Origin: Alistipes sp.
GTDB lineage: Bacteria; Bacillota; Clostridia; Oscillospirales; Ruminococcaceae
Direction of reading: 5' to 3'
Assembly (NCBI GenBank): GCA_023667265.1
Contig: JAMPAJ010000002.1
Location: 101,334-165,333 of the forward strand
Length of the DNA stretch: 64,000 nucleotides
In this document: positions 1 to 64,000 of the stretch, piece after piece
Position numbering within the stretch: the stretch's first letter is position 1
Layout: every line of letters begins with the position of its first letter
Notes under the pieces: model-generated
What the model was told of the DNA's origin: nothing
The model's input: only the letters and a program-made list of their open reading frames with translations
Database searches by the model: none
Position numbers and translations under genes: made by a program

Positions 1-695
1 GGCGCATTTGCACTCACAGCTTTCATAAAGTCCTCAGCCATATCCCTGGCTTCCTTGCCGTTCGGGTCGGCGGGAGGATCGTCGTATTTCCAGGAATAGC
101 TGTAATGTATATTGCCGCTTATTCCTGCAAATCCGTCGTCGGTCATTACTGCCACGCCGAATTTTATACTGTCGAACATAAAATCGGTATTATTCTGAAA
201 CAGTGAAGAATAGTCTGACAAAGCGACGATACCTGTTATTTTCAGCGGCTTTCCGGCAACGCTGAATGTGTCGCCGACGGACAGATCGTTATTTCTTGCA
301 TAAAGACGATCGAGAGCTATCTCATTTTCCGCTGCCGGCATTTCACCGCTTAAAAGGCACTCTTTGTTCACATCAGTTCTGTTCGCAAAAATTCTCAGTG
401 TACTCTCAAAATCGTCCGTATCTTCTTCAGTGTAATAATTTTCGTATAGCTTTACGCCCTCGTTTTCGATAGAATTGATCGTATCGGCGTCGGCTGCTTC
501 CGCAAGTTCAAAATTTCCGTCCTCAACGTTATACTTCTCAAAGCTGTCATCGTAGGATGTTTTCAGACTTTCGCCTGCAATGAGAAAGCCTGAGACAACG
601 CCTACAAGAGCCGCCATGAAGATAAATATTACCAGGTATTTTCCGGCTTCGTCCTTTATCGCCTTGAAGATTCTTTTATTAAGAGGATTTTTCAT
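1..695 (-). CDS. ABC transporter permease (FtsX/MacB-like), partial; runs off the left edge
   Basis: Hand translation from ATG at 695 (RBS AGGAGGAA upstream): MKNPLNKRIFKAIKDEAGKYLVIFIFMAALVGVVSGFLIAGESL..., with an N-terminal TM segment then a soluble domain. Lies directly downstream of the ABC ATPase. Confidence 0.85.
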   Translation of the reverse strand, partial: MKNPLNKRIFKAIKDEAGKYLVIFIFMAALVGVVSGFLIAGESLKTSYDDSFEKYNVEDGNFELAEAADADTINSIENEGVKLYENYYTEEDTDDFESTLRIFANRTDVNKECLLSGEMPAAENEIALDRLYARNNDLSVGDTFSVAGKPLKITGIVALSDYSSLFQNNTDFMFDSIKFGVAVMTDDGFAGISGNIHYSYSWKYDDPPADPNGKEARDMAEDFMKAVSANA

Positions 696-707
696 AGCTG
701 TTCCTCC

Positions 708-1406
708 TTACCAATCGAGCTCTGCCGCTGAGGTTTTTGTTTCATTAAGATAATTCTTTCTGATGACGCCGTCGCGGAGCTTGATAACTCTGTCCGCCAT
801 ATTTTTTATCGCGTCATTATGCGTTACCATAATGACGGTACTTCCGTACTTCTGATTCAGCTCCTCAATAAGCTTTAGTATCTCCTTGGAGGTATTGTAA
901 TCGAGAGCGCCTGTGGGCTCGTCGCAAAGCAAGATATCAGGATTTTTAACAATAGCGCGTCCGATCGCAGTCCTCTGCTGCTGTCCGCCGGAAAGCTGGT
1001 TCGGAAGCTTATGACGATGTTCATAGAGTCCCAGGACCTTCAAAAGCTCGTCCACATCCAGAGGATCCTTGCTGAGATACGCGCCTATCTCCACATTTTC
1101 CTTGATATTCAGATTTGGAATGAGATTGTACATCTGGAAAATATAGCCAAGATGCTCACGACGATAGGCTGTCAGCGACTTTTCGTTCATATCCTCGGTT
1201 TTTTCTCCGCCGATCTGGATATACCCACTGTCGGCGCTGTCAATTCCGCCGATTATATTAAGCAGCGTGGATTTTCCTGAGCCTGAAGGACCAAGAAGAA
1301 CGCATATCTCCCCTTTTTCGATTTCGGCATCAATGCCTTTCAGCACCTCTACGCGGCTTTCGCCCTCTCCAAAGTGTTTTTTGATGCCCTTGATCTCGAT
1401 AAACAT
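708..1406 (-). CDS. ABC transporter ATP-binding protein (LolD/MacB-type)
   Basis: Walker A GPSGSGKS, signature LSGGQQQR, Walker B LLCDEPT, H-loop VTHN; RBS GAGGAGG. Confidence 0.95.
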
Positions 1407-1480
1407 AAATATTCCTCCTCAGTTAGAATAAGCTAACTTTTATCGCAAAACGTAAACAACCGTTTGCAGTTGCTAACATT

Positions 1481-1509
1481 ACTTTAACATATTTTTATCA
1501 ATTTGTCAA
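1481..1509 (-). promoter_or_regulatory. sigma-A-type promoter for the ABC operon
   Basis: Minus strand TTGACA-17 bp-TAAAGT. An inverted repeat AGTTAG-N6-CTAACT at 1421-1438 may be an operator. Confidence 0.6.
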
Positions 1510-1584
1510 GGCGTGCGGAATGGATTCATTATTCCGGGAAAAATCTCTTCTTTTTAGGTGAATATTCTTATTAATAATATATAA

Positions 1585-1632
1585 AGGCAATACCGTGCAA
1601 AGTCGTCAGATATGCTTTGTGCGGTGTTGCCT
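1585..1632. repeat. REP/MITE-like palindromic element, short copy
   Basis: AGGCAATACCGTGCAAAG ... CTTTGTGCGGTGTTGCCT imperfect inverted ends; same ends as 3987-4160. Confidence 0.7.
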
Positions 1633-1685
1633 AAAGGCAGACTAAAAATGCCGCACAGGAATGTACGGCATTCAGTCACCTTATT

Positions 1686-3962
1686 TTACTGCTTCACATA
1701 GCTGCTGTAAAGTCCGTTCTGCTTTAACAGCTGCTCATGTGTGCCTTCCTCTGCGACCTGTCCCTTATCCATAACATAGATATAGTCGCAGTTTCTGATC
1801 GTGTTTAATCTATGAGCAATAATGATGCAGGTCATTTTGTCCGAGAAGTTTTCGATCATCGCTTTTATGCTATTCTCCGTTATAGTATCAAGATTGCTCG
1901 TCGCCTCGTCCATAATAAGCACATCGGGGTTTCTCAGCAGAGCTCGCGCAATAGCGATCCTCTGCTTCTGACCGCCGGAGAGGTTATTGCCGTTCTCCTC
2001 AATGACAGTTTCATACTTCATGGGAAGCTCCTGTACAAAATCATCCACAAGGCAGAGCTTGCACACACGCTCTATCTCTTCATCTGGAATGTCGGTTCTG
2101 CCCAGCGTCAGATTGTTGTATATCGTATCGGAAAACAAAAATACATTCTGGGAAATATAAGCGATATGATCTCTTACGGAGTCGGATGAATATTGTGAGA
2201 CATCGCTTCCGTCAATGGAAATGATTCCGCTTTCAGGAGAATAGAACGATAAGAGCAGCTTTGCGAGAGTTGTTTTTCCGCATCCGCTTTCACCTACTAT
2301 AGCGGTCTTTTTTCCTTTCGGGATCTTCATATTCACATCCTTCAGCACGAGCTCTCTGTTTCCGTAGCGGAAATTCACATTCTTCAGTTCGATATTTCCG
2401 TAAAGACTGGAAGCAGCCGTTTTCCCGTCAGAGCCTTCAGTTTCGGCATCCAGAATATCATTAAGACGTTCAGCTGCAACAGCGGCTGTCTGGAGCTCGG
2501 GCTGGAGATTTATAAGATTCTGAACAGGGTCGAGGAAGAAACTGATAAGGTAATAGAAGGTTATCAGATCACCGATAGTTATAACGTTTTTTATGCAAAG
2601 ATATGTGCCCGACCAGATAAGCAAAACTATTCCGACAGACGCAACCATGTTTACAAGGGTCTCCTGGATGTTATAAATGATAGAGCCCTTGACGGATGTA
2701 TCGGCAAGCTCGTTATACAGTTCCGATGTTATTTTCTTTGCATTGCTTTCACACTGATAAGCCTTTACAGTTTCTATGCCGTCTATGGATTCTTTAAGAT
2801 ATGATGTGACCTGCGCATCCCTTTCCATCATCTCATGGTTGACATTTTTTATAGGCTTTCTGAATGCGAACATTATCACAGCGTATACTATCATAATGCA
2901 AAGGGTAATTATAAAAAGTGTGCTGTTTATAAAGCAGAGCAGAATACCGCAGGCTACTGCCATTATCGTATCGAACATCAACGTAAGGGTCGCTGTAGAT
3001 ATGGCGTTTCTGATTTTTTCGGTATCGGAGAATCTGGACATGAACTCGCCTGTTTTTCTTGTTCCGTAAAACTCGGCAGGAAGCTCGACAAGATGATCGT
3101 AATATCCAAGAGTTAAAGGAACATCGACTTTTTTCGCAGTGAGAGCAAGGAGATAGCCTCTTAAAACCTGGAGCAGACCTCTGAATATATAAAGCAGGAT
3201 AACTGAAATACACACGGTATTTATATTCTGGAAAACCACCTCAAGCTTGCCGCTTATGCTTGTCAGCATTTTCGTCATAGTTCCGGTTTCTTCCTCGGCA
3301 GCTTCGCCTGTATGGTCGTGATCCTCCTCGCAGTTTTCGTCATCACATTCTGTCTCATCGGTCGTTGACGAGACAGCGGCTCCCATGGCATAATCGAATA
3401 CTACTGAGCCTGCAATATTTATCATGGATACCAATACTGACATGACAAAGACGAAAACGAGCATTTTTTTCTGCATTGTAATATATCTGAAAAACTTCCG
3501 GAATGAGCCCTTCCGCTGATCTCCCTTGCTGAAATCCTTTCCGGGAGCAAGGGTTATGATATTTCCGAGCCATTGCTTTTCAAACTGCTCGGCGGACATC
3601 CTGGTTATCCCTGTTTTAGCCGGGTCGCCGATTTTCAATGTCCCGTTTTCTATCGAGTATACGACAATATAGTGCTCGAACATTTCGTCGTTTATAATTC
3701 TTGCGATAAAGGGAAAGCAGATCTCGCCCTCCGATATGCCGTCGGTAAGCTCTGCGTAAGAACCTTCAAGAGCGTCCGCCTGAAGCCCTATTTTCTCCGC
3801 GCCTGTTACAATACCGTAGATATTCGCGCCATGATTGTCTACTTTTATTAATTCCCGGCATTTCGCAATAGGCAGCTTCAAGCCGAAAAATTCGCTTATC
3901 ATAGAAAGGCAGGCAGCTCCGCAGTCCTTTTCGTCATGCTGTTGTATATGTGGATATTTCAT
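1686..3962 (-). CDS. Peptidase C39-containing ABC transporter (PCAT, double-glycine peptide exporter)
   Basis: Start reassigned to MKYPHIQQHDEKDCGAACL (RBS AGGAG). C39 catalytic motifs DCGAAC and EHYIVV, TM domain, NBD with GESGCGKT, LSGGQ and DEATS. Confidence 0.95.
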   Translation of the reverse strand: MKYPHIQQHDEKDCGAACLSMISEFFGLKLPIAKCRELIKVDNHGANIYGIVTGAEKIGLQADALEGSYAELTDGISEGEICFPFIARIINDEMFEHYIVVYSIENGTLKIGDPAKTGITRMSAEQFEKQWLGNIITLAPGKDFSKGDQRKGSFRKFFRYITMQKKMLVFVFVMSVLVSMINIAGSVVFDYAMGAAVSSTTDETECDDENCEEDHDHTGEAAEEETGTMTKMLTSISGKLEVVFQNINTVCISVILLYIFRGLLQVLRGYLLALTAKKVDVPLTLGYYDHLVELPAEFYGTRKTGEFMSRFSDTEKIRNAISTATLTLMFDTIMAVACGILLCFINSTLFIITLCIMIVYAVIMFAFRKPIKNVNHEMMERDAQVTSYLKESIDGIETVKAYQCESNAKKITSELYNELADTSVKGSIIYNIQETLVNMVASVGIVLLIWSGTYLCIKNVITIGDLITFYYLISFFLDPVQNLINLQPELQTAAVAAERLNDILDAETEGSDGKTAASSLYGNIELKNVNFRYGNRELVLKDVNMKIPKGKKTAIVGESGCGKTTLAKLLLSFYSPESGIISIDGSDVSQYSSDSVRDHIAYISQNVFLFSDTIYNNLTLGRTDIPDEEIERVCKLCLVDDFVQELPMKYETVIEENGNNLSGGQKQRIAIARALLRNPDVLIMDEATSNLDTITENSIKAMIENFSDKMTCIIIAHRLNTIRNCDYIYVMDKGQVAEEGTHEQLLKQNGLYSSYVKQ

Positions 3963-3986
3963 TTTTTTACTCCTGATAAAAATTGT

Positions 3987-4160
3987 AGGCAATACCGCAC
4001 GAAGATTGTGCGGCAGATGCGCAGTCAGATTTTTCGTCAGATTGTACAGAAATGACGCAGGCATACTGACGTATGTCAAGGAATTTCTGTGCAAAATGGC
4101 GGAAAATATGCAAGCAGATGACGTGCAAAATCGTCAAATGTGCTTCGTGCGGTGTTGCCT
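3987..4160. repeat. 174-bp MITE/REP-like element with 18-bp terminal inverted repeats
   Basis: AGGCAATACCGCACGAAG (3987-4004) and CTTCGTGCGGTGTTGCCT (4143-4160), 1 mismatch. Confidence 0.7.
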
Positions 4161-4171
4161 GTAGTATAAAT

Positions 4172-4208
4172 GAAAAACCATATCCCCGGAAAAGAGATAT
4201 GGTTTTTC
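4172..4208 (-). terminator. Hairpin/terminator downstream of the small peptide gene
   Basis: 13-bp perfect stem GAAAAACCATATC / GATATGGTTTTTC. Confidence 0.7.
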
Positions 4209-4215
4209 CGCTTGA

Positions 4216-4386
4216 TCAGCAAATATAAGCGTTGTGACCAGGATATAACATATTGTGAGCCTTAACCTGAGCCTTCAAAATAGCCTTGTTGCACCAAGCA
4301 ACAGTTCTGTGCCAACCGCACTTCCTGCAGTATGCACCCCAGCCGCCGTTAGCCTTAACCTGTGCAGCCTTTGTCATCTTCTTCAT
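4216..4386 (-). CDS. 56-aa double-glycine-leader peptide (bacteriocin-like PCAT substrate), absent from the ORF track
   Basis: MKKMTKAAQVKANGG|WGAYCRKCGWHRTVAWCNKAILKAQVKAHNMLYPGHNAYIC*. RBS GAAAGGGGA; followed by a hairpin and then the PCAT gene. Confidence 0.8.
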   Translation of the reverse strand: MKKMTKAAQVKANGGWGAYCRKCGWHRTVAWCNKAILKAQVKAHNMLYPGHNAYIC

Positions 4387-4541
4387 TGCAATGATCCCCT
4401 TTCATTAAGATTCTGGAATATTAATTCCATACCCCTATTATACAAAAAAATAATCAATTCGTATTTTATACAAAGTTTTTGTTGAAAATTTGTATATATT
4501 TACCCAAAAGAGTCCCGTTTAACGCTATCAGTGAGAAAAAA

Positions 4542-4594
4542 TCAGGGCGTCTCCGTACAAAGTCATCAGACGTGCTTTGTGCGGCGATGCCCTG
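4542..4594. repeat. Degenerate third copy of the REP-like palindrome
   Basis: TCAGGGCGTCTCCGTACAAAG ... CTTTGTGCGGCGATGCCTGA; internal sequence resembles the 1585 copy. Confidence 0.55.
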
Positions 4595-4606
4595 AGGTTT
4601 ATAAAA

Positions 4607-6865
4607 TTATGCTGTTTCTGACGGAAGAGATTTCAGATTGCCTGCGTCATAGCTCTGGATCGCGAGAGCGTCGAGAGCCGTTATGCCGTCGCCGGGATCG
4701 CAGCAGTCCGCATTCCTTTTCTCCTGTGCGCTGAGCTGGTACTTATCTCCGTTGCCGATGTGCTGGAGCACCAGCGTTGCGTCTGAAATATCGACCTCGC
4801 CGTCGCAGTTCGCATCGCCGTAAAGGGTCTTGCTCTCCATTTCCGCGAGTATCTCCAGGTTCTGGTCATAGCTCTTGCTTTCAGCTTCGAGGGCGGGAGC
4901 TCCTTCAAGGCTCGCCTGGTAGCGGCTGTATACCTCGTCAAAATCCGATGTGTCCGTATGCTTGATGACGTACATCTGAACCGCAAGAATGTCGTAGATA
5001 TCCTTTGTCGTGCCGTTTCCGTTGATATCGAAGCCTTCCTCGATGTTATTCCATATTTCAGCCGGAAGCGCGCTGTCAGCGGCGGTTTTTCCGTTGATCA
5101 GCTCCTTCATGTATGTGTTGATCGTGAAGTAGTCGTAGAGGTCGACAGCTCCGTCCATATTGACATCGGGAGCGGCGGTAAGACCAGCATCGACGTTGTC
5201 GCAGTAGGTGAGGAAAAGCTCGTTAAGGTCGTCTATGTTGTATTTCAGCCATGCGTCGTCGTCGACCCTGAGCCCGAGCCGTGCAGCCGCCTGCTCGACC
5301 AGATAATTTATTATTCCGCTGTCAGGACGATAGTAGCTGCTGCCATAGGTCTTGATATAGTATTCCTCAGTGAAGTACTCCGGTCTCATTTCGATATGCT
5401 CAACGATATAGTGCGTCAGGTAGTAGCGGAACGTATGTACATCCCTTGACTGTGTATCTGTGAAGCGATAGCAGTCCTGCAGACCGTTGTCCTCTGTGCG
5501 CTCGACGCAATACTCTGTTATTATGCCGGGACAATGGGACATTGCCGTATCGCAGCGCTTCCATTCCTCGTTGGAAATATATCCCTTGTTTTTATCCTGT
5601 GTCCCAAGATATTCAAAGACATAGAAGACATAGAGATCGCCGATGTCAAGCTGACCGTTTCCGTTAAAGTCCAGGTCGATAGACATATCGAGTTCGTATG
5701 CGGTATTCCATTCGCCTGTCGTGTCCTCGTACATCTCGGCGAATATGTCATAGCCTGCCCGGAGGTAGTACAAGTGATCCTCCAATTCCTTGATGTAGTT
5801 GTACAGAACATTATAGTCCGTGCTGAAATCATCCATGGGGAAATCGGGGTCATAGAAGGTAGGATTAAGCTGCGCGCGTTTCACTCCGCCGTTTATTATC
5901 AGATATCTTTCGAGATGCTCTGAATCCTGGAAGTTGACCACTCCGTCGCCGTTGTAGTCTGCGATAGCCTCGATTCGCTCCCGGTCTGCGTCGTCAAGGT
6001 CTATCTTACCTAATTTCTTGTACTTCTCCGCAAAATAGTTTCTCGCGTTTTCCGCATATTTTTCGGCTAATTCCGGTCTGTCGGAATAGCTCGCATAGAT
6101 ATGCTCTATGGTCTCTTCAACGGCTTCGATCTGGCAGTATCTCTTTTCAAAGGTATAGCAGAAAAGCTTAAAGCCGTCCAGAACGTCGAAAGCTCCGTCG
6201 CCGTTTATATCGAGGTCGAGCTCGCCGCTTTCCATTTTAGCGAATATCGCCTTTTCTCCTGCCCAATATCTCGATTCGTCGATCTTGTATTCTGCGCTGC
6301 CTATTATCGGCGATGCCGAGGCTGCTATCAGTAATGCGGATGTACCTAATGCTGCGATTTTTTTCATATAGATTCTCCCTTCGGTTTCCGTCTGCGCTGT
6401 GCAGACTGTCGTACTTGGCGGAATTTCGTTTGTGTGGAGCTTTGTTTCAAGGGCTGTCTGTGTCTGCCTGGCTTCCGTGTCAGCCGATATGCCCTGGCTG
6501 TGGGGCTGCGTCTGTACCGCCGGGGCAGCCTCCGCGGTCGCTGTGCCGGGAGCAGGAGCGGTCTGTGCAGTCTCCTGCAATGACGTATCGTGATAAGGGC
6601 TCGTTCCAGGTGCAGCAGTCGTGGTCTGAGGGCTCGTTTCAGTCTCGGCAGCCGTGACAGGAATATTCATATCCGGATAATTATTATTAAGTATAACGTC
6701 AATATCCGACGTGCCCCGGACTCCGAGGCATATGAGAAGGACTGCGCAGAGCTGCGCTGCAAGGCATGAGACCCTTTTTATCCCGGAAGCCCTTCTCTGC
6801 TTCCGTTCAAGCAGCTCGTCGCCCCTTTTAAATACTCTTTCTGCAATATCCTCATAACTCTTCAT
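4607..6865 (-). CDS. Anti-sigma-like membrane protein with Pro/Thr linker, several Ca-binding dockerin-like loops and a C-terminal dockerin; possible internal start at 6367
   Basis: MKSYEDIAERVFKRGDELLERKQRR plus a TM segment, P/T-rich linker, second signal peptide MKKIAALGTSALLIAASA with RBS GAAGGGAG, five DxNGDG-type loops, C-terminal YGDANCDGEVDISDATLVLQHI...ADCCDPGDGITALDALAIQ. The longer track start (6967) lies inside the ICE end. Confidence 0.75.
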   Translation of the reverse strand: MKSYEDIAERVFKRGDELLERKQRRASGIKRVSCLAAQLCAVLLICLGVRGTSDIDVILNNNYPDMNIPVTAAETETSPQTTTAAPGTSPYHDTSLQETAQTAPAPGTATAEAAPAVQTQPHSQGISADTEARQTQTALETKLHTNEIPPSTTVCTAQTETEGRIYMKKIAALGTSALLIAASASPIIGSAEYKIDESRYWAGEKAIFAKMESGELDLDINGDGAFDVLDGFKLFCYTFEKRYCQIEAVEETIEHIYASYSDRPELAEKYAENARNYFAEKYKKLGKIDLDDADRERIEAIADYNGDGVVNFQDSEHLERYLIINGGVKRAQLNPTFYDPDFPMDDFSTDYNVLYNYIKELEDHLYYLRAGYDIFAEMYEDTTGEWNTAYELDMSIDLDFNGNGQLDIGDLYVFYVFEYLGTQDKNKGYISNEEWKRCDTAMSHCPGIITEYCVERTEDNGLQDCYRFTDTQSRDVHTFRYYLTHYIVEHIEMRPEYFTEEYYIKTYGSSYYRPDSGIINYLVEQAAARLGLRVDDDAWLKYNIDDLNELFLTYCDNVDAGLTAAPDVNMDGAVDLYDYFTINTYMKELINGKTAADSALPAEIWNNIEEGFDINGNGTTKDIYDILAVQMYVIKHTDTSDFDEVYSRYQASLEGAPALEAESKSYDQNLEILAEMESKTLYGDANCDGEVDISDATLVLQHIGNGDKYQLSAQEKRNADCCDPGDGITALDALAIQSYDAGNLKSLPSETA

Positions 6866-6877
6866 ATATAAACCTCT

Positions 6878-6902
6878 CTTGATATAAGTTCTCATAGCGA
6901 AC
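6878..6902. other. Left attachment junction of the ICE
   Basis: CTTG[AT]ATAAGTTCTCATAGCGAAC; TATAAGTTCTCATAGCGAAC is the inverted counterpart (18/20) of GTTCGCTATGAACACTTATA at the right end. Confidence 0.8.
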
Positions 6903-7059
6903 GAAAAGAACGAACAAAAACCAAAACTTTCAGACAATAGAATATTGTACAAAACAAACAAACTCACGGAATAAAATCGGTGAGTTGTTTGTATTTTCAG
7001 GGACTTTCAAAATGAAGTCCCTTTTCTTATGTCTGAAAAACGAAAACGGAGGTAGAAAA

Positions 7060-7557
7060 ATGGAAAAGAACTTTGTAACCGAACAGAACATCATCGAAAT
7101 TCTTGACAGCTTATATGACAATGAAGAAGCGATATACATACCGCAGACAGTAGCCGCACTGCCAAACATATGTAATGATACAAAATATATTTTTGGAGTG
7201 GCATTTTGTGAATGTCTGAGGAAGATTTCAATGGAAAAACATTTCATACAGCAAGCGGTTGATATGATAAAAAACTATTTGGGAAATATTGAAGCACAAA
7301 CAGTTATGAACTATGTTGAGTGCAGTCTCCAAAGGGCAGTTGAAATAAAAGAGGAGCTTTTAGCTGCTGCTGACGATGAGATACTTCGGAAGTGTTTTAA
7401 TGAAGGCTTTATAAGTTTGATTGAAACAACATCGTTAGAGGACATATACCTTACCAACATTATGTCAAAAGTAGAAGCCTTGCCGTTATGGAAACGCCGT
7501 ATGGTAAAATCAGACATTATAAATATGATTGAGGAAAATTACTCAATCAGCGAATGA
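7060..7557 (+). CDS. Hypothetical protein (first ICE gene)
   Basis: RBS GGAGG before MEKNFVTEQ; helical and acidic; no motif recognised. Confidence 0.65.
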   Translation: MEKNFVTEQNIIEILDSLYDNEEAIYIPQTVAALPNICNDTKYIFGVAFCECLRKISMEKHFIQQAVDMIKNYLGNIEAQTVMNYVECSLQRAVEIKEELLAAADDEILRKCFNEGFISLIETTSLEDIYLTNIMSKVEALPLWKRRMVKSDIINMIEENYSISE

Positions 7558-7847
7558 AAGGAGATATAAGAATGATTGAAAGCAAATCCGGAACAGGTCT
7601 AATTGCACCTGTTGACAACTCGCTTTCTCTCGGAGCAAGAGGGGTACTTGGAGTAATGCTGAATGACCCTTGCTGTGATTATCAGCGGAAAGAAAATATA
7701 TACAGCATATTCTGCTCTGACAGCCGTTCAGCAGTTGACAAAGCACTGTCAGAGCTGTGTGAGAACGGATATATAATTAAGCTGCCGTCAGACGTGTTTG
7801 CAGTCAATAAGACCAAAATACACGATATGCTTATAATTGGGAGGTAA
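7554..7847 (+). CDS. Small winged-helix protein similar to the N-terminus of the next gene
   Basis: DNSLSLGARGVLGVML...ALSELCENGYI parallels DPKLGINGRGILLTML...ALHALEDLGYL. Confidence 0.6.
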   Translation: MKGDIRMIESKSGTGLIAPVDNSLSLGARGVLGVMLNDPCCDYQRKENIYSIFCSDSRSAVDKALSELCENGYIIKLPSDVFAVNKTKIHDMLIIGR

Positions 7848-7850
7848 ATA

Positions 7851-8945
7851 ATGCCAATTTTACAAAAGAAAGTAAACGATGACTTTACAATCGTTCACAA
7901 TGCCTTTATTCGCGACCCTAAACTCGGCATAAACGGGAGAGGAATTCTTCTGACAATGCTGTCGATGAAAGACGGTTGGAATTTCAGTGTAAAAGGCTTA
8001 GCTGCAATTTTGCCCGACGGAGAAAAAAGAGTGTCTACCGCTCTCCACGCTCTTGAAGATTTAGGCTATCTCAAGAGAACTCGAATTACCGACAAGCAGG
8101 GGAAAGTAGTTGAGTGGGAGTATACATTCAGCGACGAGCCAATCTTTTTGGAAAATTCTGACGGAACTTCAAAGAAGCCAAAATCTGACAAAAAAGCAAA
8201 AGAAAAACCACAATTCCGTTTTGGAGATGTGGATAATGCAAATGTGGAAAAGGCAGATGTGAAAAAACGGCATGATAATAAAATACTAAATAATCAAATA
8301 CTATCTAATCAAATACCATTTAATCAATCAGTCAGTCAAGACGAAAAAATTCCGGCAGAGAAAACCGAGACTGGCGGACAGACAGACGGACAAAGCAGGT
8401 CAATGTCTTTTGCGGAGGTTCTTGAAGAAATCGGCTTTGATACGGACAGCATAGATTTTGTTCCTGAAAGCGAAAAAGAGCTGAATGAGCTTGACGAGGA
8501 GGACAGAAGAATAAGCAGATGTACAATTCCCTATTCGCTTAAAGCAGATAAAAAGGCTATGAAAGAAGCCTTGAAATTCTTGTTTGCTTACAGCTGCTAT
8601 GCGCCGACTATGGAAAGCAGCGGCAGACGGCTGCTCGATACCGTCATTTCAGCCCTGGCTGAAATGACAAAAAAGGATATACAGGAATATCAAGGGCAAA
8701 GAGTACGCTACAGTGACGTTATAGACCGTCTTAACGACGTTATACACAGTACGGACGGTTCACTGTTCGACTGGTTCAACAGCTTTGTACAGCAGTGGAA
8801 TAAAATTCTTGCGGAGAATGATATAAAGCACCAAAAAGCGTATATGAAAAGCTGTATATGGAACTGGCTGAACGATTATGCCTTTGAGGAAGATAACGAT
8901 TTGAGAAAACTTGACTACAATTTAAAGAGAAACGGAGTGATTTAG
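7851..8945 (+). CDS. Replication-initiator-like wHTH protein (phage replisome-organiser-type N-terminus, DUF6017-like C-terminus)
   Basis: NDDFTIVHNAFIRDPKLG..KDGWNFSVKGLAAIL..LEDLGYLKRTRI; C-terminal IKHQKAYMKSCIWN. Confidence 0.7.
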   Translation: MPILQKKVNDDFTIVHNAFIRDPKLGINGRGILLTMLSMKDGWNFSVKGLAAILPDGEKRVSTALHALEDLGYLKRTRITDKQGKVVEWEYTFSDEPIFLENSDGTSKKPKSDKKAKEKPQFRFGDVDNANVEKADVKKRHDNKILNNQILSNQIPFNQSVSQDEKIPAEKTETGGQTDGQSRSMSFAEVLEEIGFDTDSIDFVPESEKELNELDEEDRRISRCTIPYSLKADKKAMKEALKFLFAYSCYAPTMESSGRRLLDTVISALAEMTKKDIQEYQGQRVRYSDVIDRLNDVIHSTDGSLFDWFNSFVQQWNKILAENDIKHQKAYMKSCIWNWLNDYAFEEDNDLRKLDYNLKRNGVI

Positions 8946-8946
8946 T

Positions 8947-9435
8947 ATGTCAGACCGCGAAATCCGGAAAACTCTCGGAGTAATGGTTGAATGCGCAAAG
9001 CTGACACCCGAAATCTTCGCAAAAGCGATTGAAGATATGCTGAAAAACATCTCCGACAAAAATCCGCAAGGGAAAACAAGCCTTAACAAACTGATGAAAA
9101 CAGGCAAGGTTGACAGCATAGAGGTCAGCGACAGCAATATCGGCAGTTTTACACAGACTGCCAAAAAGTACGACCTTACATATGCCTTGAAGCGCGTTCA
9201 GGACGAGAACGGCAAAAAACAGTATCTTGTCTGTTTCCACGGCAAAGACTTAGAAACTATGCAGAAAGCGTTTAAGGAATATTCCTACAAGCAGACCCAT
9301 AAGAAAGAAACGCTTTTCAGCAGAAAGAAAATTGCTGAAATTCAGGTATCCGCTCCCGAACACGATAACGACCGCAGCAGAAGCAAGCAAAAGGAACACA
9401 AAAAAGAACGTTCCGACAAAAATATCAGTCTGTGA
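8947..9435 (+). CDS. PcfB/DUF3801 family conjugation accessory protein
   Basis: GKTSLNKLMK, SIEVSDSNIGSFTQTAKKYDLTYALK, YLVCFHGKDLETMQKAFKEY; immediately upstream of virD4. Confidence 0.8.
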   Translation: MSDREIRKTLGVMVECAKLTPEIFAKAIEDMLKNISDKNPQGKTSLNKLMKTGKVDSIEVSDSNIGSFTQTAKKYDLTYALKRVQDENGKKQYLVCFHGKDLETMQKAFKEYSYKQTHKKETLFSRKKIAEIQVSAPEHDNDRSRSKQKEHKKERSDKNISL

Positions 9436-9651
9436 GGTGAGCTGCAATGACTGATAAGAAAAAATTGGGAAAGTTCAGCTCCGCACACAAGAGAACAGAA
9501 AAAGATATTAAGTGGTATATTCGTTATCTTTATGTTGGCAAAGAGCCGAATTTAAAGCGTGTGGGCGGTTCAGGCAGCGGAAAAACAAGATTTTTTATAA
9601 AGCCAAATCTTATGCCGAAGAAGTGAGGTGAGCTGCAATGACTGATAAGAA
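9432..9651 (+). repeat. 29-bp direct repeat (9432-9460 and 9623-9651) duplicating the virD4 translation start
   Basis: GTGAGGTGAGCTGCAATGACTGATAAGAA present twice, exact. Confidence 0.9.
9447..9626 (+). CDS. 59-aa mini-ORF with the VirD4 start and Walker A segment
   Basis: MTDKKKLGKFSSAHKRTEKDIKWYIRYLYVGKEPNLKRVGGSGSGKTRFFIKPNLMPKK*; same RBS as virD4. Confidence 0.55.
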   Translation: MTDKKKLGKFSSAHKRTEKDIKWYIRYLYVGKEPNLKRVGGSGSGKTRFFIKPNLMPKK

Positions 9652-11476
9652 GAAAAAACCTCTTATTTCTCCCGACAGTATTCTCGGAAAAATGCTTGCG
9701 GACTTGAAAAAAGTTTTTAAGAGGAAAGCAAAGTTTGATAAAAAGACGGTTATCGGACTTTTGCCGCTGATTATTATCGCTTGGTTGGGAAATAAAATTT
9801 ACTGCGCTTACAGACTTAACGGTCTGACAATGGAAATGTTCACAGCGGTGAACGATATGTTTTCAAATCCCGTGCCGAGTTTCAATAAATCTGATTTACT
9901 GGCAGGACTTGTAGCGGCGGCAGCTTTCAAGCTGTTTCTGTATATCAAGAAGAAAAACAAGAAAAACTACCGAGATAAGGAAGAATACGGCTCTGCACGT
10001 TGGGGAACGGCAAAGGATATTGAACCGTATGTTGATACGGAAAATCCCCAAAACAATATAATCCTCACTCAGACCGAGAGCCTGACTATGAACGGCAGAG
10101 TGCCAAATCCGAAATATGCCCGAAATAAAAACATACTTATTGTGGGCGGTTCGGGCAGCGGCAAAACAAGATTTTTCGTAAAGCCTAACATTATGCAAAT
10201 GCACAGCAGCTATGTTGTTACCGACCCGAAAGGCACGATAGTTTTGGAGTGCGGAAAAATGCTCCAAAAAGCAGGATACCGCATAAAAGTCATAAATACG
10301 ATAAATATGGACAAGTCAATGCACTACAATCCTTTTGCCTATCTGCACGGTGAGGAAGATATTCTGAACCTTGCAAACACCATTATCACCAACACCAAAG
10401 GCGAGGGAGACAAAAGCGGCGAGGACTTTTGGGTAAAGGCTGAAAGACTGCTGTATGTTGCATTTATCGCCCTTATATATTACGAATTTCCCGAAGAAGA
10501 AAAGAATTTCGGTACGCTGTTATGGCTTATAAACCAGTGTGAAACACGGGAGGACGACGAAACGTTCAAGAACCGTGTTGACCTTACTTTTGAGCTGCTT
10601 GAAAAGAAAAAGGGCGAAGACCATTTCGCGGTAAGGCAGTACAAAAAATACAAACTTGCGGCAGGAAAGACCGCAAAATCTATCCTTATTTCGTGCGGCG
10701 CGAGACTTGCGCCGTTTGACATAGAAAAAGTCAGAAAAATGATGACTTACGACGAAATGGAACTTGATACGCTCGGAGACCCCGACCAAAAGACGGCTCT
10801 GTTCGTGATAGTTTCGGACACGTCGGCAACATTTAACTTTATTATTGCGATGTTGTACACACAGCTTTTCAATCTGCTCTGTACCGTCGCTGATGATAAA
10901 TACGGCGGCAGACTGCCTACGCACGTTCGCTGTCTGCTTGATGAGTTTGCGAACATCGGGCAAATCCCGAATTTTGACAAGCTCATAGCCACTATCAGAA
11001 GCCGTGAAATATCGGCAAGTATCATTTTGCAGTCCAAATCGCAGCTTAAAGCGATTTATAAAGATAACGCCGACACCATAATCGGCAACTGCGACACAGA
11101 ACTGTTTCTCGGCGGAAAGGAAAAGTCAACGCTCAAGGAGTTATCCGAAATTTTAGGTAAACAGACTATTGACCTTTTCACCACATCGGAAACAAGAGGA
11201 CAGTCGCAGTCATCGGGGACTAACTACAACAGAACAGGGAGGGAGCTGATGTCACAGGACGAAATCGCGGTAATGGACGGCGGCAAGTGCATTATGCAAA
11301 TCAGAGGAACGAGAGCTTTTTTCTCCGATAAATTTGACATTACAAAGCACGAACGCTACAAGGAATTATCGGATTTCGACCCTAAAAACACATTTGACAT
11401 AACGGGATATGTCAAAGCAAACGCTAAAATCAAGAAAAACGACGAAATAGAAATCATGTCCCGAATGGTTTTCTGA
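9638..11476 (+). CDS. virD4: Type IV coupling protein VirD4/TraG
   Basis: N-terminal TMs, YGSARWG, Walker A GGSGSGKT, LLDEFANIG, RSREIS..LQSKSQL. Confidence 0.95.
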   Translation: MTDKKKKPLISPDSILGKMLADLKKVFKRKAKFDKKTVIGLLPLIIIAWLGNKIYCAYRLNGLTMEMFTAVNDMFSNPVPSFNKSDLLAGLVAAAAFKLFLYIKKKNKKNYRDKEEYGSARWGTAKDIEPYVDTENPQNNIILTQTESLTMNGRVPNPKYARNKNILIVGGSGSGKTRFFVKPNIMQMHSSYVVTDPKGTIVLECGKMLQKAGYRIKVINTINMDKSMHYNPFAYLHGEEDILNLANTIITNTKGEGDKSGEDFWVKAERLLYVAFIALIYYEFPEEEKNFGTLLWLINQCETREDDETFKNRVDLTFELLEKKKGEDHFAVRQYKKYKLAAGKTAKSILISCGARLAPFDIEKVRKMMTYDEMELDTLGDPDQKTALFVIVSDTSATFNFIIAMLYTQLFNLLCTVADDKYGGRLPTHVRCLLDEFANIGQIPNFDKLIATIRSREISASIILQSKSQLKAIYKDNADTIIGNCDTELFLGGKEKSTLKELSEILGKQTIDLFTTSETRGQSQSSGTNYNRTGRELMSQDEIAVMDGGKCIMQIRGTRAFFSDKFDITKHERYKELSDFDPKNTFDITGYVKANAKIKKNDEIEIMSRMVF

Positions 11477-11507
11477 ACGTCAAAAAAATTTATGGAGGTA
11501 ATTTAAA

Positions 11508-11729
11508 ATGTCATTTTTTACAGACGCAGTAGGAGTATTACAAACGGTACTTACACTTATAGGCGCAGGCTTAGGCGGTTGGGGAATTGTTAATCTTCTC
11601 GAAGCCTACGGTTCTGACAATGCCGGAGGAAAATCTCAGGGTATGAAGCAGCTTATGGGCGGTGGCGGAATTATTCTTCTCGCTCAGATACTCATTCCTA
11701 AGCTGAACGGTCTTATGTCAACGTCCTGA
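11508..11729 (+). CDS. Maff2 family protein (VirB2-like pilin)
   Basis: AGLGGWGIVNLLEAYGSDNAGGKSQGMKQLMGGGGI; position directly after virD4. Confidence 0.85.
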   Translation: MSFFTDAVGVLQTVLTLIGAGLGGWGIVNLLEAYGSDNAGGKSQGMKQLMGGGGIILLAQILIPKLNGLMSTS

Positions 11730-11747
11730 TGTGTCACCGTGACACAC
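11729..11747. repeat. ICE palindrome copy 1
   Basis: ATGTGTCAC-C-GTGACACAC, directly at the Maff2 stop codon. Confidence 0.9.
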
Positions 11748-11757
11748 TTTAATTAAG

Positions 11758-11787
11758 ATGTCGTCACGAATAAAATCGTGACGACAT
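11758..11787. other. Perfect 12-bp hairpin between the pilin and virB6 genes
   Basis: ATGTCGTCACGA-ATAAAA-TCGTGACGACAT. Confidence 0.7.
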
Positions 11788-11800
11788 AAAACTTTGGGAG

Positions 11801-12748
11801 GTGATTTATTTGGGCGTAGTAAGCGACGCAATTGACGGTATAAAGGACGGAATTGTAGACGCAATAGAAGAATTTATGCAAAAAACATTGGGCGGTATGA
11901 TTGAAACGGTTACCACCAATGCCGCCGGCTGCATGGAGGACGCAATTCTTGACGCAGGCAGCAAAGTTTCTGAAACTCCGAGCGGTTGGCTTAGCGGGGC
12001 AGTATCCGGACGTTCTCCGTATGAAATTCTTCAAAATGTTTCAAATACTGCAATTATGCCTGTTGCAATAGGCATAATGTCAATTATAATCTGCTATGAC
12101 CTGATTACAGCCTGTACCGACAAAAACAGTTTCAAAGATTTTGATACATCAATATTTTTCCGATTTATTGTTAAAGCGTGGGTAGCGATTTACTTTATGA
12201 ATAACTGCTTCACGATTTTTTCAGGAATATTTGACATTGGAGCGGCAATAGTTGGAAAAACAACAGCGATAATTACTTCAACGGACGTTTCAATAACAGA
12301 ACAATTAGCGACAGCTTTTTCGGGAAGTTGGTACAAAGATTTCTCTGTTGGAGACCTTGCCGGTTCGCTTTTGCTGTCACTGTTTACTTATGTGGCTTCG
12401 TTAGCCATATTTGTCATTATAACGGTCGTCACGGCGGGACGAATGATAGAAATAATGATTTACTTTTGTTCTGCCCCTATTCCGTTTGCAACAATGACCA
12501 ACAAGGAGTGGAGTCACGTCGGTTTTTCATTCTTGAAAACCCTGCTTGCCTTTGCGCTCCAATCATTTATCATAATTGTTATACTTGTTCTGTTTGAAGT
12601 CATTTTCAACGCAGAGGTTGTGTCCTCACTTGCAGGTTTGGAGACCCTTTCGGGAGCATTGTTGAAATGGTTAGGCTATGCTGTAGTATGCTGCTTTATG
12701 CTGTTAAAATCGGGAAGTATAGCAAAATCAATCTGCGGAACGCATTAA
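11801..12748 (+). CDS. VirB6-like conjugation membrane protein
   Basis: Multi-TM; GRMIEIMIYFCSAPIPFAT, LLKSGSIAKSI. Confidence 0.85.
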   Translation: MIYLGVVSDAIDGIKDGIVDAIEEFMQKTLGGMIETVTTNAAGCMEDAILDAGSKVSETPSGWLSGAVSGRSPYEILQNVSNTAIMPVAIGIMSIIICYDLITACTDKNSFKDFDTSIFFRFIVKAWVAIYFMNNCFTIFSGIFDIGAAIVGKTTAIITSTDVSITEQLATAFSGSWYKDFSVGDLAGSLLLSLFTYVASLAIFVIITVVTAGRMIEIMIYFCSAPIPFATMTNKEWSHVGFSFLKTLLAFALQSFIIIVILVLFEVIFNAEVVSSLAGLETLSGALLKWLGYAVVCCFMLLKSGSIAKSICGTH

Positions 12749-12760
12749 GGAGGTCGGGAA

Positions 12761-13150
12761 ATGGCTTTATATATGAAAATACCAAAAGATATGAACAATA
12801 TCAAGGACACGGTAATGTTCAAAATGACAAAACGGCAGCTCATTTTCAACGCTATTGGCTTAGCATTGGGTTTTACAGTATTTTGGCTGACATACAAATC
12901 TCTTGGAACAAGCACGGCAGGAATTTTTCTGTTTTGTCTCGGAGGTCCTTTCTTCATAATGGGAATATATGAAAAAAACGGATTTACGCTTGAAAAAATC
13001 CTGCTGAACTTTATACGGTACAAGCTATGTCCGCAGATACGACCGTATAAGACGGAAAATATTTATCGCAAAATCGCGGAAGAAATTGAATATAAGAAAG
13101 AGGTGGAAATGCTTGAAACAGGCAGAAAAAAAGTCAAACTCAAAAACTAA
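12761..13150 (+). CDS. prgI: PrgI family protein (VirB3-like)
   Basis: IPKDMNNIKDTVMFKMTKRQLI, two TMs, YEKNGFTLEK. Confidence 0.85.
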   Translation: MALYMKIPKDMNNIKDTVMFKMTKRQLIFNAIGLALGFTVFWLTYKSLGTSTAGIFLFCLGGPFFIMGIYEKNGFTLEKILLNFIRYKLCPQIRPYKTENIYRKIAEEIEYKKEVEMLETGRKKVKLKN

Positions 13151-15605
13151 GACTAAAACCGTGCCGCTTTCAAAAGCGGAATATGAAACCGTAAAGCAAA
13201 GCGTTTCGGCAAAGGAAAAGCAGCGAAACGCTGTCAAGCTGCCGCAAACTTCACAGCAGTCTATACCATTTGACTATATGACCAAAGACGGCATCGCAGT
13301 GTCGAGCGAACCTGAAAAATTCTCGCTTATGGCTTTTCTGTTCGGCAAAAAGAAGCCTGTGGAAACACGGTACAGCAAAACGGTACAGTTTTACGACGTT
13401 GACTATGAAATAGCGGAGGTTTCAAAACAGCAGAATATTTTCGCTAAATATTGCAGTCTGCTGAACTGCTTTGACAGCAGCGTGAAATTTCAGATTTCAG
13501 TTGTAAACGTTACAAACGACAATGATTTTGAGGACATAATAGAGCTGCCGGAACGTGACGATGATTTCAACGATATTCGCAAGGAATACTGTGATATGCT
13601 CCGTGAGAAACTTGCAAAGGGCAATAACGGCTTTATCCGAGTGAATTATATAACCTTTTCCATAACGGAAAAAAACATCAATAAGGCTCGTCAGCAGCTT
13701 ACGGGAATTGAAAAGGACGTTATTCGTGCGTTTAAATCGTTCGGTGTGGCGGCTGTTCCGCTGAACGGCGAGGAAAGACTGTTTGCAATGTACAAAATGC
13801 TTCATCAGTATTCTGACGACCCGTTTCTGTGCGATTTTGACAGTATGCCGGAAGCCGGATATATGCCAAAGGACTATATTGCTCCGTCCTCGCTCAATTT
13901 TTCCAAAAAGAACGAGTTTAAGTGCGGAAACTTCTGCGGTTCTACATTTTCTATCAATTTGCTTGCTTCGGAAGTATCGGACAGGTTTCTTTCAGACCTT
14001 ATGGATACTGAAAATCCCATAGCGTTTAATATGCACTTCACGGCAGTAGACAACCTTGAAGCCAAAAAATTCGTCAAGCTGAAATTATCAAACGTTGAAA
14101 AAATGAAAGTTGACGAACAGAAAAAGGCGGCGCAGCAAGGCTATGATATGGACATTCTTCCTCCCGACATGAAAACATACATAAACGAGCTTAACATTAT
14201 GCTTGACGATTTGGAGAACAAGAACGAGAGAATGTTTCTTGTAACTATTCTTGTAACCAATTTTGCTAAAAGCGGAAAAATGCTGAGCGTATGCAACGAC
14301 AGGCTGAACCGTATTGTTTTACAGGCTAATTCACAGCTCATTCCTCTTGATTACAGGCAGGATTTGGGACTGGCTTCAATTCTTCCTCTTGCGGAAAACA
14401 GAATTGAAATAGAACGCCGCCTGACTACAAGCTCTGCGGCAATATTTCTCCCGTTTGCCACAAAAGAAATTTTTATAGGCGGTGAAGCCGTTTATTACGG
14501 TCTTAATCAGATTTCCGACAATATGATTATGGCTGACAGAAAACAGCTTGACAATCCCAACGGTATCGTGTTGGGTGTTCCAGGCGGCGGTAAATCGTTT
14601 CAGGTTAAATGCGAAATAGCTCCGGTGTTTCTGTTCACAGACGATGATATTATGATTTGCGACCCCGAAGATGAGTATCATCCGCTTGTCAAGGAATTTC
14701 ACGGTCAGGTTATTGAAATTTCAAGCGACAGCTCGGACTATATCAATCCTATGGATATTGACCGGAACAGCGGTGAGGAAGATATTATCGGTGTAAAATC
14801 GGAATTTATCATCTCTCTTTGCGAGCTTGTAGCAGGAGGGAAATACGGACTTGACCCGCAGGAAATTTCAATTATTGACCGCTGTGTAAGAAATCTGTAC
14901 ATAAATTTTTTCACGGCAATGGAAAAAGCAACCGATGAGGAATTTAATGCAAATATGCCGATTTTAGGCGATTTGCAGGTAGCTCTTTTAGAGACAGGGG
15001 AGGAATACGCAAAACGTGTTGCAAATGCCCTTGAAATTTACGTTACGGGTTCTTTAAATATCTTCAATCACCATACAAACGTTGATTTGAATAACCGTAT
15101 TGTCTGCTATAACATCAAAAAGCTGAAAAATACCCTTAGAAAACTTGGTATGCTGATAGTACAAGACCAAGTATGGAACAAGGTTTCAATGAACAGAGGT
15201 GAAAAATCCACATGGTACTATATGGACGAATTTCACTTGCTGCTCAAAGAAGAACAGACCGCAAAATATTCAGTTGAGATGTGGAAACGTTTCAGAAAAT
15301 GGGGCGGTATTCCTACCGGACTTACGCAGAACGTAAACGATTTTCTTTCTTCAAAAGAAGTTGAGTCCATTTTCGACAATTCGCAGTTTGTCATAATGCT
15401 GAAACAGGCAGTCGGAGACGTTGACGTACTTGCACAGAAATTAAAAATTTCTCCCTCACAGCAGAAATATATTGAAAGCACTGTGCAGAGGGGCAGCGGT
15501 CTTATTTACTATGGCGGAAGTATTCTGCCGTTCAATAATCAGTTCCCGACTGATACAAAGCTGTACAGACTTATGACAACCAAACCGCAGGAAAGTATGA
15601 TTTGA
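13086..15605 (+). CDS. virB4: VirB4-like conjugation ATPase
   Basis: Walker A GVPGGGKS, YMDEFHLLL, RFRKWGGIPTGLTQN. Exact start uncertain. Confidence 0.93.
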   Translation: MNIRKRWKCLKQAEKKSNSKTKTKTVPLSKAEYETVKQSVSAKEKQRNAVKLPQTSQQSIPFDYMTKDGIAVSSEPEKFSLMAFLFGKKKPVETRYSKTVQFYDVDYEIAEVSKQQNIFAKYCSLLNCFDSSVKFQISVVNVTNDNDFEDIIELPERDDDFNDIRKEYCDMLREKLAKGNNGFIRVNYITFSITEKNINKARQQLTGIEKDVIRAFKSFGVAAVPLNGEERLFAMYKMLHQYSDDPFLCDFDSMPEAGYMPKDYIAPSSLNFSKKNEFKCGNFCGSTFSINLLASEVSDRFLSDLMDTENPIAFNMHFTAVDNLEAKKFVKLKLSNVEKMKVDEQKKAAQQGYDMDILPPDMKTYINELNIMLDDLENKNERMFLVTILVTNFAKSGKMLSVCNDRLNRIVLQANSQLIPLDYRQDLGLASILPLAENRIEIERRLTTSSAAIFLPFATKEIFIGGEAVYYGLNQISDNMIMADRKQLDNPNGIVLGVPGGGKSFQVKCEIAPVFLFTDDDIMICDPEDEYHPLVKEFHGQVIEISSDSSDYINPMDIDRNSGEEDIIGVKSEFIISLCELVAGGKYGLDPQEISIIDRCVRNLYINFFTAMEKATDEEFNANMPILGDLQVALLETGEEYAKRVANALEIYVTGSLNIFNHHTNVDLNNRIVCYNIKKLKNTLRKLGMLIVQDQVWNKVSMNRGEKSTWYYMDEFHLLLKEEQTAKYSVEMWKRFRKWGGIPTGLTQNVNDFLSSKEVESIFDNSQFVIMLKQAVGDVDVLAQKLKISPSQQKYIESTVQRGSGLIYYGGSILPFNNQFPTDTKLYRLMTTKPQESMI

Positions 15606-15606
15606 G

Positions 15607-18600
15607 GTGAGTTATGTGAGCAGTCGTGACGAACAGCTAAAAGCATTGGAAGCTGCCGTAAAAAGTGCGGAAAGCAAGCTGAAATCGGCAGAAATGACGG
15701 TAAAAGATGTTGAGGGCAAAATAAAGTCGGCTGACGAAGCCTTTGAACAAAAACTTGCCGAAAAAGCAGCAGGATACAAAGAACAGACCGGAGCTGATTT
15801 CAGCCGTACAGTTGACGAAAACGGCAGAGTTACTTATTCTTTCAGCCGTGAAAAAGCTGAAAATGAGCGCAAGAACAGCCGTAATCTGACAATAAAGCGG
15901 TATTTTGACAGCGAAACGGGAAAAGTCCGGCACAAGGTTGAGCTTGCCGAAAACGACAGTCAGACCGTAGCTGTAAATTCGGCAAAAGACCTTAAAAAAC
16001 CGAAAAACAGGAAAAGGTATATTGCATATAACCTGTTCGGCTATCGGAAATTGGAGTTAAGTAATACATTCCTTGATACAGTCGGAAAGCCGTTAATCGT
16101 CCCTATTCAGACTGCTGCACGTCTTGCTGAAAAAGTCAGGGAAACACCTGTCGGCAAAGGTGCTTCGGGTGCTGCAAAAATTGTTTCTGCTCCTATCGTT
16201 ATTCCTGCAAAAATAATCAAGGAAATTGCCGATAAAGGCGGAGTAATTCACGCTGTTACAGACTTGGGCAGTAAAATTAAAATTGAGGGATATAACGTTC
16301 CGAAACCTTTAGCAACAGGACTGCACGCCGTTTCAGCCACGGCAAAGGGAGCTGAAACTGCTGCGGTCGGCACGGCAAAAGGCTTGGGAAAATTCTCAAT
16401 TGAGATTGCCAAAGAGCAGCTTTATCAGAAAATCAATGAGGGAATTGCCGAAAACGAGGGAACACAGGCGGCTTATGTTATCGGTGTCAGAGTTATTGAC
16501 GTTTACAAGGTTCTCCACGAACATGCAAAATTTAAGCGCGCTGTAAGGAGAGACAAGGCAGGAAACGATATTACTGATGTAAATGTTTCCCGTTATCTTG
16601 CGGAAAAGGAAGAAAAGAAGTTCGGCAAAAATAAGGATAAATTGGAAGCGGAAAAAGCAGCGGCTGATTATTCGGCTGACGGTGCAAGGAAAGAGTATGA
16701 AGCGGCAAAGGCAAGACTTGACAAATATTGTAAAGAACACGGCATTTCTGTTTCAGAAGTTCCGAAAGCTCCCACATCAGAAGCTGTTTCTGAAAAGCCA
16801 AAACTTACCAAAACCGAAAAGAAAATTGAAAAGACCAAACTCAAGTTAAAATCTGTTCAGAAACATAAATACAGGCTTAAAAGGCAAAAAGTCTTTGACG
16901 AAAGAAAAGGAGAAGTCGTTACAAAGACAATACTTGCAAGGGTAGAAGTTACCGGAACAAAGCCAATGACAGCTTTGCAGACAGGTAAAAAGCTCGGAGG
17001 ACTGGCTGTTCGTGATACTGCTATGAGTATGCGCCGAAAGGCAATGAGAGACGGCGGCGATAATGCAGGAGTTGAAGCCGCTAATTTTGCTATCACTGCT
17101 TATCAACAGACAAGTCGAGCCGCTAAAACCTTGAATGAAAAGGGACGGCAATGGTCGGAACGCTTTTATGAACGAAAGCTGCAAAAGCTGAACAACGCGA
17201 AAAAACTTGAAGAACAGACAATTCCAAAGAGCAAAGCATATGAAAAAAATCCGACGGATAAAAAAAGAAAAAAGAAATCCGGAAATCAGAAGCATATGCA
17301 GAAAAAGAGAACTCAGAGGAAAGTCTACAACCGCAGAAAAAAGGAAAGAGAAGTCTTTAAAAACATTATTAACGATGTCAAAGGTTTTGTTTTCAAGCAA
17401 ATAAAGGGCGCAGGAATTGTAATTGGCGGAATAGTGGCTATTGTTATTCTGCCTATGCTGTTTCTCACAATGTGCGGCGGAGGTGGCGGTCTTGCTTCAT
17501 CAGGTGTATTTACAAGTCCGCTTGATTTATACGATATTGGTTCTATTGACCTTTATTACACGGAACTTGCAAAAGATATGATTGATGTTCATCAGAATAT
17601 TGAAAACTATTATGTTGATTATGACAAGTATGTCTGTCTAACAGAAATAAACGAAATCAGTCATTCGCCGACTAAGCTTCTGCCGTATATTATGGCTGAT
17701 ACTGATTTCCAATTAAACGACGTTATAATTGACGAAGCGGCGGACGTTCGGATAATGGAAAGCGCAAAATCAAAGGTCAAATCAATTTTCAACGCGCAGT
17801 ATGAATTTTATGCAAATGAAATTCACGAGGTGAGAAAGGACGTAAAAACCGTCACATATTCAAACGAGGACAGTTACTATTCACTGTTTGGTACGTCTGA
17901 ATATAACCTTGAAAGACCGGAGGGTTTTGATATTCCAGACCCGCTTAAATCGTCCGGATACACAGGATATGCAAATACTTATGTGCACGTTGAAGTACCG
18001 ATTATCAACGGCTATATTATCAATACGATTGACAATATAGGCAGATATACGGACATAAACGGAAATACTACAGAATATGACGATATGCGGACAATGACGT
18101 TCTATAACTATTGGCAGATAACTCTTGTGTTTGATTATATGGAGGACGGCGAATATCAGGAATACTGGAAATATACCGAACAGCGGCAGGAGTATTTTGA
18201 ATATGACTATTATACCCTTGAATACGCTATCAGGGAAAGGCAAATCGACGTTCCCGAAAGTTACTGGTCTGATACGGACGAAAACTGGCAGGACAATAAT
18301 TTTAACAGGCTGATTTACAATTTGGTGTCAGATATGGACGGAAATGAACAGGCATTTTTCTATGGGTATCTTGCGTTTAATATGGGACGGCAAATATTCA
18401 AAAGTCCTTTTCCGGATGCTCAGATAGCAAAATATTCAGGGTACAACACTGATATTTACGGTGATATGTCGCTTGAAAACAGCATTATTTTCTATTCTTC
18501 TCCAGGGCAGGAAATAGTATGCGGTACTGACGGAGAAATTACTGTAACAGATAACGGATTTTCGATATATAACAAAAAATATGGAACGCTCTACTATGAG

Positions 18601-18735
18601 GGAGCGACTGCTCCAAATGTGCAGACCGGTACTAAAGGCACAGTCGTTTCTACTGCAACAGGCGATACGCTGAAAGTAACTTATATTGACAAAAATGGAA
18701 ATTATGTCAATCCGCTGTTTGCTTTCACTAATTAA
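15607..18735 (+). CDS. CD1108-like large conjugation protein with a degenerate M23-like C-terminal domain
   Basis: Basic coiled-coil N-terminus and one TM; C-terminus FKSPF...GQEIVCGTDGEITV...KNGNYVNPL matches M23 architecture but lacks the catalytic His residues. VirB1 position in the operon. Confidence 0.7.
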   Translation: MSYVSSRDEQLKALEAAVKSAESKLKSAEMTVKDVEGKIKSADEAFEQKLAEKAAGYKEQTGADFSRTVDENGRVTYSFSREKAENERKNSRNLTIKRYFDSETGKVRHKVELAENDSQTVAVNSAKDLKKPKNRKRYIAYNLFGYRKLELSNTFLDTVGKPLIVPIQTAARLAEKVRETPVGKGASGAAKIVSAPIVIPAKIIKEIADKGGVIHAVTDLGSKIKIEGYNVPKPLATGLHAVSATAKGAETAAVGTAKGLGKFSIEIAKEQLYQKINEGIAENEGTQAAYVIGVRVIDVYKVLHEHAKFKRAVRRDKAGNDITDVNVSRYLAEKEEKKFGKNKDKLEAEKAAADYSADGARKEYEAAKARLDKYCKEHGISVSEVPKAPTSEAVSEKPKLTKTEKKIEKTKLKLKSVQKHKYRLKRQKVFDERKGEVVTKTILARVEVTGTKPMTALQTGKKLGGLAVRDTAMSMRRKAMRDGGDNAGVEAANFAITAYQQTSRAAKTLNEKGRQWSERFYERKLQKLNNAKKLEEQTIPKSKAYEKNPTDKKRKKKSGNQKHMQKKRTQRKVYNRRKKEREVFKNIINDVKGFVFKQIKGAGIVIGGIVAIVILPMLFLTMCGGGGGLASSGVFTSPLDLYDIGSIDLYYTELAKDMIDVHQNIENYYVDYDKYVCLTEINEISHSPTKLLPYIMADTDFQLNDVIIDEAADVRIMESAKSKVKSIFNAQYEFYANEIHEVRKDVKTVTYSNEDSYYSLFGTSEYNLERPEGFDIPDPLKSSGYTGYANTYVHVEVPIINGYIINTIDNIGRYTDINGNTTEYDDMRTMTFYNYWQITLVFDYMEDGEYQEYWKYTEQRQEYFEYDYYTLEYAIRERQIDVPESYWSDTDENWQDNNFNRLIYNLVSDMDGNEQAFFYGYLAFNMGRQIFKSPFPDAQIAKYSGYNTDIYGDMSLENSIIFYSSPGQEIVCGTDGEITVTDNGFSIYNKKYGTLYYEGATAPNVQTGTKGTVVSTATGDTLKVTYIDKNGNYVNPLFAFTN

Positions 18736-18756
18736 TTGAAAGGAGATTTAATTACA

Positions 18757-19041
18757 ATGAAAAAAATTTCAACCGCAAAGAAAAAGACCGCTAAGCTGAA
18801 CGCTGAAATACAGCAGCTTGAAGCGCAGATAGCAGACAGCAATAAAAGATTGTCTGCTTTGAAAGAAGCCAAAACAGAAGCAGAAAACACAGAAATTATT
18901 TCTATTATACGAGGTGCGGATTTATCCGTTGACGATATAGCAGAACTGATTTCGGACTTAACCGCAGTGAAAAAAACTCCGCAGCAGTCTGAGAAACAGG
19001 CAGCGGACACGGATTTGAAAGGAGAGGAAATTGCCATATGA
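18757..19041 (+). CDS. DUF4315-like small coiled-coil protein
   Basis: KLNAEIQQLEAQI...KTEAENTEIISIIRGADLSVDDI; RBS GAAAGGAG. Confidence 0.75.
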   Translation: MKKISTAKKKTAKLNAEIQQLEAQIADSNKRLSALKEAKTEAENTEIISIIRGADLSVDDIAELISDLTAVKKTPQQSEKQAADTDLKGEEIAI

Positions 19042-19820
19042 TTAAAAAAATTCTTACTTTTCTTACAGCTTTATCGCTTGTAACAAGTATACCGATTACT
19101 GCTGTTTCAGCGGTGGAAACAGAGGAAACAGCTGCTACAGAAGTAACGGAAACAGCGAGTACAGAAATATCCGACGTTTCAGTAGACGAAATTGACGATA
19201 TAAAGCAGCTTTTGGAAGATAACGGCTATGACATTGACGGTATGGTTTCTGACGTTTCACAACAGGCAACGTCTGAACCGCAGACGGCAACAGTCACAAC
19301 AGTTAGCAGACCTGTTGTTGAACCAAATACAGAGCCTAACGGTTATCTTGTTGAAAAGGTTGAGAAATATTCTGACGAACGTGATTTTATCACAGTCACC
19401 ACAAGAAACGGTCACGTTTTCTATATCGTCATAGACTATGAGGGGGAAAATCAAAATGTTTATTTTCTCAACACTGTTGATACAGCAGATTTAAAATATC
19501 TGCTCGAAAGCGGAGGAACTTCAACAACGGTCAGCGGTGATGAGAGCCAAAAGAACTCTACCGAAGTTAAAGCAGCGACTTCCGCTGATACAACACCAAA
19601 AGATGAAAAAGAAAAAGCTGAGACAAAGAAAAACAGCAATACTGTTTTGTACATAGTCGGCGTAATAATGATTATGGTATTTGTATTCATTGCAAAGAAA
19701 AAATTATCGGGCGGCAAAAAGAAATTTGACGATGACGAGAGCGACAGGGGTGACGATTACACAGAGGAAGAACCTGAAATTTATGTAAACGAAGATAATT
19801 TGGAGGACGATAATGAATAA
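19038..19820 (+). CDS. DUF4366/CD1107-like membrane-anchored protein
   Basis: Signal peptide; RDFITVTTRNGHVFYIVIDY..NVYFLNTVDTADL; C-terminal TM and acidic tail. Confidence 0.8.
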   Translation: MIKKILTFLTALSLVTSIPITAVSAVETEETAATEVTETASTEISDVSVDEIDDIKQLLEDNGYDIDGMVSDVSQQATSEPQTATVTTVSRPVVEPNTEPNGYLVEKVEKYSDERDFITVTTRNGHVFYIVIDYEGENQNVYFLNTVDTADLKYLLESGGTSTTVSGDESQKNSTEVKAATSADTTPKDEKEKAETKKNSNTVLYIVGVIMIMVFVFIAKKKLSGGKKKFDDDESDRGDDYTEEEPEIYVNEDNLEDDNE

Positions 19821-20148
19821 GAAAACTTTGGCTCTGATTGCTTTTGGTTCTTTTGCAGGAATAGCTTTGCGGTCTCAGAGTAAACGTCAACAGGCAAAAA
19901 GGTATATTGAAGCTATCACTGAAATACTTGACAATAAAGAAGTTACCGACTTTGAAAGTTTTTCTGATTATTTGCTTGAGTATTACGGAATTACCGCAAA
20001 AAACATTTGCGGGAATGTGGTTGAGTATTCTGCAAAACAGAACAGCGCAATGATAAGCGAGGATTTACGGAAATACGGCAGCAGCGGTTACGGTTACGAT
20101 ATGGGCGAGTTGGAAACTTTCTTCTCCTCTAACCGTATGTTGGTATGA
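19813..20148 (+). CDS. Hypothetical protein
   Basis: ORF overlaps the upstream stop and has RBS GGAGG; N-terminal hydrophobic segment. Confidence 0.6.
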   Translation: MNKKTLALIAFGSFAGIALRSQSKRQQAKRYIEAITEILDNKEVTDFESFSDYLLEYYGITAKNICGNVVEYSAKQNSAMISEDLRKYGSSGYGYDMGELETFFSSNRMLV

Positions 20149-20149
20149 A

Positions 20150-20168
20150 GTGTGTCACGGTGACACAC
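20150..20168. repeat. ICE palindrome copy 2 (perfect)
   Basis: GTGTGTCAC-G-GTGACACAC, 1 bp after a stop codon. Confidence 0.95.
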
Positions 20169-20226
20169 TGAAAAATCCGTCCCGTTTTTAGTCGGGACGG
20201 ATAAAATTTTGAAAGGATTTGATTGT

Positions 20227-22551
20227 ATGAAACTCATAATCGCGGAAAAGAAAAGCGTAGGAGAAACAATCGCTAAAGTGCTTGGAGCAAAAAGCAAAAA
20301 CAACGGATACATAGAGGGAGACGGATATATCATTTCTTGGTGTCAGGGACATCTTGTAGGACTTTCTCTACCTGATAGCTACGGCGAACAGTATGAGCAT
20401 TACTGGACGTTTGACAATCTTCCCATTATTCCGCAGGAATGGAAGTTTGAAACCGACAGCAGCAAGGTAAAACAGCTTAAAATTCTAAAAGACCTTATGT
20501 TCAACAATTCAGTTGACGAAATAATATGCGCCACTGACGCAGGACGTGAGGGCGAGTGCATTTTCAGATATGTGTATAATTTTGTAGGCTGCCGGAAGCC
20601 TGTCAAGCGTTTATGGATTTCGTCAATGGAGGATACGGCTATTAGTGAGGGTATGCGGAATTTATTGCCTAAAAGTAATTACGACAACCTTTTTGCTGCC
20701 GGACTGTGCAGAGCCAAAGCCGACTGGCTTGTGGGTATGAACGCTTCTCGCTTGTTTTCCAACCGTTACGGAGCTGTCCTGAATGTGGGACGTGTTCAGA
20801 CCCCTGTGCTTGCAATGGTGGTAAAGCGTGATTATGATATTGCTCATTTCATCAAGCAGAAATTCTATAACGTCTCTTTGAACTGCGGTGATTTTGACGT
20901 AACTTCCGAAAGAATTGAAGATGAAAGCACTGCTATTGAAATTGCCAAAAAATGCGGCGGCAAAACGGCAACAGTTACCAAAGTTGAAAAAGAGATAAAA
21001 AACGAAAATCCACCAAAGCTGTACGACTTGACTACTCTCCAAAGAGAAGCCAACAGGCAGTTTGGCTACACGGCAAAGCAGACCCTTGAATATTTGCAGT
21101 CGCTGTATGACAATAAACTCGCTACATATCCCCGAACAGACAGCCAATATCTGACCGAGGATATGGAACAGACCGCGCTTGATATGATTAAAACTGTTCA
21201 GCAAGTCATTCCCGAATTTAATTTCGGAATTGAAAATCCGAACGTTAAACGCTGCCTTAACAACAAAAAGGTATCAGACCACACGGCGGTTATCCCCACT
21301 GCCGAAATCGCAAACGCTGACATTGAGGGACTGCCGACCGGAGAGAAAAATATTCTTTTCCTCATAGCCGCAAAACTTCTCATCGCAACAGCAGAACCTC
21401 ACAAATATGAAGCTGTGAAAGTTACGGTCAATTCAGAGGAATATGACTTTTTTGCAAGAGGAAAAACCGTTATTTCAAACGGTTTTAAGGATATTGAGAG
21501 CCGCATAAAGTCCCAGCTCAAAGGCGAAAACGAAGTACCCGAAAAAGAAACCGCTTTACCTGAACTTTTTGAGGGACAGAAGTTTGAACACGCTTCATCA
21601 ACAGTAACAAGCGGTTACACTACCCCGCCGAAAGCCTATACGGAAGATACCTTGCTCAAAGCTATGGAAACAGCAGGAAATACCGATTACGACGAAAATT
21701 CCGACGTTGAGAAAAAAGGCTTGGGTACTCCTGCAACGAGAGCCGATATTATTGAAAATCTTGTAAAGCGCGGATATATTGTGCGTGAAAAGAAAAAAGT
21801 CACGGCTTCTGAAAAAGGTATACATCTGATTGAGGTCGTTCCCGATGAAGTAAAATCCGCTAAACTTACTGCCGATTGGGAAACGACATTGCAGCACATT
21901 GAAAGGGGACAGGCTTCTCCCGACAGCTTTATAACTGAAATTGAGGATTTCACAAAAGAACTGGTGAATAAATATGCCGAAAAAGCGGACGGTCAAGTTT
22001 TTGCCAAAGAGAGAGAAATACTTGGCAAATGTCCTCGGTGCGGCAAGAATATTTATGAGGGAAAACAAAATTATTACTGTGAGAGCGGAAAAGACGGTTG
22101 CGGCTTTACAGTTTGGAAAAATCAGAAATATCCAAACACAACAGTTTCAGCGGCTCAAATGAAAGAGCTTTTGTCGGCAGGAAAAACAAGGCTTAAAGCC
22201 GTATCGAAAGAGGGCAAGGAATACACAGCGGATTTTGCTCTTGAAGATACGGGGAAATACATAAATCTTGTTTTTCTTCCTGCCGAAAATGAAGCCTTGG
22301 GCAAATGCCCGAAATGCGGCGGAGACGTTCTGAAAGGTCAGTACGGCTTTTGCTGCAAAGATAAGTGCGGAATGAACATCGGCAAGGTTTACGGCAAAAG
22401 CCTGACGGAAACACAAGTGAAAAAGCTGCTTAGCGGCAAGGAAACCTCTTATACTGCAAATGACAAGAAAGTCATTGTGCTGCCGGAGGTCTTTGAGAAC
22501 AATTATCAGGGAAAGATTTTCTTTCAATGGAAAACTAAGAGGTCGGAGTGA
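20227..22551 (+). CDS. topB: DNA topoisomerase III (type IA)
   Basis: MKLIIAEK, CATDAGREGE, GRVQTP, catalytic TYPRTD, GLGTPATR, C-terminal CPxC zinc ribbons. Confidence 0.95.
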   Translation: MKLIIAEKKSVGETIAKVLGAKSKNNGYIEGDGYIISWCQGHLVGLSLPDSYGEQYEHYWTFDNLPIIPQEWKFETDSSKVKQLKILKDLMFNNSVDEIICATDAGREGECIFRYVYNFVGCRKPVKRLWISSMEDTAISEGMRNLLPKSNYDNLFAAGLCRAKADWLVGMNASRLFSNRYGAVLNVGRVQTPVLAMVVKRDYDIAHFIKQKFYNVSLNCGDFDVTSERIEDESTAIEIAKKCGGKTATVTKVEKEIKNENPPKLYDLTTLQREANRQFGYTAKQTLEYLQSLYDNKLATYPRTDSQYLTEDMEQTALDMIKTVQQVIPEFNFGIENPNVKRCLNNKKVSDHTAVIPTAEIANADIEGLPTGEKNILFLIAAKLLIATAEPHKYEAVKVTVNSEEYDFFARGKTVISNGFKDIESRIKSQLKGENEVPEKETALPELFEGQKFEHASSTVTSGYTTPPKAYTEDTLLKAMETAGNTDYDENSDVEKKGLGTPATRADIIENLVKRGYIVREKKKVTASEKGIHLIEVVPDEVKSAKLTADWETTLQHIERGQASPDSFITEIEDFTKELVNKYAEKADGQVFAKEREILGKCPRCGKNIYEGKQNYYCESGKDGCGFTVWKNQKYPNTTVSAAQMKELLSAGKTRLKAVSKEGKEYTADFALEDTGKYINLVFLPAENEALGKCPKCGGDVLKGQYGFCCKDKCGMNIGKVYGKSLTETQVKKLLSGKETSYTANDKKVIVLPEVFENNYQGKIFFQWKTKRSE

Positions 22552-22850
22552 TATTAGAAAAAATCATATTGCTGTGGCACACTCAAAAAAAAGGACGGAG
22601 GTATACAACCTTGCTTGAAACTGTTTTTGTATTAATTGCTTTGCTGTTGATACTTATAATTTTTTTGTTTGGTGTTGGACTTTCTTTTATGATGTTGGCA
22701 GTTATAATTTTTAAAATACGTAGTATTTTAAATAAGAGAAAAATTTACAAAAAACTACGTTCAAAGTTTGCTATTGACAAGAGCGAAAAGGAGCTTGACG
22801 AGCTTGCGGAAAAGCTGCTGACAGAATATTTTGAGAGTGTGTCACGGTGA
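22548..22850 (+). CDS. Small membrane protein fused to a copy of the ParB C-terminal tail
   Basis: AT-rich TM region followed by FAIDKSEKELDELAEKLLTEYFESVSR, identical to the end of 47663-49600. Start may be TTG at 22611. Confidence 0.65.
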   Translation: MILEKIILLWHTQKKGRRYTTLLETVFVLIALLLILIIFLFGVGLSFMMLAVIIFKIRSILNKRKIYKKLRSKFAIDKSEKELDELAEKLLTEYFESVSR

Positions 22851-22855
22851 TACAG
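22837..22855. repeat. ICE palindrome copy 3
   Basis: GTGTGTCAC-G-GTGATACAG, overlapping the stop codon. Confidence 0.85.
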
Positions 22856-22871
22856 TCAGAAAAGAATAAGG

Positions 22872-23117
22872 GTGAAGACTATGTCATTAATTGAGTATAT
22901 AAATAATATTTTTGCAAATATAGATGTTTTTCTATTTATAATATTATGTGTTTTTTGGGGTAGCACTCTGTTATTTATTATTGCAAATTCACTTGAAATT
23001 AGATATAACGATGTTTACGACGAATTTTTGTCAAGGTCTGATATTGATATGAGCGAACAAGAGTTTTATGAGCTTACCGAAAATCTGCTGACAGAATATT
23101 TTAAAGATGTAACATAG
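22872..23117 (+). CDS. Small membrane protein with a diverged ParB-tail copy
   Basis: TM segment, then SRSDIDMSEQEFYELTENLLTEYFKDVT. Confidence 0.6.
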   Translation: MKTMSLIEYINNIFANIDVFLFIILCVFWGSTLLFIIANSLEIRYNDVYDEFLSRSDIDMSEQEFYELTENLLTEYFKDVT

Positions 23118-23125
23118 TGACACAC
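23107..23125. repeat. ICE palindrome copy 4 (degenerate left arm)
   Basis: ATGTAACAT-A-GTGACACAC, followed by TTATAAAGGAGG, similar to what follows parB. Confidence 0.6.
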
Positions 23126-23147
23126 TTATAAAGGAGGATAGTATATA

Positions 23148-23408
23148 ATGTTATCTATTGTGTTGATAATTATGAAGGTATTGCCGTTTATTACCAGTCT
23201 TATATTAGCTATTCAAATTCCAAGTAATAAATCACTGTGTAAAAAAGAAAAAGTAATTCTTTTTATTATACTTGTAGTTTGTATGGTAAATTGTCTTTTG
23301 ATGTCAATTACAACTAATATAATTTTATTATCAGGAATTATGGTAATTCAATTAGCATTCGCTGGTCTTATGCTTTTTATGATAATGGCAGATGACGACA
23401 AAAATTAA
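23148..23408 (+). CDS. Small multi-TM hypothetical protein (AT-rich)
   Basis: RBS AAGGAGG; three hydrophobic segments. Confidence 0.65.
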   Translation: MLSIVLIIMKVLPFITSLILAIQIPSNKSLCKKEKVILFIILVVCMVNCLLMSITTNIILLSGIMVIQLAFAGLMLFMIMADDDKN

Positions 23409-23427
23409 TTGTGTCACAGTAACACAC
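23409..23427. repeat. ICE palindrome copy 5
   Basis: TTGTGTCAC-A-GTAACACAC, immediately after a stop codon. Confidence 0.8.
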
Positions 23428-23467
23428 TCGAACATTATAAACGTTCCGTAAAGAAAGGATAAATATT

Positions 23468-24736
23468 ATGAATTTTATGCGTAAAACAAATAATCTTGCT
23501 GACAAAGATATTCACAATAACATCATACTGACAGACGATGTTCAGTTATCGCTCAATCCTGTGAAAACTGGAAAAAATCTGAATGTATGTGTTTTCGGCG
23601 GTGGAGGAACGGGCAAAACACAGAATTACGTTCTGCCGAATATTTTACAGGCAAACACCTCATACGTCATAACAGACCACGGCGGATATTTGTTGAACAA
23701 AACAAGAAAATTCCTTGAAGAACAAGGTTATGTTATCAAAGTTCTGAACCTGAATGATACCGAAAATTCAAACCACTACAATCCGTTTGACTATGTATAT
23801 GACAAGGACGGCGTTTGTAATGAAGCTGACGTTACAAAAATGGTTGAAATGATTTTAGCAACGCCAAAAACAGCAGCGAAAAAGACTTCTCTTGCAGGTC
23901 AAATTACAGACGATATGATGTGTATCCTTGTTTCCGCAATCTGTTTTTATCTATTTGAAATGGGAAGCAAAGAAAATCGTAATTTTCAAAATGTAATCAG
24001 ACTATTAAGTATGCCTGTTTCGGAACTTGACGAAATTTTTCTTATGCCCGATGAAAAAGTAAAGTTCTTATCTCTGAAACGTTATATGCTGTTCAGAAAA
24101 GCGGCAAAAGTGGAAGAAATTGCAGAAACCATACGCATTAAAGCACTTAACAGACTGGGTGCGTTTACTCAGACAGATATAACTAATCTAACACAATTTG
24201 ACGATATGGAACTTGACCTCATAGGAGACAGAAAAACAGCGGTTTTTATTCCGCTCCCGACTTTCAACCACAGTCTTAATTTTCTTACAAGCGTTCTGAT
24301 TACACAAATATTCAATGTATTATGCGGCAGGACTAAAGCACTGCCAAATAGCAAATTGCCTGTTCACGTTCGCTTTATGCTTGATGAATTTGCCAACTGC
24401 GGCTATATTCCCGATTTTGAAAAGTATGTTGCAGTATGCGGTTCTCACAATATAAGTTTTAATATTATCTTACAGTGCGTTGAGCAACTGCAAACGCTTT
24501 ATAAACATTGGGATATTATACTGAATTGTTGCGACAGCAGATTATATCTCGGCGGTTTAAATATTGGAACATTGCACAACATTTCTGAAACTGTCGGCAG
24601 CCAAATGAGTGTTGATGAATTTCTTGCAATAAATAATCACAACAAATGCGTTTTAAACGTTCGCGGTCTGCCGACGTTTTGCGGTAATAAGTTTGACGTT
24701 GAAAAACATTTTAACTATGACAAGATTGAAGAATAG
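23468..24736 (+). CDS. Second, soluble VirD4/TraG-like ATPase lacking the N-terminal TMs
   Basis: NLNVCVFGGGGTGKTQNYVLPNILQ, SNHYNPFDY, HVRFMLDEFANCG, ILQCVEQLQTLY. Confidence 0.8.
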   Translation: MNFMRKTNNLADKDIHNNIILTDDVQLSLNPVKTGKNLNVCVFGGGGTGKTQNYVLPNILQANTSYVITDHGGYLLNKTRKFLEEQGYVIKVLNLNDTENSNHYNPFDYVYDKDGVCNEADVTKMVEMILATPKTAAKKTSLAGQITDDMMCILVSAICFYLFEMGSKENRNFQNVIRLLSMPVSELDEIFLMPDEKVKFLSLKRYMLFRKAAKVEEIAETIRIKALNRLGAFTQTDITNLTQFDDMELDLIGDRKTAVFIPLPTFNHSLNFLTSVLITQIFNVLCGRTKALPNSKLPVHVRFMLDEFANCGYIPDFEKYVAVCGSHNISFNIILQCVEQLQTLYKHWDIILNCCDSRLYLGGLNIGTLHNISETVGSQMSVDEFLAINNHNKCVLNVRGLPTFCGNKFDVEKHFNYDKIEE

Positions 24737-24754
24737 TGTGTCACTGTGACACAC
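24736..24754. repeat. ICE palindrome copy 6 (perfect arms)
   Basis: GTGTGTCAC-T-GTGACACAC, sharing the G of the stop codon TAG. Confidence 0.95.
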
Positions 24755-24836
24755 GACATAATAAACACAGCAATTAACACACGAATATAATCCCTATGGG
24801 GTTATAAAATATAAAAATAAAAGGAGCAAAAAATCT

Positions 24837-25310
24837 ATGAAACACACAAAAAAGGCACTCGCACTCACATTGGCGGCAGTAATGGGACTGTCAGCCGCAC
24901 CAACGTTAAGCTGCTCGGCAGCGGAACGAACAGAGCTTGAAAAAACATATTTCAGCTCTACATACGAAGAACCGTATACCCTTGAATTTATCGTTATTAT
25001 GTGGTCTGAAAACGATAACGGGGAGCTTGCCATAACAGGCTGTTCCCCAATGTGGTCAAGCAGAGTAAGCGACTATCCGACGTCTAACGTCATCGGTGGA
25101 TTTGTTTTTAACGGTACGCTGAAACTGCCCTCGCATATTAACGGCAAGCCGGTCACGGAAATAAGCGGAGTTAATATTGCAAAATCGGTAGGCGCAAACA
25201 CGGTTATAATCAACGAAAACATTACGGAAATTTCAGACAATGCTTTCGGAAAAGGTATAACGGTTATGACTACTGATAAGGAACTCAAACAATCGCCCAT
25301 TTATTATTGA
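24837..25310 (+). CDS. Secreted protein with a BspA/LRR_5-like remnant
   Basis: Signal peptide; LKLPSHINGKPVTEISG...VIINENITEISDNAF. Confidence 0.65.
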   Translation: MKHTKKALALTLAAVMGLSAAPTLSCSAAERTELEKTYFSSTYEEPYTLEFIVIMWSENDNGELAITGCSPMWSSRVSDYPTSNVIGGFVFNGTLKLPSHINGKPVTEISGVNIAKSVGANTVIINENITEISDNAFGKGITVMTTDKELKQSPIYY

Positions 25311-25389
25311 TTTTTCTCACGGCAATTTAATATTACGGTTAAGGGAGTATGCGTTTGTGTACTCCCTTTTTTGTTTCGGGAGGTGGAAA

Positions 25390-25620
25390 ATGTATCAGGT
25401 ATTATTTGTTCTTATGGTCTGCGAATTTTCGGCGGACATTCTTAAAAGTATGTGCAATAGGCAAAAAAATATTCTTGAAGAAAAAGCGGCATATCTTTCT
25501 CCGAAAGAAAAATTCAGATATGAACGGAAAATCCGTATTTCAGGTTTTTTTGAAAAATTCTTGAAATATGGCGGTATAGTCTATGCCGTGCCGGCAGCTA
25601 TATTGGTTATTATTTCTTAG
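25390..25620 (+). CDS. Small membrane hypothetical protein
   Basis: RBS GGAGGT before MYQVLF; hydrophobic ends. Confidence 0.5.
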   Translation: MYQVLFVLMVCEFSADILKSMCNRQKNILEEKAAYLSPKEKFRYERKIRISGFFEKFLKYGGIVYAVPAAILVIIS

Positions 25621-25632
25621 AAAGGAGAAGAA

Positions 25633-26670
25633 ATGGACGTATTAAGTTTGTTTGACGGTATTTCCTGCGGAATGGTCGCATTGGAACGTTCGGGAATACC
25701 CGTTGAAAAGTATTCAGCGTATGAAATTGATAAATACGCTTTGACAGTTTCAAAGAAAAACTATCACAAAATAGAACAGTACGGAGACGTATTCGAGGGC
25801 AGTTTCAAAAAACATAAAGGCTGTGATTTGCTTATCGGCGGCTCTCCATGCACTTTTTGGAGTGTTGCTAAAAGAGACAGAGAAACAACTCCAGACGGTG
25901 AGGGGTTCAAAATGTTTATGCAGTATGTCAGAGCCTTAGAAGAAAGCCGTCCGAAATATTTTCTTTATGAGAATAACAACAGCATACATAAGGATATAAA
26001 GACGGAAATATCTAAATTCTTAGGTGTTGAGCCGATTATGATTAACTCCGCTTTGGTGTCCGCACAGCATAGAAAAAGATGTTACTGGACAAATATTCCG
26101 AATGTAACACAGCCGGAGGACAAAGGCATTTTGCTTAAAGATATTATCATCAGCGGCATTCCTTGGCAGGACAAGTCTTATGCCTATACAACAAGATGTC
26201 AGGCTGCAACGTTTAAAGATACACTTGAACGTCACAGACATACAATGATTGCCGAGCCTGTCATACTTAACGATATAAACGGAAAAGCACGGACAATAAA
26301 AGCGCAGTATAAAAATACGGGTATTCCAAACGCCGTTCGTACAGACGGTTTTGGCGCAACTATGGTCGCAGTACCTGTCAAAATCGGACAAATAGGAAAG
26401 TATCAACAGGACAGAGTGTATTCGGTTTACGGAAAGTCGGTTTGCCTAAAAGCCAACGGCGGAAACGGTGCAAAAACAGGTCTGTATAAAATTGACTTGC
26501 CCGACGGAGATTACATAATCCGCAAGCTGTACCCTATCGAAGCGGAACGTCTGCAAACGCTCCCCGACAATTACACGGAGGGAGTTTCAAACACTCAGAG
26601 ATACAAGGGTATCGGAAACGGTTGGACTGTTGACGTTATCGCTCACATTCTTGGATTTATTCCGAAATAA
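25633..26670 (+). CDS. Orphan DNA (cytosine-5)-methyltransferase
   Basis: Motif I LSLFDGISCG, motif IV GGSPC, motif VI YENN, C-terminal ERLQTLPDNY..IGNGW. Confidence 0.92.
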   Translation: MDVLSLFDGISCGMVALERSGIPVEKYSAYEIDKYALTVSKKNYHKIEQYGDVFEGSFKKHKGCDLLIGGSPCTFWSVAKRDRETTPDGEGFKMFMQYVRALEESRPKYFLYENNNSIHKDIKTEISKFLGVEPIMINSALVSAQHRKRCYWTNIPNVTQPEDKGILLKDIIISGIPWQDKSYAYTTRCQAATFKDTLERHRHTMIAEPVILNDINGKARTIKAQYKNTGIPNAVRTDGFGATMVAVPVKIGQIGKYQQDRVYSVYGKSVCLKANGGNGAKTGLYKIDLPDGDYIIRKLYPIEAERLQTLPDNYTEGVSNTQRYKGIGNGWTVDVIAHILGFIPK

Positions 26671-26688
26671 AAAGAAAGGACTGAACAA

Positions 26689-27431
26689 ATGGAACACATT
26701 CTGTCTCTCAGCTACGGCAAGGACAGTCTTGCCTGTTTGGGAGCAATTGAAAAATTAGGGTGGCAGCTCGACAGAATAATTCACGCTGAAATATGGGCAA
26801 CAAAAACTATTCCTGCCGATTTGCCGCCGATGATTGAATTTAAAGAAAAAGCCGATAGGGTTATAAAAGAGCGTTATGGACTGACAGTTGAACATATTAC
26901 TGCCGATGATACATACGAGGAAATATTTTTCCGCACTTACGTCAGGGGTAAAAACAAGGGCGTTATATACGGTTTCCCGTGTATAAAAGGCAATTGGTGC
27001 AACAGCAAATTAAAGGTCAAAGCATTGGATAAATGCAAAACAAACGGTGTTAGATATATCGGAATAGCTTTTGACGAACCAAACAGATTTAAAGTTCTGA
27101 ACAGCTTGAAAAAATCTCCCCTTGTATCTGCAAAATGGACTGAAAAAATGTGCTATGACTGGTGCGCGGAAAACGATTTGCTTTCTCCGGTCTACAATAC
27201 GTCAGCTCGCGGCGGCTGTTGGTTCTGCCATAATCAGAGTGTAGAGCAGCTTCGCATACTCCGCAAAAGTTACCCCGATTACTGGAAACTGCTTCTGCAA
27301 TGGGACAGCGTTTCTCCGATTTCCTTTAAGCCTGAACATACCGTACTCGATTACGAAAACGTTTTCAGCTTGAAGATATGGGACTTATGTATCCTAATGA
27401 CAGACGTTTTCGGTGGGAATGGGTAAATTAA
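26689..27431 (+). pseudogene. PAPS-reductase-family (adenine nucleotide alpha-hydrolase) protein with an apparent 1-nt deletion near the C-terminus
   Basis: SLSYGKDS PP-loop, WCNSKLK, RGGCWFCHNQ. Adding one A at the A4 run 27356-27359 gives DYEKRFQLEDMGLMYPNDRRFRWEWVN* (stop 27429-27431). Confidence 0.65.
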
Positions 27432-27453
27432 TATTTTAAAAATCATACATAAG

Positions 27454-27472
27454 GTGTGTCACGGTGACACAC
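27454..27472. repeat. ICE palindrome copy 7 (perfect)
   Basis: GTGTGTCAC-G-GTGACACAC, just before the RBS of the toprim gene. Confidence 0.95.
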
Positions 27473-27489
27473 CTTGAAAGGAGAAAATA

Positions 27490-30363
27490 ATGCCAAAATA
27501 TACTGATGAACAGGTGGAACGCGCAAAAAATACCGACGTCCGCACGTTTCTTGAACAGACAGAGGGGTACACATTTCAGAGAAGCGGAAAATATCTGAAA
27601 TGCCAAAATCCCGAAAGAACCGGACAGCCGTCATCGCTTACGGTGGATACTAATATGAACCGCATATTTTACAATTCCGAAACAGGCAACCGTCCGCTTT
27701 CCGCTCTTGACTGGTGCAAGGAAATAAAAAAACTTGATTTTCAATCCTCAATGCAGCTTATTCTCGGCGAAAGTCCGCAAGGTGAAAGAACCGAAAAGCC
27801 AAAGTACCAACAGCACAGGTCAGAGCCTGTAAACTATGAACCCAAAAACCTTGAAATGTCCGAAAAAGCGGATACGTCAAAAAACGTATATGCCTATCTC
27901 ACCAAAACGCGAGGTATTCCCGAAAACATTGTCAAGGACTGCCTTAACAAAAATCTCATATATCAGGACGTAAGAAAAAACGCCGTATTTGTTGGGTATG
28001 ACGATGATAACAATGCCAAATATGCCGCAAGGCGAGGTACGTTCACGCCCGACGGAAAAGAGCCTTTCAAGCGCGACTGCACAGGCAGCGACAAAAATTT
28101 TGCTTTCAGGTTAGAGGGCAAAAATGCCGACACGATTTATGTTGCGGAAGCGGCTATCGACGCGCTTAGCCTTGCCGCTTTGGAGGATAAATTTCACGGC
28201 AGCGGAGCGTATAAGGAAAAGACCTACATATCAACAGGCGGCGCAGGAATTGACAGCGCAATCGAACAATTCTGCAAGACCCACGACGTTAAAACAATCA
28301 ACATCTGCTTTGACAATGACGAAGCCGGAAAGAACGGAATGGAAAAAATAATGCAGAAATTCCGTGAAAAAGGCTATGAAGTAAATGATATGAGGGCAAG
28401 TTTGGCGCATGACTATAACGATGAGCTGCTTGCTTTCAATCAAAATCCGCAGTTTTATCCCGAACCGCCTTTGACGGTAGCAAAAAATATCGGCGCGGAG
28501 AAAACGGAGAATATTCAGCTGCCCGAAATGCCAGAAAACTATCCCGAACCGCCGATAAACGAGAATAATATTCCTCCCGAAGATTATTATGCGGATTATG
28601 ACGAAGCGGATATACCTCCGGAGGATTATTACAGCGGATATGAGCAGTTTGAAGAAATACCGCCCATGCCCGAACCTAAAAAAGAAGAAAGGATTGATAC
28701 TATGCCCGAAATTACCATAACGGAGAATGTACAGCAGGAAGAAAAAGAACCTAAAGAGGTTGAACAGCCTGTTATGGAAGAAATACAGCCTGTTCCCGAA
28801 CAGCCGCAGACAAGGATTTTTGAAATGGCTGAAAACGCTGACAGTCAGAAAAAAGACAATATTATTCTTCCGAAAAAAGAAGCAGAACCTCCGCAGACAG
28901 AAAATGTTTCCGTTCCCTCACCGCAGGAGCATAAAGAAGAATTCACCGAAAAACAGCTTGAAAACCTTGATACAGAGGGCAAAATGAATTTTCTGCTTGC
29001 TTCAATGAAAGAACGTCAGGAGAATAAACGCGCGGAGCTGCTTGACAAAATTGACAGGATAGACGGCAAAATTGCCGACCGACAGAAGCAGATAGACAAG
29101 CTGAACAGCAAAATTGCGGATATTGAAACTTCCTTGAAAACCTCGGCTGCCTTTAAACGCGCTTTTGGCAATACTCTTGTCGGCAAACTTATTGACAGCA
29201 GTATCGAAAGAAAGCAAGCCAAAATTCAGAAAATCCGTGAAGTAAAAATCCCGAAGCAGAAAGAAAAACTTGACAGGCAGACCAACAAAAAGGCTAAGTC
29301 CGTTAAACGGCTCGGCAAAGTAAACAGGAAAATTGACAAAATCGACAAAGTACAGCAGTTTTTATCAGCTATCGGCAGCGATGACAAAGAGGAGCGGCAC
29401 AAAGGCTTTGTGACAGGTCTTGAAAATCTTTCAGATATTCGCCGTGAAAGTCTTGAAAACAAGCTGCATAAGACTGAAACAAAGATTGATATGCTTTCGG
29501 CTAAATACAGTTCTCCCGATATTTCTCATACGGAACGTTATGAAATCGGTAAAAATATACGCTCCCTCAGAGCTAAGTCGGACGTTCTTGCTGTCAAAAT
29601 CGAAAGTATAAACAAGCTGCACAGCGATTTGGACGATATAAAGAACGGAAAACTTACCGAAGCTGAAATTGAAACGGTTGTCAATAAAACAGCCGATAAA
29701 ATTTCCGAACGTCTTGAAAATTCCGAAAATCAGGGGGAAAAGGGAGTTGTAAATGCCGTTATTGCTAACTCCGTTGAAGCGGGCAGTGAAGCTATAAACG
29801 AGGTTACGGCAGAAAAGGCAATCGAACAAGCTGAAAAATCCAAACCGTCTATCGAACGTGAGCGCACTCCCGAAGAAAGAGAGCCTGACGTGAACAAGAC
29901 AAAGGAGCTTGATATTCTGACAATGGCAGCGGTCATAACAGGAGTTAATATTTCTGAACTTAACAGACTTCCTGCCGAGATAAAGGCGGATATTATTGCT
30001 GAATTTCAGGAGAATAACGGCAATATTTCATCGGAACAGCTTGCGGAGAGAATATGCGAAATTGCCGATATTGAGCCGCGCGAAACGGTAAAGCCGTCAG
30101 AACCCGAAATAAAGCCGCAGGAAAACAAGGAAAAGGAAAATCATTTGCGTGAACTGGAGGAAATGACAGAATTGAATTATAACCACATTGACGGAATAAT
30201 CAATAATCTGCCGCCGGAAAAACCAAAGGAAATTGAGACGGAAAAAGACGAACCGCTTTTCTCGCGTTCAAAAATTATGGGCGATGATTTTAAGCCGACT
30301 TCCGAAAAATCGCAGGAAGATAAGGAAAAGAGCAAAAACAAAAATAACCACATAGGACTGTAA
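27490..30363 (+). CDS. Primase-like protein: DUF3991 plus toprim domain, coiled coil and DUF4316-like tail
   Basis: YAYLTKTRGI, NAVFVGYD, YVAEAAIDALS, ICFDNDEAG, DYND; C-terminal ELNYNHIDGIINN. Confidence 0.8.
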   Translation: MPKYTDEQVERAKNTDVRTFLEQTEGYTFQRSGKYLKCQNPERTGQPSSLTVDTNMNRIFYNSETGNRPLSALDWCKEIKKLDFQSSMQLILGESPQGERTEKPKYQQHRSEPVNYEPKNLEMSEKADTSKNVYAYLTKTRGIPENIVKDCLNKNLIYQDVRKNAVFVGYDDDNNAKYAARRGTFTPDGKEPFKRDCTGSDKNFAFRLEGKNADTIYVAEAAIDALSLAALEDKFHGSGAYKEKTYISTGGAGIDSAIEQFCKTHDVKTINICFDNDEAGKNGMEKIMQKFREKGYEVNDMRASLAHDYNDELLAFNQNPQFYPEPPLTVAKNIGAEKTENIQLPEMPENYPEPPINENNIPPEDYYADYDEADIPPEDYYSGYEQFEEIPPMPEPKKEERIDTMPEITITENVQQEEKEPKEVEQPVMEEIQPVPEQPQTRIFEMAENADSQKKDNIILPKKEAEPPQTENVSVPSPQEHKEEFTEKQLENLDTEGKMNFLLASMKERQENKRAELLDKIDRIDGKIADRQKQIDKLNSKIADIETSLKTSAAFKRAFGNTLVGKLIDSSIERKQAKIQKIREVKIPKQKEKLDRQTNKKAKSVKRLGKVNRKIDKIDKVQQFLSAIGSDDKEERHKGFVTGLENLSDIRRESLENKLHKTETKIDMLSAKYSSPDISHTERYEIGKNIRSLRAKSDVLAVKIESINKLHSDLDDIKNGKLTEAEIETVVNKTADKISERLENSENQGEKGVVNAVIANSVEAGSEAINEVTAEKAIEQAEKSKPSIERERTPEEREPDVNKTKELDILTMAAVITGVNISELNRLPAEIKADIIAEFQENNGNISSEQLAERICEIADIEPRETVKPSEPEIKPQENKEKENHLRELEEMTELNYNHIDGIINNLPPEKPKEIETEKDEPLFSRSKIMGDDFKPTSEKSQEDKEKSKNKNNHIGL

Positions 30364-30410
30364 CAAAACTTGTGCAAAGTGCCGAAATATAAAGTCAAGG
30401 TAAAAAAACC

Positions 30411-30439
30411 TTGACTTTAGCACTTTAATGTGGTACAAT
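30411..30439 (+). promoter_or_regulatory. sigma-A-type promoter of the giant helicase gene, with the -35 inside a hairpin
   Basis: TTGACT-17 bp-TACAAT with TG; inverted repeat TAAAGTCAAGG/CCTTGACTTTA at 30390-30419. Confidence 0.65.
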
Positions 30440-30450
30440 GAAATGGAGGA

Positions 30451-33400
30451 ATGGAAATGCCAAACAACAAGGTCAGTGAAGCACAGGCAATTTATATCGG
30501 TGAAATACGGCGAGTTCAGGAGACTGCCGAAAAGTGGAGAGATTTTCTTGATTTTGCGGCACAGGCGCAGATAAGTGAAAATCAGAGTGAATTTGAATTT
30601 TCCTCAAAGCTGATTATTCACGCGCGTAATCCAAATGCCAAAGACTGCCGCCCGTTCGGTGAATGGAAAACAGAGGACGGAAATCACGTCAGCCGGCTTG
30701 AAAGGGGAATACCCGTATTATCCCGTGACAGCAGAGGAAATCAGTCTGTAACGTATCTTTTCGATACAAGTCAGACAGCGTTAAAAAAAGAGCCTGAACG
30801 TATTGAAATCCCCGAAGAAATGAGGGAAAATCTTAAATCTGCTCTAAGCGGAATAATTAAAGATTTTTCGGACAATACTTCACTTTCCGACGTACAGAAG
30901 CGCATTTTTGCTGAAACTGCCGAATACAAGCTGTGCAAACAGTACGGACTTGAAACGGCAGAAAATCCCGAAAGATTTTCAGGTATTGAAAAGCTGTCAG
31001 TAAAAGAAATTGCAAACATCGGTGTAGCTCTTAACAGGTGCAGTAATTCTTTTGCTGAAACGGTAAAAAACGAAAGGAGTAATTTCAATGAGCGAGGTAA
31101 CAACAGTCAATCAAGAGATGATAGGACAGAATTATACGGACAGGAACGGCGTGGAGTGGATTTGGGACAAGGAGTATCGGGAACACGTGATGAAGTACGT
31201 TTACGACGAGAACATGAACGAATGGAGCAAACTCAACGAGGAGAACATGACATACGAACCGCTGATAGAAATTCCGCAGCCGAAGCCGACAGCGGCAATG
31301 GGCAAGTACGGCAGTATGAGACTGAAATTCATATGGCAGACCCCGTGCCTGTTGGAGATACTTCTCACGGACAATCAGGTGAAGCACTGCGAGGAAATGA
31401 ACGAGAAAGTTCTGAACCTGATAGAGAACATAGTGGAGAAGAAAAAGCAGTCGGAGGAATACAAGGCGATAGAGGAAACGGGGAAATTCCTGCCGAAAGT
31501 GCAGATACTGGAGAGGTACAGAGCAGAAGCGGAGGAGGAAATACTTCCCGTGACGGTTTACGCGATATAACGGAGGAAACGGCAGAGCCTGAAAAGGTTT
31601 CTGCCGTTTCTGTTTCCGAAAATGAACAGTCAGACCCTTTTGAAAACTTCAAACGTTCCAAAGACGGAGATATTATCTTAGGCAACACTACTTTCAGATA
31701 TATTCCCGAAAAGACCTATACCCAAATTGACAAGGATATAGCTGTCGAGGTTTCGGAACAGCTTGAGAAGCAAGGCATAAAATTTTCGGGAGTTATAAAG
31801 GGAGACACGGCAACAATTACCGTGAGCAAGCCGCAGAAAGAAACGCTTGACAGGATTATTGCGGATATTTCTTCTCCCAACAAAGATATTGCTGCCGAAG
31901 AAAGCATTGACACTCCCGAATTGACAGATAAGGAAAAGGCTTTTTTGGACGGAGAAACAGCTCCGCTTATGGCTAAAGATGTGCTTGCTTGGGACGAAAT
32001 AGAAGATATTGGCTACCGTTTGTACGAAAAAGGATATATCGACCGTCACGCTCCGAGCGAAAAGGCAATATACGGAAACGGTCTGAATGAACCCGTGCTT
32101 TACGATATGGCTAAGCGTATGCAAAACGGCGAGGATATTGGCAAAGAACTGTCTTTAGCTCTGCTCGGAAATCAGCGCACGTTTGACATAAACATTTTTG
32201 ACGAATTTAATGTTGAATACGGCAGTGACTTTATTACAGCCAAATTCGGCAATGCTGAAAAACAGGTAAGCTATGAGGAACTGGAAAATGCTTTTTTCAA
32301 ATTGTTCAAAGATGAGTATGATGATATTGTTCACGGCAGAACGGTTGAGGATTTGAGAGATATTTTTCCCGATATTACGGGCGAAACCGCCGATAACCTT
32401 ATCAATGCCTTTGACGGTGCAATTATGCACGGCTGGCAGGATAACGAGGTTGTTCAGCGTAAAATCAAAAAGGCTTTGTATAATATTCTCGGTGATAAGG
32501 AAAATACCGAAAAGGCTTTTTCTTCTATTGCAGATATGAAATATAACGTAAAAATAAGCAATATCGGCTTTTTCTCTCTCGGCAACGGTGTGACTGTCTG
32601 CGATACTTCCCGTATGGATAAGGAAACAAACGATTATGTTAAGGTGGCTCACATTTCGCCGGAGGGCGTACTTACTATGTACGATAATTCCGTCTCCCAA
32701 CAGGATATGGCAAGTATCAGGCAGCAAGTCAATACTGTGCGTGATGAATTTGTGCGGAACTGGAACTCAATGTCGAGGACGCAGCAGTTTGAAATGCTTC
32801 TTGACAGAGCCGATATTACCACACAGGTCAATATTTCCAAAGACAGTATCTCTATGGAAGAAAAAATTGAAAAATATATGCCCTATGTATTTTTCAAAAA
32901 AGGCGAAAGACCCGAACCGCAGACGGCAGAGCAGAATAATATCAAAAATATTGAATTTATTGGTGAAAGAGATAGCTTTGAAGCCGTAAAAGCAGCGGCT
33001 CGAACTCAATCCTTTGGTACTACCGTGACTGACGGCAACAGGCTTTCTATCGTTATGTATGATAATGCCGATGTTGACGAGGTAAGAAAACTCTTAGAAA
33101 CTGCACAAGAAAACAATGTTTTTGAAACTGTTGAAACCGCTAAAATGCTTGAAGATAAATTCGGAGCAGTTTTTTCATATAATTCTCAAAACAATCCCAC
33201 TGTTGCCGATTTATCGGCAGGAGATGTAATTCTCTATGAGGGCAAGCGAAGAGAAGTTGAAAAAATAAGCGAAAACAGCATAAGTCTGAAAGATTTGGAC
33301 GCGCCCGATTTCGGAGGTATTTTGCTCGGTACAAGTGACGTACTTGCGTATAAGGGCTGGCAGGAGGATATGAACGAAAAGGGTTTTGAAATTCTTTCCA

Positions 33401-36400
33401 AAGCCAAAACTTACTCCGAAATCACAAGGGATATGTACCAAACAGAAAATCCCGATATATTTACCGTTAAGGGCAAAGGCAGCTTTGCAAAAATTGATAT
33501 TACGGTCAATGCGGAGCTGTGGGAAAGGCTTGCCGAAAAGGGACTTGTACGGAACGAGAACAGTGTTGACAGGGTAATTTTCAATATTGATAACAAGGAA
33601 TGGAACAAACTTGTAATTCCCGATAAATGGGGAAATATGACCAACAATATCAATATCGAGGACGTTTTTACCAGTGAGGAATTGCAGACAGCTAAATCTG
33701 TTGCGGATTTTGTTATCGGAAATGAGGATATTCAGCAAGTGCTTGACAATTTCAATGAGGATATAACTCCTGTTGAAAATAATACGTCATTTTCGGAGGA
33801 AATAAGCGGCAGTAACGGCACTGTCAAATATAAGGTAACGGAAAACGCTGACGAGCAGTACAAATATAATGTGCAGATATTCACTCAGGGGGAGAACGGC
33901 GAATTTTATTACAGCGGCTTAGGTCGCTTCTGCGAAACGCTTGATGAAGCTCACGCTTTTATTGAAAATGATATTGCAGAGCGTACTGCCGCAAAGGATA
34001 GGCAACATTCCGATAAGGACGAAATCACCGGAAACGATGAATATAACATTTCACAGGGACAGATGTCACTGTTTGATGATATTCCGGATATAGAGGAAAT
34101 TCCCAATGAAAGAAACTATCAGGTTGTTACTTATTCTCGTGATTTGGGTGCAGATGACAAAAAGATTTTTTCAACATTGGACGAAGCCGTTGAAAGCGGC
34201 AGAGGATATTTGTATGACAAGGAACACGAGGGTTATTATTCGGGCATTGCCATTCTTAACACAAAAGAACAAAAGGTTGAATATTATGAGGGTGATTTCC
34301 CGTTAGAGGGTATTTTCAGCGAACAGGTATACCAAAACAGCGGTAATTGGCAGAGAGCCGAGCCAATTCCAAACTTACTGTTTGACAAGTTTGATGAGCA
34401 TTACAACGAAATGTATAAAAATCACGATGAAGTCAACGGTTATGACGAAGCGGTCGCTGTCGGTGACAAATTTATTAGGGAAAATCCCGATATTATGGAA
34501 AGAATAGCAAATTCCAGAAATGATGTTATTACCAGTGACCGTGAAGCAGCAGCTCTCGCATTTGCACTTGCCGACGTGGGTATGATTGACAAATTTGTTG
34601 AACCTGAACAGTCTAAACAACAGAAAGTTCAGCAGAATTTAGTTACATCGGTGCATACTGAACAATCGCCGTTAAATCCGGAACGTGTCACGGTGACACA
34701 CTCCGAAGCTGCAAAAGTGCCTGACATTGATGTTGAAAAGCCGGAAGAAAAGAAAACCAATAACCTTTTCCGCATAACAGACGAGCATTTGGGCGAGGGC
34801 GGCAAAAAGGAAAAATTCAGGAATAACATTGAAGCTATAAAAACGCTGCAAATCCTTGAAGCCGAAGAACGCGCCGCAACTCCCGAAGAACAGGAAACAC
34901 TGTCCAAATATATCGGCTGGGGCGGTTTGCAGGAAGCGTTTGACAATTCTCTCTCCGCTTGGGATACGGAATACCGCGAACTTAAAAATCTTCTTTCCGA
35001 GGAAGAATACGAAGCCGCACGGTCTACCGTAAACGACGCGTTTTACACTTCTCCGGTCATAACACAGGCAATTTATGAGGGACTTGCGAACATCGGATTT
35101 AACGGCGGAGAAGTCCTTGAGCCGTCAATGGGTGTGGGAAACTTTTTCGGAACTATGCCCGATAAAATGCGTGAAAACAGCAATCTGTCGGGAATTGAAA
35201 TCGACAGCATTTCGGGACGTATCGCCAAAAAGCTCTATCCCGAAGCGGATATTGCCATAAACGGCTATGAAAATATAAAGCTGACCAAAGGCTCTTTTGA
35301 CTTGGCTGTGGGCAACGTTCCGTTCGGAAATCACGGTGTAAACGACAAAACAAAGGCATACAAAGGACTTCTGATACACGACTACTTCTTTGCCAAATCC
35401 CTTGACAGCGTTCGTTCGGGCGGTATTGTTGCTTTTGTAACGTCAACGGGTACGCTCGATAAAGACGATACGAAAGTCCGTCAAATGCTTGCACAGAAAG
35501 CGGAGCTTTTGGGCGCGGTCAGACTGCCTAACAATGCTTTTCAGAAAAACGCAGGAACACAGACGGCAACCGATATTATCTTTCTGAAAAAGCGTGAAAA
35601 ACCGCTTAATATCAGCGAAATGCCTATGGATAAATCCTGTGAATGGGTGCATACAAAGGAAAACGCCGACGGTCTGAAAATAAACAGCTATTTTGCCGAC
35701 AATCCCGAAATGGTTTTAGGCGAACTTTCCGACAAGGGACGTTTCGGCAGTATAATATGCACTCCCGTTCAGGGCGCAGACCTTAAAGAACAGCTTCACG
35801 AAGCTATGAAAAATATCAAGGGAGAATACGTTCCCCTTGAATTTCAGCAGGAGCTTGACGAACGTGCGGAAAATAACTATCTGACCGCAACTCCCGATAT
35901 TGAAAATCTGACCTATACTGTTGTGGACGATAAGCTGTATTTCCGTGTTGACGATAACCTTATTCCGCTGAAAGAAAGCGAACAGCACGGAGTGACCGCA
36001 GACCGCCGCAAAGGTTTGTGCGATTTGGGTTTAACCGTCAGGGAGCTTTTGAAAGCGCAAGTCGAGGACAGACCCGACAAGGAAATAAAGCTGCTGCAAG
36101 CGGAGCTTAACGTTAAGTATGATAAATTCGTTCAGAAATTCGGACGGATAAATCCCACGGAAACGCCAAACTCAAGAAATGCAAGCGGAGTTACAAGAAA
36201 AGCTCCCAACAGCAACGTTTTCAAAAACGACGTAAGGCTGCCGCTTTTGCAGTCCCTTGAAAAAATGAAAGAGGGGCAGTTTGTAGGCAAAACAGAGATA
36301 TTCACCGAAAGAACCATACGTCCCCGTAAGGTAGCGGAACACGTTGAAACCGCTCACGAAGCATTGATTTTGTCAATATCCGAAAAGGGAAAAATTGACT

Positions 36401-39400
36401 TTGATTATATGCAGGACTTGACAGGCTTTGAGAAAGAAAAAATAGTTTCCGATTTGCACGGTGACATATACCCTGTTCCCGAACTTTCCACGGAAGATAA
36501 TACCGTATATCAGACAAGCGATGAGTATTTATCGGGAAATATCTATAAAAAAATAGCTATGGCGGAAGCAAAAATATCGGAAAATCCTGCCTATGCGGAA
36601 AATGTGGCGGCTCTGACGGAAGTAATACCGAAACCGCTGAAAGCCACGGAAATAGATATGCAGCTCGGTATGACTTGGATTGACACGAAAATCATTCAGC
36701 AGTTTATGTATGAAACTTTTGAAACTCCGCAGCGTTTCAAGGAATATGACGGAGATGTTCCGCAGGAAAATCCCTCCGCTATAACCGTTCACTATTCGGG
36801 CGCAGGAAAAGGCTCTTGGAAAGTTGAAAACGCATGTCTTGACAATTCCGTGAAGTCTACGAAAAATTTCGGTACAAAGGATTTGAACGCTTATGAACTG
36901 CTTGAAAAAATCCTTAACGCTAAATCGGTCGCGGTAACGCAAACCGTAAGAGATGAGGAGGGCAGACAAAAGACCGTAATTCTTGAAAAGCAGACAAAGG
37001 CAGCGGAGGATAAAGTCAAGCAGATAAACGCCGCTTTCAAAAAATGGATTTTTGCAGACCCCGAAAGGCGCAATGAGCTTGTAAAGACGTACAATGAAAA
37101 ATTCAACGGCATACGTCCCCGTGAATACGACGGCAGCAATCTTAATTTCTTCGGTTCAAATCCCGAAATAACGCTGAAACCGCATCAGAAAAATGCTGTG
37201 GCGCACGCGCTTTTCGGCGGCAATACGCTGTTCGCACATCAGGTCGGCGCAGGAAAAACCTTTGAGATGATAGCCACGGCAATGGAGGGAAAACGTCTCG
37301 GACTGCACAATAAGAGTATGTTTGTCGTTCCAAATCATCTGACGGAACAGATAGGCTCTGACTTTATGAAGCTGTACCCTAACGCTAATATTCTTGTGGC
37401 AAAGCCGGACGATTTTTCTCCGCAGAAGCGCAGACAGATGTGCGCAAGAATTGCAACGGGAAATTTCGACGCGGTAATTATAGGACATTCACAGCTTATA
37501 AAAATTCCGCTTTCCGCGAAGCGTGAAGAAGAATTTATACGCAAGCAGATAAACGAGGTTGTATCAGCTCTTGAAGCTGCCGAGGAAACCGACAGCAAAA
37601 GCTACACGGTAAAGCAGCTCGAAGCAACAAGAAAAAATCTCCGTGAACGTCTTGAAAAGCTGACCAACGGCACGGTCAAGGACAATGCGGTCACATTCGA
37701 GGAGCTTGGTGTGGATAAGCTGTTTGTAGACGAGGCTCACGAGTTTAAAAACCTCTATGTTTCCACAAAAATGGAGAACGTTTCGGGACTTTCCACTAAT
37801 GCCGACGTTCAGAAAACGCAGGATTTGTATATGAAATGTCAGTATCTTGACGAAAAAACAGGCAGCAAAGGTATTGTTTTCAGTACGGGAACGCCTGTGA
37901 CCAACGCTCTCTCGGAAATGTACACCACAATGAAATATTTGCAGTCCGATTTGCTGAAAGAAACAGGTCTTGACAGTTTCGATGCGTGGGCAGGAAATTT
38001 TACAAGAAAATCCACCGAAGCGGAAATCTCGCCCAGCGGCAGCGACTGGAGAATGAAAACACGTTTGAAATTCACCAACGTTCCCGAACTTGTCACTATG
38101 TTCAAAGAATGCGCCGATGTGAAAATGGCAGACCAACTCAATCTCGATGTGCCTGAATGCGAAAAGCACATTGTTTCGGTTGAGCCGACAGAAGCGCAAA
38201 AATCAGTTGTACAGTCCCTTGCGGTAAGAGCTGAAGCTATCAGCAAGGGAGAGGTTTCAAGAACAGAGGATAATATGCTTGTTGTAACAGGTGACGGAAG
38301 AAAGCTCGGTCTTGACCAACGGCTTTATGACCTTAATCTGCCCGACGAACCGCAGACAAAGTTAAACGCTTGTATTCAGAACGTTTTTGACATATGGGAA
38401 AATACGTCCGAAAAGAAGTCAACGCAGCTTGTTTTCTGTGATTTGGGTGTGCCGCAGTCCAAAGAAGATTTGAAAAAGAACGGAGAACGGTTTGACGTTT
38501 ATTCCGATATTCGTTCAAAGCTGATAGAAAAAGGCATACCCGAAAAGGAAATAGCCTTTATCCACGAAGCCAACAGCGAAACGGAAAAGGCGAAACTGTT
38601 TGCAAAAGTCCGCAGCGGAGACGTTCGTGTGCTTATCGGTTCAACGCAGAAAATGGGCGCAGGAACTAATGTGCAGGACAAACTTGTCGCACTTCACGAC
38701 CTTGACTGCCCTTGGAGACCCGCCGACCTAACGCAGCGTTTGGGACGTATGGTTAGACAGGGCAACGAAAACAAGAAAGTAGACAATTTCAGATATGTTA
38801 CCAAAGGCACGTTCGACGCATATCTGTACCAAATGGTAGAAAAAAAACAGGAAAGCATTTCGCAGATTTTCACGTCAAAGGCTATTGCGCGAACCTGTGA
38901 CGATATTGACGATATGGCGGTTGACCTTATGCAAGTCAAAATGGCTGCCGTGGGAGACGACCGTATCAGGCGGCAAATGGAGCTTAGAGAGGATATTCGC
39001 AGTCTGAATATGCTGAAAAATACATATCTTGAAAATAAATACGAAATTGAGGACAACATAAAAAGGCTGCCGTCCAAAATTGCCAACACGGAAAAAATAA
39101 TCGAGGGAATTGCCGCCGACACCAAAACGGTAAAAGGATATGTTCCCAAAAAGGATATTGACGGTCAGGAAGTTTTTGAAATGAAAGTCGGAAACACCTT
39201 GTACGTTGATAAAAAAGAAGCGGCGGAAGCTCTCAAAGCTGCTATGACAAGTGCTGTTATGGGAAATCCGAAAGCGCAAACGGATATAGCCGAATACAAA
39301 GGCTTCAAAATAGCCGTTTCCTATGACGGCTTCGCAAAATCTTACAAAGGACATCTTAAAGGCGAAAACATTTATTCCTTTGATTTTGGCAGCAGCGAAA

Positions 39401-40071
39401 GCGGAAATCTCACGAGAATAGATAACGCGATAGCTTCTGTTCCTATGCGTATAGATAAAGTCTGCAACGAGCTTGAACGTATGAAAACTGAGCTTGCCGA
39501 CAGCATAAAGGAAGCCGATATGCCGTTTGAGCATGAAGCGGAGCTTGAGGAAAAGAAACAGGAGCTTGAACGTCTGACTGACGAGATAAACGCCGATAAG
39601 GTAAAAGGTGAGATTGCGCCGGAACAGCCGGAAAGCACGGGAAAATCCTCAGAAAAGCCGGAAAAACAGGTGCAGACCGAAAAAGTTGATAATCTCAACA
39701 TCAAATGGCGGCAGAACGACAAGGAGCTTCGCATAACCTATGACAGAACCGCCGACAGCAAGATTACCGCATATTCGGACGGAAAAGAAATAGGGCATTG
39801 CTCCCCCGACGAGCTGACGGTCACTAAAATCAGCGGGAGCGAACAGAAAAAATATCCCGACGGAATAACAAAGTGCGTCGAACCTTTAAACCTTGCGTTC
39901 AGCAGTAAAATGGCTATGCACATCAATAACTTTGCCGAAAGGGTGAAAGAAGCGGAAAAGTCCGTTTCAAGGGACGATAAGGCACTTTTCTCCCGTGACA
40001 GGATTATGAGCGATGATTTCAAGCCAACCTCGGAAAAGTCAGCCGATACTCCCAAATCTCAGTCGCTTTAA
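30451..40071 (+). CDS. 3206-aa DarB-like protein: ArdC-like N-terminus, N6-adenine MTase and SNF2-type helicase
   Basis: LEPSMGVGNF, GNVPF, HQVGAGKT, FVDEAHEFKN, GTPVTN, MGAGTNVQ, QRLGRMVRQGN. Confidence 0.9.
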   Translation: MEMPNNKVSEAQAIYIGEIRRVQETAEKWRDFLDFAAQAQISENQSEFEFSSKLIIHARNPNAKDCRPFGEWKTEDGNHVSRLERGIPVLSRDSRGNQSVTYLFDTSQTALKKEPERIEIPEEMRENLKSALSGIIKDFSDNTSLSDVQKRIFAETAEYKLCKQYGLETAENPERFSGIEKLSVKEIANIGVALNRCSNSFAETVKNERSNFNERGNNSQSRDDRTELYGQERRGVDLGQGVSGTRDEVRLRREHERMEQTQRGEHDIRTADRNSAAEADSGNGQVRQYETEIHMADPVPVGDTSHGQSGEALRGNERESSEPDREHSGEEKAVGGIQGDRGNGEIPAESADTGEVQSRSGGGNTSRDGLRDITEETAEPEKVSAVSVSENEQSDPFENFKRSKDGDIILGNTTFRYIPEKTYTQIDKDIAVEVSEQLEKQGIKFSGVIKGDTATITVSKPQKETLDRIIADISSPNKDIAAEESIDTPELTDKEKAFLDGETAPLMAKDVLAWDEIEDIGYRLYEKGYIDRHAPSEKAIYGNGLNEPVLYDMAKRMQNGEDIGKELSLALLGNQRTFDINIFDEFNVEYGSDFITAKFGNAEKQVSYEELENAFFKLFKDEYDDIVHGRTVEDLRDIFPDITGETADNLINAFDGAIMHGWQDNEVVQRKIKKALYNILGDKENTEKAFSSIADMKYNVKISNIGFFSLGNGVTVCDTSRMDKETNDYVKVAHISPEGVLTMYDNSVSQQDMASIRQQVNTVRDEFVRNWNSMSRTQQFEMLLDRADITTQVNISKDSISMEEKIEKYMPYVFFKKGERPEPQTAEQNNIKNIEFIGERDSFEAVKAAARTQSFGTTVTDGNRLSIVMYDNADVDEVRKLLETAQENNVFETVETAKMLEDKFGAVFSYNSQNNPTVADLSAGDVILYEGKRREVEKISENSISLKDLDAPDFGGILLGTSDVLAYKGWQEDMNEKGFEILSKAKTYSEITRDMYQTENPDIFTVKGKGSFAKIDITVNAELWERLAEKGLVRNENSVDRVIFNIDNKEWNKLVIPDKWGNMTNNINIEDVFTSEELQTAKSVADFVIGNEDIQQVLDNFNEDITPVENNTSFSEEISGSNGTVKYKVTENADEQYKYNVQIFTQGENGEFYYSGLGRFCETLDEAHAFIENDIAERTAAKDRQHSDKDEITGNDEYNISQGQMSLFDDIPDIEEIPNERNYQVVTYSRDLGADDKKIFSTLDEAVESGRGYLYDKEHEGYYSGIAILNTKEQKVEYYEGDFPLEGIFSEQVYQNSGNWQRAEPIPNLLFDKFDEHYNEMYKNHDEVNGYDEAVAVGDKFIRENPDIMERIANSRNDVITSDREAAALAFALADVGMIDKFVEPEQSKQQKVQQNLVTSVHTEQSPLNPERVTVTHSEAAKVPDIDVEKPEEKKTNNLFRITDEHLGEGGKKEKFRNNIEAIKTLQILEAEERAATPEEQETLSKYIGWGGLQEAFDNSLSAWDTEYRELKNLLSEEEYEAARSTVNDAFYTSPVITQAIYEGLANIGFNGGEVLEPSMGVGNFFGTMPDKMRENSNLSGIEIDSISGRIAKKLYPEADIAINGYENIKLTKGSFDLAVGNVPFGNHGVNDKTKAYKGLLIHDYFFAKSLDSVRSGGIVAFVTSTGTLDKDDTKVRQMLAQKAELLGAVRLPNNAFQKNAGTQTATDIIFLKKREKPLNISEMPMDKSCEWVHTKENADGLKINSYFADNPEMVLGELSDKGRFGSIICTPVQGADLKEQLHEAMKNIKGEYVPLEFQQELDERAENNYLTATPDIENLTYTVVDDKLYFRVDDNLIPLKESEQHGVTADRRKGLCDLGLTVRELLKAQVEDRPDKEIKLLQAELNVKYDKFVQKFGRINPTETPNSRNASGVTRKAPNSNVFKNDVRLPLLQSLEKMKEGQFVGKTEIFTERTIRPRKVAEHVETAHEALILSISEKGKIDFDYMQDLTGFEKEKIVSDLHGDIYPVPELSTEDNTVYQTSDEYLSGNIYKKIAMAEAKISENPAYAENVAALTEVIPKPLKATEIDMQLGMTWIDTKIIQQFMYETFETPQRFKEYDGDVPQENPSAITVHYSGAGKGSWKVENACLDNSVKSTKNFGTKDLNAYELLEKILNAKSVAVTQTVRDEEGRQKTVILEKQTKAAEDKVKQINAAFKKWIFADPERRNELVKTYNEKFNGIRPREYDGSNLNFFGSNPEITLKPHQKNAVAHALFGGNTLFAHQVGAGKTFEMIATAMEGKRLGLHNKSMFVVPNHLTEQIGSDFMKLYPNANILVAKPDDFSPQKRRQMCARIATGNFDAVIIGHSQLIKIPLSAKREEEFIRKQINEVVSALEAAEETDSKSYTVKQLEATRKNLRERLEKLTNGTVKDNAVTFEELGVDKLFVDEAHEFKNLYVSTKMENVSGLSTNADVQKTQDLYMKCQYLDEKTGSKGIVFSTGTPVTNALSEMYTTMKYLQSDLLKETGLDSFDAWAGNFTRKSTEAEISPSGSDWRMKTRLKFTNVPELVTMFKECADVKMADQLNLDVPECEKHIVSVEPTEAQKSVVQSLAVRAEAISKGEVSRTEDNMLVVTGDGRKLGLDQRLYDLNLPDEPQTKLNACIQNVFDIWENTSEKKSTQLVFCDLGVPQSKEDLKKNGERFDVYSDIRSKLIEKGIPEKEIAFIHEANSETEKAKLFAKVRSGDVRVLIGSTQKMGAGTNVQDKLVALHDLDCPWRPADLTQRLGRMVRQGNENKKVDNFRYVTKGTFDAYLYQMVEKKQESISQIFTSKAIARTCDDIDDMAVDLMQVKMAAVGDDRIRRQMELREDIRSLNMLKNTYLENKYEIEDNIKRLPSKIANTEKIIEGIAADTKTVKGYVPKKDIDGQEVFEMKVGNTLYVDKKEAAEALKAAMTSAVMGNPKAQTDIAEYKGFKIAVSYDGFAKSYKGHLKGENIYSFDFGSSESGNLTRIDNAIASVPMRIDKVCNELERMKTELADSIKEADMPFEHEAELEEKKQELERLTDEINADKVKGEIAPEQPESTGKSSEKPEKQVQTEKVDNLNIKWRQNDKELRITYDRTADSKITAYSDGKEIGHCSPDELTVTKISGSEQKKYPDGITKCVEPLNLAFSSKMAMHINNFAERVKEAEKSVSRDDKALFSRDRIMSDDFKPTSEKSADTPKSQSL
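31088..31570 (+). CDS. TnpV-like protein nested in the +1 frame of the giant helicase gene
   Basis: RBS GAAAGGAG before the ATG; MGKYGSMRLKF..LLEILL..HCEEMNE..YRAEAEEEIL..VYAI matches the TnpV pattern. Confidence 0.72.
   Translation: MSEVTTVNQEMIGQNYTDRNGVEWIWDKEYREHVMKYVYDENMNEWSKLNEENMTYEPLIEIPQPKPTAAMGKYGSMRLKFIWQTPCLLEILLTDNQVKHCEEMNEKVLNLIENIVEKKKQSEEYKAIEETGKFLPKVQILERYRAEAEEEILPVTVYAI
34683..34701. repeat. ICE palindrome copy 8 (intragenic)
   Basis: ACGTGTCAC-G-GTGACACAC within the helicase gene (encodes RVTVTH in a linker). Confidence 0.85.
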
Positions 40072-40077
40072 TGCAGT

Positions 40078-40113
40078 CCCCCGAATACAGTTTTTGTGTT
40101 CGGGGGAATTTTT
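40078..40113 (+). terminator. Intrinsic terminator after the helicase gene
   Basis: CCCCCGAATAC/GTGTTCGGGGG stem followed by a T tract. Confidence 0.8.
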
Positions 40114-40118
40114 CTTAT

Positions 40119-40147
40119 TTGACATTAGTTTATATTTGTGATAAAAT
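40119..40147 (+). promoter_or_regulatory. sigma-A-type promoter of the ICE ECF sigma gene
   Basis: TTGACA-17 bp-TAAAAT. Confidence 0.7.
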
Positions 40148-40200
40148 GGGTATATCATTTTAAAGGACAGTATTTTACTGTTCTTTTAAGGAGATTGCTT

Positions 40201-40659
40201 ATGAAATTTGAGAACATCTTTAACGAGATAGCCGAGCAATACTATAACGCCATTTTCAAGTATTGCTGTGTCAGACTGGATAATGAACACGCTGCAAAGG
40301 ACTGTACGCAGGAAGTTTTCCTGACACTGTACAGAAAAATAGATAAAATGAAGCTGTCGGAGAACGTCAGAGCTTGGCTTTACCGTACTGCCGACAATGT
40401 TATGAAAAATTACCGCAGGAAAAATAAAATAACCGTTTCCATTGACGATATTAACGAAACTACCGAAGATAGTTACTCGGTGGAAACGCCGTTTGAAGAT
40501 ATTATCACCAAAGAGGAATACGAGCTGCTTAATTCCTACTACATAAACGGTGACAGTATCGAAACCATTTCAAAACGGCTTGGTATCAGCAAGGACGCTG
40601 TTTACCAACGTATTCACAGGATAAAAACAAAAATCGAAAAAGAATATATGCAACAGTAA
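40201..40659 (+). CDS. ECF RNA polymerase sigma factor (ICE cargo)
   Basis: AKDCTQEVFLTLY..VRAWLYRTADN (region 2); SIETISKRLGISKDAVYQRIHR (region 4); RBS AAGGAG. Confidence 0.9.
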   Translation: MKFENIFNEIAEQYYNAIFKYCCVRLDNEHAAKDCTQEVFLTLYRKIDKMKLSENVRAWLYRTADNVMKNYRRKNKITVSIDDINETTEDSYSVETPFEDIITKEEYELLNSYYINGDSIETISKRLGISKDAVYQRIHRIKTKIEKEYMQQ

Positions 40660-40757
40660 CAAATTAGCGCAGACAAATTTATGCAAGTATACAAACTTGA
40701 AAGGCAATTGTCAAAAAATGAATTGCTGCGAACATTACTTAGTGAAAGGATTTTTAT

Positions 40758-41564
40758 ATGGAAAATATGGAAAACATTCTTGAAAAAATTCGTTCAGACA
40801 GTTCTTTCGGTGAAATAACCGCCGAGGAACTGGAAAAACAGCTTGACCGCGAGCTTGCAAAGCCGAACCCTGACTATGATTTAGTCGAAGAACTGACAGC
40901 GGCGATTATGGAAGCAAGAGGAAAAGCTGTAAAAGAAATTAACGTACAGTCTGAAATCAGAATGATAAAGCAAAAGAGCGCAAAGCGTTTCAAATTTCCC
41001 AAATGAGCAATTGCCGCAAGCGCGGCGTGTATTATGCTTATCGGTGCAAACACTGTGTCCGTGGCGGCATGGGGTACAAATATTTTTTCGGCGATTGTGC
41101 AATTTACCAAAGGGGATTTGACTATTGATTTAGGCAAGCAGGAACAGACCGTAATCAGCTTGCCGACGTCGGAGAACGACCCTTACGGCATAAAAGCAAA
41201 GTGCGCCGAATACGGTATTTCTCCGCAAGCTCCATTTTATCTTCCCGACGGTTTTGAGTTGGTGGATTTTTATGCCGAAATAAACGAAGCGTTCAGCGAT
41301 ATATGCTTCTTTTACAAAAACGGCAAAACAAGGCTGAATATAACCTTTACAAAATACGTCAATTCGGATAATATACCGCCGATAGGAATACCGACGGATA
41401 CTTATAATCTTCAGGAAACCGAAATAAACGGGCAAACCGTATTCATTCTGAAAGAGGACGGTCAGTTTACCGCAACCTATTTGAACAACGGCATAGTTTA
41501 TGTTATTACTTCAAATAAACTTGACTATGACGAATGCCAAAAGGTAGTGGAAGCAATGAAATAG
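40758..41564 (+). pseudogene. DUF4367-type anti-sigma factor interrupted by an in-frame TGA at 41004-41006
   Basis: 40758-41006 and 41034-41564 are in frame: FKFPK*AIAASAACIMLIGAN (likely TGG>TGA just before the TM); C-terminal PFYLPDGFEL..QETEINGQTVF. Confidence 0.8.
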
Positions 41565-41579
41565 CGACAGGAGAACCTT

Positions 41580-42056
41580 ATGAAAAAAAGTTTTGCAGCA
41601 GTAGGGATTGCAAACTTGCTGTGTATTTTAACGCCTATGCAAGCGCAGGCTGCCGAAATTGATACGGCAGACAAACCGTACCTTACTGTATCGGAAACAA
41701 GCGGCATTATGCCCTATGCGGAATGGTTAATCACAAACCATTCGCTGTCATGCTCCGCTGCAACAAAGGCAGTGGAAATAACGTCCAAAACGTCCGCTTC
41801 ATCTTCAATGGCTAAAATCGGCTTCAAGAATATTGTTATTCAGAGAAGCTCCGATAAGGTCAATTGGACTGACGAGGTAGATGTTGGAGATAAACTGAAA
41901 TCGTCAGCAAGCACATACAGCCTTGCGAATTACTCGGTTTCGGTAAAAGGCGGTTACTATTACCGTGTTAAGCTCACACATTACGCCAAAGAAAGCGGCT
42001 TATTCGGCAGCTCTCAGAGCGTAGATGTTACTTCAAACAGTGTGTGGGTAAGTTAA
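41580..42056 (+). CDS. Secreted beta-rich protein of the type that follows sigma/DUF4367 pairs
   Basis: Signal peptide; IMPY; C-terminal VKGGYYYRVKLTHYAK. Confidence 0.75.
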   Translation: MKKSFAAVGIANLLCILTPMQAQAAEIDTADKPYLTVSETSGIMPYAEWLITNHSLSCSAATKAVEITSKTSASSSMAKIGFKNIVIQRSSDKVNWTDEVDVGDKLKSSASTYSLANYSVSVKGGYYYRVKLTHYAKESGLFGSSQSVDVTSNSVWVS

Positions 42057-42057
42057 A

Positions 42058-42076
42058 GTGTGTCACCGTGACACAC
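42058..42076. repeat. ICE palindrome copy 9 (perfect)
   Basis: GTGTGTCAC-C-GTGACACAC, 1 bp after a stop codon. Confidence 0.95.
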
Positions 42077-42238
42077 TGTGAAAGGCGGCGGTCGGATTGA
42101 TTGTATAAGTTTAATCTCGGACTTTTTTACACACAAATATAAACAATCGGAGAAAATTCAGACGGAATATTCAAACATAATTTTATGACAATTGAATGAC
42201 GTATATTTTCTCCTCACACTTGAAAGTGAGGAATTACT

Positions 42239-42745
42239 ATGAAAATGACAAAAAGAATTGCTGCTATGGCAGCTTGCGCGGTTATGACGGTTTCTTCTGT
42301 GGTTGGTATGAGTGCTTCGGCAGGATTTTCATCAACTATGCTTGAACCAAACGGCTCATGTGTACTCTTTTCCGTTGGTGGGGAAACCTATGGCTTTCAA
42401 ATTCGTTCAGAGATAGAAACAACGGCTTTGGGCTATGGAAGTTCTACAATAAATTCAACAACATATCTTCATGAGGTTATACAAAGAAATATACCAACGG
42501 AAAACGTAAAAGTGGACTCTTATCTTTATGGCAAATCCGCAAAAACTGGCACATATTCCTTGCTTAGCATTGGACATTCAGAAGATAACTCTGATTATCC
42601 CTCAAGTATATATGCAGAAACAAGTTGGTATGATATGTGGGGGGAGTATTCATCTTTTCATACAACCGGACGTGCATATGGTAGATACTCCACTAAAGAC
42701 ATCTGGCAAAACTTCTTAAATGTTGAGACATCAGATATAAGCTAA
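42239..42745 (+). CDS. Secreted hypothetical protein
   Basis: Signal peptide MKMTKRIAAMAACAVMTVSSVVGMSASA; RBS GAGG. Confidence 0.75.
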   Translation: MKMTKRIAAMAACAVMTVSSVVGMSASAGFSSTMLEPNGSCVLFSVGGETYGFQIRSEIETTALGYGSSTINSTTYLHEVIQRNIPTENVKVDSYLYGKSAKTGTYSLLSIGHSEDNSDYPSSIYAETSWYDMWGEYSSFHTTGRAYGRYSTKDIWQNFLNVETSDIS

Positions 42746-42779
42746 ATGCTTAACTTTATTATTTAGGAGGATATTACCC

Positions 42780-43259
42780 ATGCAGAAACTCAAAAAAACA
42801 AAACTATTTTATATAATGATTATAGCAGTATCGGTAATATTTATAGTGGGAACAATAATATTGTGTTTTCAAAAAAACAACAATAAAAGCACACACATTG
42901 AAAACAGCAATATATACGAAACGAACTCTAATGGACAAACTTATGGTTACGCAGAAACTACTTCATATGAACAGATTCCAGACCTAACTCCTGCTGTAGG
43001 GAAAAATCATATAGACGGATATATGCGTAAAGAAGACCTTTTATGCGAAAATATCGAAAAATATGATACATATACTGTTGAACTTACTGATACTGATTAT
43101 GAGCTTGAAATAGCACGCAAACAGTATAAGAATCAATATGAAGATGTTACAAAAATAAAATTTTACAAAAAATGCGTTGATGTACCGCTGTTTGATGTTT
43201 CAGGCGAAATTGAAGTCGACCAATTTACTATCAATATGGGTTATTATCCTTATCCTTAA
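42780..43259 (+). CDS. Membrane-anchored extracellular hypothetical protein
   Basis: N-terminal TM; YETNSNGQTYG..PDLTPAVGKNHIDGYMRKEDL. Confidence 0.7.
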   Translation: MQKLKKTKLFYIMIIAVSVIFIVGTIILCFQKNNNKSTHIENSNIYETNSNGQTYGYAETTSYEQIPDLTPAVGKNHIDGYMRKEDLLCENIEKYDTYTVELTDTDYELEIARKQYKNQYEDVTKIKFYKKCVDVPLFDVSGEIEVDQFTINMGYYPYP

Positions 43260-43275
43260 ACTAAAAATCAAATCG

Positions 43276-43318
43276 AAATCTCCCTCTATAAGCACTTGCC
43301 TATAGAGGGAGATTTTTT
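43276..43318. terminator. Bidirectional terminator between convergent ICE blocks
   Basis: AAATCTCCCTCTATA/TATAGAGGGAGATTT perfect stem with A/T tracts on both sides. Confidence 0.85.
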
Positions 43319-43319
43319 A

Positions 43320-44729
43320 TTATAACTCCAAATCATTCTTTTTATCCAAACCAACATTCTTGTCCTTACTTCTCGTAGGAGCATACTTGTCAGAACTGAT
43401 TTCGGCAACCGAAAATAAAGGCTCTTTTTCCTGTTCGTCTTTCTTTTCAGGAGCAGAGGGAATAGTAGGTTGAGCTGCCTTGCGTTCATGCTTGACAGAC
43501 GGCTTTTTTACTTGTTCCGCAGCTCGCTTTTTCTTGTCGAGCATTGAAGCAGCCTTTTTCAGTATGTCCTTAATATCGGAGAAAAAATTATATACTTTGC
43601 TTTCGGCAGTGTGCGTACCCCTTTCAATTTTGGACTTAGCCTTAGTCAGAGCTTGCGGTGTTTCAATCGAGATGATAGGCTTAAGCGACATAGTTCCGTC
43701 CTCGTTTTGAGTTTCTTTCGTAAGAGTGATTTTTGACGATAATTTAGCATTTGGCACTTTCTCACGCTTCTCAATTTCCGCATTGACGGCTTTTATTTCA
43801 TTCAGAATAAGGTCTTTAACATCGCTGTTATGTGGGTCTTGCGCTTGAGCTGCAAGTCTTTCTGCGGCATTTTTAAGCATATCGGAATTGTAAATAGTTC
43901 TGTTGCTGAATACCGACAGTTTCCTCTCATAGGCTTTCTGAGCGGCTTCTGAACGTGTTTCCGCATACTTTGTCCTCTTGCTTCTAAGCTGCTTTAAATC
44001 GGCTTTAATGGTCGCATATTCGGAATTATTCAGTATTTTTTCATTCAGCCGCCGACGTTCCTCTGCCGGAATTTCTATAATACATCTGTCAACATTGTTT
44101 ACCTTGTCATGTTCAACAAATGAAACTATTGTGATTTCGGGAACACTTCTGCGCCCGTCATTGTTGTATGTCCTGTCGGTAGGAAACTGTGATATTCCGT
44201 GAGCAACTTTAGGATTATTTTTATCAAGCCTGAAAAAAGCATATATTCTTTCATCGGGAGTTTTCTTGTTTTCAGGTTCAAATACAAGCATAAAATCAGC
44301 TGCGATTTCGGAATTATACGGACGTTGGCTTCTATGACAGTCCAAGTTCCACGAATACGCTTTTACATTACCGCTGTTCAGAACCTCGCGGAAATTCGCA
44401 AATGTATCTATTCTGTCATCGAGGGTATATGTCACGCTGTTCTTTTGAGGGTCGTTGAGCGGAACATTCCACGATGAGCTGCTGCAAGCAGTTTGATATG
44501 TAACGGTATTGTCCATTATATTATCATATAATCTGCTGCTGCTTATATCAGAAAATGGAGGTAAATCAGTCAGTTTCTCTAAACCTGCTAAGTGCATAAA
44601 TCCGCTGTTGTCAAAGCCGATAGTTGTATTGATAATTGTTCCGTTATTGTGCAAACATATTTTGTATTCATAATTTCCAAGTTCTGCATATGAATTTGCA
44701 CACTGATATAATTTGTCATTATTCTCCAT
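43320..44729 (-). CDS. PBECR4-like (Barnase/EndoU/colicin/RelE superfamily) nuclease with a long C-terminal tail
   Basis: LYQCANSYAELGNYEYKI..FDNSGFMHLAGLEKL, IAADFML, SQFP; charged tail ending EPLFSVAEISSDKYAPT..DLEL. Confidence 0.7.
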   Translation of the reverse strand: MENNDKLYQCANSYAELGNYEYKICLHNNGTIINTTIGFDNSGFMHLAGLEKLTDLPPFSDISSSRLYDNIMDNTVTYQTACSSSSWNVPLNDPQKNSVTYTLDDRIDTFANFREVLNSGNVKAYSWNLDCHRSQRPYNSEIAADFMLVFEPENKKTPDERIYAFFRLDKNNPKVAHGISQFPTDRTYNNDGRRSVPEITIVSFVEHDKVNNVDRCIIEIPAEERRRLNEKILNNSEYATIKADLKQLRSKRTKYAETRSEAAQKAYERKLSVFSNRTIYNSDMLKNAAERLAAQAQDPHNSDVKDLILNEIKAVNAEIEKREKVPNAKLSSKITLTKETQNEDGTMSLKPIISIETPQALTKAKSKIERGTHTAESKVYNFFSDIKDILKKAASMLDKKKRAAEQVKKPSVKHERKAAQPTIPSAPEKKDEQEKEPLFSVAEISSDKYAPTRSKDKNVGLDKKNDLEL

Positions 44730-44747
44730 TTCCGCACCTCTTTACAT

Positions 44748-44923
44748 AAAATAAGCGGCTCTGAAAACAGAACCGCTTATTGCATATTTTCTTTCAGCAT
44801 TTCTGCCTACGTCAAGTCTGGTTCCTATGCAACCACTAAAGCTCCATGCACACCCCTTGACTCCTGCGTGACACTTCATAGCTTAGCAATCCCGATTACT
44901 TACGGGCAATGCTGATTTTCATC
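44748..44923 (-). ncRNA. Candidate ~175-nt structured RNA/leader ending in a terminator upstream of the PBECR4 gene
   Basis: Consensus promoter upstream; no ORF noticed; terminator stem AATAAGCGGTTCTG/CAGAGCCGCTTATT plus T tract (44748-44781) before the RBS. Confidence 0.45.
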
Positions 44924-44929
44924 ATTTAT

Positions 44930-44958
44930 ATTATATGCTATTTTTTTCGATTTGTCAA
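44930..44958 (-). promoter_or_regulatory. Perfect sigma-A consensus promoter
   Basis: TTGACA-17 bp-TATAAT. Confidence 0.8.
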
Positions 44959-44987
44959 GGGCTTTTGAAAAATTTTTTAAAATTTTT

Positions 44988-45302
44988 TTATTTCCGTATT
45001 CTCTCCAATTCGTCCCTTAGTTCAGCTATAATCTGCCGCTGTATCTGTGTTTCCACTCTGTACTCGTCAACCAGCTTCTGCCATTCGGCTTTGACTGCTG
45101 CGTGATTATGCCTGTTGTTTGCAGCTCTGAACCGCGCATTTGCTTTCTCTACGGTTTCGGCACATTCGGAACAATATTTGCGCTTGATAAGAGCGTAATA
45201 GCTTGTGTCATATTCATTTCCTATGTACTTTGCACACACAATACAATGCCCTGTCAGAACCCCGTCAACGTACTGCAAGGCAGGATTTTTAAATTTACTC
45301 AT
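44988..45302 (-). CDS. Small CxxC...CxxC zinc-binding protein with a coiled coil
   Basis: CIVC...YCSEC; RBS GAAAGGA. Confidence 0.65.
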   Translation of the reverse strand: MSKFKNPALQYVDGVLTGHCIVCAKYIGNEYDTSYYALIKRKYCSECAETVEKANARFRAANNRHNHAAVKAEWQKLVDEYRVETQIQRQIIAELRDELERIRK

Positions 45303-45427
45303 ACCGTTTTCCTTTCGTTTTCGTACTATCTCCCCTACCCTGATTAAAGAGGGAATTTTTAACCTTTTCGCAGCGTTTCCGTTACTACCGTAACGATATT
45401 GCTTTTTACCTCAATTATAAAAGAGTG

Positions 45428-45814
45428 CTAAGCGTTTTCCTTGATTTTCGGAAGTTTCTTCATTGATTTTTTTAACTCGTCCTTTAGCCGCCGTCTTTCA
45501 TCTGAAGCGAGGACAGTTAAATTATCTGCGTTAGTCAAAATCGGCAGTCGTATTGTCTTATCATTGCCGCCCGAAACCGGAGCATATTTTATGTATGCGT
45601 AAATCTCAATATTGTTTGAACGTCTGACCGTTTCAACGTCTGTGAGAAATTCGTCTATGTCATCAATATCCGCTCTTATTTGTTCCATACGGATAATCTG
45701 AGGACGAACCTTGCCATAATTCACATCATTGTGAGGAATTAAGTACCATTTGAAAAATCGGTAAGTTACATAGCCGATGATAAAAAGACCTAAAATTGCT
45801 GTTCCGTTACTCAT
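45428..45814 (-). CDS. Membrane-anchored hypothetical protein
   Basis: Start reassigned to MSNGTAILGL (RBS GAAAGGA); one N-terminal TM. Confidence 0.65.
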   Translation of the reverse strand: MSNGTAILGLFIIGYVTYRFFKWYLIPHNDVNYGKVRPQIIRMEQIRADIDDIDEFLTDVETVRRSNNIEIYAYIKYAPVSGGNDKTIRLPILTNADNLTVLASDERRRLKDELKKSMKKLPKIKENA

Positions 45815-45949
45815 AAAATTTTTCCTTTCGATGTATTGACGAAAGGGTATCAAATGTGTTATAATAACACTGTCGGACACCTTTCGTCCGTCGGACAGGG
45901 CAGAACCGGAAGTGTGGAGCTTGGTGGTCTGTCCTGTTTTATTTTTGAA

Positions 45950-45968
45950 GTGTGTCATCGTTACGCAC
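45950..45968. repeat. ICE palindrome copy 10 (degenerate)
   Basis: GTGTGTCAT-C-GTTACGCAC, 7 bp beyond the stop of 45976-46377. Confidence 0.7.
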
Positions 45969-45975
45969 TTTTTTG

Positions 45976-46377
45976 TTATATATAAAATCTATCAGTATCA
46001 CAGAATAGAATTACCTTTGCAAGTCCCCAAAGCCAAACAGCGGCAATAAATACCATACTGTATAATTTTGAGACAATTGTAGGCATAGAACCGCTAAAGA
46101 GGGTAAGGAGCGTTATAAATATAATGCAAAGGAAAAAAGTCAATCCCATTTCCTTGAACTCGCTCCAGCCGTTTCTGAGTGTCATAATTATTCCGATTAT
46201 TATTCCTATCATTCCAAGTCCGGCTATAAAGCTGCCGGCAAGTGCTATGAGGGAAGCCGCAAAATTCAAAAATAATAAAAAAGTATTCTGAAAAATCAGC
46301 AGCAACAGAGACAGCAAACCCAAAATCAAAAAAAGCACAAGCCGTATCGGAAAAGAAATTATTTTTAGAAAAATCAT
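45976..46377 (-). CDS. Multi-TM hypothetical protein (CD1845-like)
   Basis: Highly hydrophobic; LKIISFPIRLVL start typical of small ICE membrane proteins. Confidence 0.6.
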   Translation of the reverse strand: MIFLKIISFPIRLVLFLILGLLSLLLLIFQNTFLLFLNFAASLIALAGSFIAGLGMIGIIIGIIMTLRNGWSEFKEMGLTFFLCIIFITLLTLFSGSMPTIVSKLYSMVFIAAVWLWGLAKVILFCDTDRFYI

Positions 46378-46390
46378 AGTTATCTCCTTG

Positions 46391-46732
46391 TCATCTATTT
46401 GGTTCTTTTATCTCGCTGTTAAAGAAATCAATCAACAGTTCCTGAGATATGCTTGCGGCTTCGGCAAGCTGTATTATATGCTCTATTAAATCGGAAATTT
46501 TGCTTAAATACAGCTCCTGCGCGTTTTCCTTGCAGTTTTCTGTGAGTATGTAGCCGCCTGACTTAGTGCGGCTGACAATATCGTTTTCTAAGAGAATTTT
46601 AAATATAATGCCCATTTGCTTCGGCAAAAGGTTATAATCCCTTGTAAAAATAAATTCCCCCGATTTCTTTTTCCCCGATGTTATTTCATAAATGATTTGG
46701 TTCAAAGTCATTTCCTGCTTTGTAATACGCAT
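46391..46732 (-). CDS. GntR/YtrA-like winged-helix protein (divergent)
   Basis: NQIIYEITSGKKKSGE...LLENDIVSRTKSGGYIL plus a helical tail; RBS GAAAGGA. Confidence 0.55.
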   Translation of the reverse strand: MRITKQEMTLNQIIYEITSGKKKSGEFIFTRDYNLLPKQMGIIFKILLENDIVSRTKSGGYILTENCKENAQELYLSKISDLIEHIIQLAEAASISQELLIDFFNSEIKEPNR

Positions 46733-46749
46733 TGGTTTTTCCTTTCCGA

Positions 46750-46768
46750 GTGTGTCACCGTGACACAC
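46750..46768. repeat. ICE palindrome copy 11 (perfect)
   Basis: GTGTGTCAC-C-GTGACACAC, overlapping the stop of 46768-47253. Confidence 0.95.
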
Positions 46769-47253
46769 TACTCTTGCTCTGAATTGCCTGTCAAATCCTT
46801 GCTGTCAAAATAATCACCGATACTGTAAGAATTATAAACATCTTCGCTCACATCAAAATGATTGCTGCCTTGGTGTGTTTCTCCGTCATACTCAAATTCC
46901 GCGCTGATATGTATGCGGTAGACCGTAGGAACATAGCTTTTATTGCCGTTAAAGCTGTAACCGACCTTGCCGTCATAATAACCCACTCCTGCGCCGCCGG
47001 CTGTGTGTCCGTTGATTATTTCCTTGTCTGTTATAATTCCTGCCGAAACGCTCGCTTTAGAGTTGTATCTCATGCTGTTGCCTAAGCTATCAAAAACTCT
47101 ATCGAGAGCAATCCAACCTCCAATAATTATAAGGACAAGTGCTGCCATTTTAGAAAAAAGCAATATCATTTCTGCAAAGTCGAAATTAGTGTTTTTTCTC
47201 ACAGTATCTTCGGTTTCTTCTGTACTTTCATTCATTTCGTCAAACTCTGTCAT
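46768..47253 (-). CDS. Membrane-anchored hypothetical protein (DUF2500-like)
   Basis: One TM, then GIITDKEI...YRIHI...FDVSEDVYNSYSIGD. Confidence 0.6.
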   Translation of the reverse strand: MTEFDEMNESTEETEDTVRKNTNFDFAEMILLFSKMAALVLIIIGGWIALDRVFDSLGNSMRYNSKASVSAGIITDKEIINGHTAGGAGVGYYDGKVGYSFNGNKSYVPTVYRIHISAEFEYDGETHQGSNHFDVSEDVYNSYSIGDYFDSKDLTGNSEQE

Positions 47254-47273
47254 TTTAATTTTTTTCTTTCCGA

Positions 47274-47292
47274 GTGTGTCACCGTGACACAC
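47274..47292. repeat. ICE palindrome copy 12 (perfect)
   Basis: GTGTGTCAC-C-GTGACACAC; shares the flank TTTCCGA with copy 11. Confidence 0.95.
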
Positions 47293-47303
47293 TTTCTCAT
47301 AGA

Positions 47304-47639
47304 TTATGAAATAATCTCAATACCTTTTTTCAGAAAATAATTTTTTCTTTCTGTAGTATTCATTTTAACCTCATCACCGCTTAGCTCTATAATGTTGACT
47401 GAATTGTCATTGCAATTAACACCAATTTCATAAAATGGTTTGCGCCATTCCTTACCGCAGCTTTCACAGTGAGCATGACTAATCCGCCACACAGGTGGTG
47501 TGGTACATTCATCAGCAATTCTGTCCGAATATTCGTCAAAACCTTCGTCTGTCAGTACCGCTTTTTTGATATATGTAAGAGTGTAAAGGATGTCTACTAT
47601 TATTTCTCCGCCGCATTTTGGGCAATGTAGTATGTTCAT
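47304..47639 (-). CDS. Zinc-ribbon hypothetical protein
   Basis: MNILHCPKCGG...HAHCESCGKEW; RBS AAGGAGG. Confidence 0.7.
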   Translation of the reverse strand: MNILHCPKCGGEIIVDILYTLTYIKKAVLTDEGFDEYSDRIADECTTPPVWRISHAHCESCGKEWRKPFYEIGVNCNDNSVNIIELSGDEVKMNTTERKNYFLKKGIEIIS

Positions 47640-47657
47640 AAAATAACCTCCTTTATA

Positions 47658-47676
47658 GTGTGTCACCGTGACACAC
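47658..47676. repeat. ICE palindrome copy 13 (perfect)
   Basis: GTGTGTCAC-C-GTGACACAC, overlapping the last codons and stop of parB (SVSR*). Confidence 0.95.
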
Positions 47677-49600
47677 TCTCAAAATATTCCGTCAGCAGCT
47701 TTTCCGCAAGTTCGTCAAGCTCCTTTTCACTCTTGTCAATAGCAAACCTTGAAAAAATATTGTTGTAAACATTGCTCTTGTATTTCTTCAAAGGTTTCGG
47801 CGCAAGCAGCTTTGTAAATTCGTGGAACGGAACGTCCTCGCCGCCGTAAGTCTCTACGATTTGAGCAAACTCCTTTGCAATTTCGGGAGTGATTTTCTTG
47901 CTGTCGGGACGTGAAAGAAAATTCAGAACCGCTTTTTGATTTCCCTCCGAAAATGCCGCTATGATTTCGGCGGCGGCAAGCTGAATTTTTCCCTCGTCCG
48001 CATATTTCTGTAAATGAACATTCAGACTTGCTACACTTATGTAACGGTACATAGTCTTTTTCGATACTCCGAATTTAGCGGCAATTTCAGCGGCTGTCAT
48101 ATCAGTATCAGCACGCTTATCCATATATGCGGAGAATATTTTTCCGTACTCACTGGGCAAAGTCCTGTCCCTCTGAATATTGCTCTCTGCAACAATTTTA
48201 AAGGCTTCATCGTCTGTGATTTTTCTAACCACGCAAGGTACGGAAAGCAGATTAAGCTGCCGTGCCGCTTCATAGCGGTGATGTCCTGCAATTATCTGAT
48301 AATTATTACCGTCAGTTTTGCGGACTATCAGGGGCGTTACAATGCCTATATCCTCGGCACTCGCCATAATCTGAGCTATCTTGTCACTGTTCAGATTAAA
48401 CGGCTGTGAACCGCCTTTCTCGTCCTCATAGTGGTGCAGCAGATTAAGCTCGATACTTTCAACCTTTTCAAAAGAACTGCCCCACACATTGTTATAGGAC
48501 TGCTTTAATGCTGTGTTTTCCGTATCGGTCTTTTGCTTTGCTTCAATTCGTTTTTGCATTGCTTCAACACGCTTCTTGTCAATATCAAGCGGATTTTCAG
48601 CAGTTATCGCTATCATGTCCAACGGGTCAAGACAGCCGTGTTCGCTTATTTCTGAAAAGCGTGATAAATCAAGTTTTCCCATATTATTTTCCTTTCTGTA
48701 AATATTGTGCCGTCTGCAATAGTTATCCCACGTTTCGCTGCGGAATTTGCCGCTGTAAATAAATCTTTGTGCAAATTCCAACTGGATTTTATCAGGGATA
48801 ATACCCTTGCTTTCGTTTCTTTCCGCTTGGGCATAAAGCGTTATACCTTTGAATTTCTTTAGACGTTCCGCTCTTTCGGCTGCATTGTCAACGTCCTTTG
48901 TAACCAACAGATAAATAAACAGCCTGTAAGGTTTAACTCCGTATTTCATAAGAAGCTCCGCAGCATTTTCAATAGCTGCAATTTGCGCCGATGTATCGCA
49001 GCTGAACCGAATGTATTTTATCCATTTCAGCCGCGAGAGTATCTGCGCTATGCTATCGGTAACAAGACGTGCATCCATACCCTGATTAAGGTCAATAGCG
49101 TAACCGCTGTCAATCAGACTTTCGAGCTGCCGTATGCCGTATTCGCTTGCGAGAATGTTGTTGTCCATAAGCACAAGTTTACGGCTGTCAGGTCTTACAA
49201 GCTGCTCCCACGTTCTGTACGGCTTAATATTGCCCTCCTTTTCGGGAACAATGCACCAACGGCAATGATTGGGACAACCTCTCGTTATGTAGCCTATGGC
49301 GTAGTCACAGTCGGGATAAATACTGTAATCGGGAAACATTTCCTCAATTTCGGCAGGAAGAACGGAATGTATGTCATACCCCGTCCCTCCCTTGACCGTA
49401 TCGGGCGGCAGCAGAGGATTTTCGGGAGTAAAGTCAAAAATCTTGCTTGAATAGACCCTGTCGTATTTTTTCTCCGGCTGCCACCATTCAACGGTATCTC
49501 CAACAGATTTGTGATAAGCCGATATTTTCATAAGCGCGTAATTGGGGAACGTCTTTCTTTTCAGATATTCCTTTTCGCTGTCGTGTAGAGCGATGTTCAT
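47663..49600 (-). CDS. parB: Radical SAM protein fused in frame to a ParB/RepB/Spo0J-family protein (internal ParB start at 48682)
   Basis: N-half has CPNHCRWC (CxxxCxxC). C-half has GIVTPLIVR..IIAGHHRYEAA, ESNIQR and HTH MTAAEIAAKFGVSKKTMYRY. Internal RBS AGAAAGGA before MGKLDL. Confidence 0.85.
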   Translation of the reverse strand: MNIALHDSEKEYLKRKTFPNYALMKISAYHKSVGDTVEWWQPEKKYDRVYSSKIFDFTPENPLLPPDTVKGGTGYDIHSVLPAEIEEMFPDYSIYPDCDYAIGYITRGCPNHCRWCIVPEKEGNIKPYRTWEQLVRPDSRKLVLMDNNILASEYGIRQLESLIDSGYAIDLNQGMDARLVTDSIAQILSRLKWIKYIRFSCDTSAQIAAIENAAELLMKYGVKPYRLFIYLLVTKDVDNAAERAERLKKFKGITLYAQAERNESKGIIPDKIQLEFAQRFIYSGKFRSETWDNYCRRHNIYRKENNMGKLDLSRFSEISEHGCLDPLDMIAITAENPLDIDKKRVEAMQKRIEAKQKTDTENTALKQSYNNVWGSSFEKVESIELNLLHHYEDEKGGSQPFNLNSDKIAQIMASAEDIGIVTPLIVRKTDGNNYQIIAGHHRYEAARQLNLLSVPCVVRKITDDEAFKIVAESNIQRDRTLPSEYGKIFSAYMDKRADTDMTAAEIAAKFGVSKKTMYRYISVASLNVHLQKYADEGKIQLAAAEIIAAFSEGNQKAVLNFLSRPDSKKITPEIAKEFAQIVETYGGEDVPFHEFTKLLAPKPLKKYKSNVYNNIFSRFAIDKSEKELDELAEKLLTEYFESVSR

Positions 49601-49788
49601 ATATCATCATTTTCAGTTATCAGTTTTACCCAACATATACCTGAAAAAAGAAACATAAGTATATGAAGTCCTGCCCCAATTTTTACAAAGGTATAGTTAA
49701 ATCCTATCATCAGAACAATAAGAAGTAACATTGTGGCTACGCCATTTATAGCTGTGAGTGCTCTCATTTTTCTAATATCATTATTCAT
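49597..49788 (-). CDS. Small two-TM hypothetical protein
   Basis: Coupled overlaps with both neighbours; hydrophobic. Confidence 0.55.
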   Translation of the reverse strand: MNNDIRKMRALTAINGVATMLLLIVLMIGFNYTFVKIGAGLHILMFLFSGICWVKLITENDDI

Positions 49789-50159
49789 TATGATTTTCCT
49801 TTCTGTGTTGCTAATTTTTTATATTTATGATAAAGATTTCTTACTTGAATTTCAAGCTGTCTTTTTGCAACATATGCTTCGTATTTTTCCTCAACTTGTA
49901 AAAACATACGCTCAAAATTTGTTTCGGAAACTCCGTAAAATCTTTCAGAAGTATTGATAAATTCTATTTTTGTTTTTCCAACAATGTCTTTTATAAAACC
50001 CAAAATAACAAGGCTAATTGCAAAGCCTATCATTAAATACAAGTTTTCAAAGACCCAAGCAAACACAACAAACGCTATTGGAACTAAAGCAAAAGTGAAA
50101 TAAACGGCTTTAATCTTTTTAGCTTTTGAAAAAGATTTTATCACTTCTTCATAATCCAT
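49788..50159 (-). CDS. Membrane hypothetical protein
   Basis: Two TMs; RBS AGGAAAGG located within the parA 3' end. Confidence 0.6.
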   Translation of the reverse strand: MDYEEVIKSFSKAKKIKAVYFTFALVPIAFVVFAWVFENLYLMIGFAISLVILGFIKDIVGKTKIEFINTSERFYGVSETNFERMFLQVEEKYEAYVAKRQLEIQVRNLYHKYKKLATQKGKS

Positions 50160-50928
50160 ATTTTGTATTTCCTTTCCTGCTTATAATCTCCTCCGCAACA
50201 CTCATAAAAGCCTTGCCGATAGTGGTTTTATCGGAAATGCTCTTGTCCGACATAACCGACTGTTCAGCCTGCGCAGGACAGTAGGGGACAGTCGTGTTAA
50301 ACACCAAATCCCCGTAACGCTTTTTGACCTCGCTGACAATTTCGTGAGCAACGGAAGTCCGCTGCTGTTTGTTCAGAAGTATGCCGAGGACTTTAAGCTG
50401 ACGGTTCGTGCTGTTGTTTATAGACTTCACCTTGTCAATCATTTTGTAAAGTCCCATATAAGAATACAGACCACTTTCAACAGGAATAATCACGCTGTCG
50501 GAAGCATTCAGAGCATTAGCCGCAAGCAAGTCAAGAAGCGTTCGGCAGTCAAAAATTATGTAGTCGTAAGCCTTGGAAATTTCCTTGTCCAACGAACGTT
50601 TTATAACATATCCGCTGTCGCTGTCATTGGCAATAAAAGCCGTAATTCCCGTGAGCATTTGTGAAGCAGGAACATAGTCAACTCCGCTTTCGGAATGACG
50701 TATAGCTTCGGAACAGTCCATATCAATCCCCGCAACAGTGTTGTAAATAAGCTCCGCCGATGTAGGCTTTCCGTCATAAGAATAGCCGAGAGCTTTGCTT
50801 GCGTTCCCCTGTTGGTCAAGGTCGATTACAAGAACCTTTTTCCCCGACTTTGCAAGTCCCTTTGCCGTGTGTACGGCGGTCGTGGTTTTGCCCACGCCGC
50901 CCTTTTCCGAAATCACCGAAATAATCAT
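50149..50928 (-). CDS. parA: ParA/Soj-family partition ATPase
   Basis: Deviant Walker A KGGVGKTT, VIDLDQQGNAS, YDYIIFDC, VIIPVE. Confidence 0.93.
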   Translation of the reverse strand: MIISVISEKGGVGKTTTAVHTAKGLAKSGKKVLVIDLDQQGNASKALGYSYDGKPTSAELIYNTVAGIDMDCSEAIRHSESGVDYVPASQMLTGITAFIANDSDSGYVIKRSLDKEISKAYDYIIFDCRTLLDLLAANALNASDSVIIPVESGLYSYMGLYKMIDKVKSINNSTNRQLKVLGILLNKQQRTSVAHEIVSEVKKRYGDLVFNTTVPYCPAQAEQSVMSDKSISDKTTIGKAFMSVAEEIISRKGNTKYGL

Positions 50929-51257
50929 TTTGTACCTCCGTTTTCTGAATTTATATTTTCATCAAGATATTCAATATCCCTAAGAAATCTTTCAAGTATT
51001 TCCTTATTCTCGCCCTTGCCCGAAATATTCATCAGGTCAAGAGCGTAATTCATTCCCTGAACAAATCCGAGATACTGGGCAGAGTAAGCACGTTCATCAA
51101 TTTCCTCCCTAAGTTGATTTAACAGATTTTCGATTTTATTGCTATGCTCCATAAAATCCTTTACCCATATATTCTCTCTATCTATTTCGTAATCTTCCTG
51201 ATAGAAGTAAATTACTTTCCGCAAATGCTCTAATTTTGTAAGTTTTTTATTATCCAT
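50925..51257 (-). CDS. Hypothetical protein
   Basis: ORF coupled to parA (ATGA overlap). Confidence 0.6.
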   Translation of the reverse strand: MDNKKLTKLEHLRKVIYFYQEDYEIDRENIWVKDFMEHSNKIENLLNQLREEIDERAYSAQYLGFVQGMNYALDLMNISGKGENKEILERFLRDIEYLDENINSENGGTK

Positions 51258-51272
51258 TTTTCTGTCCTTTCT

Positions 51273-51875
51273 TTATTGCAGCAATTTATTTATTACCTTT
51301 TCTTTCTTTCCGATAGCCAACTGTTTATCTAAGGTAACCGAAAACGCTACTCCCATAATTCCCGCGGTGCTCCAACAAATGCCAAAGAAAATATTTCCGA
51401 TAATTCCAGTTGAAATTTCTTCAGACGGTATGAAAATATTATACCACACACCATTAACCCAACCGAGAATTGATATAGCTATCAATCCTGCAAGCCAAAA
51501 AAGCATAAGCAAAATAAGTCCCACATTAATGTGCCGCTTTTCAAGATAAGACTTGTATTCTTTTGTTCTGTCAGTGTCAATCGTGAAGTATTCTCTGACA
51601 AAGTTCTGTATTCTTTGCGGATATTTCGGAACATCATTTGAAAGAATACATTCTTCGTCTTCTTCAATCACATCGCTCAGATACATATAATCACAATCGT
51701 CTGATAATATGACTTTGTAGCAATCACAAAGTTTACTTTTCTCGTCTCGACAAAGAATAACCCGTGTTCCTTTGGTAATAATACCATTTCTCGTCTGCAA
51801 ATCTTTTTTCAAAATAAAGATAGTATTTTCATCAGGCATACTCTCTGCAATTATTTCTTCATTTGATTTAAACAT
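51273..51875 (-). CDS. Membrane hypothetical protein
   Basis: RBS AGGAGG; two C-terminal TMs. Confidence 0.65.
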   Translation of the reverse strand: MFKSNEEIIAESMPDENTIFILKKDLQTRNGIITKGTRVILCRDEKSKLCDCYKVILSDDCDYMYLSDVIEEDEECILSNDVPKYPQRIQNFVREYFTIDTDRTKEYKSYLEKRHINVGLILLMLFWLAGLIAISILGWVNGVWYNIFIPSEEISTGIIGNIFFGICWSTAGIMGVAFSVTLDKQLAIGKKEKVINKLLQ

Positions 51876-51891
51876 CGTATATCCTCCTGTT

Positions 51892-52344
51892 TTACCTTAT
51901 TCTCACCCGAAGTCCCTCTAACGGAATATTATTCCTGTCGGAACTTATCGACTTTGAACCGACAATATAATAGTCATCTCCATCGTGTTCAACGCTGCTC
52001 ACAACCCAACGATAATAACCGTTCCAATCATCATAAGCATAGTATTCTATGCTGTTTCCGCAAGTGTATTCGTGCGCTTCACACTCATATCTTCCGCCGC
52101 TGTTTTTGTGCAGAACATACTCGCCCCTTATCGGTTTCCGAAGATAGCTTATTGTGTCGCTTGCTTCGGAAATATTCAGCATAACTTTCCGAAGCTCCTC
52201 GACCAACAAAAGCTGTTCGGGACTGTTGCTGTCCGCTTCAATTCCCGATAAATCTCCGTTCGCTTCAATCCCTGTATTCTTGATAAGACGTGTAAATTCC
52301 GTATTAAGTACCGACAAGGATTTCATTAACTCGTTAATGTTCAT
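51892..52344 (-). CDS. DUF5348-like protein
   Basis: YVLHKNSGGRYE..YTCGNSIE..VEH..YYIVG..LEGLRVRIR. Confidence 0.75.
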   Translation of the reverse strand: MNINELMKSLSVLNTEFTRLIKNTGIEANGDLSGIEADSNSPEQLLLVEELRKVMLNISEASDTISYLRKPIRGEYVLHKNSGGRYECEAHEYTCGNSIEYYAYDDWNGYYRWVVSSVEHDGDDYYIVGSKSISSDRNNIPLEGLRVRIR

Positions 52345-52404
52345 TGCAATACCCCTTTCTTGTGGATAAATTAGTTTTGAGACATTACCTCAACCCCTGA
52401 TAAT

Positions 52405-52433
52405 ATTATACCATGAGTTGCCATAATTGTCAA
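52405..52433 (-). promoter_or_regulatory. Perfect sigma-A promoter driving the DUF5348-parA-radSAM/parB operon
   Basis: TTGACA-17 bp-TATAAT with extended TG. Confidence 0.8.
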
Positions 52434-52476
52434 TATATGGAAATATATTTTTCATATTTAACAAAATAAAAATTCA

Positions 52477-53838
52477 TTATTCAAGCTCGCCGTTTGACTT
52501 TTTTCTCTGTTGCTCGGAGCGTTCCACATCAAGATACGCTTCAATTTTTTCGTGAAGGTTTTCAAGAGTTTTCAGTGAGTGTTTCAGTGAGTTATACTCG
52601 TCAAGAAGCATTTCACGCTTGCTTTCGTTTTCGTTAATCTGCATTTCCAACACTGAACGGTTCGGTAGGGAAGTACCCTTGTATCTTTCTTTCAGCCATT
52701 CTTTCGAGGACTGAAAAATTGAAAGTTCGCGGCTGTGCTCACGTTTGAATTTTTCCCTGTCGGAACATTTCAGATATTCATCGTGAACGGCTTTTGTGTT
52801 CCAGTAGGTTTGAAGCATTTTCAGCAGCTCCCTTTGGCTTCGTATTTCTTTTTCAAAATCGTTCAGACCCTTTACAACATCAAATCTTCTGTCGTACTGC
52901 TCCGATATTTTTTCTTCGAGCTGCGGAACAGAACCGATACCGTATTCGGAAAGAACATTCAAAATTTTTGAAGCTTCCTGCATATTCTTAAGAGCCGCCC
53001 ACCTGTTAAGACCGACTGCATTTTCATCATTGGAATGATAAAAACCGTTATCTTTTACGAGCTTGTCCGTCCGCTTTCTCAACTGTCTTGCAATACGTTT
53101 TTCAATCTGTTCAGGCTCATAGTACCAACCTAATCTTTTTCGGCTGCACCTTGTAAAACGTTCCTGTCCCTCCGCTCTGAACGAGAGTGAACTGCCCCTT
53201 ATTTTGTATTCATACTTCTTTTCGGTCTGCATTTTTTTCAGAAAATCATCATAGCTTTCAGCAGACAAAATACAATCGTCAATTGCTCTTTTCAGCTTGC
53301 CTTTGTAGCTGTTGTCGCGCTGTTCCTGCAACCATTCATAATAGCATTTTCCGTAACCTTTTTCGGGCATTGAAATAACGGATAATTTGTTTTCAAGACA
53401 AATATCATCGCTTATTTTTCTAAGCTGTTTCCACGCAGGATTACTCTTTCTGTCATGCTCCGTTCCAAAGGCTAATCCGTTTTCAAAATTCACTCCGCAA
53501 ATGATTATGTGGTTATGAATATGTCCTCGGTCAAGGTGTGTGGAAATGACATATTCATACTTGCCTTTCAGAAATTCATCGGCGGTCTGAATACCTATTT
53601 TGTGCGCCTGTTCGGGAGTTACCTCGTCAGGCTTGAAAGACTGGATACAGTGAAAAGCAAGATTTTCTCCTTTGAATTTGTGACGTTCCCTTGTCTTTGC
53701 AAATTCAAGATACGCTGTTTGTTCACTGCAAGCGAACGTTGAAACAAGCAGATTATCATCAGTTTTTTCGGGATTGACAATGTAGAAAATAGCCTTGTCA
53801 AGCGTGGTTTTTATAGCGTGTATTTTCGTGTAAGCCAC
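52477..53838 (-). CDS. Relaxase (MOBP-type relaxase/mobilisation nuclease)
   Basis: MAYTKIHAIK..YIVNPEKT (catalytic Tyr), FHCIQSFKPDEVTPEQAHKIG, STHLDRGHIHNHII (3H motif). Confidence 0.93.
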   Translation of the reverse strand: MAYTKIHAIKTTLDKAIFYIVNPEKTDDNLLVSTFACSEQTAYLEFAKTRERHKFKGENLAFHCIQSFKPDEVTPEQAHKIGIQTADEFLKGKYEYVISTHLDRGHIHNHIIICGVNFENGLAFGTEHDRKSNPAWKQLRKISDDICLENKLSVISMPEKGYGKCYYEWLQEQRDNSYKGKLKRAIDDCILSAESYDDFLKKMQTEKKYEYKIRGSSLSFRAEGQERFTRCSRKRLGWYYEPEQIEKRIARQLRKRTDKLVKDNGFYHSNDENAVGLNRWAALKNMQEASKILNVLSEYGIGSVPQLEEKISEQYDRRFDVVKGLNDFEKEIRSQRELLKMLQTYWNTKAVHDEYLKCSDREKFKREHSRELSIFQSSKEWLKERYKGTSLPNRSVLEMQINENESKREMLLDEYNSLKHSLKTLENLHEKIEAYLDVERSEQQRKKSNGELE

Positions 53839-53839
53839 T

Positions 53840-54223
53840 TCATTTTTCCTCCGTTTCTTTCATAAAAAGCTTCATAATTTCAACCTGTTTTTTCTGCAAA
53901 AGGTCAACTTGATTTTTCAAATCCTGCAAGTCCTCACCGTAGAAATTTCCCGTTGAATTTACTCGCTTTGCGATTTGATTTATGCTTTTCGCGGCATTGC
54001 TCATAAGGTAATTATTCTTTCTGATTTCGCTTTCAAATTCGGAATAATCATACCTTATGCACTGTCCGTCAATAGCCATTTTTCTCAGATACGCTTCACG
54101 GTTTTTAATGCGGAGCATTTTCATTTTTGCCTGAATGAATTTCAGCTCATCTTCATCAACACGAAATGAAATTCTCTTTTTCCGTACTCTCTGTTTTTCC
54201 TTAATCTCATTTTTGTCGTTCAT
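53840..54223 (-). CDS. mobC: MobC relaxosome accessory protein
   Basis: RISFRVDEDE..YLRKMAIDG..SINQIAKRVNSTG. Confidence 0.9.
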   Translation of the reverse strand: MNDKNEIKEKQRVRKKRISFRVDEDELKFIQAKMKMLRIKNREAYLRKMAIDGQCIRYDYSEFESEIRKNNYLMSNAAKSINQIAKRVNSTGNFYGEDLQDLKNQVDLLQKKQVEIMKLFMKETEEK

Positions 54224-54247
54224 TTCTTAATCCTTTCCGCTGTTCAG

Positions 54248-54330
54248 AGGGCTTGGGAGACTTCCCAAAATGATTTTCAAAAGCCTTTGAAAATTGCGAG
54301 TGGACACCCACTTGCGTTGCTTGCTATATT
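54248..54330. other. Putative oriT region
   Basis: Upstream of mobC; short inverted repeats (TTGGGA/TCCCAA, TTTTCAAA/TTTGAAAA, GAGTGG/CCACTT) and CCACTTGCGTTGCTTGCTA, resembling MOBP oriT segments. Nick site not identified. Confidence 0.4.
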
Positions 54331-54514
54331 AGAACTACCCTCTACACTGATAATTACTTTAGCTTACCTCATACCATTACTATACCTTAGTGCCGAATAT
54401 GACATTTTGAAGCTGAAAGCAGAAAAAAGAAGTCCCTCTAATATTATAGTGAAAAAATAGGTCGTTTGTAAATAGGAAACATCTTGTTAAAATAAAAAAA
54501 TATATCTGTACATA

Positions 54515-54543
54515 TTTACAAATAAGGTTAAATAAGTTATAAT
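54515..54543 (+). promoter_or_regulatory. sigma-A-type promoter of the sigma-region-4 gene
   Basis: TTTACA-17 bp-TATAAT. Confidence 0.6.
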
Positions 54544-54617
54544 TAAGTTAATGCAAAACCTCAGAGGAGTTAAGTTTGCGGCTTCAAGCCGTAAATAAAT
54601 ACTTTGGAGGTTTTGCT

Positions 54618-55021
54618 ATGAGCAAAAAAAAACGTTCCGTCTTGAAAACGGAACACCGGTGACGGGCAATGCCGAGGTTTACAAGGCATATGCCAGCAGC
54701 AGAAACAAAGAACGTTACCTGAAACGCAGGCGTGACGAATTCGTCTCAATGTCGCTTGACGATGAAAAAACAGCTTTTGTTTTGAAATCCGACAGCAACG
54801 TTGAGGAAGAAGTCGAAAAGCGTATCCGTATTGAATTGGTGCGTAAAGCTGTTCGGGAGCTTCCCGAAGATGAACGCAAGCTGATATGCGAATATTTTTT
54901 TGAAGATATTTCACTTCGGCGGATTGCTAAAAGATATGGCGTATCTCACACCTACATCAGCGGCAGAATAAGCGATATTCTGATTAAACTCAGGCAGTAC
55001 ATTACTGACAAAAACAATTAA
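54618..55021 (+). pseudogene. Sigma-70 region-4 ICE regulator, frameshifted at an A9 tract (54624-54632)
   Basis: RBS GGAGG plus ATG at 54618 reads to TGA after 14 codons; one extra A gives MSKKKTFRLENGTPVTGNAEVYK..., joining the ORF with LPEDERKLICEYFFEDISLRRIAKRYGVSH. Confidence 0.7.
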
Positions 55022-55490
55022 GTTTAATTGTTTAATGTGCTGATTTTTTGAAAAAAGTCCCTTTTTCGTTTACAGTGAGCGAAAAAATTCACTATATATT
55101 ATAGAGGGGTATATTTTCAAAAATATCTTTCTGAAATATTCGCCGTAGCGAACCTTGAAAACAGAATAGACTGTATCGGAAACAAAACAGCTTGTTTTTT
55201 GTTTTGCCACGACTGCCTGAGAAAATTTTTCGGAATTTCCTTGAACGCGAAGAACCAACTAAGCACACCCACGGTGAAGCAAAGGCACGAGCGATAAGAG
55301 CATTTTGCAAATGATGTACATACAAGAACGAGCTGACAATGATACTTCCGTGTTGAACGCTTCACAGCATTGCACGGCGCACCCACAGGTATGGGACGGG
55401 AGAAAAGTATTCCGATTGCTTTTACTTCATGTGTGACGGAGCAAACCGTCTGTTCGATACGGTCATTAAATTTTTATCGGAGGTGTTTTC

Positions 55491-55673
55491 TTGAAAAACA
55501 ATAGCAATAAATGTGTTAATGTTCAGAAGAAAATCCACAAAAGGGAAATTCACAAATACATTATCGGCAATACTCATTTTACCGTGAGCATTATCAATAA
55601 AAATGAAAATCCCCGTTTGATTTTGGAAAGACTTAAATCTGTTGTTGTTAATCACACGGACATAAAAGTTTAA
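55491..55673 (+). CDS. TnpW-like small protein
   Basis: RBS GGAGG plus TTG; KYIIGNTHFTVSI..LILERLKSVV; located before the recombinase. Confidence 0.5.
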   Translation: MKNNSNKCVNVQKKIHKREIHKYIIGNTHFTVSIINKNENPRLILERLKSVVVNHTDIKV

Positions 55674-57377
<1,704 letters not shown>

Positions 57378-57393
57378 TTGCAATCTCACCTTT

Positions 57394-57420
57394 GTTCGCT
57401 ATGAACACTTATAATGTTCA
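57394..57420. other. Right attachment junction of the ICE
   Basis: GTTCGCTATGAACACTTATA[AT]GTTCA; inverted partner of the left junction. Confidence 0.8.
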
Positions 57421-57941
57421 AGCTTTGCTTTAAGGGACTGCTTCGCCCGGTAGAGCAGATATGTTATCTGGCGGTTGGTCTTGCCCATTATCCTGGCTGC
57501 CTGGGAGGTGTCGAAATCCTCAAAATATATCAGATATAGCACCTGTCTGTATTCCGGCTTAAGCCTCTGGATCGTCCTGTGGAGCATGAGCCTCTGCTCG
57601 TTTTTGATATGCTCCCGTTCTATTTCCTCCTTGTCCGCAAGACTATAGAACTCCTCAATGGGGACAGAGACCGTCCGTTTATTTTTCCTGATGAAGTCGA
57701 TTGCAGTAAATCTTGCAATTGAATAAAGCCAGGTTTTGAATGAGCTTTTCCCGGAGAACCGGGGCTTATTGACATAGAGCTTTACGAATACGTCCTCAGC
57801 TATCTCCTCGGCAGCGCATATATTATCGACAAGGCTGTTCACGTACAGCACGATGCCGTCCCTGTATTCGCGGATCATATCAGTCAGAGCATCTTTATTC
57901 CCTTCGAGAAAACGGCGGTAGCTACTTGCACCGTTATCCAT
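57399..57941 (-). CDS. Host ECF sigma factor with its C-terminus replaced by ICE sequence
   Basis: AEEIAEDVFVKL..FKTWLYSIAR; region 4 YRQVLYLIYFEDFDTSQAARIMGK..YRAKQSLK; ends HYKCS* inside the ICE inverted repeat. Confidence 0.9.
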   Translation of the reverse strand: MDNGASSYRRFLEGNKDALTDMIREYRDGIVLYVNSLVDNICAAEEIAEDVFVKLYVNKPRFSGKSSFKTWLYSIARFTAIDFIRKNKRTVSVPIEEFYSLADKEEIEREHIKNEQRLMLHRTIQRLKPEYRQVLYLIYFEDFDTSQAARIMGKTNRQITYLLYRAKQSLKAKLEHYKCS

Positions 57942-58097
57942 ATTTCAACTCCTTTCTGAAAATATATCTTCACTACTTAGTCGTATGATATGCTGTATTG
58001 TTGCAGATAAAATTGGAAAAAATTTTGCGAGTGGGACAGCCCCCACAGGCAAGTTCGCGCTGCAAATATCTTAAAATTAAATTTTTCCACGCGAGTG

Positions 58098-58126
58098 TTG
58101 CATTTTTGCAATTTATATGTTATAAT
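58098..58126 (+). promoter_or_regulatory. sigma-A-type promoter
   Basis: TTGCAT-17 bp-TATAAT with TG. Confidence 0.65.
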
Positions 58127-58172
58127 GTACTCAATATAAATCCAACTTGAAGCCACGAAAAAGGAGGCATAT

Positions 58173-60530
58173 ATGCCAAGAAAAATTTTGTCCGGAACAA
58201 GACTTATGAAATTTTCCGCCGTACTCTGCGCCGCTGCCATTGCTGCCGCCGTGCCGTACAGCAATTTCTGTCGTCCTCTCCTGTCTGATGCAGCGGAATC
58301 AGACGGAACTGCGGAACAGCCCTTTCCTTTTTTGAGATATTCTGTCGGATACCAGAACTGGGATGACACGGAATATATCACTATTGAAGAATGTGACAAG
58401 GACTATATCGGAAACCTTATCATACCCGAATATATCGAGGGAATCAAGGTTGCGAGCATTTCTTCAGGCGCATTTGAGGAATGTATGAATCTCACCGGAA
58501 TTGATATTCCCAAGAACGTCCAGTCAATAGAAAACCGTGCCTTTGCAGATTGTTTTTCACTGAAAACCGTTATCATCAGAAATGAAATGTGCATGATAGC
58601 TGACAGTGAAGATGTTTTCGGCGACGACCGCAATTTTTACGATGACGATAAGGTCGTCCGGACGCTCTACTCCGCCGCCGATTCCTATGTCTCTGAATAT
58701 GCGCAGAGATACGGCTTGAATTTCAGCTCAGATATACCGGAGCTTGAAGCCTCCCCGACAAATATACTGCCCTATCTCACCTATGATTTAGAATACTCCC
58801 ATGCGACCATCACAGGCTGTGACCCTGCCGCATACGGAAGATTTATGATACCCCAGTATATCGAGGGCATGCCTGTTTCTGAAATCGCTGAGGGAGCTTT
58901 TGAGAACTGCGCAGGTATCAGCGAGCTCCAGCTTCCCGACTCGTTATATTGTATCCGTTCCAGAAGCTTTTATGGCTGTTCGGGACTGAAAATGATCGAA
59001 CTGCCGGAATTGGTGAGGTTTGTAGAGGATAATGCCTTTACCGAGTGCTCTTCCCTTGAAACGGTGATTATCCGTAATCCGGAATGTGAGATCTACAATA
59101 GTCCCGAAACCATCTGCAATACCATTGAGCCGCCGGGATATTCAAGAACTATTTTCTTTGGAACTATCTGCGCTCCTGCCGGTTCACGGGCGGAAAAATA
59201 TGCCAATGACTTCAACTGCGATTTCAGCACTGAAATACCGGAAAGCCCTGTTTTTGCTGAAAATGCACTTCCCTATCTGAGCTATGAGGAGATCGGCGGC
59301 TATATTCGCATTACAAAATGCAGTCCTGACGCATCCGGTAAGCTTATTGTCCCGTCTAATATAGACGGAAAATCTGTCATTGAAATATACAGCAACGCTT
59401 TTATGGACTGCAAAAATATTGTAGAAATTGAGCTTCCGAGCTCAATAATGGCGGTCGATTCATATTCATTTGCCGGCTGTACAAGCCTCAGAAAAATTGA
59501 CCTTGGAAGAGGCGTACATATGATCGGCGATTCCGCCTTTCTCGAGTGCGGCTCTCTGGAAACCGTTATTATCCGCAGCGATTACTGCAATATTTCATCG
59601 GATGCGTTCAATGGATATTTTGAACCCTTTCACGGAACTATTTACGGCTTTTCAGGTTCAACCGCCCAGGAATACGCTGAGAACAATGGCTATAATTTCA
59701 GCGCAGAGATGCCGGACTGCACACATTTTTCAGTTGACAGCGGCTCATATCTGACATTTGAAAATGCTGAGCAAAGGACAATTCTGACTAAGTGCGACCC
59801 AGCTGTTGTGGGAAAGGTCATTATTCCGAAGGTGATAAACGGTACGCCGGTCGAGGAAATTGCGGAAGACGCTTTTATGGAATGTCCGAATATCACGGCT
59901 GTTGTTCTGCCGGACTCTGTTCATTTTCTTAATCCGAGAATATTCGCGAAATGCGAGTCGCTTTGCGAGGTGATTCTTCCTGACTATATATTCAGCATAT
60001 CAAATGAAAGCTTTTTGGAATGTGTGTCTCTGAAAAAGATCAGACTTCCCGAAAATCTCGTAAATATTGGAGGCAGTGCATTTGGAAGATGCCAGAGTCT
60101 TGAGGATATTACCATTCCGGCAAAAGTGAGCGCCATTGAATCGGGAGCTTTTTCAGACTGTGAATCATTGAAGAAAATCACTATTCTTAATCCTCATTGC
60201 AGCATCTACGGCTCAAATTATACAATTTGCAACTCCCATGGAACTGACAGCTTCAGCGGCGTAATTTGCGGATATGACAACTCTACTGCCGACAAATATG
60301 CCGAACAATGCGGTTATGCCTTTGAGAGTCTCGGACCTGCTCCGGAAACGCTGAGAGGCGACGCGAATTATGACGGAATATTTTCAATTTCAGATGCGGT
60401 CATGCTGGAAAGATGGCTGCTTGGCTCAGGAAAGCTGACTGCCCCGGAAAATGTTGATCTTTGCAAGGACGGAGTTATCGACTCTTACGATATGTGCCTG
60501 CTCAGGAAGGAACTGGTTTCGGGTAATTAA
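58173..60530 (+). CDS. BspA-type leucine-rich-repeat (LRR_5) secreted protein with C-terminal dockerin
   Basis: Signal peptide; repeated I...AF..C..L..I.LP; C-terminal RGDANYDGIFSISDAVML..VDLCKDGVIDSYDMCLLRKEL. Confidence 0.9.
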   Translation: MPRKILSGTRLMKFSAVLCAAAIAAAVPYSNFCRPLLSDAAESDGTAEQPFPFLRYSVGYQNWDDTEYITIEECDKDYIGNLIIPEYIEGIKVASISSGAFEECMNLTGIDIPKNVQSIENRAFADCFSLKTVIIRNEMCMIADSEDVFGDDRNFYDDDKVVRTLYSAADSYVSEYAQRYGLNFSSDIPELEASPTNILPYLTYDLEYSHATITGCDPAAYGRFMIPQYIEGMPVSEIAEGAFENCAGISELQLPDSLYCIRSRSFYGCSGLKMIELPELVRFVEDNAFTECSSLETVIIRNPECEIYNSPETICNTIEPPGYSRTIFFGTICAPAGSRAEKYANDFNCDFSTEIPESPVFAENALPYLSYEEIGGYIRITKCSPDASGKLIVPSNIDGKSVIEIYSNAFMDCKNIVEIELPSSIMAVDSYSFAGCTSLRKIDLGRGVHMIGDSAFLECGSLETVIIRSDYCNISSDAFNGYFEPFHGTIYGFSGSTAQEYAENNGYNFSAEMPDCTHFSVDSGSYLTFENAEQRTILTKCDPAVVGKVIIPKVINGTPVEEIAEDAFMECPNITAVVLPDSVHFLNPRIFAKCESLCEVILPDYIFSISNESFLECVSLKKIRLPENLVNIGGSAFGRCQSLEDITIPAKVSAIESGAFSDCESLKKITILNPHCSIYGSNYTICNSHGTDSFSGVICGYDNSTADKYAEQCGYAFESLGPAPETLRGDANYDGIFSISDAVMLERWLLGSGKLTAPENVDLCKDGVIDSYDMCLLRKELVSGN

Positions 60531-60536
60531 GATGAC

Positions 60537-60587
60537 AAAAAACGCCATAGTACTTTTGACTATAAATCAAAATGCTATGGCGTTTTT
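60537..60587. terminator. Bidirectional terminator
   Basis: AAAACGCCATAG ... CTATGGCGTTTT stem between convergent genes. Confidence 0.75.
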
Positions 60588-60589
60588 AT

Positions 60590-61528
60590 TTATTCATCAG
60601 ACCTGTTTCCGCAATAATTGACTATAAAAATTCCTATGCATACAAGCACAAGTGCGGCTAATGCGTTTATGCCGAGAGAGCTGCTTTCTTTCAGCACAAT
60701 GCTCGAGATGATAACTCCGCATACCGGATTCATAAAGCCGAACACGGACACCCTTGACACCGGATTATATTTCAGCAGAACAGACCAAAGGGAATACGCC
60801 GCCGCCGATACAAAGGCAAGATACAGCAGGATCGCTATTGCTCCTGCGTTTATATTCCGGATATTTCCGCCGCAGATAATTCCCGTCAGAGCCATAATAA
60901 CTCCGCCGAGGAAAAACTGCCAGCCGCTTAGCATGACCGGGTTCTCTCCTGCCGAATATTTTTTCATCAGAACAGAAGAAAAGCCGTGTGCGATCGTTGA
61001 TATGAGAATAAAACCATCACCGAGAAAATTAAAGCTTATACCTGCTCTCAGACCGTTCAGGTTAACAGCTATTATTCCTGCAAAGCCCAGTATACAGCCA
61101 ATTATCTTTGGAATAGTCAGTTTCTCGATCCTATAGATAAGCGAGGAGATGAGAATTGACATAAACACATTCGCGGCTACAATTACGGCTGCCTTGACTC
61201 CGGTCGTATGAGCAAGACCGATGTAATAGAAAACATATTGCAGAACTGTCTGGAAAAGGCATATTACCGCGATCTTCGGCAAAGCTCTTTTCGTCGGCAG
61301 AAGAATTTTCCTCGAGGTAACACTGCCTATCGCCACAGCCATAATTCCTGCTATGGCAAATCTTGCTCCGGCGAAAATCATCTGGGACTGCCATTCTCCG
61401 GAGGAGATGCCGAAACGCTGGTAGCCTATTTTCACACCTGAAAACGCGCTTCCCCACAATGCCGAGCAGATAAATGCAAGGACGACCACTACCGGAGTTT
61501 TTGTAAATAGATTTTCCTTTTTTGTCAT
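60590..61528 (-). CDS. DMT/EamA family transporter
   Basis: About 10 TMs; ALWGSAFSGVKIG, ARFAIAG, YNPVSRVSVFGFMNPVCG; start MTKKENL coupled to the upstream gene. Confidence 0.9.
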   Translation of the reverse strand: MTKKENLFTKTPVVVVLAFICSALWGSAFSGVKIGYQRFGISSGEWQSQMIFAGARFAIAGIMAVAIGSVTSRKILLPTKRALPKIAVICLFQTVLQYVFYYIGLAHTTGVKAAVIVAANVFMSILISSLIYRIEKLTIPKIIGCILGFAGIIAVNLNGLRAGISFNFLGDGFILISTIAHGFSSVLMKKYSAGENPVMLSGWQFFLGGVIMALTGIICGGNIRNINAGAIAILLYLAFVSAAAYSLWSVLLKYNPVSRVSVFGFMNPVCGVIISSIVLKESSSLGINALAALVLVCIGIFIVNYCGNRSDE

Positions 61529-61529
61529 A

Positions 61530-62015
61530 TCAATAACCGTCGTTTGTCCTGAGCTTCCGGGCGGCATTCCGCTTGATCGCGCCCTCCCATTCAGCCTTTT
61601 CCGAAAGCGTCTCCACGTCCAGACCGTACCTGACAGGCTGAGGTCTGCCCTCCTCGTCCACGTGAACGCAGATCAGATAGGCGTGGTTTATCGCGCGCCT
61701 TATTCCGGTCTCAATATCCTCAACATATGTGTCAACCCTGACCTCCATTGAGGTATTGCCCACGTAGGTTATTTTTCCGATAAGAACAATTATTTCATTA
61801 ATATATGCGCCGTATTTGAACCGCAGGGTATCTACAGCACAGGTCGTCACAAGTCCGCCGCAGTGACGCATTGCAGTAAGTGCAGCCACCTCATCTATCC
61901 ATTCCATAAGCCTGCCGCCGAAAAGTCTGTTCTGACCATTGATCTCCCGGTACTGCAAAAGCTTTGTGGTCTCAGTAATTGACTCGGAGACCTTTTTATT
62001 TCTGATCCTATCCAT
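61530..62015 (-). CDS. Acyl-CoA thioesterase (hotdog fold)
   Basis: NGQNRLFGGRLMEWIDEVAA, VTTCAVD, YVGNTSMEV. Confidence 0.92.
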   Translation of the reverse strand: MDRIRNKKVSESITETTKLLQYREINGQNRLFGGRLMEWIDEVAALTAMRHCGGLVTTCAVDTLRFKYGAYINEIIVLIGKITYVGNTSMEVRVDTYVEDIETGIRRAINHAYLICVHVDEEGRPQPVRYGLDVETLSEKAEWEGAIKRNAARKLRTNDGY

Positions 62016-62041
62016 AATATCCTCCTCTTTCCTTTTTATTA

Positions 62042-62070
62042 ATTATAACACTTTTTGACGTATATGTCCA
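62042..62070 (-). promoter_or_regulatory. sigma-A-type promoter
   Basis: TGGACA-17 bp-TATAAT with TG. Confidence 0.6.
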
Positions 62071-62263
62071 GAACTTTTTATCACAGAAATTTGCTTTCAA
62101 AGACATCGAATTGTTAAACACCAACATTTTTATTGATGAGTACAGTTTTTATTTTGTTGATTCATACAAATCGACAGATTTTTTCGTCTTTTTTGCCCAT
62201 AAAAAACACTAATTAATAAAAGCTGCTTACATAGCCGCTATAATTAAAAAAGGAGTGTTTTTT

Positions 62264-64000
62264 ATGAAAAAGGTTTTATCAATTCTATCTGCCCTTGCAC
62301 TGCTCACGACATTCTCATGCAGCCAGAAACCGGCAGAGTCCGACCAGCAGAAGCAGACAAGCTATACAGCCGAAAAGCTCAGCGACGTTGTCTCTTATAA
62401 GAAAAACAACCTGCCTGTGCCCGAAAGCTGTTCCCAGATCTGGACATTTATGCCCTACAACAGCGGAGAAGACTATCTCCTCCTTGGCTCGGGAACAAAA
62501 TCCCCTGAGTTCTGGCACACAAAGGATTTCAAGAGCTATGAAACTGTCGATTTTCCGGATTTTGAAATAGGCGCGAATTATACTGTCACCTGCGCAAACG
62601 ACGGCACTGTCGTTACCTTCCTCTCCATGCCGGATCAGGAAATGAACGATGACTGGACATATCCCGAGGGTACGCAGTTTAAATTCATGATAAATACCTA
62701 CAAGGACGGCGCACTCGCTTCTTCGGTTGACGTTGAGGATTTCGGCGTAGAGGCACAGCAGAATTCCTCTATCAGTGAAATTTATACTGACGGTGAAACT
62801 GTTATTGTCGGCGTTTCCGGATCGCTTGAAATGTTTAAAATAACCGGAGAATATGTCGGCGAGCTGACCTCGGAAAAGTACGATATTGACGCTGTCGGAA
62901 ACGACAAGAGCGGCAGATTGATCTGCACCGCAGCAAGTACGGAAAATGATTCCGACGTAATAAAGCTCTGTTATGTCAATGCCGACGGTACGCTGACCGA
63001 CTGCAATTCAATTGCGTATGATTTCTCTGAGACGCCCCAGGGTATTCAGATAGGCTCAGGCGACTACGACCTCTTCATCTGGTCGCGAACAACCGTTTTC
63101 GGCATAAAATCTGACGGCGAGATCGAACCCTTATTTAATATAAACGCAGCCGGTCTGACATCCGATATGATAAATGGCATGATAATTACGGAAAATGGCA
63201 ATATTGCTGTGATAAATAACGATTACAGCACATGGAGCGTATTTTTCAGAGAATTTATACCGCGTACAGCAGAGGAAATGGAGGGTATTCCCGTTCTCAC
63301 TCTCGGCGCTGTAAACGGCGGAGACTATATGTTGCGGGAATATGTGACTGCCTGGAATGACGAGGGGCACGATTTTATTCTTGAATACAAGGATTACCAG
63401 AGCGAGTGGGATATTGAAACCGGAGTCAGCAATATTAGTGGGTTACAGGAGGATATGCTCACAGGAAATTTGCCGGACATTATGATAGGAGAAGACAGCG
63501 ACTTTAATGAACTTGCACGAAACGGAGCACTTTGCGATCTGTATGAATTTATAGACAACGACGATACGTTAAGCAGAGATTCATTTTTCCCGAATGTGCT
63601 GAATTGCTTTGAGAATGACGGTAAGCTGTACAGCCTTTCTGACAGATTTTATCTTGATGCAGGACGTGTGGCTAAGACAAAATTTGTGGGCGACGGTTCA
63701 GACTGGAACCTGGATAAGACTGTCGATGTTCTGACTGAATATTCTGATAATATAGAGATCGAATATGACAGCAAACAGCAGAGATTATCTTATATCATTT
63801 CCTATCCAGAATGGATAGACAGGGAAAATGCAACTTGTCATTATACTGACGAGAGCTTCATAAAATACCTTGAATGGTGTAATATTCCCGATAACATCGA
63901 ATCGGAATATCCCGACTGGGAGGAAAGGACTGATGAGGAGGAACAGGCTGATTATATCAGACAACAGCGCAGATATATTGACGACAAGGCGATATTTGCA
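62264..64000 (+). CDS. Lipoprotein, extracellular solute-binding-like; partial (runs off the right edge, absent from the ORF track)
   Basis: RBS AAGGAG; MKKVLSILSALALLTTFSC lipobox; later GNLPDIMI..GALCDLYEFIDND..CFENDGKLYSL. Confidence 0.8.
   Translation, partial: MKKVLSILSALALLTTFSCSQKPAESDQQKQTSYTAEKLSDVVSYKKNNLPVPESCSQIWTFMPYNSGEDYLLLGSGTKSPEFWHTKDFKSYETVDFPDFEIGANYTVTCANDGTVVTFLSMPDQEMNDDWTYPEGTQFKFMINTYKDGALASSVDVEDFGVEAQQNSSISEIYTDGETVIVGVSGSLEMFKITGEYVGELTSEKYDIDAVGNDKSGRLICTAASTENDSDVIKLCYVNADGTLTDCNSIAYDFSETPQGIQIGSGDYDLFIWSRTTVFGIKSDGEIEPLFNINAAGLTSDMINGMIITENGNIAVINNDYSTWSVFFREFIPRTAEEMEGIPVLTLGAVNGGDYMLREYVTAWNDEGHDFILEYKDYQSEWDIETGVSNISGLQEDMLTGNLPDIMIGEDSDFNELARNGALCDLYEFIDNDDTLSRDSFFPNVLNCFENDGKLYSLSDRFYLDAGRVAKTKFVGDGSDWNLDKTVDVLTEYSDNIEIEYDSKQQRLSYIISYPEWIDRENATCHYTDESFIKYLEWCNIPDNIESEYPDWEERTDEEEQADYIRQQRRYIDDKAIFA

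Follow-up and report, generated by a model that had tools for sequence, protein, structure and literature searches.

A small gene on the minus strand of a 64,000-nucleotide stretch of genomic DNA (the window) encodes a peptide with a leader ending in Gly-Gly, and lies beside the gene of a transporter (PCAT) that combines C39 peptidase, transmembrane and ATPase domains. Both genes are carried by a Ruminococcus genome. The peptide family is undescribed, and it is unnamed in every database searched. We give about an even chance to the reading that the peptide is an unmodified double-glycine peptide, cleaved and exported by the PCAT and folded by a metal ion, probably zinc, and that it most likely is a bacteriocin. 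The initial annotation, made from the window alone, had already read the gene as an unmodified PCAT-exported double-glycine peptide with a zinc-finger-like core, its role lying between a bacteriocin, a signal and a metal-binding secreted peptide, and the sequence comparisons and structure models described below support that reading.

The precursor gene and its product

The ORF at 4216..4386 is a real gene. Its size alone is not significant, as 113 ORFs of 30 aa or longer occur in 12 kb; it is significant beyond chance because it is conserved. Comparison with a 71%-identical homologue gives a dN/dS of 0.10, synonymous sites being nearly saturated, and about 27 related protein clusters are found among 5.8 billion proteins, all unnamed and from gut Ruminococcus and Lachnospiraceae. 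The substitutions point to strong purifying selection on the gene, and the conservation on which the initial annotation had staked its reading is thereby borne out. Two overlapping plus-strand ORFs (4255-4485 and 4286-4408) were rejected, since it is the minus-strand frame that the substitutions fit. A tblastn search for a second copy of the peptide in the window gave a sole weak match at 26434-26490, inside a C-5 DNA methylase gene, which was set aside as chance. In the protein collection searched, the window peptide is a called gene (P0001).

The translation is identical to that first proposed, and the count of 4 Cys, 3 His and 3 Trp in the 41-residue core agrees with the translated ORF. The core starts with WGAYCRKCGW and ends in AYIC; its computed net charge is +6, its pI 9.56 and its average mass 4763.6 Da. 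Two earlier remarks hold for the window peptide and not for its relatives: i) the sequence AQVKA is present twice, both copies encoded by CAGGTTAAGGCT (an 11-12 nt DNA repeat), and is absent from all homologues, hence idiosyncratic to the window allele; and ii) the core is cationic, but this is not a family trait, the net charge of the family cores ranging from 0 to +7.

Table 1. Features of the peptide locus in the window.
Feature	Position	Strand	Basis and remarks
FtsX-like ABC permease (putative), N-terminal part, runs off the window	1..695	-	translation
ABC ATPase, MacB/FtsE-like	708..1406	-	family matches
PCAT, 758 aa (C39 peptidase, transmembrane and ATPase domains)	1686..3962	-	TIGR01193, Pfam
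Window-specific spacer, ~185 nt, between terminator and PCAT RBS	3985..4168	-	alignment gap versus locus L008
Intrinsic-terminator-like hairpin, 16 bp and T-run, directly after the stop codon	4172..4208	-	terminator scan
Precursor peptide gene, 56 codons and stop	4216..4386	-	ORF list, homologues, dN/dS, AlphaFold2 models
Part coding for the 41-aa core	4219..4341	-	
Part coding for the leader, MKKMTKAAQVKANGG, 15 residues	4342..4386	-	
RBS AAAGGGG, ~9 nt upstream of ATG	4395..4401	-	seen in sequence; conserved in L008 and L020
Inverted repeat TGGAAT-N4-ATTCCA, between -10 element and RBS	4414..4429	-	seen in sequence
Candidate extended -10 promoter element TGTATAAT	4437..4444	-	read from sequence; conserved in L008
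Second, similar -10 element TGTATAAA	4465..4472		read from sequence

The leader

Leaders of PCAT substrates are about 14-30 residues long and end in GG (or GA/GS), and canonical double-glycine leaders have hydrophobic residues at -4, -7, -12 and -15 and an acidic residue near -8. The leader of this family has 15 residues with the pattern MKKM(T/S)..Q..ANGG. In 18 aligned sequences M1, K2, G14 and G15 are invariant, which upholds the double-glycine leader seen at the outset, and K3, M4 and N13 are nearly invariant. This GG-ending segment is the most conserved part of the family, even across otherwise unrelated cores, and for many distant matches the alignment with the query is confined to the leader (27% coverage). 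A helix is predicted at residues 6-12 in the AlphaFold2 model of the full precursor.

In the window leader, positions -12 and -15 are Met, -7 is Gln, a hydrophobic residue occupies -6, and -4 is Ala. Gln at -7 is shared by 14 of the 18 aligned sequences; Glu at -8 occurs in some homologues only. At -7 and -4, where bulky hydrophobic residues would be canonical, the Gln and the Ala make the leader look atypical. The window peptide has no match at E <= 1 to the curated leader and bacteriocin models (Bacteriocin_IIc PF10439 and the NCBIfam class II models), and distant members reach no more than the non-significant E 0.23 (Bacteriocin_IIc) and E 0.16 (TIGR03949).

The transporter and neighbouring genes

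The PCAT gene lies 254 nt downstream of the peptide gene. Its product scores 612 bits against TIGR01193 (cut-off 524), matches Peptidase_C39 (E 1.4e-31), ABC_membrane and ABC_tran in Pfam, and contains the catalytic-Cys context QQHDEKDCGAAC (DCGAAC) and a later EHY...GDP. It is a genuine PCAT, as initially annotated, with the catalytic Cys in its C39 domain. PCAT orthologues adjoin peptide homologues in locus L008 (83% identity) and in locus L001 (53% identity). The ABC ATPase encoded next to the PCAT gene is a possible immunity or efflux component whose link to the peptide is uncertain; it is not kept beside the cassette in L008 or L020. As a lactococcin-972-type exporter the ATPase falls below the model (198 bits vs a cut-off of 255). 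The N-terminal TM segment of the truncated product at the window edge, together with its pairing with the ATPase, suggests an FtsX-like permease. The window cassette contains no regulator, and megablast of window positions 1-8000 against plasmids gave no match.

Regulatory elements and transcription

The ribosome-binding site and the hairpin downstream of the gene, both noted earlier, stood up to closer analysis. The hairpin has a folding energy of -24.2 kcal/mol (z = -6.2), and its palindrome, CATATCTC..GAGATATG, is kept in L001, L002-L008, L012 and L020; it is probably a partial terminator that sets the ratio of peptide to transporter. A strict sigma-70 two-hexamer scan gave no -35/-10 pair and found no promoter, so the extended -10 element is put forward as a candidate. 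The inverted repeat between this element and the RBS has an equivalent in L008 (TGGAAT..GTTCCA). Lying about where transcription is expected to start, it could serve as an operator or form a 5' stem-loop. Homology between the window and L008 is limited to 1735..3984 and 4169..4450. An Rfam search of positions 3500-5000 gave no match.

A transcript of the 71%-identical homologue is present in a gut metatranscriptome. In run X23 the contig depth is ~7 on the peptide gene, 2-3 on the PCAT gene and 0 on the upstream gene, and the metatranscriptome contigs of the L008 homologue start upstream of the peptide gene. The RNA evidence consists of assembled contigs of the homologue; expression, without which the initial annotation would have been abandoned, is thus attested for the homologue and not for the window organism. 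Runs X31-X36 contain a complete homologous allele under an organism label instead of a metagenome label, and some carriers of this allele may be cultured. Two alleles with identical flanks differ at 13 nt, all in the core, giving 7 nonsynonymous and 2 synonymous codon changes. This mosaic of core alleles may point to competition or recognition between strains.

The core: Cys/His pattern and predicted fold

In 12 aligned cores the only invariant positions are C5, C8, H29 and H36, that is C20, C23, H44 and H51 of the precursor. The family pattern is C-x2-C-x12..35-H-x4..7-H; CxxC followed by H-x4..7-H is found in 26 of the 27 clusters, and the remaining one, P0009, has H-x1..2-H. The classical C2H2 finger is defined by C-x2-4-C-x12-H-x3-5-H. 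The window peptide, with C20-x2-C23, a spacing of 20 residues and H44-x6-H51, falls outside this definition, and two members (P0013 and P0017) have the classical C-x2-C-x12-H-x4-H spacing. In P0045 a Cys replaces the second His (C2HC), a swap typical of metal ligands. The family-wide candidate ligands are therefore two Cys and two His, to which the Ruminococcus subfamily adds a C-terminal Cys: C56, kept there along with C20 and C23, is missing in the greater part of the family.

For the 41-residue core the fold predicted by AlphaFold2 is beta-beta-alpha; the mean pLDDT is 93.2, and each of the five models exceeds 90. The model has strands at core residues 2-4 and 11-13 and a 17-residue helix at 16-32, and the C-terminal residues 39-40 pair with the sheet. 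In the model of the full precursor the core fold is unchanged and the leader helix is added. Searches for relatives of known fold gave nothing significant: no Pfam zinc-finger HMM matched at threshold (best zf-H2C2_2, E 0.036, and zf-H2C2_5, E 0.04-0.11; families E >= 0.01), a sequence-profile search of the PDB gave only E >= 0.3, and Foldseek against the PDB gave only E > 3 for both models. All four Foldseek matches of the core model, at this non-significant level, are zinc domains. Membership in the Rdx/SelW CxxC family was rejected, the match reaching 18.3 bits against a cut-off of 22.6 and covering the CxxC stretch only. The C2H2-like spacing first remarked on thus stands for C20, C23, H44 and H51, which are invariant in a core of predicted beta-beta-alpha fold, and does not extend to C32 and H26, which vary in the family. 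On the whole, the zinc-finger idea is strengthened by the invariant C-x2-C and two His and by the predicted topology.

The cysteines could instead form disulfides. The peptide would then be an exported double-glycine bacteriocin with C20 or C23 joined to C56, or with a CxxC ring, and with His residues serving target binding or pH sensing instead of holding a metal. C20, C23 and C56 are all conserved in the Ruminococcus subfamily, class II bacteriocins stapled via a C-terminal Cys are known (the pediocin-like ones, for example), and the modelled pairing of residues 39-40 with the sheet would place C56 close to the hairpin. Against this, most of the family lacks C56, and in several members the two CxxC cysteines are the only ones, so that a disulfide stapling the fold is impossible in those members. 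The two His show the same invariance as the two Cys, and one member has Cys instead of the second His. The producers live as strict anaerobes in reducing surroundings, and genes for a thiol-disulfide oxidoreductase are missing from every family locus. We consider disulfide bonding unlikely.

The family and its genomic context

A PCAT, orthologous or paralogous, lies beside the peptide in 8 of the 11 family members with informative context (the window peptide, P0002, P0003, P0013, P0010, P0014, P0009 and P0018), which answers the initial call for homologues next to PCATs; the other three are orphans with no adjacent PCAT. In locus L020 two peptides of the family occur in tandem. Part of the context is bacteriocin-like: in L001, L015 and the window, multi-TM proteins and ABC ATPase/permease pairs are encoded next to the peptide or PCAT gene, in L017 and L022 a LytTR-like response regulator is encoded upstream, and the two alleles with identical flanks differ only within the core. 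The minimal two-gene cassette of L008 and L020, in contrast, comes without a conserved immunity gene. When the peptide and 15 relatives were scanned with Pfam and NCBIfam, all matches stayed below threshold, and a pattern scan of metagenome_contigs confirmed no relatives. Literature searches on the motif strings and on secreted zinc-finger bacteriocins found no description of the family, and the Hungate1000 bacteriocin survey does not contain it in its main text or its supplements.

Alternatively, the exported peptide could serve cell-to-cell signalling as a pheromone and not a toxin, like ComC or BlpC, which are processed by PCATs of the ComA/BlpA type. The minimal cassette without an immunity gene would suit a signal; a LytTR-like response regulator is encoded upstream of the peptide in L017 and L022; and the alleles differ in the core in a pherotype-like manner. 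However, no histidine kinase gene adjoins the peptide in any family locus, the window cassette is without a regulator, and the multi-TM and ABC genes close by in L001 and L015 resemble immunity genes. Known double-glycine pheromones, moreover, are short and unstructured, not folded domains of 40-58 aa. A pheromone seems to us distinctly improbable.

The peptide might also be the precursor of a RiPP whose Cys and His are modified by enzymes with genes at other places in the genome, given that RiPPs are often exported by PCATs and that a conserved C-terminal Cys is the substrate of some tailoring reactions. Yet radical-SAM, LanM/LanB/LanC, YcaO, glycosyltransferase and decarboxylase genes are beside the peptide in none of the 11 informative loci. 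RiPP-enzyme Pfam domains are likewise lacking in the window neighbourhood and in L001, L008, L015, L017, L020 and L022, and the ORF list, NCBIfam and Pfam gave no modification enzyme near the window gene. That no such enzyme lies nearby, an early observation on the window, has thus been extended to all family loci, and with a core that is predicted to be a well-folded domain, we regard enzymatic modification as very unlikely. Slightly less probable still is a small intracellular zinc-finger protein with an incidental Gly-Gly and no export, which might, for instance, bind nucleic acids and regulate the transporter gene. In its favour, the core is basic and resembles C2H2 fingers, and small zinc-finger proteins exist in prokaryotes. 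Against it, the 15 N-terminal residues ending in GG are conserved above all else even across unrelated cores, the linkage to C39-bearing transporters specifically recurs in two bacterial families, and a tandem pair occurs in L020.

Proposed mechanism

For the metal-folded, exported peptide we infer the cleavage site, export, metal binding and antimicrobial activity, as follows. The 56-residue precursor would be made ribosomally and left unmodified. The C39 cysteine-peptidase domain of the downstream PCAT would recognise the 15-residue Gly-Gly leader and presumably cut after G15, and the transporter would export the 41-residue core. The exported core would adopt a mini-domain of a beta-hairpin and an alpha-helix, held by a tetrahedral metal site, most likely Zn(II). 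The putative ligands are C20 and C23, where the hairpin turns, H44 at the helix end and H51 directly beyond it; in the Ruminococcus subfamily C56 might join them or stand in for one of them. A peptide released into the gut or rumen, which are strongly reducing, would be well served by a metal clamp instead of disulfides. Because of the RNA hairpin behind the stop codon, more transcript would be made of the peptide gene than of the transporter gene. The role would most likely be interbacterial antagonism, as a class II-type bacteriocin. A core of 41 residues is within reach of chemical synthesis, and the question is easy to test.

Comparison with known systems

A double-glycine peptide with a PCAT is a well-known export module. 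Class II bacteriocins (class IId lactococcin A and bactofencin A; class IIa pediocin-like) share with the window peptide a small ribosomal precursor with a short GG leader, a structural gene immediately followed by a C39-ABC transporter gene, the absence of modification enzymes, a terminator hairpin between the two genes and, for the window peptide itself, a cationic core. The window peptide differs in matching neither the Bacteriocin_IIc nor the TIGR leader models, and the family in having no conserved immunity gene or accessory protein. Compared with the pediocin-like peptides, the window core is without the YGNGV box and has C-x2-C instead of a C-x4-C disulfide. Known class II bacteriocins are amphipathic helical or disulfide-stapled, whereas this family has a predicted beta-beta-alpha fold with an invariant C2H2 set. 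The Pfam and NCBIfam bacteriocin models scanned here miss the family.

The pheromones ComC/CSP and BlpC (ComAB/BlpAB) also have a GG leader, PCAT export and allelic diversity concentrated in the mature part. In contrast, the window peptide has no cognate histidine kinase, and its mature part is about twice as long, predicted to be folded and endowed with a Cys/His ligand set. The glycocins (sublancin and glycocin F) are alike in the GG leader, in export by a PCAT (SunT-type) and in a structured, helical, Cys-containing core. They have two nested C-x6-C disulfides where the window peptide has CxxC and His ligands, and the family loci are without glycosyltransferase or thiol-disulfide oxidoreductase genes.

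Classical C2H2 fingers (zf-C2H2, Ros/MucR) resemble the family in the CxxC at a beta-hairpin turn, the two His placed at the helix C-terminus or beyond it and the beta-beta-alpha topology predicted here, and P0013 and P0017 reproduce their spacing exactly. The window peptide differs in its x20 and x6 spacings and 17-residue helix, and has no significant HMM or Foldseek match. Known C2H2 fingers are intracellular binders of nucleic acids or proteins; the window peptide, with its export leader, would act outside the cell.

To our knowledge, the cargoes described for PCATs comprise peptides that are unstructured or helical, peptides stapled by disulfides, and RiPPs with enzymatic cross-links. With its C2H2 set and confidently predicted beta-beta-alpha fold, this family would represent a structural class new to the bacteriocin-like peptides. 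That these would be the first secreted zinc-finger-type bacterial peptides, PCAT-exported, unmodified and clamped by a C2H2 (or C2HC) metal site as an adaptation of bacteriocin-like effectors to the anoxic and reducing gut, is a tentative proposal to which we assign somewhat less than an even chance. If it is true, the family would point to a way in which strict anaerobes keep secreted peptides stable where disulfides are disfavoured, and small peptides secreted by bacteria would have metal coordination as a third general means of stabilisation, next to disulfides and RiPP chemistry.

The precursor gene and its family

The minus-strand ORF 4216..4386 encodes MKKMTKAAQVKANGG-WGAYCRKCGWHRTVAWCNKAILKAQVKAHNMLYPGHNAYIC (leader-core). 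It contains 4 Cys, 3 His and 3 Trp, has the spacing C-x2-C ... H-x6-H and carries a duplicated AQVKA, both copies encoded by CAGGTTAAGGCT, all as the initial annotation described. For the core, the average mass is 4763.6 Da, the pI 9.56 and the net charge +6. A 56-codon ORF is unremarkable alone, the first 12 kb of the window holding 113 listed ORFs of at least 30 aa, and the case for a gene therefore rests on conservation. Compared with the peptide gene of L008, a MAG of an uncultured Ruminococcus sp., pS is 0.67, pN 0.15 and dN/dS 0.10; compared with that of locus L001, synonymous sites are saturated and pN is 0.25. Purifying selection clearly acts on the minus-strand peptide frame, which rules out the overlapping plus-strand ORFs, and the ORF is almost certainly a real gene.

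An initial protein search returned two relatives, at 71% and 61% identity, each encoded ahead of an orthologous PCAT (in L008/L002-L007 and in L001). Profile searches, one exhaustive across 1.84 billion representative proteins and two in a 5.8-billion-protein collection, brought the family to ~27 clusters in total, bearing out the conservation on which the initial annotation depended. All are unnamed or called "hypothetical protein", one being an NCBI record from a Lachnospiraceae MAG, and no description of the family was found in the searchable literature.

The common leader is MK(K/Q)M(T/S)x4-5(M/L/V)xxNGG. Across 18 aligned sequences M1, K2, G14, G15, C20 and C23 never vary, and K3, M4 and N13 hardly do. 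When 12 cores are aligned without their leaders, only C5, C8, H29 and H36 are invariant; in precursor numbering these are C20, C23, H44 and H51. The individual sequences show C-x2-C and, 12-35 residues further on, H-x4..7-H in 26 of 27 clusters; one member (P0009) has H-x1..2-H in place of the latter. The classical C-x2-C-x12-H-x4-H spacing is exact in P0013 and P0017, Cys substitutes for the second His in P0045 (C-x2-C ... H-x3-C), and P0050, a borderline match, is the one exception to the Cys/His pattern. Many distant members were recruited by the leader alone (27% query coverage) and have dissimilar cores; thus the pattern is not a search artefact. Other features of the window peptide do not extend to the family: C32 and H26 vary between members, no other member has the AQVKA repeat, and net charge ranges from 0 to +7, so that a cationic core is not a family trait. 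C56 is confined to the Ruminococcus-type subfamily.

The transporter and the two-gene cassette

The next gene downstream is a bona fide PCAT, as had been claimed: it scores 612 bits against NCBIfam TIGR01193 (cut-off 524), matches Pfam Peptidase_C39 (E 1.4e-31), ABC_membrane and ABC_tran, and has the catalytic-Cys context QQHDEKDCGAAC in its C39 domain. The ATG at 3962, with an AGGAG site, is the true start codon. Nucleotide homology between the window and L008 covers only 1735..3984 (PCAT) and 4169..4450 (peptide, promoter, terminator). The flanking genes are not shared: a tryptophanyl-tRNA-synthetase-like gene (judged from its sequence), an aminotransferase-like gene and an XRE-like regulator in L008, a dockerin protein and an ABC ATPase/permease in the window. 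Peptide and PCAT genes thus make up a compact cassette of two genes.

A conjugative-element block adjoins the cassette in the window. Its genes lie within a long same-strand block (~7000..43000, plus strand), and the cassette sits just outside one end. The dockerin ORF (4607..6967, minus strand; 786 aa) has a C-terminal dockerin (Pfam E 8.6e-13), a Thr/Ala/Pro-rich region and 50% GC in surroundings of 41-44%; a signal-peptide-like start inside the ORF, MKKIAALGTSALL, suggests that translation begins downstream of the listed GTG. A weak tblastn leader match (LKANGGNG; 26434..26490, plus strand) is a chance hit within the C-5 DNA methylase gene.

A PCAT follows the peptide, directly or 1-2 genes on, in the window and in seven relatives: P0002 (L002-L008), P0003 (L001), P0013 (L009), P0010 (L015/L016), P0014 (L017/L018), P0009 (L020/L021) and P0018 (L022). 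P0004 (followed by tRNA genes), P0005 and P0008 are orphans on the available contigs; the count covers informative contexts, the remaining contigs being too short to tell. The PCAT-linked homologues and the lack of a RiPP-type modification enzyme in any family locus agree with the initial annotation. Accessory genes differ between loci (see table). Unusually large SBP_bac_8/SBP_bac_1 proteins (712-747 aa) flank the PCAT in Lachnospiraceae-type loci, each with a ~340-aa N-terminal extension that has no annotation; these could be accessory or receptor proteins. In L020 the P0009 peptide-PCAT cassette is immediately preceded by the gene of a second peptide (P0045/P0046). The leader of this peptide, MKQMNTQGMMKANGG, is of the same kind, its KTYTCPFCKKKF...AHLKMC core has the C2HC pattern KTYTCPFCKKKF...H-x3-C, and the gene has a terminator of its own. 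Two-peptide systems may therefore exist at some loci.

Features of the cassette, its surroundings and related loci
Feature	Position	Strand	Remark
PCAT, 758 aa	1686..3962	-	next gene downstream of peptide, same strand
16-bp hairpin, then T-run	4208..4172	-	directly after stop; terminator scan
RBS AAAGGGG	~9 nt upstream of peptide ATG	-	from sequence
Inverted repeat TGGAAT-N4-ATTCCA	4429..4414	-	between -10 element and RBS, at expected transcription start
Putative extended -10 element TGTATAAT	4444..4437	-	kept between window and L008
ABC ATPase and FtsX-like permease (window)			after PCAT
T4SS coupling protein	9638-11476	+	conjugative-element block
TraG-type P-loop ATPase	13086-15605	+	conjugative-element block
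C-5 DNA methylase	25633-26670	+	conjugative-element block
3206-aa ORF	30451-40071	+	same-strand block
PBECR4 nuclease-domain protein	43320-44729	-	near conjugative-element block
Hairpin in relatives	L001 562-582; L008 8183-8205; L012 866-887; L020 ~690-712
Second L020 peptide	L020 91..300	+	upstream of P0009 cassette
L001 187-aa protein			between peptide and PCAT; hydrophobic segments, charged coiled-coil-like tail
L001 7-TM protein			after PCAT
L015 6-TM protein			before PCAT
L015 large SBP-like protein	L015 11199-13337		after PCAT, with ABC ATPase and 6-TM protein
L017 and L022 response regulator			upstream; weak LytTR match
L017 and L022 SBP_bac_8 proteins, 712-747 aa	L017 8315-10555 and 13087-15264; L022 8485-13086		around PCAT

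Expression and regulation

The RBS and downstream hairpin named in the initial annotation are both present, and the RBS is also conserved between the window and L008. The inverted repeat has a counterpart in L008; L010 and L012 have different small hairpins at the same place. The post-stop hairpin folds at -24.2 kcal/mol (z = -6.2 vs shuffles). Its palindrome, CATATCTC-N-GAGATATG, is unique within the window, and the sequence (CATATCTC..GAGATATG) is kept in L001, L002-L008, L012 and L020. Since the stem is retained without compensatory changes while synonymous sites of the adjacent gene are saturated, a sequence-specific role beyond termination is suggested, e.g., a protein-binding site or cassette recombination. 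A ~185-nt spacer between the terminator and the PCAT RBS (3985..4168, minus strand), absent from L008 and L020, contains repeated TTTTGCAC motifs, the element TGTACAAT and a hairpin, CCGCAC..GTGCGG; it may supply the PCAT with its own promoter or be a regulatory insert.

The window allele appeared in no RNA run. Its homologue is transcribed: in assembled contigs of X23, a gut metatranscriptome, coverage of the L008 homologue (7829 to 8340) has a depth of ~7, as against 2-3 for the PCAT and 0 for the gene upstream. This pattern, contig depth being a rough guide and the data those of a homologue, fits a dedicated promoter with partial termination.

Predicted fold and variation of the core

AlphaFold2 models of the full precursor (3-sequence alignment) have a mean pLDDT of 83.9 and show a helix in the leader (6-12), two strands (16-19, 26-29) and a second helix (31-47). 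For the 41-aa core (12-sequence alignment) all five models score 90.5-93.2, with strands 2-4 and 11-13, helix 16-32 and a short C-terminal bridge. The predicted arrangement is beta-beta-alpha. CxxC is modeled at the hairpin turn, H44 in the last helix turn and H51 just past the helix, which in the model is a zinc-finger layout, although the helix exceeds that of classical fingers by ~two turns. Foldseek gave no significant match in the PDB for either model; every one of the four weak matches of the core model is a zinc domain (TRIM28 B-box1, MCM7 zinc finger, Miz-1 finger 7 and UBR box). A metal-clamped fold is given a slight preference, its main structural rival being disulfide bonding instead of metal.

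An allele in sequencing runs X22/X24 has flanks identical to L008 and 13 substitutions (L008 8051..8124), all between C20 and H44, which alter 7 codons nonsynonymously and 2 synonymously. In five cases the new amino acid is the one in the window peptide. These core-only substitutions indicate mosaic or diversifying evolution of the sequence between the fixed ligands.

Proposed mechanism and role

The precursor would be made ribosomally. The C39 domain of the PCAT would bind the helical leader and cut after G15, and the 41-aa core would be exported; that the window peptide is a PCAT substrate is quite probable. The core would then take a beta-beta-alpha fold, clamped by a metal ion, most likely Zn(II), in a tetrahedral site of C20, C23, H44 and H51. 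In the window peptide's subfamily, C56 may be a fifth ligand or an alternative one.

The most likely role is that of a class II-type bacteriocin, to which we give about an even chance. Antagonism is favored because: i) the core of the window member is cationic and amphipathic; ii) membrane and ABC proteins are neighbors in several loci; iii) a LytTR-type regulator is found in two loci; iv) the core is diversified; and v) the cassette adjoins mobile DNA. Signaling is the main functional rival. The initial interpretation, a novel unmodified bacteriocin, signal or metal-binding secreted peptide, is supported overall, with its details corrected.

Comparison with known systems

Functionally the locus resembles a class II double-glycine bacteriocin or pheromone module, but the peptides fail the curated Pfam and NCBIfam models for these, and the window leader, with Gln at -7 and Ala at -4, is atypical of canonical double-glycine leaders. 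Likewise, the core resembles a C2H2 zinc finger but lies outside the classical spacing, and zinc-finger HMMs and structural searches gave no significant match for it. It is therefore filed under neither family: the peptide is a variant PCAT cargo with a zinc-finger-like scaffold. The family is conserved, unnamed and easily tested by experiment, and, if zinc binding holds, would constitute a new structural class of secreted bacterial peptide.

Follow-up and report, generated by a model that had tools for sequence, protein, structure and literature searches.

A conserved C-terminal tail on unrelated proteins of a Tn1549-family conjugative element, a candidate T4SS docking signal

Introduction

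Why do proteins of a single ICE that are otherwise unrelated end in the same short sequence, and could this sequence bring them to the conjugative machine? Known T4SS substrates include conjugative primases (RP4 TraC, ColIb Sog), ArdC and relaxases, which are often recognised by C-terminal signals. An earlier note on the DNA that is analysed here had proposed a translocation signal of this kind at the ends of four proteins, and the present analysis partly supports that reading. The observation itself is confirmed: unrelated ICE proteins end in one conserved short tail.

Results

The element and its backbone

The window (the whole stretch of DNA that was analysed, 64,000 nucleotides) contains a Tn1549-family ICE that spans ~7.6-57.4 kb and whose host is close to Ruminococcus flavefaciens. 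Its membership of the family is based on backbone synteny, i.e., Rep/HTH, PcfB, VirD4, VirB6, PrgI, VirB4, a hydrolase, DUF4315, CD1107 and Topo III, then variable cargo, MobC with a MOBP-type relaxase, and a recombinase, which was found using Pfam annotation and tblastn against Tn1549, L019, L020 and L021. The order of the T4SS channel genes is identical in Tn1549 and its relatives, while the recombinase is of a different type, a serine recombinase in the window ICE and a tyrosine integrase in Tn1549. The features below were assigned using Pfam, except for the 1042-aa protein, which was assigned from the gene order.

4607-6967 and 58173-60530: dockerin-bearing host genes that flank the ICE
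9638..11476, + strand: VirD4-type coupling protein (T4CP), 612 aa (T4SS-DNA_transf, E 2e-58; TraG-D_C, E 3e-38)
within 9638..11476, + strand: lineage-specific C-terminus of the window T4CP, ...KKNDEIEIMSRMVF (stop)
11801..19820, + strand: T4SS channel gene block
11801-12748, + strand: VirB6/TrbL_2
12761-13150, + strand: PrgI
13086-15605, + strand: VirB4-like ATPase
15607-18735, + strand: 1042-aa protein in the position of the Tn1549 cell-wall hydrolase
18736-19041, + strand: DUF4315
19038-19820, + strand: CD1107-like
52477-53838, - strand: ICE relaxase, MobA/VirD2-like
53840-54223, - strand: MobC/NikA accessory protein
55692..57377, + strand: large serine recombinase at the right end of the ICE

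The four tails

The tail-bearing proteins of the window, with their Pfam assignments, and their tails are as follows.

8947..9435, + strand: pcfB (DUF3801, E 1e-23), 162 aa
9304-9435, + strand: PcfB tail, KETLFSRKKIAEIQVSAPEHDNDRSRSKQKEHKKERSDKNISL (stop)
27490..30363, + strand: toprim/DUF3991 primase-like protein, 957 aa
aa 882-918 of the toprim protein: DUF4316 motif, just upstream of the tail
30247-30363, + strand: toprim tail, DEPLFSRSKIMGDDFKPTSEKSQEDKEKSKNKNNHIGL (stop)
30451..40071, + strand: giant polyvalent protein, 3206 aa, Eco57I-like N6-methylase and SNF2/ResIII helicase
39976-40071, + strand: giant protein tail, DKALFSRDRIMSDDFKPTSEKSADTPKSQSL (stop)
43320..44729, - strand: PBECR4 predicted RNase (E 8e-15), 469 aa
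43320-43427, - strand: PBECR4 tail, KEPLFSVAEISSDKYAPTRSKDKNVGLDKKNDLEL (stop)

The giant protein is a polyvalent methylase-helicase dyad as defined by Iyer et al. 2017, an N6-adenine methylase fused to an SWI2/SNF2 helicase; Pfam places the Eco57I-like methylase at aa 1576-1688 and the helicase part (ResIII/SNF2/Helicase_C) at aa 2240-2771. PcfB scores 84 bits for DUF3801 (PF12687), where the cut-off is 24.1, and its gene lies directly upstream of virD4. All four C-termini that the earlier note had quoted occur letter for letter in the sequence and, as it had stated, the carriers are otherwise non-homologous: once the tails were removed, no mutual similarity was left (all E > 0.6).

Of the 721 ORFs in a six-frame translation, an HMM built from the four tails recovered just those four (E 1e-14 to 1e-20; the next match had E 1.6). 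The last 45 residues of 39 ICE proteins were then aligned all against all without bias; among the resulting 741 pairs, ranks 2-6 were taken by pairs of the four carriers, and the scores of toprim-giant (93) and toprim-PBECR4 (66) exceeded the shuffle maximum of 56. The top-ranked pair reflects a true repeat of the DNA. The PBECR4 tail was recovered by an HMM built without its own rows (E 4e-6 to 8e-6). When the PcfB rows were left out, PcfB was the top non-member, but with an E of only 0.02-0.06. The toprim, giant and PBECR4 tails are thus statistically robust, while the membership of PcfB by sequence is statistically marginal. PcfB, marginal when taken alone, has only LFSRxxI and the charged end in common with the other three.

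The tail core can be written as [PAT][LM]FS[RKVI]xx[IV]xSDx[FY]xP[TK]SxK and lies 28-40 residues before the stop, the distance from LFS to the stop being 40 residues in PcfB, 35 in toprim, 28 in the giant protein and 32 in PBECR4. A terminal Leu, which had been described as common to all of the tails, is not conserved: the last residues are ...QQEH or ...AQSK in orthologues of the giant protein and ...GQGR or ...EAL in relaxases that carry the tail.

Conservation of the core

Among 13 toprim orthologues, conservation was 8-9/10 in the core and 0-3/10 in the linker before it; the same island of conservation after a variable linker was found in 10 orthologues of the giant protein, and in PBECR4, the third family that shows it, the tail is conserved in six orthologues. 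The cores of the giant and toprim proteins have 16 of 19 residues in common, seven of which are encoded by different codons. Such frequent use of different codons for identical residues indicates selection on the protein rather than a DNA repeat, and a repeat finder detected no DNA repeat at the tails. The tail core is under purifying selection. In PcfB, 'ETLFS[RK]KK[IV]' and 'KKERS' are retained across 81 homologues with 53-100% identity; the confidence of its AF2 model (mean pLDDT 49) is too low to support a disordered tail structurally. Most likely, the functional unit is the core of ~20 residues that lies ~30-40 residues from the C-terminus, and the charged spacer after it and the last residue are variable.

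Distribution of the tail

A search of 1.84 billion proteins with the tail profile gave 22 real matches, each at the extreme C-terminus of a protein from a mobile-element family; the matches end within ~12 aa of the C-terminus and their LFS lies 28-40 aa from the end. None of the 22 is in a housekeeping protein, and the proposal thus withstood the test set in the earlier note, under which a motif equally common in non-mobile proteins would have refuted it. The same profile found no tail in viral contigs (2.9 M), phages or PLSDB plasmids, and the phage collection contained nothing that matched PBECR4. The tail is modular, strictly C-terminal and specific to conjugative and other mobile elements. 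It has the portability of the T4SS C-terminal signal class, being located in the last ~50 residues of unrelated proteins of one system.

[quoted passage not shown] The "defined effector set" of the earlier note did not survive this comparison; the set is open-ended, with at least seven architectures that carry the LFS dialect, and its composition differs between related ICEs.

Relaxases with and without the tail

Relaxases are canonical T4SS substrates. Small mobilizable plasmids of the Rep_3 type encode MobA_MobL relaxases (Pfam E 1e-81) that also bear the LFS core, which places the tail on bona fide T4SS substrates. The contigs of these relaxases (L012/L016-type) carry Rep_3, a YafQ toxin and DUF3847, and no T4SS genes were found among their Pfam-scanned ORFs, a scan that covered part of the ORFs. 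In the relaxases, the core is a cassette of ~20 aa in the C-terminal linker, and only one subclade has it; in sister relaxases, the flanking segments are common, the linker is unrelated and the core is absent. A core inserted in this way would let small plasmids use the coupling protein of the ICE. The ICE's own relaxase and MobC/NikA have no LFS tail according to the tail HMM and, for the relaxase, inspection of its C-terminus; the Tn1549 relaxase and the MobQ relaxase of an ICE with the second dialect described below have no tail either. The tail is therefore not a universal ticket for this T4SS.

A second dialect and its covariation with PcfB

A second dialect, which has KPSIRxQL and a Lys-rich stretch and ends in LEL/LEV, was found in Tn1549 and in one ICE each of Monoglobus and Vescimonas. 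The top-scoring C-terminal pairs of this PSIR dialect link PcfB with ArdA, YodL, DUF3849/ArdC-N, MutS_I-like and ~315-aa proteins. In the alignment of PcfB orthologues, TLFSRKKI and the Tn1549-type RPSIRKVL occupy the same columns. Moreover, an HMM of the LFS cargo selected only the PcfB of the LFS lineage, and an HMM of the PSIR cargo only the PcfBs of the PSIR lineage. In both dialects, the PcfB tail matches the cargo dialect of its own ICE. The net charge of the tails is -1 to +3 (mean +1) in the LFS dialect and +3 to +8 (mean +5) in the Lys-rich PSIR dialect, whose hosts are Enterococcus, Monoglobus and Oscillospiraceae. The dialect tracks the ICE lineage and not the host taxon, which argues for an ICE-encoded partner. 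In our view, a signal of Tn1549 type most likely runs through the whole family, and the LFS tail is its dialect in the Ruminococcus lineage. In pCF10, the best-studied relative, no shared tail was seen.

The coupling protein and PcfB

The pcfB gene lies directly upstream of virD4 in the window ICE, Tn1549, L019, L020 and pCF10, and in L019 the two genes overlap. Between the two dialect lineages, the main VirD4 protein has 59-74% identity despite their strongly different tails. Its C-terminus in the window is conserved in another ICE of the LFS lineage (L055); in this lineage it is hydrophobic with a charge of +1/+2, whereas the ICEs of the PSIR lineage have an acidic extension (-5/-7) instead. 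The end of the T4CP is thus near neutral where the tails are near neutral and acidic where they are basic, a correspondence between two lineages that is phylogenetically confounded. VirD4 (9638-11476), alone or with PcfB, is the most likely candidate receptor of the tail, and PcfB may serve as an adaptor or escort and not be an effector itself.

Discussion

The distribution, dialects and gene neighbourhood suggest that the tail is probably a short linear signal that docks its bearers to the T4SS of the ICE, presumably by VirD4 binding that would lead to transport into recipients. Situated in a putatively disordered C-terminal region, it would recruit its bearer to the conjugative T4SS, and the proteins that are needed in the recipient would cross the mating channel with the transferred strand or ahead of it. 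Here, the candidate cargo would be the primase-like toprim protein, the methylase-helicase, which may protect the incoming DNA, and the PBECR4 nuclease. Iyer et al. 2017 (PMC5512222) predicted the transfer of the polyvalent proteins of Tn1549-like elements. Our literature search found no paper that describes this tail. If the proposal is true, this would be the first described signal of this kind for Gram-positive conjugation.

An alternative that we regard as unlikely is assembly on the donor side. In this reading, the tail binds an ICE-encoded partner, namely the relaxosome, the T4CP or PcfB through its DUF3801 domain, and so concentrates the DNA-processing enzymes on the T-strand or where transfer takes place, while the proteins themselves stay in the donor. 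The modularity of the tail, its covariation with PcfB and its restriction to ICEs are also accounted for in this way, and PcfB, whose translation is coupled to that of virD4, carries the ancestral copy. However, a tail-bearing relaxase is transported by definition, and a primase, anti-restriction proteins (ArdA, ArdC-N) and a methylase-helicase are needed in the recipient, as general knowledge and PMC5512222 indicate. Very unlikely, in our estimation, is a degron or stability tag by which a host protease or ICE-controlled turnover keeps potentially toxic ICE proteins (nuclease, methylase-helicase, primase) scarce outside of mating. The element is indeed exposed and C-terminal, often with an aliphatic last residue as in some ClpXP tags, and a toxic role is plausible for some carriers, PBECR4 among them, but host proteases are conserved, yet the dialects are specific to ICE lineages and independent of host taxonomy; moreover, it is the internal 20-aa core and not the last residues that is conserved, and it is not obvious why a mobilizable plasmid should gain a degron on its relaxase.

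Docking to the host replisome, with the tail binding a hub such as the beta sliding clamp or SSB and thereby coupling the enzymes to replication of the incoming strand, would suit the fact that all of the carriers act on nucleic acids, and '..PLFS' loosely resembles the LF of the clamp motif QL[SD]LF. We nevertheless hold it to be highly improbable: the tails have no Gln and a conserved stretch of 20 aa rather than 5-6, the homologous PSIR dialect has no LF and tracks the ICE rather than the host, and PcfB and PBECR4 are not replisome enzymes. It is scarcely credible that the tails reflect a chance likeness of charged, low-complexity ends or a DNA repeat or recombination scar that has no function in the protein. 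K, E, D and S are abundant in the tails, and the PcfB-toprim (50) and giant-PBECR4 (48) scores fall within the extreme of the shuffled distribution; however, the strongest pairs lie above all shuffles, the HMM E-values reach 1e-14 to 1e-20, and synonymous differences, the conservation island in orthologues and the lack of a DNA repeat at the tails point the other way. The HMM E-values, codon differences, conservation island and shuffles effectively refute an origin by chance or DNA repeat.

Comparison with known systems

The Gram-negative T4SS C-terminal signals include the Arg-rich tails of Agrobacterium VirE2/VirF/VirD5, RSF1010 MobA, and the E-block and hydrophobic C-termini of Legionella Dot/Icm substrates. 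Similar to these, the docking signal proposed here is short, apparently unstructured, located in the last ~30-50 residues and common to unrelated substrates of one system; its carriers likewise include relaxases, primases and anti-restriction proteins, and its presumed receptor is a VirD4-type coupling protein. Unlike them, it has an unrelated LFS sequence with a hydrophobic/acidic core of ~20 aa and belongs to a monoderm (Firmicute) machine. The LFS tails, with a charge of -1 to +3, have no R-x7-R-x-R-x-R pattern of the Agrobacterium type, and the reviews consulted describe no such signal for monoderm conjugation machines.

Two domains of unknown function adjoin or overlap the tail, and neither models it as a separate portable module. 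DUF4316 (PF14195) represents mainly the upstream 'E..NY..IDGIINN.P' motif; only toprim matches it (34.4 bits, aa 882-918, profile positions 1-37 of 43, ending before LFS), and Pfam gave no DUF4316 match in PcfB, the giant protein or PBECR4. In the Vescimonas ArdA protein, its positions 38-43 cover 'SSIMDRLKS', the PSIR core. No mention of DUF4316 was found in the literature that was searched. The DUF3801 (PF12687) match in the window PcfB covers aa 25-143 and spans LFS, and the C-terminal part of this profile weakly matches the tail of an ArdA polyvalent protein (E 0.0018).

The giant methylase-SNF2 helicase, PBECR4 and ArdA/ArdC-N/YodL carriers belong to the classes that Iyer, Burroughs, Anand, de Souza and Aravind (2017; PMC5512222) predicted to be delivered with DNA; the passages of that paper that were examined describe no shared C-terminal tail or recognition signal. 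Unlike that set, the tail is also found on the non-polyvalent PcfB, the toprim protein and MOBQ relaxases. The XVIPCD of Xanthomonas T4SS toxins, for which binding to VirD4 has been demonstrated (PMC8740702), and the BID domain with a charged tail of the Bartonella Beps are likewise C-terminal modules that diverse effectors of one T4SS have in common. They have no sequence similarity to the ICE tail and are folded domains of ~100-140 aa, whereas the ICE tail is a linear motif of ~20-35 aa.

Layout of the element and its host

Based on a Pfam annotation of the main ORFs, the ICE spans about 7.6-57.4 kb of the window, and a gene-by-gene tblastn synteny comparison with Tn1549 and three of its relatives showed that its backbone is the Tn1549 backbone.

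Features of the ICE and its flanks in window coordinates (Pfam; strand where noted)
4607-6967 and 58173-60530: dockerin-bearing host genes on the ICE flanks
7851-8945: HTH_36 initiator-like gene
8947-9435: PcfB (DUF3801)
9638-11476: VirD4 coupling protein
After VirD4, in this order: VirB6/TrbL_2, PrgI, VirB4-like ATPase, 1042-aa protein, DUF4315, CD1107-like
20209-22551: topoisomerase III
23468-24736: second, shorter VirD4-like gene
Between the second VirD4-like gene and the toprim gene: C5 methylase
27490-30363: toprim/DUF3991 protein
30451-40071: 3206-aa methylase-SNF2 helicase ("giant")
Between the giant and PBECR4 genes: sigma factor and DUF4367
43320-44729, minus: PBECR4
Between the PBECR4 and relaxase genes: ParB-radical SAM fusion, ParA (50149-50928, adjoining the fusion) and DUF5348
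52477-53838, minus: MobA/VirD2-type relaxase, with MobC
55692-57377: large serine recombinase

The closest genome match was a Ruminococcus flavefaciens MAG. The host flanks (window 1-7000 and 58173-62015) encode a C39-peptidase ABC exporter, an ABC ATPase and two dockerin proteins, one of which carries BspA-type LRRs, a gene content that fits a cellulosome-producing Ruminococcus host.

The ParB-radical SAM gene (47663-49600, minus strand) is an unusual fusion of a radical-SAM-like N-terminal region (a weak Pfam match, E 2e-4) with ParB_N and a ParB HTH. Its last 29 codons are duplicated as the 3' end of a 100-aa ORF (22548-22850), so that the two products end in the same peptide (...FAIDKSEKELDELAEKLLTEYFESVSR). 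An inverted repeat of 121 nt (88% complementary) lies at 22734-22854 and 47659-47779 and is adjoined by a 122-nt direct repeat (72%; 22744-22865 and 23014-23135); the repeats at 22734-23135/47659-47779 may represent a recombination scar or an inversion substrate within the ICE. A palindrome, GTGTGTCACGGTGACACAC, followed by a ribosome-binding site, was found at 27435-27493, 46729-46768 and 47258-47311. One copy lies directly 5' of the toprim gene and the others directly 5' of two genes on the minus strand, which start near 46768 and 47304; a role as a shared operator, as a hairpin or as a single-strand promoter-like element is possible.

The shared C-terminal tail

The earlier note had proposed that the toprim protein, the giant, PBECR4 and PcfB, which are otherwise non-homologous, share a C-terminal motif, and the four C-termini that it quoted were found in the sequence letter for letter, with the LFS of the motif lying 35, 28, 32 and 40 residues from the stop, respectively. 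Of the 721 ORFs in a six-frame translation of the window, an HMM built from the four tails matched just the four that encode them (E 1e-14 to 1e-20; the next best had E 1.6). When the C-terminal 45-mers of 39 ICE proteins were aligned locally, all against all, pairs drawn from these four proteins came out at ranks 2-6 of 741, rank 1 being a true DNA repeat; the toprim-giant (93) and toprim-PBECR4 (66) scores exceeded those of all 100 shuffles (maximum 56), and a chance similarity of the tails is unlikely. Without their tails, the four proteins showed no detectable similarity (E > 0.6). Leave-one-family-out profiles found the PBECR4 tail to be robust (E 4e-6 to 8e-6) and the PcfB tail to be marginal (E 0.02-0.06, best non-member, aligned on LFSRxxI alone). 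The shared motif stands for toprim, the giant and PBECR4, with PcfB a weak member by sequence. In the AF2 model of PcfB (31 close homologues), residues 119-162 had no confident structure, an observation of little weight as the whole model is poor (mean pLDDT 49) and unsuitable for a fold search.

The toprim and giant cores are alike at 16 of 19 residues, seven of which use different codons, and seven of the eight residues that are alike in toprim and PBECR4 also differ in their codons. The repeat finder reported no DNA repeat at the tails, and with the differing codons this led us to reject a DNA-level repeat as their origin; selection on the tail acts at the level of the protein and not of the DNA. 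In alignments of orthologues (13 of toprim, 10 of the giant and 6 of PBECR4), the core forms an island of 8-9/10 column conservation after a linker of 0-3/10. The shared tail is real, modular, C-terminal and under purifying selection.

Distribution of the LFS tail

A search of 1.84 billion representative proteins with the four-tail profile (E <= 1e-3) returned 24 matches, of which 22 were real, all 22 of them at the extreme C-terminus with LFS 28-40 residues from the end. Sorted by blastp and Pfam, these were relatives of toprim, the giant, PBECR4 and PcfB, as well as a 466-aa protein that joins the giant's N-terminal ~200 residues to the tail, a 330-436-aa acidic protein whose gene lies directly 3' of the toprim gene in some ICEs, and a 169-aa protein. 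The loci picked up by pattern scans numbered 16 in GTDB genomes and 29 in metagenomes, with a bias towards the IMSD[DE]FKP type since they used a 7-tail alignment that is narrower than the 25-tail set. The named genome loci were mostly from Ruminococcus, Oscillospiraceae or Clostridia in gut and rumen samples; two were in bins labelled as Bacteroidota (Alistipes, Paludibacteraceae), and no taxon is attached to the metagenome loci. The scan of 2.9 million viral contigs for the tail pattern gave no loci, PBECR4 had no match in the phage collection, and tblastn of LFS and PSIR tails against PLSDB, in which the 38-40 aa queries limit sensitivity, returned nothing or the query itself. According to the earlier note, an equal frequency on non-mobile proteins would have spoken against a translocation signal; the profile search and locus scans showed that the motif is uncommon there, and the tail is specific to conjugative or mobilizable elements.

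Tails on plasmid relaxases

Two of the tail-bearing genome loci (L012 and L016) are small plasmid-like contigs rather than ICEs; they encode a Rep_3 initiator, a YafQ toxin, a DUF3847 protein and a MobA_MobL relaxase (Pfam E 1e-81), and no T4SS genes were found among their Pfam-scanned ORFs, which are a part of all of their ORFs. The C-terminal sequence of the tail-bearing relaxase is ...KAVLDKPLFSKDKVMSDEFKPRS.... Among the 120 relatives that were recovered with it as the query, the LFS core is confined to one subclade of about 20 distinct sequences, and the sister clades (52-58% identity) have the same flanks (...SKLYEAVKRVK and ...NY.SYGGRSR) with an unrelated linker replacing the core, so the core of ~20 residues is a cassette within a pre-existing disordered C-terminal linker. 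By the same comparison, the Lys-rich spacer and the terminal Leu are dispensable, and the terminal Leu, which had been counted as a feature of the signal, does not belong to it. The earlier idea of a defined effector set was also too narrow: the set of carriers is open and relaxases are among them. Tails are not a general feature of relaxases: in the Pusillibacter ICE (L021), the MobQ relaxase lacks a PSIR tail.

Nearly all of the MobA_MobL relaxases among the 120 relatives of L016: 7678-9582 end in a basic Gly/Ser/Arg motif (...SYGGRSR, ...SSGFSRGR or ...KGHIGR at the stop), with or without the LFS cassette, and this end may be a second, family-wide C-terminal signal. The ICE's own relaxase has no LFS core and ends in ...QQRKKSNGELE, a sequence similar to that of the tails at their distal end (...KKNDLEL, ...KSKGLEVE); in Tn1549, the relaxase has ...TQEL at its C-terminus and the Cys-rich VLP protein has ...THLEL. 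The distal element might matter on its own. In L021 (10596-12417; Pusillibacter pMM59_01), a module of DUF3847 and a MobQ relaxase, accompanied by TnpV and a serine recombinase, sits between pcfB and the remaining conjugation module and splits virD4, and is therefore an integrated mobilizable element inside the ICE. In Tn1549 (L017), the same gene carries a group II intron.

A second dialect in Tn1549 and its relatives

Three Tn1549 proteins have similar C-termini of another type (PSIR): PcfB (...QRPSIRKVLSAVKQK...RGLEL), the 1306-aa ArdA/ArdC-N/YodL polyvalent protein (...EKPSIRAQLNAAK...KGLEVE) and a 314-aa protein (...PRPSIRKQLSDSK...NELEV). Like ends were found on PcfB, a 1108-aa ArdA polyvalent protein and a 317-aa protein in the Monoglobus ICE, and on PcfB, DUF3849/ArdC-N, a MutS_I-like protein and ArdA in the Vescimonas ICE. 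In each PSIR element, an unbiased all-vs-all comparison ranked pairs of exactly these proteins at the top, below true paralogues and IS copies only. In the alignment of PcfB orthologues, the window TLFSRKKI and RPSIRKVL share columns straight after AFKE[YF]S, the conserved end of DUF3801, so the two dialects are positional homologues. The LFS motif is one of the dialects in which this signal occurs throughout the Tn1549 family; PcfB is the ancestral bearer by position, though a weak member by sequence. Among 2281 ORFs, a profile built solely from PSIR cargo matched the PSIR-lineage PcfBs (E 6.5e-4 and 6e-3) and not the window PcfB, and a profile built solely from LFS cargo matched the window PcfB and no PSIR-lineage PcfB. 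LFS-type PcfBs are indicated on the contigs of two related loci, L001 and L002. A third dialect, which was suspected by eye in pCF10 (PcfB TFDERL, PcfD KFEERL), was rejected after the all-vs-all comparison gave no outlier pair.

The PSIR dialect was seen in Enterococcus, Monoglobus and Oscillospiraceae; the dialect follows the lineage of the ICE rather than the host, which points to an ICE-encoded, co-evolving partner.

VirD4 as the candidate receptor

In all of these elements, virD4 lies directly 3' of pcfB. The main VirD4 is 59-74% identical across the dialect lineages and its last ~20 residues switch: the LFS-lineage end (window, L055) is ...KK(N/D)DEIEI(M/I)SRM(V/I)(F/Y) with a net charge of +1/+2, and the PSIR-lineage end is an acidic extension of -5/-7. 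The tails have a mean net charge of +1 (LFS) and +5 (PSIR), and this complementarity suggests, as a hypothesis drawn from two lineages only, that the C-terminus of the T4CP is part of the tail receptor.

The second VirD4-like gene was rejected as the receptor, as it is absent from L001, which is the closest relative of the window ICE, and from L003 and L004, all of which keep the tails. It encodes 422 aa, its T4SS-DNA_transf match starts at aa 35 at profile position 42, and it has no counterpart of the N-terminal part found in the 612-aa VirD4. Its partial presence in L002 and its absence from the other three loci mark it as accessory or decaying. A direct repeat of 56 nt (88%; 9560-9615 and 10141-10196) places a copy of the virD4 Walker-A segment (GGSGSGKT) in the pcfB-virD4 spacer, reading ...KRVGGSGSGKTRFFIKPNLMPKK to the stop. 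The related ICE L055 carries, at the equivalent place (L055: 10493-10678), a called gene of 61 aa with GGSGCGK, so the copy looks like either a conserved mini-ORF or the remnant of a duplication of the virD4 5' region.

Function of the tail

From the sequence comparisons, the most likely function of the tail is T4SS docking or translocation, which we consider probable. The tail on plasmid relaxases is regarded as the strongest single argument for such a role, because the relaxase is the one protein that each conjugative T4SS must recognise and a mobilizable plasmid relies on the coupling protein of its helper element. The main rival is a motif for assembly on the donor side. A degron is unlikely; a protease that reads the tail would be a conserved host protein, and the dialect tracks the ICE and not the host, which counts against it. 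The same observation speaks against the sliding clamp, or another conserved host hub, as the docking partner, a reading that is likewise unlikely.

A wider picture can be offered tentatively, with confidence somewhat short of even: the Tn1549-superfamily ICEs of gut Firmicutes would use a C-terminal "zip code" in lineage dialects (LFSRxxIxSDxFxPTS in the Ruminococcus lineage, KPSIRxQL with a Lys-rich end in Tn1549 proper) that marks PcfB and an exchangeable set of anti-defence and establishment proteins for monoderm T4SS export, co-evolves with the C-terminal extension of VirD4 and has been copied by mobilizable plasmids onto their relaxases. The proteins that an ICE injects into recipients, and the ICE lineage on which a given mobilizable plasmid rides, could then be predicted, in a family that takes in the vanB transposon Tn1549 and abundant human-gut and rumen ICEs.

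Comparison with known systems

C-terminal T4SS signals are well established in Gram-negative systems, and the known T4SS substrates include conjugative primases, ArdC and relaxases. To our knowledge, how Gram-positive (monoderm) conjugation machines choose their protein substrates is largely unknown. With the tail, a Gram-positive conjugation system would for the first time have a defined protein translocation signal. The motif is common to primase, anti-restriction, nuclease and relaxase proteins, exists in dialects and, being short and searchable, would make substrate choice directly testable and conjugative effector repertoires readable straight from sequence. Passages of Iyer et al. 2017 (PMC5512222) predict that the polyvalent proteins of Tn1549-like elements travel with DNA, and those returned by a term search include none on a recognition signal. 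A 2025 T4SS review (PMC12857230) mentions neither PcfB nor a translocation signal for Gram-positive systems and counts effector export by Gram-positive T4SSs among the open questions. The literature that was searched, which lies outside subscription journals, contained no description of the tail, an earlier one being possible, and no mention of DUF4316. In Pfam, the end of DUF4316 partly captures the PSIR core and the end of DUF3801 partly captures the tail; we know of no function assigned to either domain, and a docking signal would assign one to PcfB and to parts of DUF4316.

Follow-up and report, generated by a model that had tools for sequence, protein, structure and literature searches.

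Dispersed palindromes at the gene junctions of an ICE are most likely the parS sites of its own ParB

To our knowledge, global regulation of a mobile element by a ParB-type CTP clamp has so far been described for one Gram-negative plasmid, RK2 with KorB, and for one Pseudomonas ICE, ICEclc with BisD. The KorB operator, OB, has 13 bp (TTTAGCSGCTAAA) and is located at or upstream of promoters. BisD of ICEclc from Pseudomonas putida is a ParB-like CTP clamp whose binding site, bisS, is an inverted repeat of 11 bp centered on one base (GAGCTATCCCCnGGGGATAGCTC). BisD spreads along ~50 kb of the ICE and regulates promoters of transfer competence; ICEclc has just two bisS sites, 2 kb apart, and BisD possesses an activator domain and requires BisC (PMC12409273).

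The window analyzed here, a stretch of 64,000 nucleotides, contains a Ruminococcus ICE of ~50 kb, which according to its Pfam matches extends over approximately 6985-57400 and carries a large serine recombinase at its end. A tRNA scan for the integration target found no tRNA. Dispersed through this ICE are 13 copies of a palindrome, GTGTGTCAC-N-GTGACACAC, which, judging from sequence comparison, are most likely the parS of the element's own ParB. While this kind of site is already known from RK2 and ICEclc, the ParB clade, one of gut and rumen Firmicutes, is new.

The palindrome and its position between cistrons

Twelve matches to the palindrome with up to 3 mismatches are present in the window, compared with 0.01 expected from 100 shuffles, none of which gave more than 1 match. 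All seven copies that the initial annotation had listed as perfect were recovered by the motif scan, and its five near-perfect copies carry between one and three mismatches (Table 1). The thirteenth, which it had called degenerate, combines a perfect right arm with a left arm containing 4 mismatches. In full, the palindrome extends over 21 bp, A-GTGTGTCAC-S-GTGACACAC-T, and the logo of 143 unique copies displays these 21 bp with an invariant TGTCA core and C or G at the center. Neither the canonical parS (TGTTNCACGTGNAACA, up to 2 mismatches) nor a variant of the palindrome with a 2-bp spacer was found in the window, and searching full-text literature for the half-sites and the full motif returned unrelated primer and sequence matches only.

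The motif had been described as confined to the ICE, and no copy occurs in the window outside 11729-47676; both ICE ends, as well as the host flanks, are therefore free of it. Placement at gene junctions, claimed for twelve copies, was also confirmed: 12 of the 13 are intercistronic, lying between a stop codon and the next RBS. These copies begin 0-3 nt past the upstream stop codon or include it, and an GAAAGGAG-type SD sequence follows 3-5 nt on. The reported overlap with the end of parB is equally clear, as the TGA at 47663-47665 lies inside the last copy, and the same arrangement is found in further loci (L014, L022, L023, L026, L033, L052, L060 and L079-L091).

Table 1. Copies of the palindrome and other features of the ICE
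Feature	Position	Strand	Context
Motif copy, 1 mismatch (ATGTGTCACCGTGACACAC)	11729..11747		Maff2/TrbL-like junction; first base is the last base of the Maff2 stop
Motif copy, perfect	20150..20168		1 nt past orf111 stop, upstream of topoisomerase III gene
Terminator-like hairpin	20175..20202		behind the perfect copy 20150..20168
orf100 and orf81, both predicted to encode small membrane proteins	22548..23117	+	final ~31 residues duplicate the C-terminal peptide of ParB
Motif copy, 2 mismatches	22837..22855		includes orf100 TGA stop
Motif copy, degenerate	23107..23125		overlaps orf81 stop
Motif copy, 2 mismatches	23409..23427		directly past orf86 stop, upstream of second T4CP-like gene
Motif copy, perfect	24736..24754		overlaps TAG stop of T4CP-like gene (23468-24736)
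Motif copy, perfect	27454..27472		17 nt upstream of DUF3991/Toprim primase start codon; position kept in 4/4 related loci
Motif copy, 2 mismatches	34683..34701		within 3206-aa SNF2/methylase ORF; codes RVTVTH in low-complexity linker
Motif copy, perfect	42058..42076		1 nt past orf158 stop; position kept in 11/12 related loci
Motif copy, 3 mismatches	45950..45968		between orf133 and orf176, minus-strand operon
Motif copy, perfect	46750..46768		directly past orf174 stop, upstream of orf125; position kept in 11/12 related loci
Motif copy, perfect	47274..47292		between orf120 and orf174
Motif copy, perfect	47658..47676		includes parB TGA stop; codes last ParB residues, SVSR
parB reading frame	47663..49600	-	open frame, 645 aa
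parA, Soj/MinD-type P-loop ATPase, 259 aa	50149..50928	-	upstream of parB, same operon
Consensus sigma-70-type promoter, TTGACA-17-TATAAT with TG	52405..52433	-	no motif

The regular succession of stop codon, motif and, after 3-5 nt, SD sequence would not be predicted by a purely DNA-level homodimer site, and neither would the 2:1 bias for G over C (58 versus 29) at the center base of the coding strand. Both features would suit an intercistronic mRNA stem-loop, with a 9-bp stem and a 3-nt loop, that tunes the processing, stability or translation of cistrons and is possibly read by an RNase of the element, such as the PBECR4 protein at 43320-44729. The same spacing holds for most of 93 co-directional junction copies in relatives, the hairpin of the site is predicted at -11 kcal/mol, and of 39 changes in which both arms differ at one pair, 25 preserve the pairing by compensation. 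Yet those 25 stand against 124 one-arm changes that disrupt pairing, the sequence itself, beyond its pairing, is kept across elements at about 30% protein identity, and crude gene calls also place copies between divergent and convergent ORFs. A primary function in the RNA is thus improbable, although the hairpin would still form in the mRNA and may exert a secondary effect there. The public runs that hold the window sequence number three, all of them genome-type, with no RNA runs.

An intrinsic terminator was considered and rejected: a terminator scan flagged 3 of the 13 copies, with poor tails, and in the logo the site is not followed by a run of T. In the absence of a T-tract, the site is not a terminator. 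Similarly, none of the consensus sigma-70 promoters of the ICE (52433, 44958, 54472 and 40119) overlaps a site, and it is only weak promoter-like matches that reuse the GTGACA of the site as a -35 element; the ICE also encodes its own sigma factors. The first of these promoters likely drives the operon running from DUF5348 through parA and parB to orf176. Direct promoter occlusion of the KorB class-I type is therefore unsupported, and KorB-like promoter control by the sites can at best be surmised.

The ParA-ParB pair and the spread of the site

The start of parB had been placed at 48682. This needs correcting, as the position is an internal ATG with its own RBS and the frame remains open back to 49600. 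The ParB module that begins there comprises a ParB_N domain with GHHR and ESNIQR motifs, an HTH with the helix SKKTMYRY, and a C-terminal helix, while residues 1-306 of the 645-aa frame form an in-frame radical-SAM-like domain (CX3CX2C), an optional extension. The N-terminal domain matches PF02195 (E 5.3e-16), and the protein scores 75.3 bits against TIGR00180 parB_part (cutoff 58.45), with PF17762 just under its cutoff (21.7 versus 22.6 bits). Profile comparison matches it to Noc, Spo0J and ParB at E values of 1e-23 to 1e-20, with an alignment that covers the Noc HTH, and to KorB at 2e-9. In agreement, an AF2 model (pLDDT 82.7) has as its best Foldseek matches ParB-CDP, Noc, ParB-parS and KorB, and the modeled module, which terminates in a single C-terminal helix, matches Noc-DNA structures. 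By profile and predicted fold, the ICE protein is thus a genuine member of the ParB/Noc/KorB-fold family.

GHHR is present in 100 of 120 homologues, and two homologue alignments agree on the invariance of G133, H134, R136 and NIQR, with H135 invariant in one of them only. The HTH block S-x-K-T-x-Y-R-Y is among the best-conserved stretches of ParB in the lineages that share the site. Since the box reads GHHR rather than GERR, the nucleotide used is uncertain; PMC12704722 describes nucleotide specificity as unpredictable from sequence or AF3. ParA, a Soj-type ATPase of 250-260 aa with no HTH, adjoins ParB in essentially all related loci.

An exact-match scan over 185,579 species genomes recovered the site at about 60 loci, and every locus examined lies on a Ruminococcus/Oscillospiraceae contig that resembles an ICE or an island; a further 13 or so singletons in unrelated phyla agree with chance, which would give about 9. 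The initial annotation had regarded the operator as private to this ICE. This proved incorrect, as the identical site is common to many elements in several Oscillospiraceae genera, is retained while the neighboring proteins are only 25-94% identical, and is present on related contigs in 16 to 19 perfect copies or more. A site upstream of the topoisomerase III gene recurs, by inspection, in several relatives.

A search for co-occurrence of motif and ParB clade, which the initial annotation had proposed, gave a positive result. Among 80 metagenome loci picked by ParB homology alone, 44 have at least 1.5 kb of flank on either side, and 41 of these carry a site no more than 700 bp from parB. In this sample, the two 1-kb bins bordering parB hold 1.08 and 0.82 sites per kb, while the stretch 2.5-6.5 kb downstream has fewer than 0.05 per kb; in the window ICE, parB is followed by 4-5 copies within 1.7 kb. 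The association also persists outside ICEs. In a human-gut element with a tyrosine integrase, which has no T4SS homologues within 20 kb, 2-3 sites flank parB, and on a RepA_N plasmid-like contig the site accompanies parAB. When plasmid and phage collections were searched, the ICE ParB found one close annotated relative, on the R. albus 7 megaplasmid pRUMAL01, while the phage matches were distant; a phage-like relative (P0032, helix SKKSLYRY, locus L163) has no repeated palindrome at its locus. In the 40.7 kb around parAB in which pRUMAL01 (420 kb) was read, 3 sites lie up to 1.1 kb upstream of parA, and two of them bracket the region upstream of that gene. The density peak at parB, together with the tracking of parAB over unrelated backbones, is a further argument against a stem-loop acting in the RNA.

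Covariation of site and recognition helix

The palindrome and the recognition helix of ParB change together. The helix S[KR]KTMYRY pairs with GTGTGTCAC-S-GTGACACAC, the helices SQKTVYRY and SSKTLYRY with ATTGTCAC-N-GTGACAAT, SFKTMYRY with TTTGTCGT-S-ACGACAAA, and SKRSMFRY with GTGTGGCA-NNN-TGCCACAC. The orthologous junction downstream of orf158 carries, where checked, its own variant in each lineage, and in L158 and L094 that variant also stands between parA and parB or ahead of parA. In L162 a related site, TGTGTCA-TTA-TGACACA, lies downstream of parA, and L160 has other variant copies 0.8-1.4 kb downstream of parB. Because all sites of one element shift jointly to the new sequence, a sequence-specific trans factor is required, which a stem-loop in the mRNA would not explain. 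Part of this co-divergence could, however, stem from the common descent of entire elements instead of from direct recognition.

Several observations count against ParB as the reader. The spacer may be 1 or 2 bp with no change in the helix, and SRKTIYRY has both. Two short contigs encode close ParB homologues, but L076 retains a decayed copy only and L078 none. Furthermore, in R. flavefaciens FD-1 (L001), 2 exact copies stand beside a parAB pair whose ParB, at only 23% identity, differs in its recognition helix; the element has a repeated palindrome of its own, GTTGCTAC-TT-GTAGCAAC, with one copy within its parB. The FD-1 case raises the question as to whether the palindrome is instead the operator of another DNA-binding protein of the element (the small orf110, or else an XRE/HTH regulator or an ICE sigma/anti-sigma module), to which ParB would be merely linked. 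The orf110 product does show a faint winged-helix resemblance, in that it weakly matches the DNA-binding domain of VanR (E 0.005), and in human-gut elements its homologues lie about 100 bp downstream of a site and 10 kb from parB. Conversely, no such protein is common to all site-bearing backbones. Homologues of orf110 were undetected in the site-richest loci (L103, L105 and L111), and parA and parB are the sole homologues that the four backbone types all share, with sigr4 or orf110 beside them in some human-gut loci only. Locus L166, of the R. albus type, likewise has ParA and ParB as its only homologues among the 7 window queries reported, which did not include orf110. ParA itself lacks an HTH. 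A different operator protein seems unlikely.

Both FD-1 copies share identical flanks, which might point instead to a selfish or recombinogenic miniature repeat that marks cassette junctions and promotes module exchange, in the manner of attC or REP, with no protein loading. Sites do border variable segments, L012 lacking the orf100-orf81-orf86-T4CP2 block between two of them, and the 3' end of parB together with its site is duplicated in inverted orientation (121 nt; 22734-22854 versus 47659-47779, 88% identity). However, target-site duplications are absent at the window copies, host chromosomes were not colonized in the species-genome scan, an integron-type integrase is absent, and the only recombinase is the serine enzyme at the ICE end. 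Moreover, the same junctions are occupied in lineages at 45-68% protein identity while others stay empty, with 0 of 19 next to the relaxase gene and 0 of 17 next to NikA. Such a repeat is very improbable, and any recombination between identical 21-mers would more likely be incidental. Two specific candidates were rejected: a REP/MITE-like repeat, given the confinement to mobile-element contexts and the flanks free of duplications, and an integron attC. Integron attC sites are imperfect bipartite palindromes of 57-141 bp beside an IntI integrase, whereas the present site is a perfect palindrome of 19-21 bp in an element whose sole recombinase is serine-type.

It thus appears quite probable, on comparative grounds, that the palindrome is a specific DNA-binding site, namely a parS-type centromere or loading site, of the element-encoded ParB. 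This reading is well supported because the excess of copies, the linkage to parAB, the altered helix accompanying an altered site, and the ParB fold converge on it. The same proposal in the initial annotation is upheld comparatively by co-occurrence, by the density peak at parB, by persistence on non-ICE backbones and by the paired variants of site and helix. What we infer from these is that ParB physically binds the sites, depends on a nucleotide, slides along the DNA, serves partition and may affect transcription. The insulation from host Spo0J suggested by the initial annotation is likewise a supposition. One ParB dimer would occupy each site, with one HTH on each TGTGTCAC half-site, and nucleotide (CTP by analogy) at the GxxR/ENxQR N-domain would shut the dimer into a clamp. 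The clamp would then slide off its site, so that 13 loading sites could cover about 36 kb of the ICE with ParB. The 4-5 sites within 1.7 kb downstream of parB would constitute the core centromere, on which ParA would act to partition the excised, replicating circle, while the distal sites (before the primase gene, after orf158 and at topoisomerase III) would carry ParB coverage further, across the operons for transfer and for replication. Long-range control of these operons, as by KorB or BisD, would be probable; repression in the quiescent ICE may be guessed at.

A more elaborate scheme would assign three functions to the array. In it, ParB clamp-loading sites at cistron boundaries would insulate or roadblock transcription between ICE modules, form mRNA hairpins that fix cistron stability, and dock the ICE, the ParB-coated DNA reaching the membrane or T4SS via orf100 and orf81, which bear a copy of the ParB C-terminal interaction helix, beside the second coupling-protein gene; the radical-SAM-like domain fused to ParB would contribute an enzymatic activity along the DNA. 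Taken jointly, this combination is rather unlikely.

Relation to known ParB systems

With these loci, a large ParB clade of rumen and human-gut Oscillospiraceae is defined whose cognate site may be read straight from sequence. It supplies natural specificity variants, in which recognition-helix changes are paired with site changes, as well as natural spacer variants of 1 and 2 bp, at copy numbers of 2 to 20 or more per element. The clade could thereby serve as a comparative system for the evolution of ParB specificity, for whether many loading sites make a partition protein an element-wide regulator, and for how co-resident elements with one common site avoid or exploit incompatibility. In practical terms, the 21-mer offers a sharp marker with which to find and delimit these ICEs, islands and plasmids in gut metagenomes.

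Of the systems compared, chromosomal Spo0J and Noc of Firmicutes provide the closest solved structures and the best profile matches, and ParA is likewise Soj-type. The half-site TGTGTCAC differs at one position from that of parS, TGTTTCAC. B. subtilis has a parS site inside its parB gene, spo0J, or at the end of it, much as one ICE copy is located at the parB stop. Unlike parS, which has no central spacer, the ICE-type site has one of 1 bp (2 bp in some lineages), and its ParB differs from Spo0J and Noc in box II (GHHR, not GERR) and in the dissimilar helix SKKTMYRY. The one-base likeness of the half-site to chromosomal parS may therefore be coincidental. Type Ia centromeres (P1 parS and F sopC) resemble the present sites in clustering directly downstream of parB and in the proposed role, the partition of an extrachromosomal circle. 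However, the repeats of sopC stand in tandem and P1 parS is composite and involves IHF, whereas the ICE copies are single, stand whole genes apart and extend element-wide.

RK2 offers a parallel in organization. KorB is a ParB-family HTH clamp encoded beside a ParA-type ATPase (IncC), as ParB is beside ParA in the ICE, and both the profile and the model of the ICE ParB match the KorB structures 8qa8 and 8qa9. RK2 also carries a dozen copies of one short palindrome over a conjugative element of ~60 kb, many of them far from the par genes, compared with 13 over 36 kb here. Compared with OB, however, the ICE site is longer, at 19-21 bp, and lies between stop codon and SD within operons, clear of consensus sigma-70 promoters. 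KorB has the partners KorA and TrbA. In the ICE no candidate for a KorA-like partner emerged, and the small ORFs downstream of parB (orf120, orf174, orf125, orf133 and orf176) match no Pfam or NCBIfam family; the ICE host is, moreover, a Gram-positive anaerobe and the element integrative.

As far as its description allows comparison, BisD differs from the ICE ParB, whose N-terminal extension is optional and radical-SAM-like, whose partner is a canonical ParA and whose sites number 13. The bisS site provides an experimental precedent for a ParB-like protein that binds, on an ICE, an odd-length palindrome with one central base (PMC12409273).

Motif copies and their setting in the window ICE

Pfam annotation places a Clostridia-type ICE of ~50 kb at ~6985-57400 of the window. 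Its genes encode T4CP, Maff2, TrbL-like, PrgI, VirB4-like and CD1107-like proteins and topoisomerase III, and further products are a C5 methylase, a DUF3991/Toprim primase, a 3206-aa SNF2/methylase protein, sigma factors, PBECR4, ParA, ParB, a MobA/VirD2 relaxase, NikA and a large serine recombinase. The flanking host genes encode dockerin proteins and ABC transporters, which indicates a Ruminococcus-type host.

A scan with GTGTGTCACNGTGACACAC allowing up to 3 mismatches returned 12 matches in the window, seven perfect and five near-perfect, against 0.01 expected from dinucleotide-preserving shuffles. These fall at coordinates identical to those of 12 of the 13 dispersed copies recorded in the initial annotation; the 13th, at 23107, is degenerate as described there: its right arm is still perfect, but its left arm has decayed. 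Outside 11729-47676 the window contains neither a motif copy nor an isolated full arm, the single exception being a lone GTGACAC heptamer at 44868. The reported confinement to the ICE was therefore borne out, as none of the copies lies in the flanking host DNA of the window. Given the Pfam boundaries, the motif lies inside the ICE yet is missing from both of its ends.

The consensus pooled from 143 unique copies (window and relatives) is a 21-bp palindrome, A-GTGTGTCAC-S-GTGACACAC-T, with C or G at the centre in 94%. Across 251 unique-context copies the TGTCA core is near-invariant, and changes gather at the outermost and innermost arm positions. A copy starts 0-3 nt past the upstream stop codon or contains the stop, with the TGA at motif positions 12-14; the next SD, of GAAAGGAG type, lies 3-5 nt downstream. 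The placement at gene junctions noted initially for twelve copies is refined to a stereotyped stop-motif-SD position. One window copy is intragenic and is translated as RVTVTH, part of a low-complexity linker in the 3206-aa protein. This strict geometry, together with a predicted RNA hairpin of -11 kcal/mol and a 2:1 preference for G over C as the centre base on the coding strand, leaves room for a secondary RNA-level effect of the palindrome. A terminator function was rejected because no T-tract follows the motif. Separate long hairpins directly follow two copies and may mark operon ends at their junctions.

Comparison of junctions across lineages with 45-87% protein identity revealed the site upstream of the primase gene in 4/4 related loci, downstream of the small reading frames orf158 and orf174 in 11/12 each, and at the parB stop in 23 loci. 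Conversely, it was found at none of the relaxase junctions (0/19 upstream, 0/12 downstream), VirB4 junctions (0/3 upstream, 0/6 downstream), NikA junctions (0/17) or DUF4367 junctions (0/10). Since some junctions conserve the site and others never have it, its placement is selected rather than random.

Several side features were recorded (see table). The second T4CP-like gene lies in a variable block with motif copies as its borders. The direct repeats near the T4CP gene at 9638-11476 are a second copy of its RBS/start and of its Walker-A-coding part, and point to a truncated duplication of the T4CP 5' end immediately before the gene. PBECR4 occupies an equivalent position in several related ICEs (L014, L160, L162). 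The sigma gene at 40138 is followed by a DUF4367 gene, possibly encoding an anti-sigma-like partner, and the pair is kept in relatives.

Coordinates of features in the window and in two related loci
Feature	Coordinates	Strand	Remarks
Host-flank 56-nt repeat, three copies	1576-1631, 4104-4159, 4536-4591		73-75% identical; intergenic, around C39-peptidase ABC transporter and dockerin genes; unrelated to ICE motif
Direct repeat near T4CP	9432-9464/9623-9655		33 nt, 97%
Direct repeat near T4CP	9560-9615/10141-10196		56 nt, 88%
T4CP	9638-11476		612 aa
Hairpin after motif copy	11753-11783		ATGTCGTCACG...CGTGACGACAT
Hairpin after motif copy	20175-20202		10-bp GC-rich stem; terminator call only on - strand (T-run there)
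Two small predicted membrane proteins	22548-22850, 22872-23117	+	C-terminal copy of ~31 ParB residues
Inverted duplication	22734-22854 vs 47659-47779		121 nt, 88%; source of first membrane protein
Second, shorter coupling-protein-like gene	23468-24736	+	422 aa; T4SS-DNA_transf, TraG-D_C
Sigma-70/ECF-like genes, in ICE or at its edge	40138-40659, 54659-55021, 57399-57941
PBECR4 gene (Barnase-EndoU-ColicinE5/D-RelE-like nuclease)	43320-44729	-	own consensus promoter at 44958
N-terminal domain fused in frame to ParB	48683-49600	-	~306 aa; residues 1-306 of 645
R. albus 7 pRUMAL01 (L167), 2-bp-spacer sites	18168, 19040, 19161
R. flavefaciens FD-1 (L001), own exact palindrome GTTGCTAC-TT-GTAGCAAC	332-351, 3428-3447		one copy inside parB coding sequence

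Distribution of the site and linkage to parAB

An exact 19-mer search of one genome per species (185,579 species, 596 Gb) yielded 75 loci, ~60 of them in Ruminococcus, Hominimerdicola and other Oscillospiraceae/Clostridia. Approximately 13 are singletons in unrelated phyla, near the ~9 that 18 specified bases would match by chance in a search space of this size. At the Oscillospiraceae loci, homologues of the window ICE genes have 25-94% amino-acid identity while the site is letter-perfect, and the perfect copies on some contigs number 16 to 19 or more. As the entire genome of R. flavefaciens FD-1 yields just one locus, the site belongs to mobile elements and not to host chromosomes. The operator had been proposed to be private to the ICE; instead, it is common to many distinct elements, so that incompatibility or cross-talk is predicted where such elements reside together.

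An alignment of ParB from seven lineages served to retrieve 80 metagenome loci, with ParB homology as the sole criterion, and nearly all those with enough flank have the site. Of the 44 loci that extend at least 1.5 kb in both directions, 41 have it within 700 bp of parB, although these loci are not phylogenetically independent; the site thus co-occurs with this ParB clade. Among the same ParB-fetched, non-independent loci, the 1-kb bins on the two sides of parB contain 1.08 and 0.82 sites per kb, and the density 2.5-6.5 kb downstream is less than 0.05 per kb.

More telling is that the site travels with parAB onto other backbones. In a human-gut element that encodes a tyrosine integrase and lacks T4SS homologues within 20 kb, the copies number just 2-3: one occupies the parA-stop/parB-RBS junction and two lie downstream. 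Four copies occur on a RepA_N plasmid-like contig, among them one between parA and parB. The R. albus 7 megaplasmid pRUMAL01 carries three 2-bp-spacer copies in the 1.1 kb preceding parA, of which the last abuts the parA SD; on a related 387-kb Ruminococcus contig, five copies of this kind precede parA. In pRUMAL01, the stretch immediately upstream of parA lies between two sites spaced 121 bp apart and the third lies upstream of an XRE repressor gene, a layout that looks like an autoregulated parAB promoter. ParB is the sole DNA-binding protein found on all backbone types.

Concerted variation of site and recognition helix

The second residue of the recognition helix and its neighbours vary among 120 ParB homologues. 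Contigs encoding representative helix variants were fetched and searched de novo for repeated palindromes.

Recognition helices of ParB homologues and the palindromes on their contigs
Helix	Palindrome
S[KR]KTMYRY	canonical site
SRKQMYRY	canonical site
SAKTMYRY	canonical site, slightly degenerate
SQKTVYRY, SSKTLYRY	ATTGTCAC-N-GTGACAAT
SFKTMYRY	TTTGTCGT-S-ACGACAAA
SKRSMFRY	GTGTGGCA-NNN-TGCCACAC
SRKTIYRY	TGTGTCAC with 1-bp or 2-bp spacer

The ParB HTH is among the most conserved ParB blocks where the site is shared, and differs where the site differs. Furthermore, each lineage has a variant of its own at the orthologous junction that follows the orf158 homologue and lies several kb from parB. In the related loci L158 and L094 this variant recurs either where parA meets parB or upstream of parA; in L162 a related site, TGTGTCA-TTA-TGACACA, lies downstream of parA, and in L160 the remaining copies lie 0.8-1.4 kb downstream of parB. 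Where this can be checked, the sites of one element have changed together. Such a joint change requires an element-encoded, sequence-specific trans factor, and speaks against explaining the palindrome by a host factor or by an RNA hairpin with a purely structural role.

Two observations sit less comfortably with ParB-site pairing. Spacer length changes without a change in the helix, and in FD-1 two exact copies lie beside a distant ParB (23% identity, different helix). The flanks of the FD-1 copies are identical, which suggests an imported, locally duplicated junction module; the exact palindrome proper to FD-1 is a candidate cognate site for its ParB type.

ParB and the predicted role of its probable sites

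The ParB module contains a ParB_N domain (Pfam, E 5e-16) and passes TIGR00180. Profile matches to Noc, Spo0J and ParB (E 1e-23 to 1e-20) and to KorB (2e-9) span the N-domain and HTH, and an AF2 model (pLDDT 82.7) retrieves ParB-CDP, Noc-DNA, ParB-parS and KorB structures. Box II reads GHHR and the ENxQR-type motif ESNIQR.

The fused N-terminal domain carries a CX3CX2C radical-SAM signature (CPNHCRWC) with weak Radical_SAM/TIGR04013 matches, and the full 645-aa form is 92% identical in locus L026. An internal RBS and ATG at 48682 could yield free ParB as well. Other N-terminal fusions comprise a Cys-rich domain (L023, L052, L060, L094), the RNA polymerase alpha CTD (homologues P0043, P0049, P0073) and a NikA-like domain (P0053). 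The tails of the two small membrane proteins reproduce the ParB C-terminus (RFAIDKSEKELDELAEKLLTEYFESVSR) and are followed by the motif; the second tail is more diverged, with LLTEYF kept. By tblastn, no ParB-tailed membrane ORF was found at the matching place in L012, the closest relative, or in the other compared loci. These proteins could serve as a membrane tether or decoy for ParB.

Linkage to parAB and concerted variation with the helix make it probable that the palindrome is the cognate site of the ICE-encoded ParB, so that the reading of the initial annotation is partly supported: its regulatory role and its insulation from host Spo0J are kept as predictions, and its private character is dropped. 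The anatomy and comparative genetics of the site are observed directly. In the proposed model, ParB dimers would bind each palindrome, and NTP-dependent clamp closure and sliding would carry ParB outward from the 13 loading sites to cover ~36 kb. The sites clustered next to parB would support ParA-driven partition of the excised circle, while the distal, positionally conserved sites would exert KorB/BisD-like long-range control. For binding, nucleotide use, sliding, partition and regulation alike, the model is drawn by analogy from these two family members, KorB being represented by PDB 8qa8/8qa9.

Promoter occlusion of the KorB class-I type is unsupported, as the consensus sigma-70 promoters of the ICE (52433, 44958, 54472, 40119) carry no site. 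The ICE encodes its own sigma factors, and with three sigma-70/ECF-like genes in it or at its edge, its promoters may not be sigma-70-type.

The site/ParB family supplies a natural set of variants in both specificity and spacer length, and adds Gram-positive gut ICEs to the elements with ParB-type, element-wide site arrays. Experimental precedent for a ParB-type site of odd length comes from bisS, the site of BisD, whose 11-bp inverted repeat centres on one base (PMC12409273).
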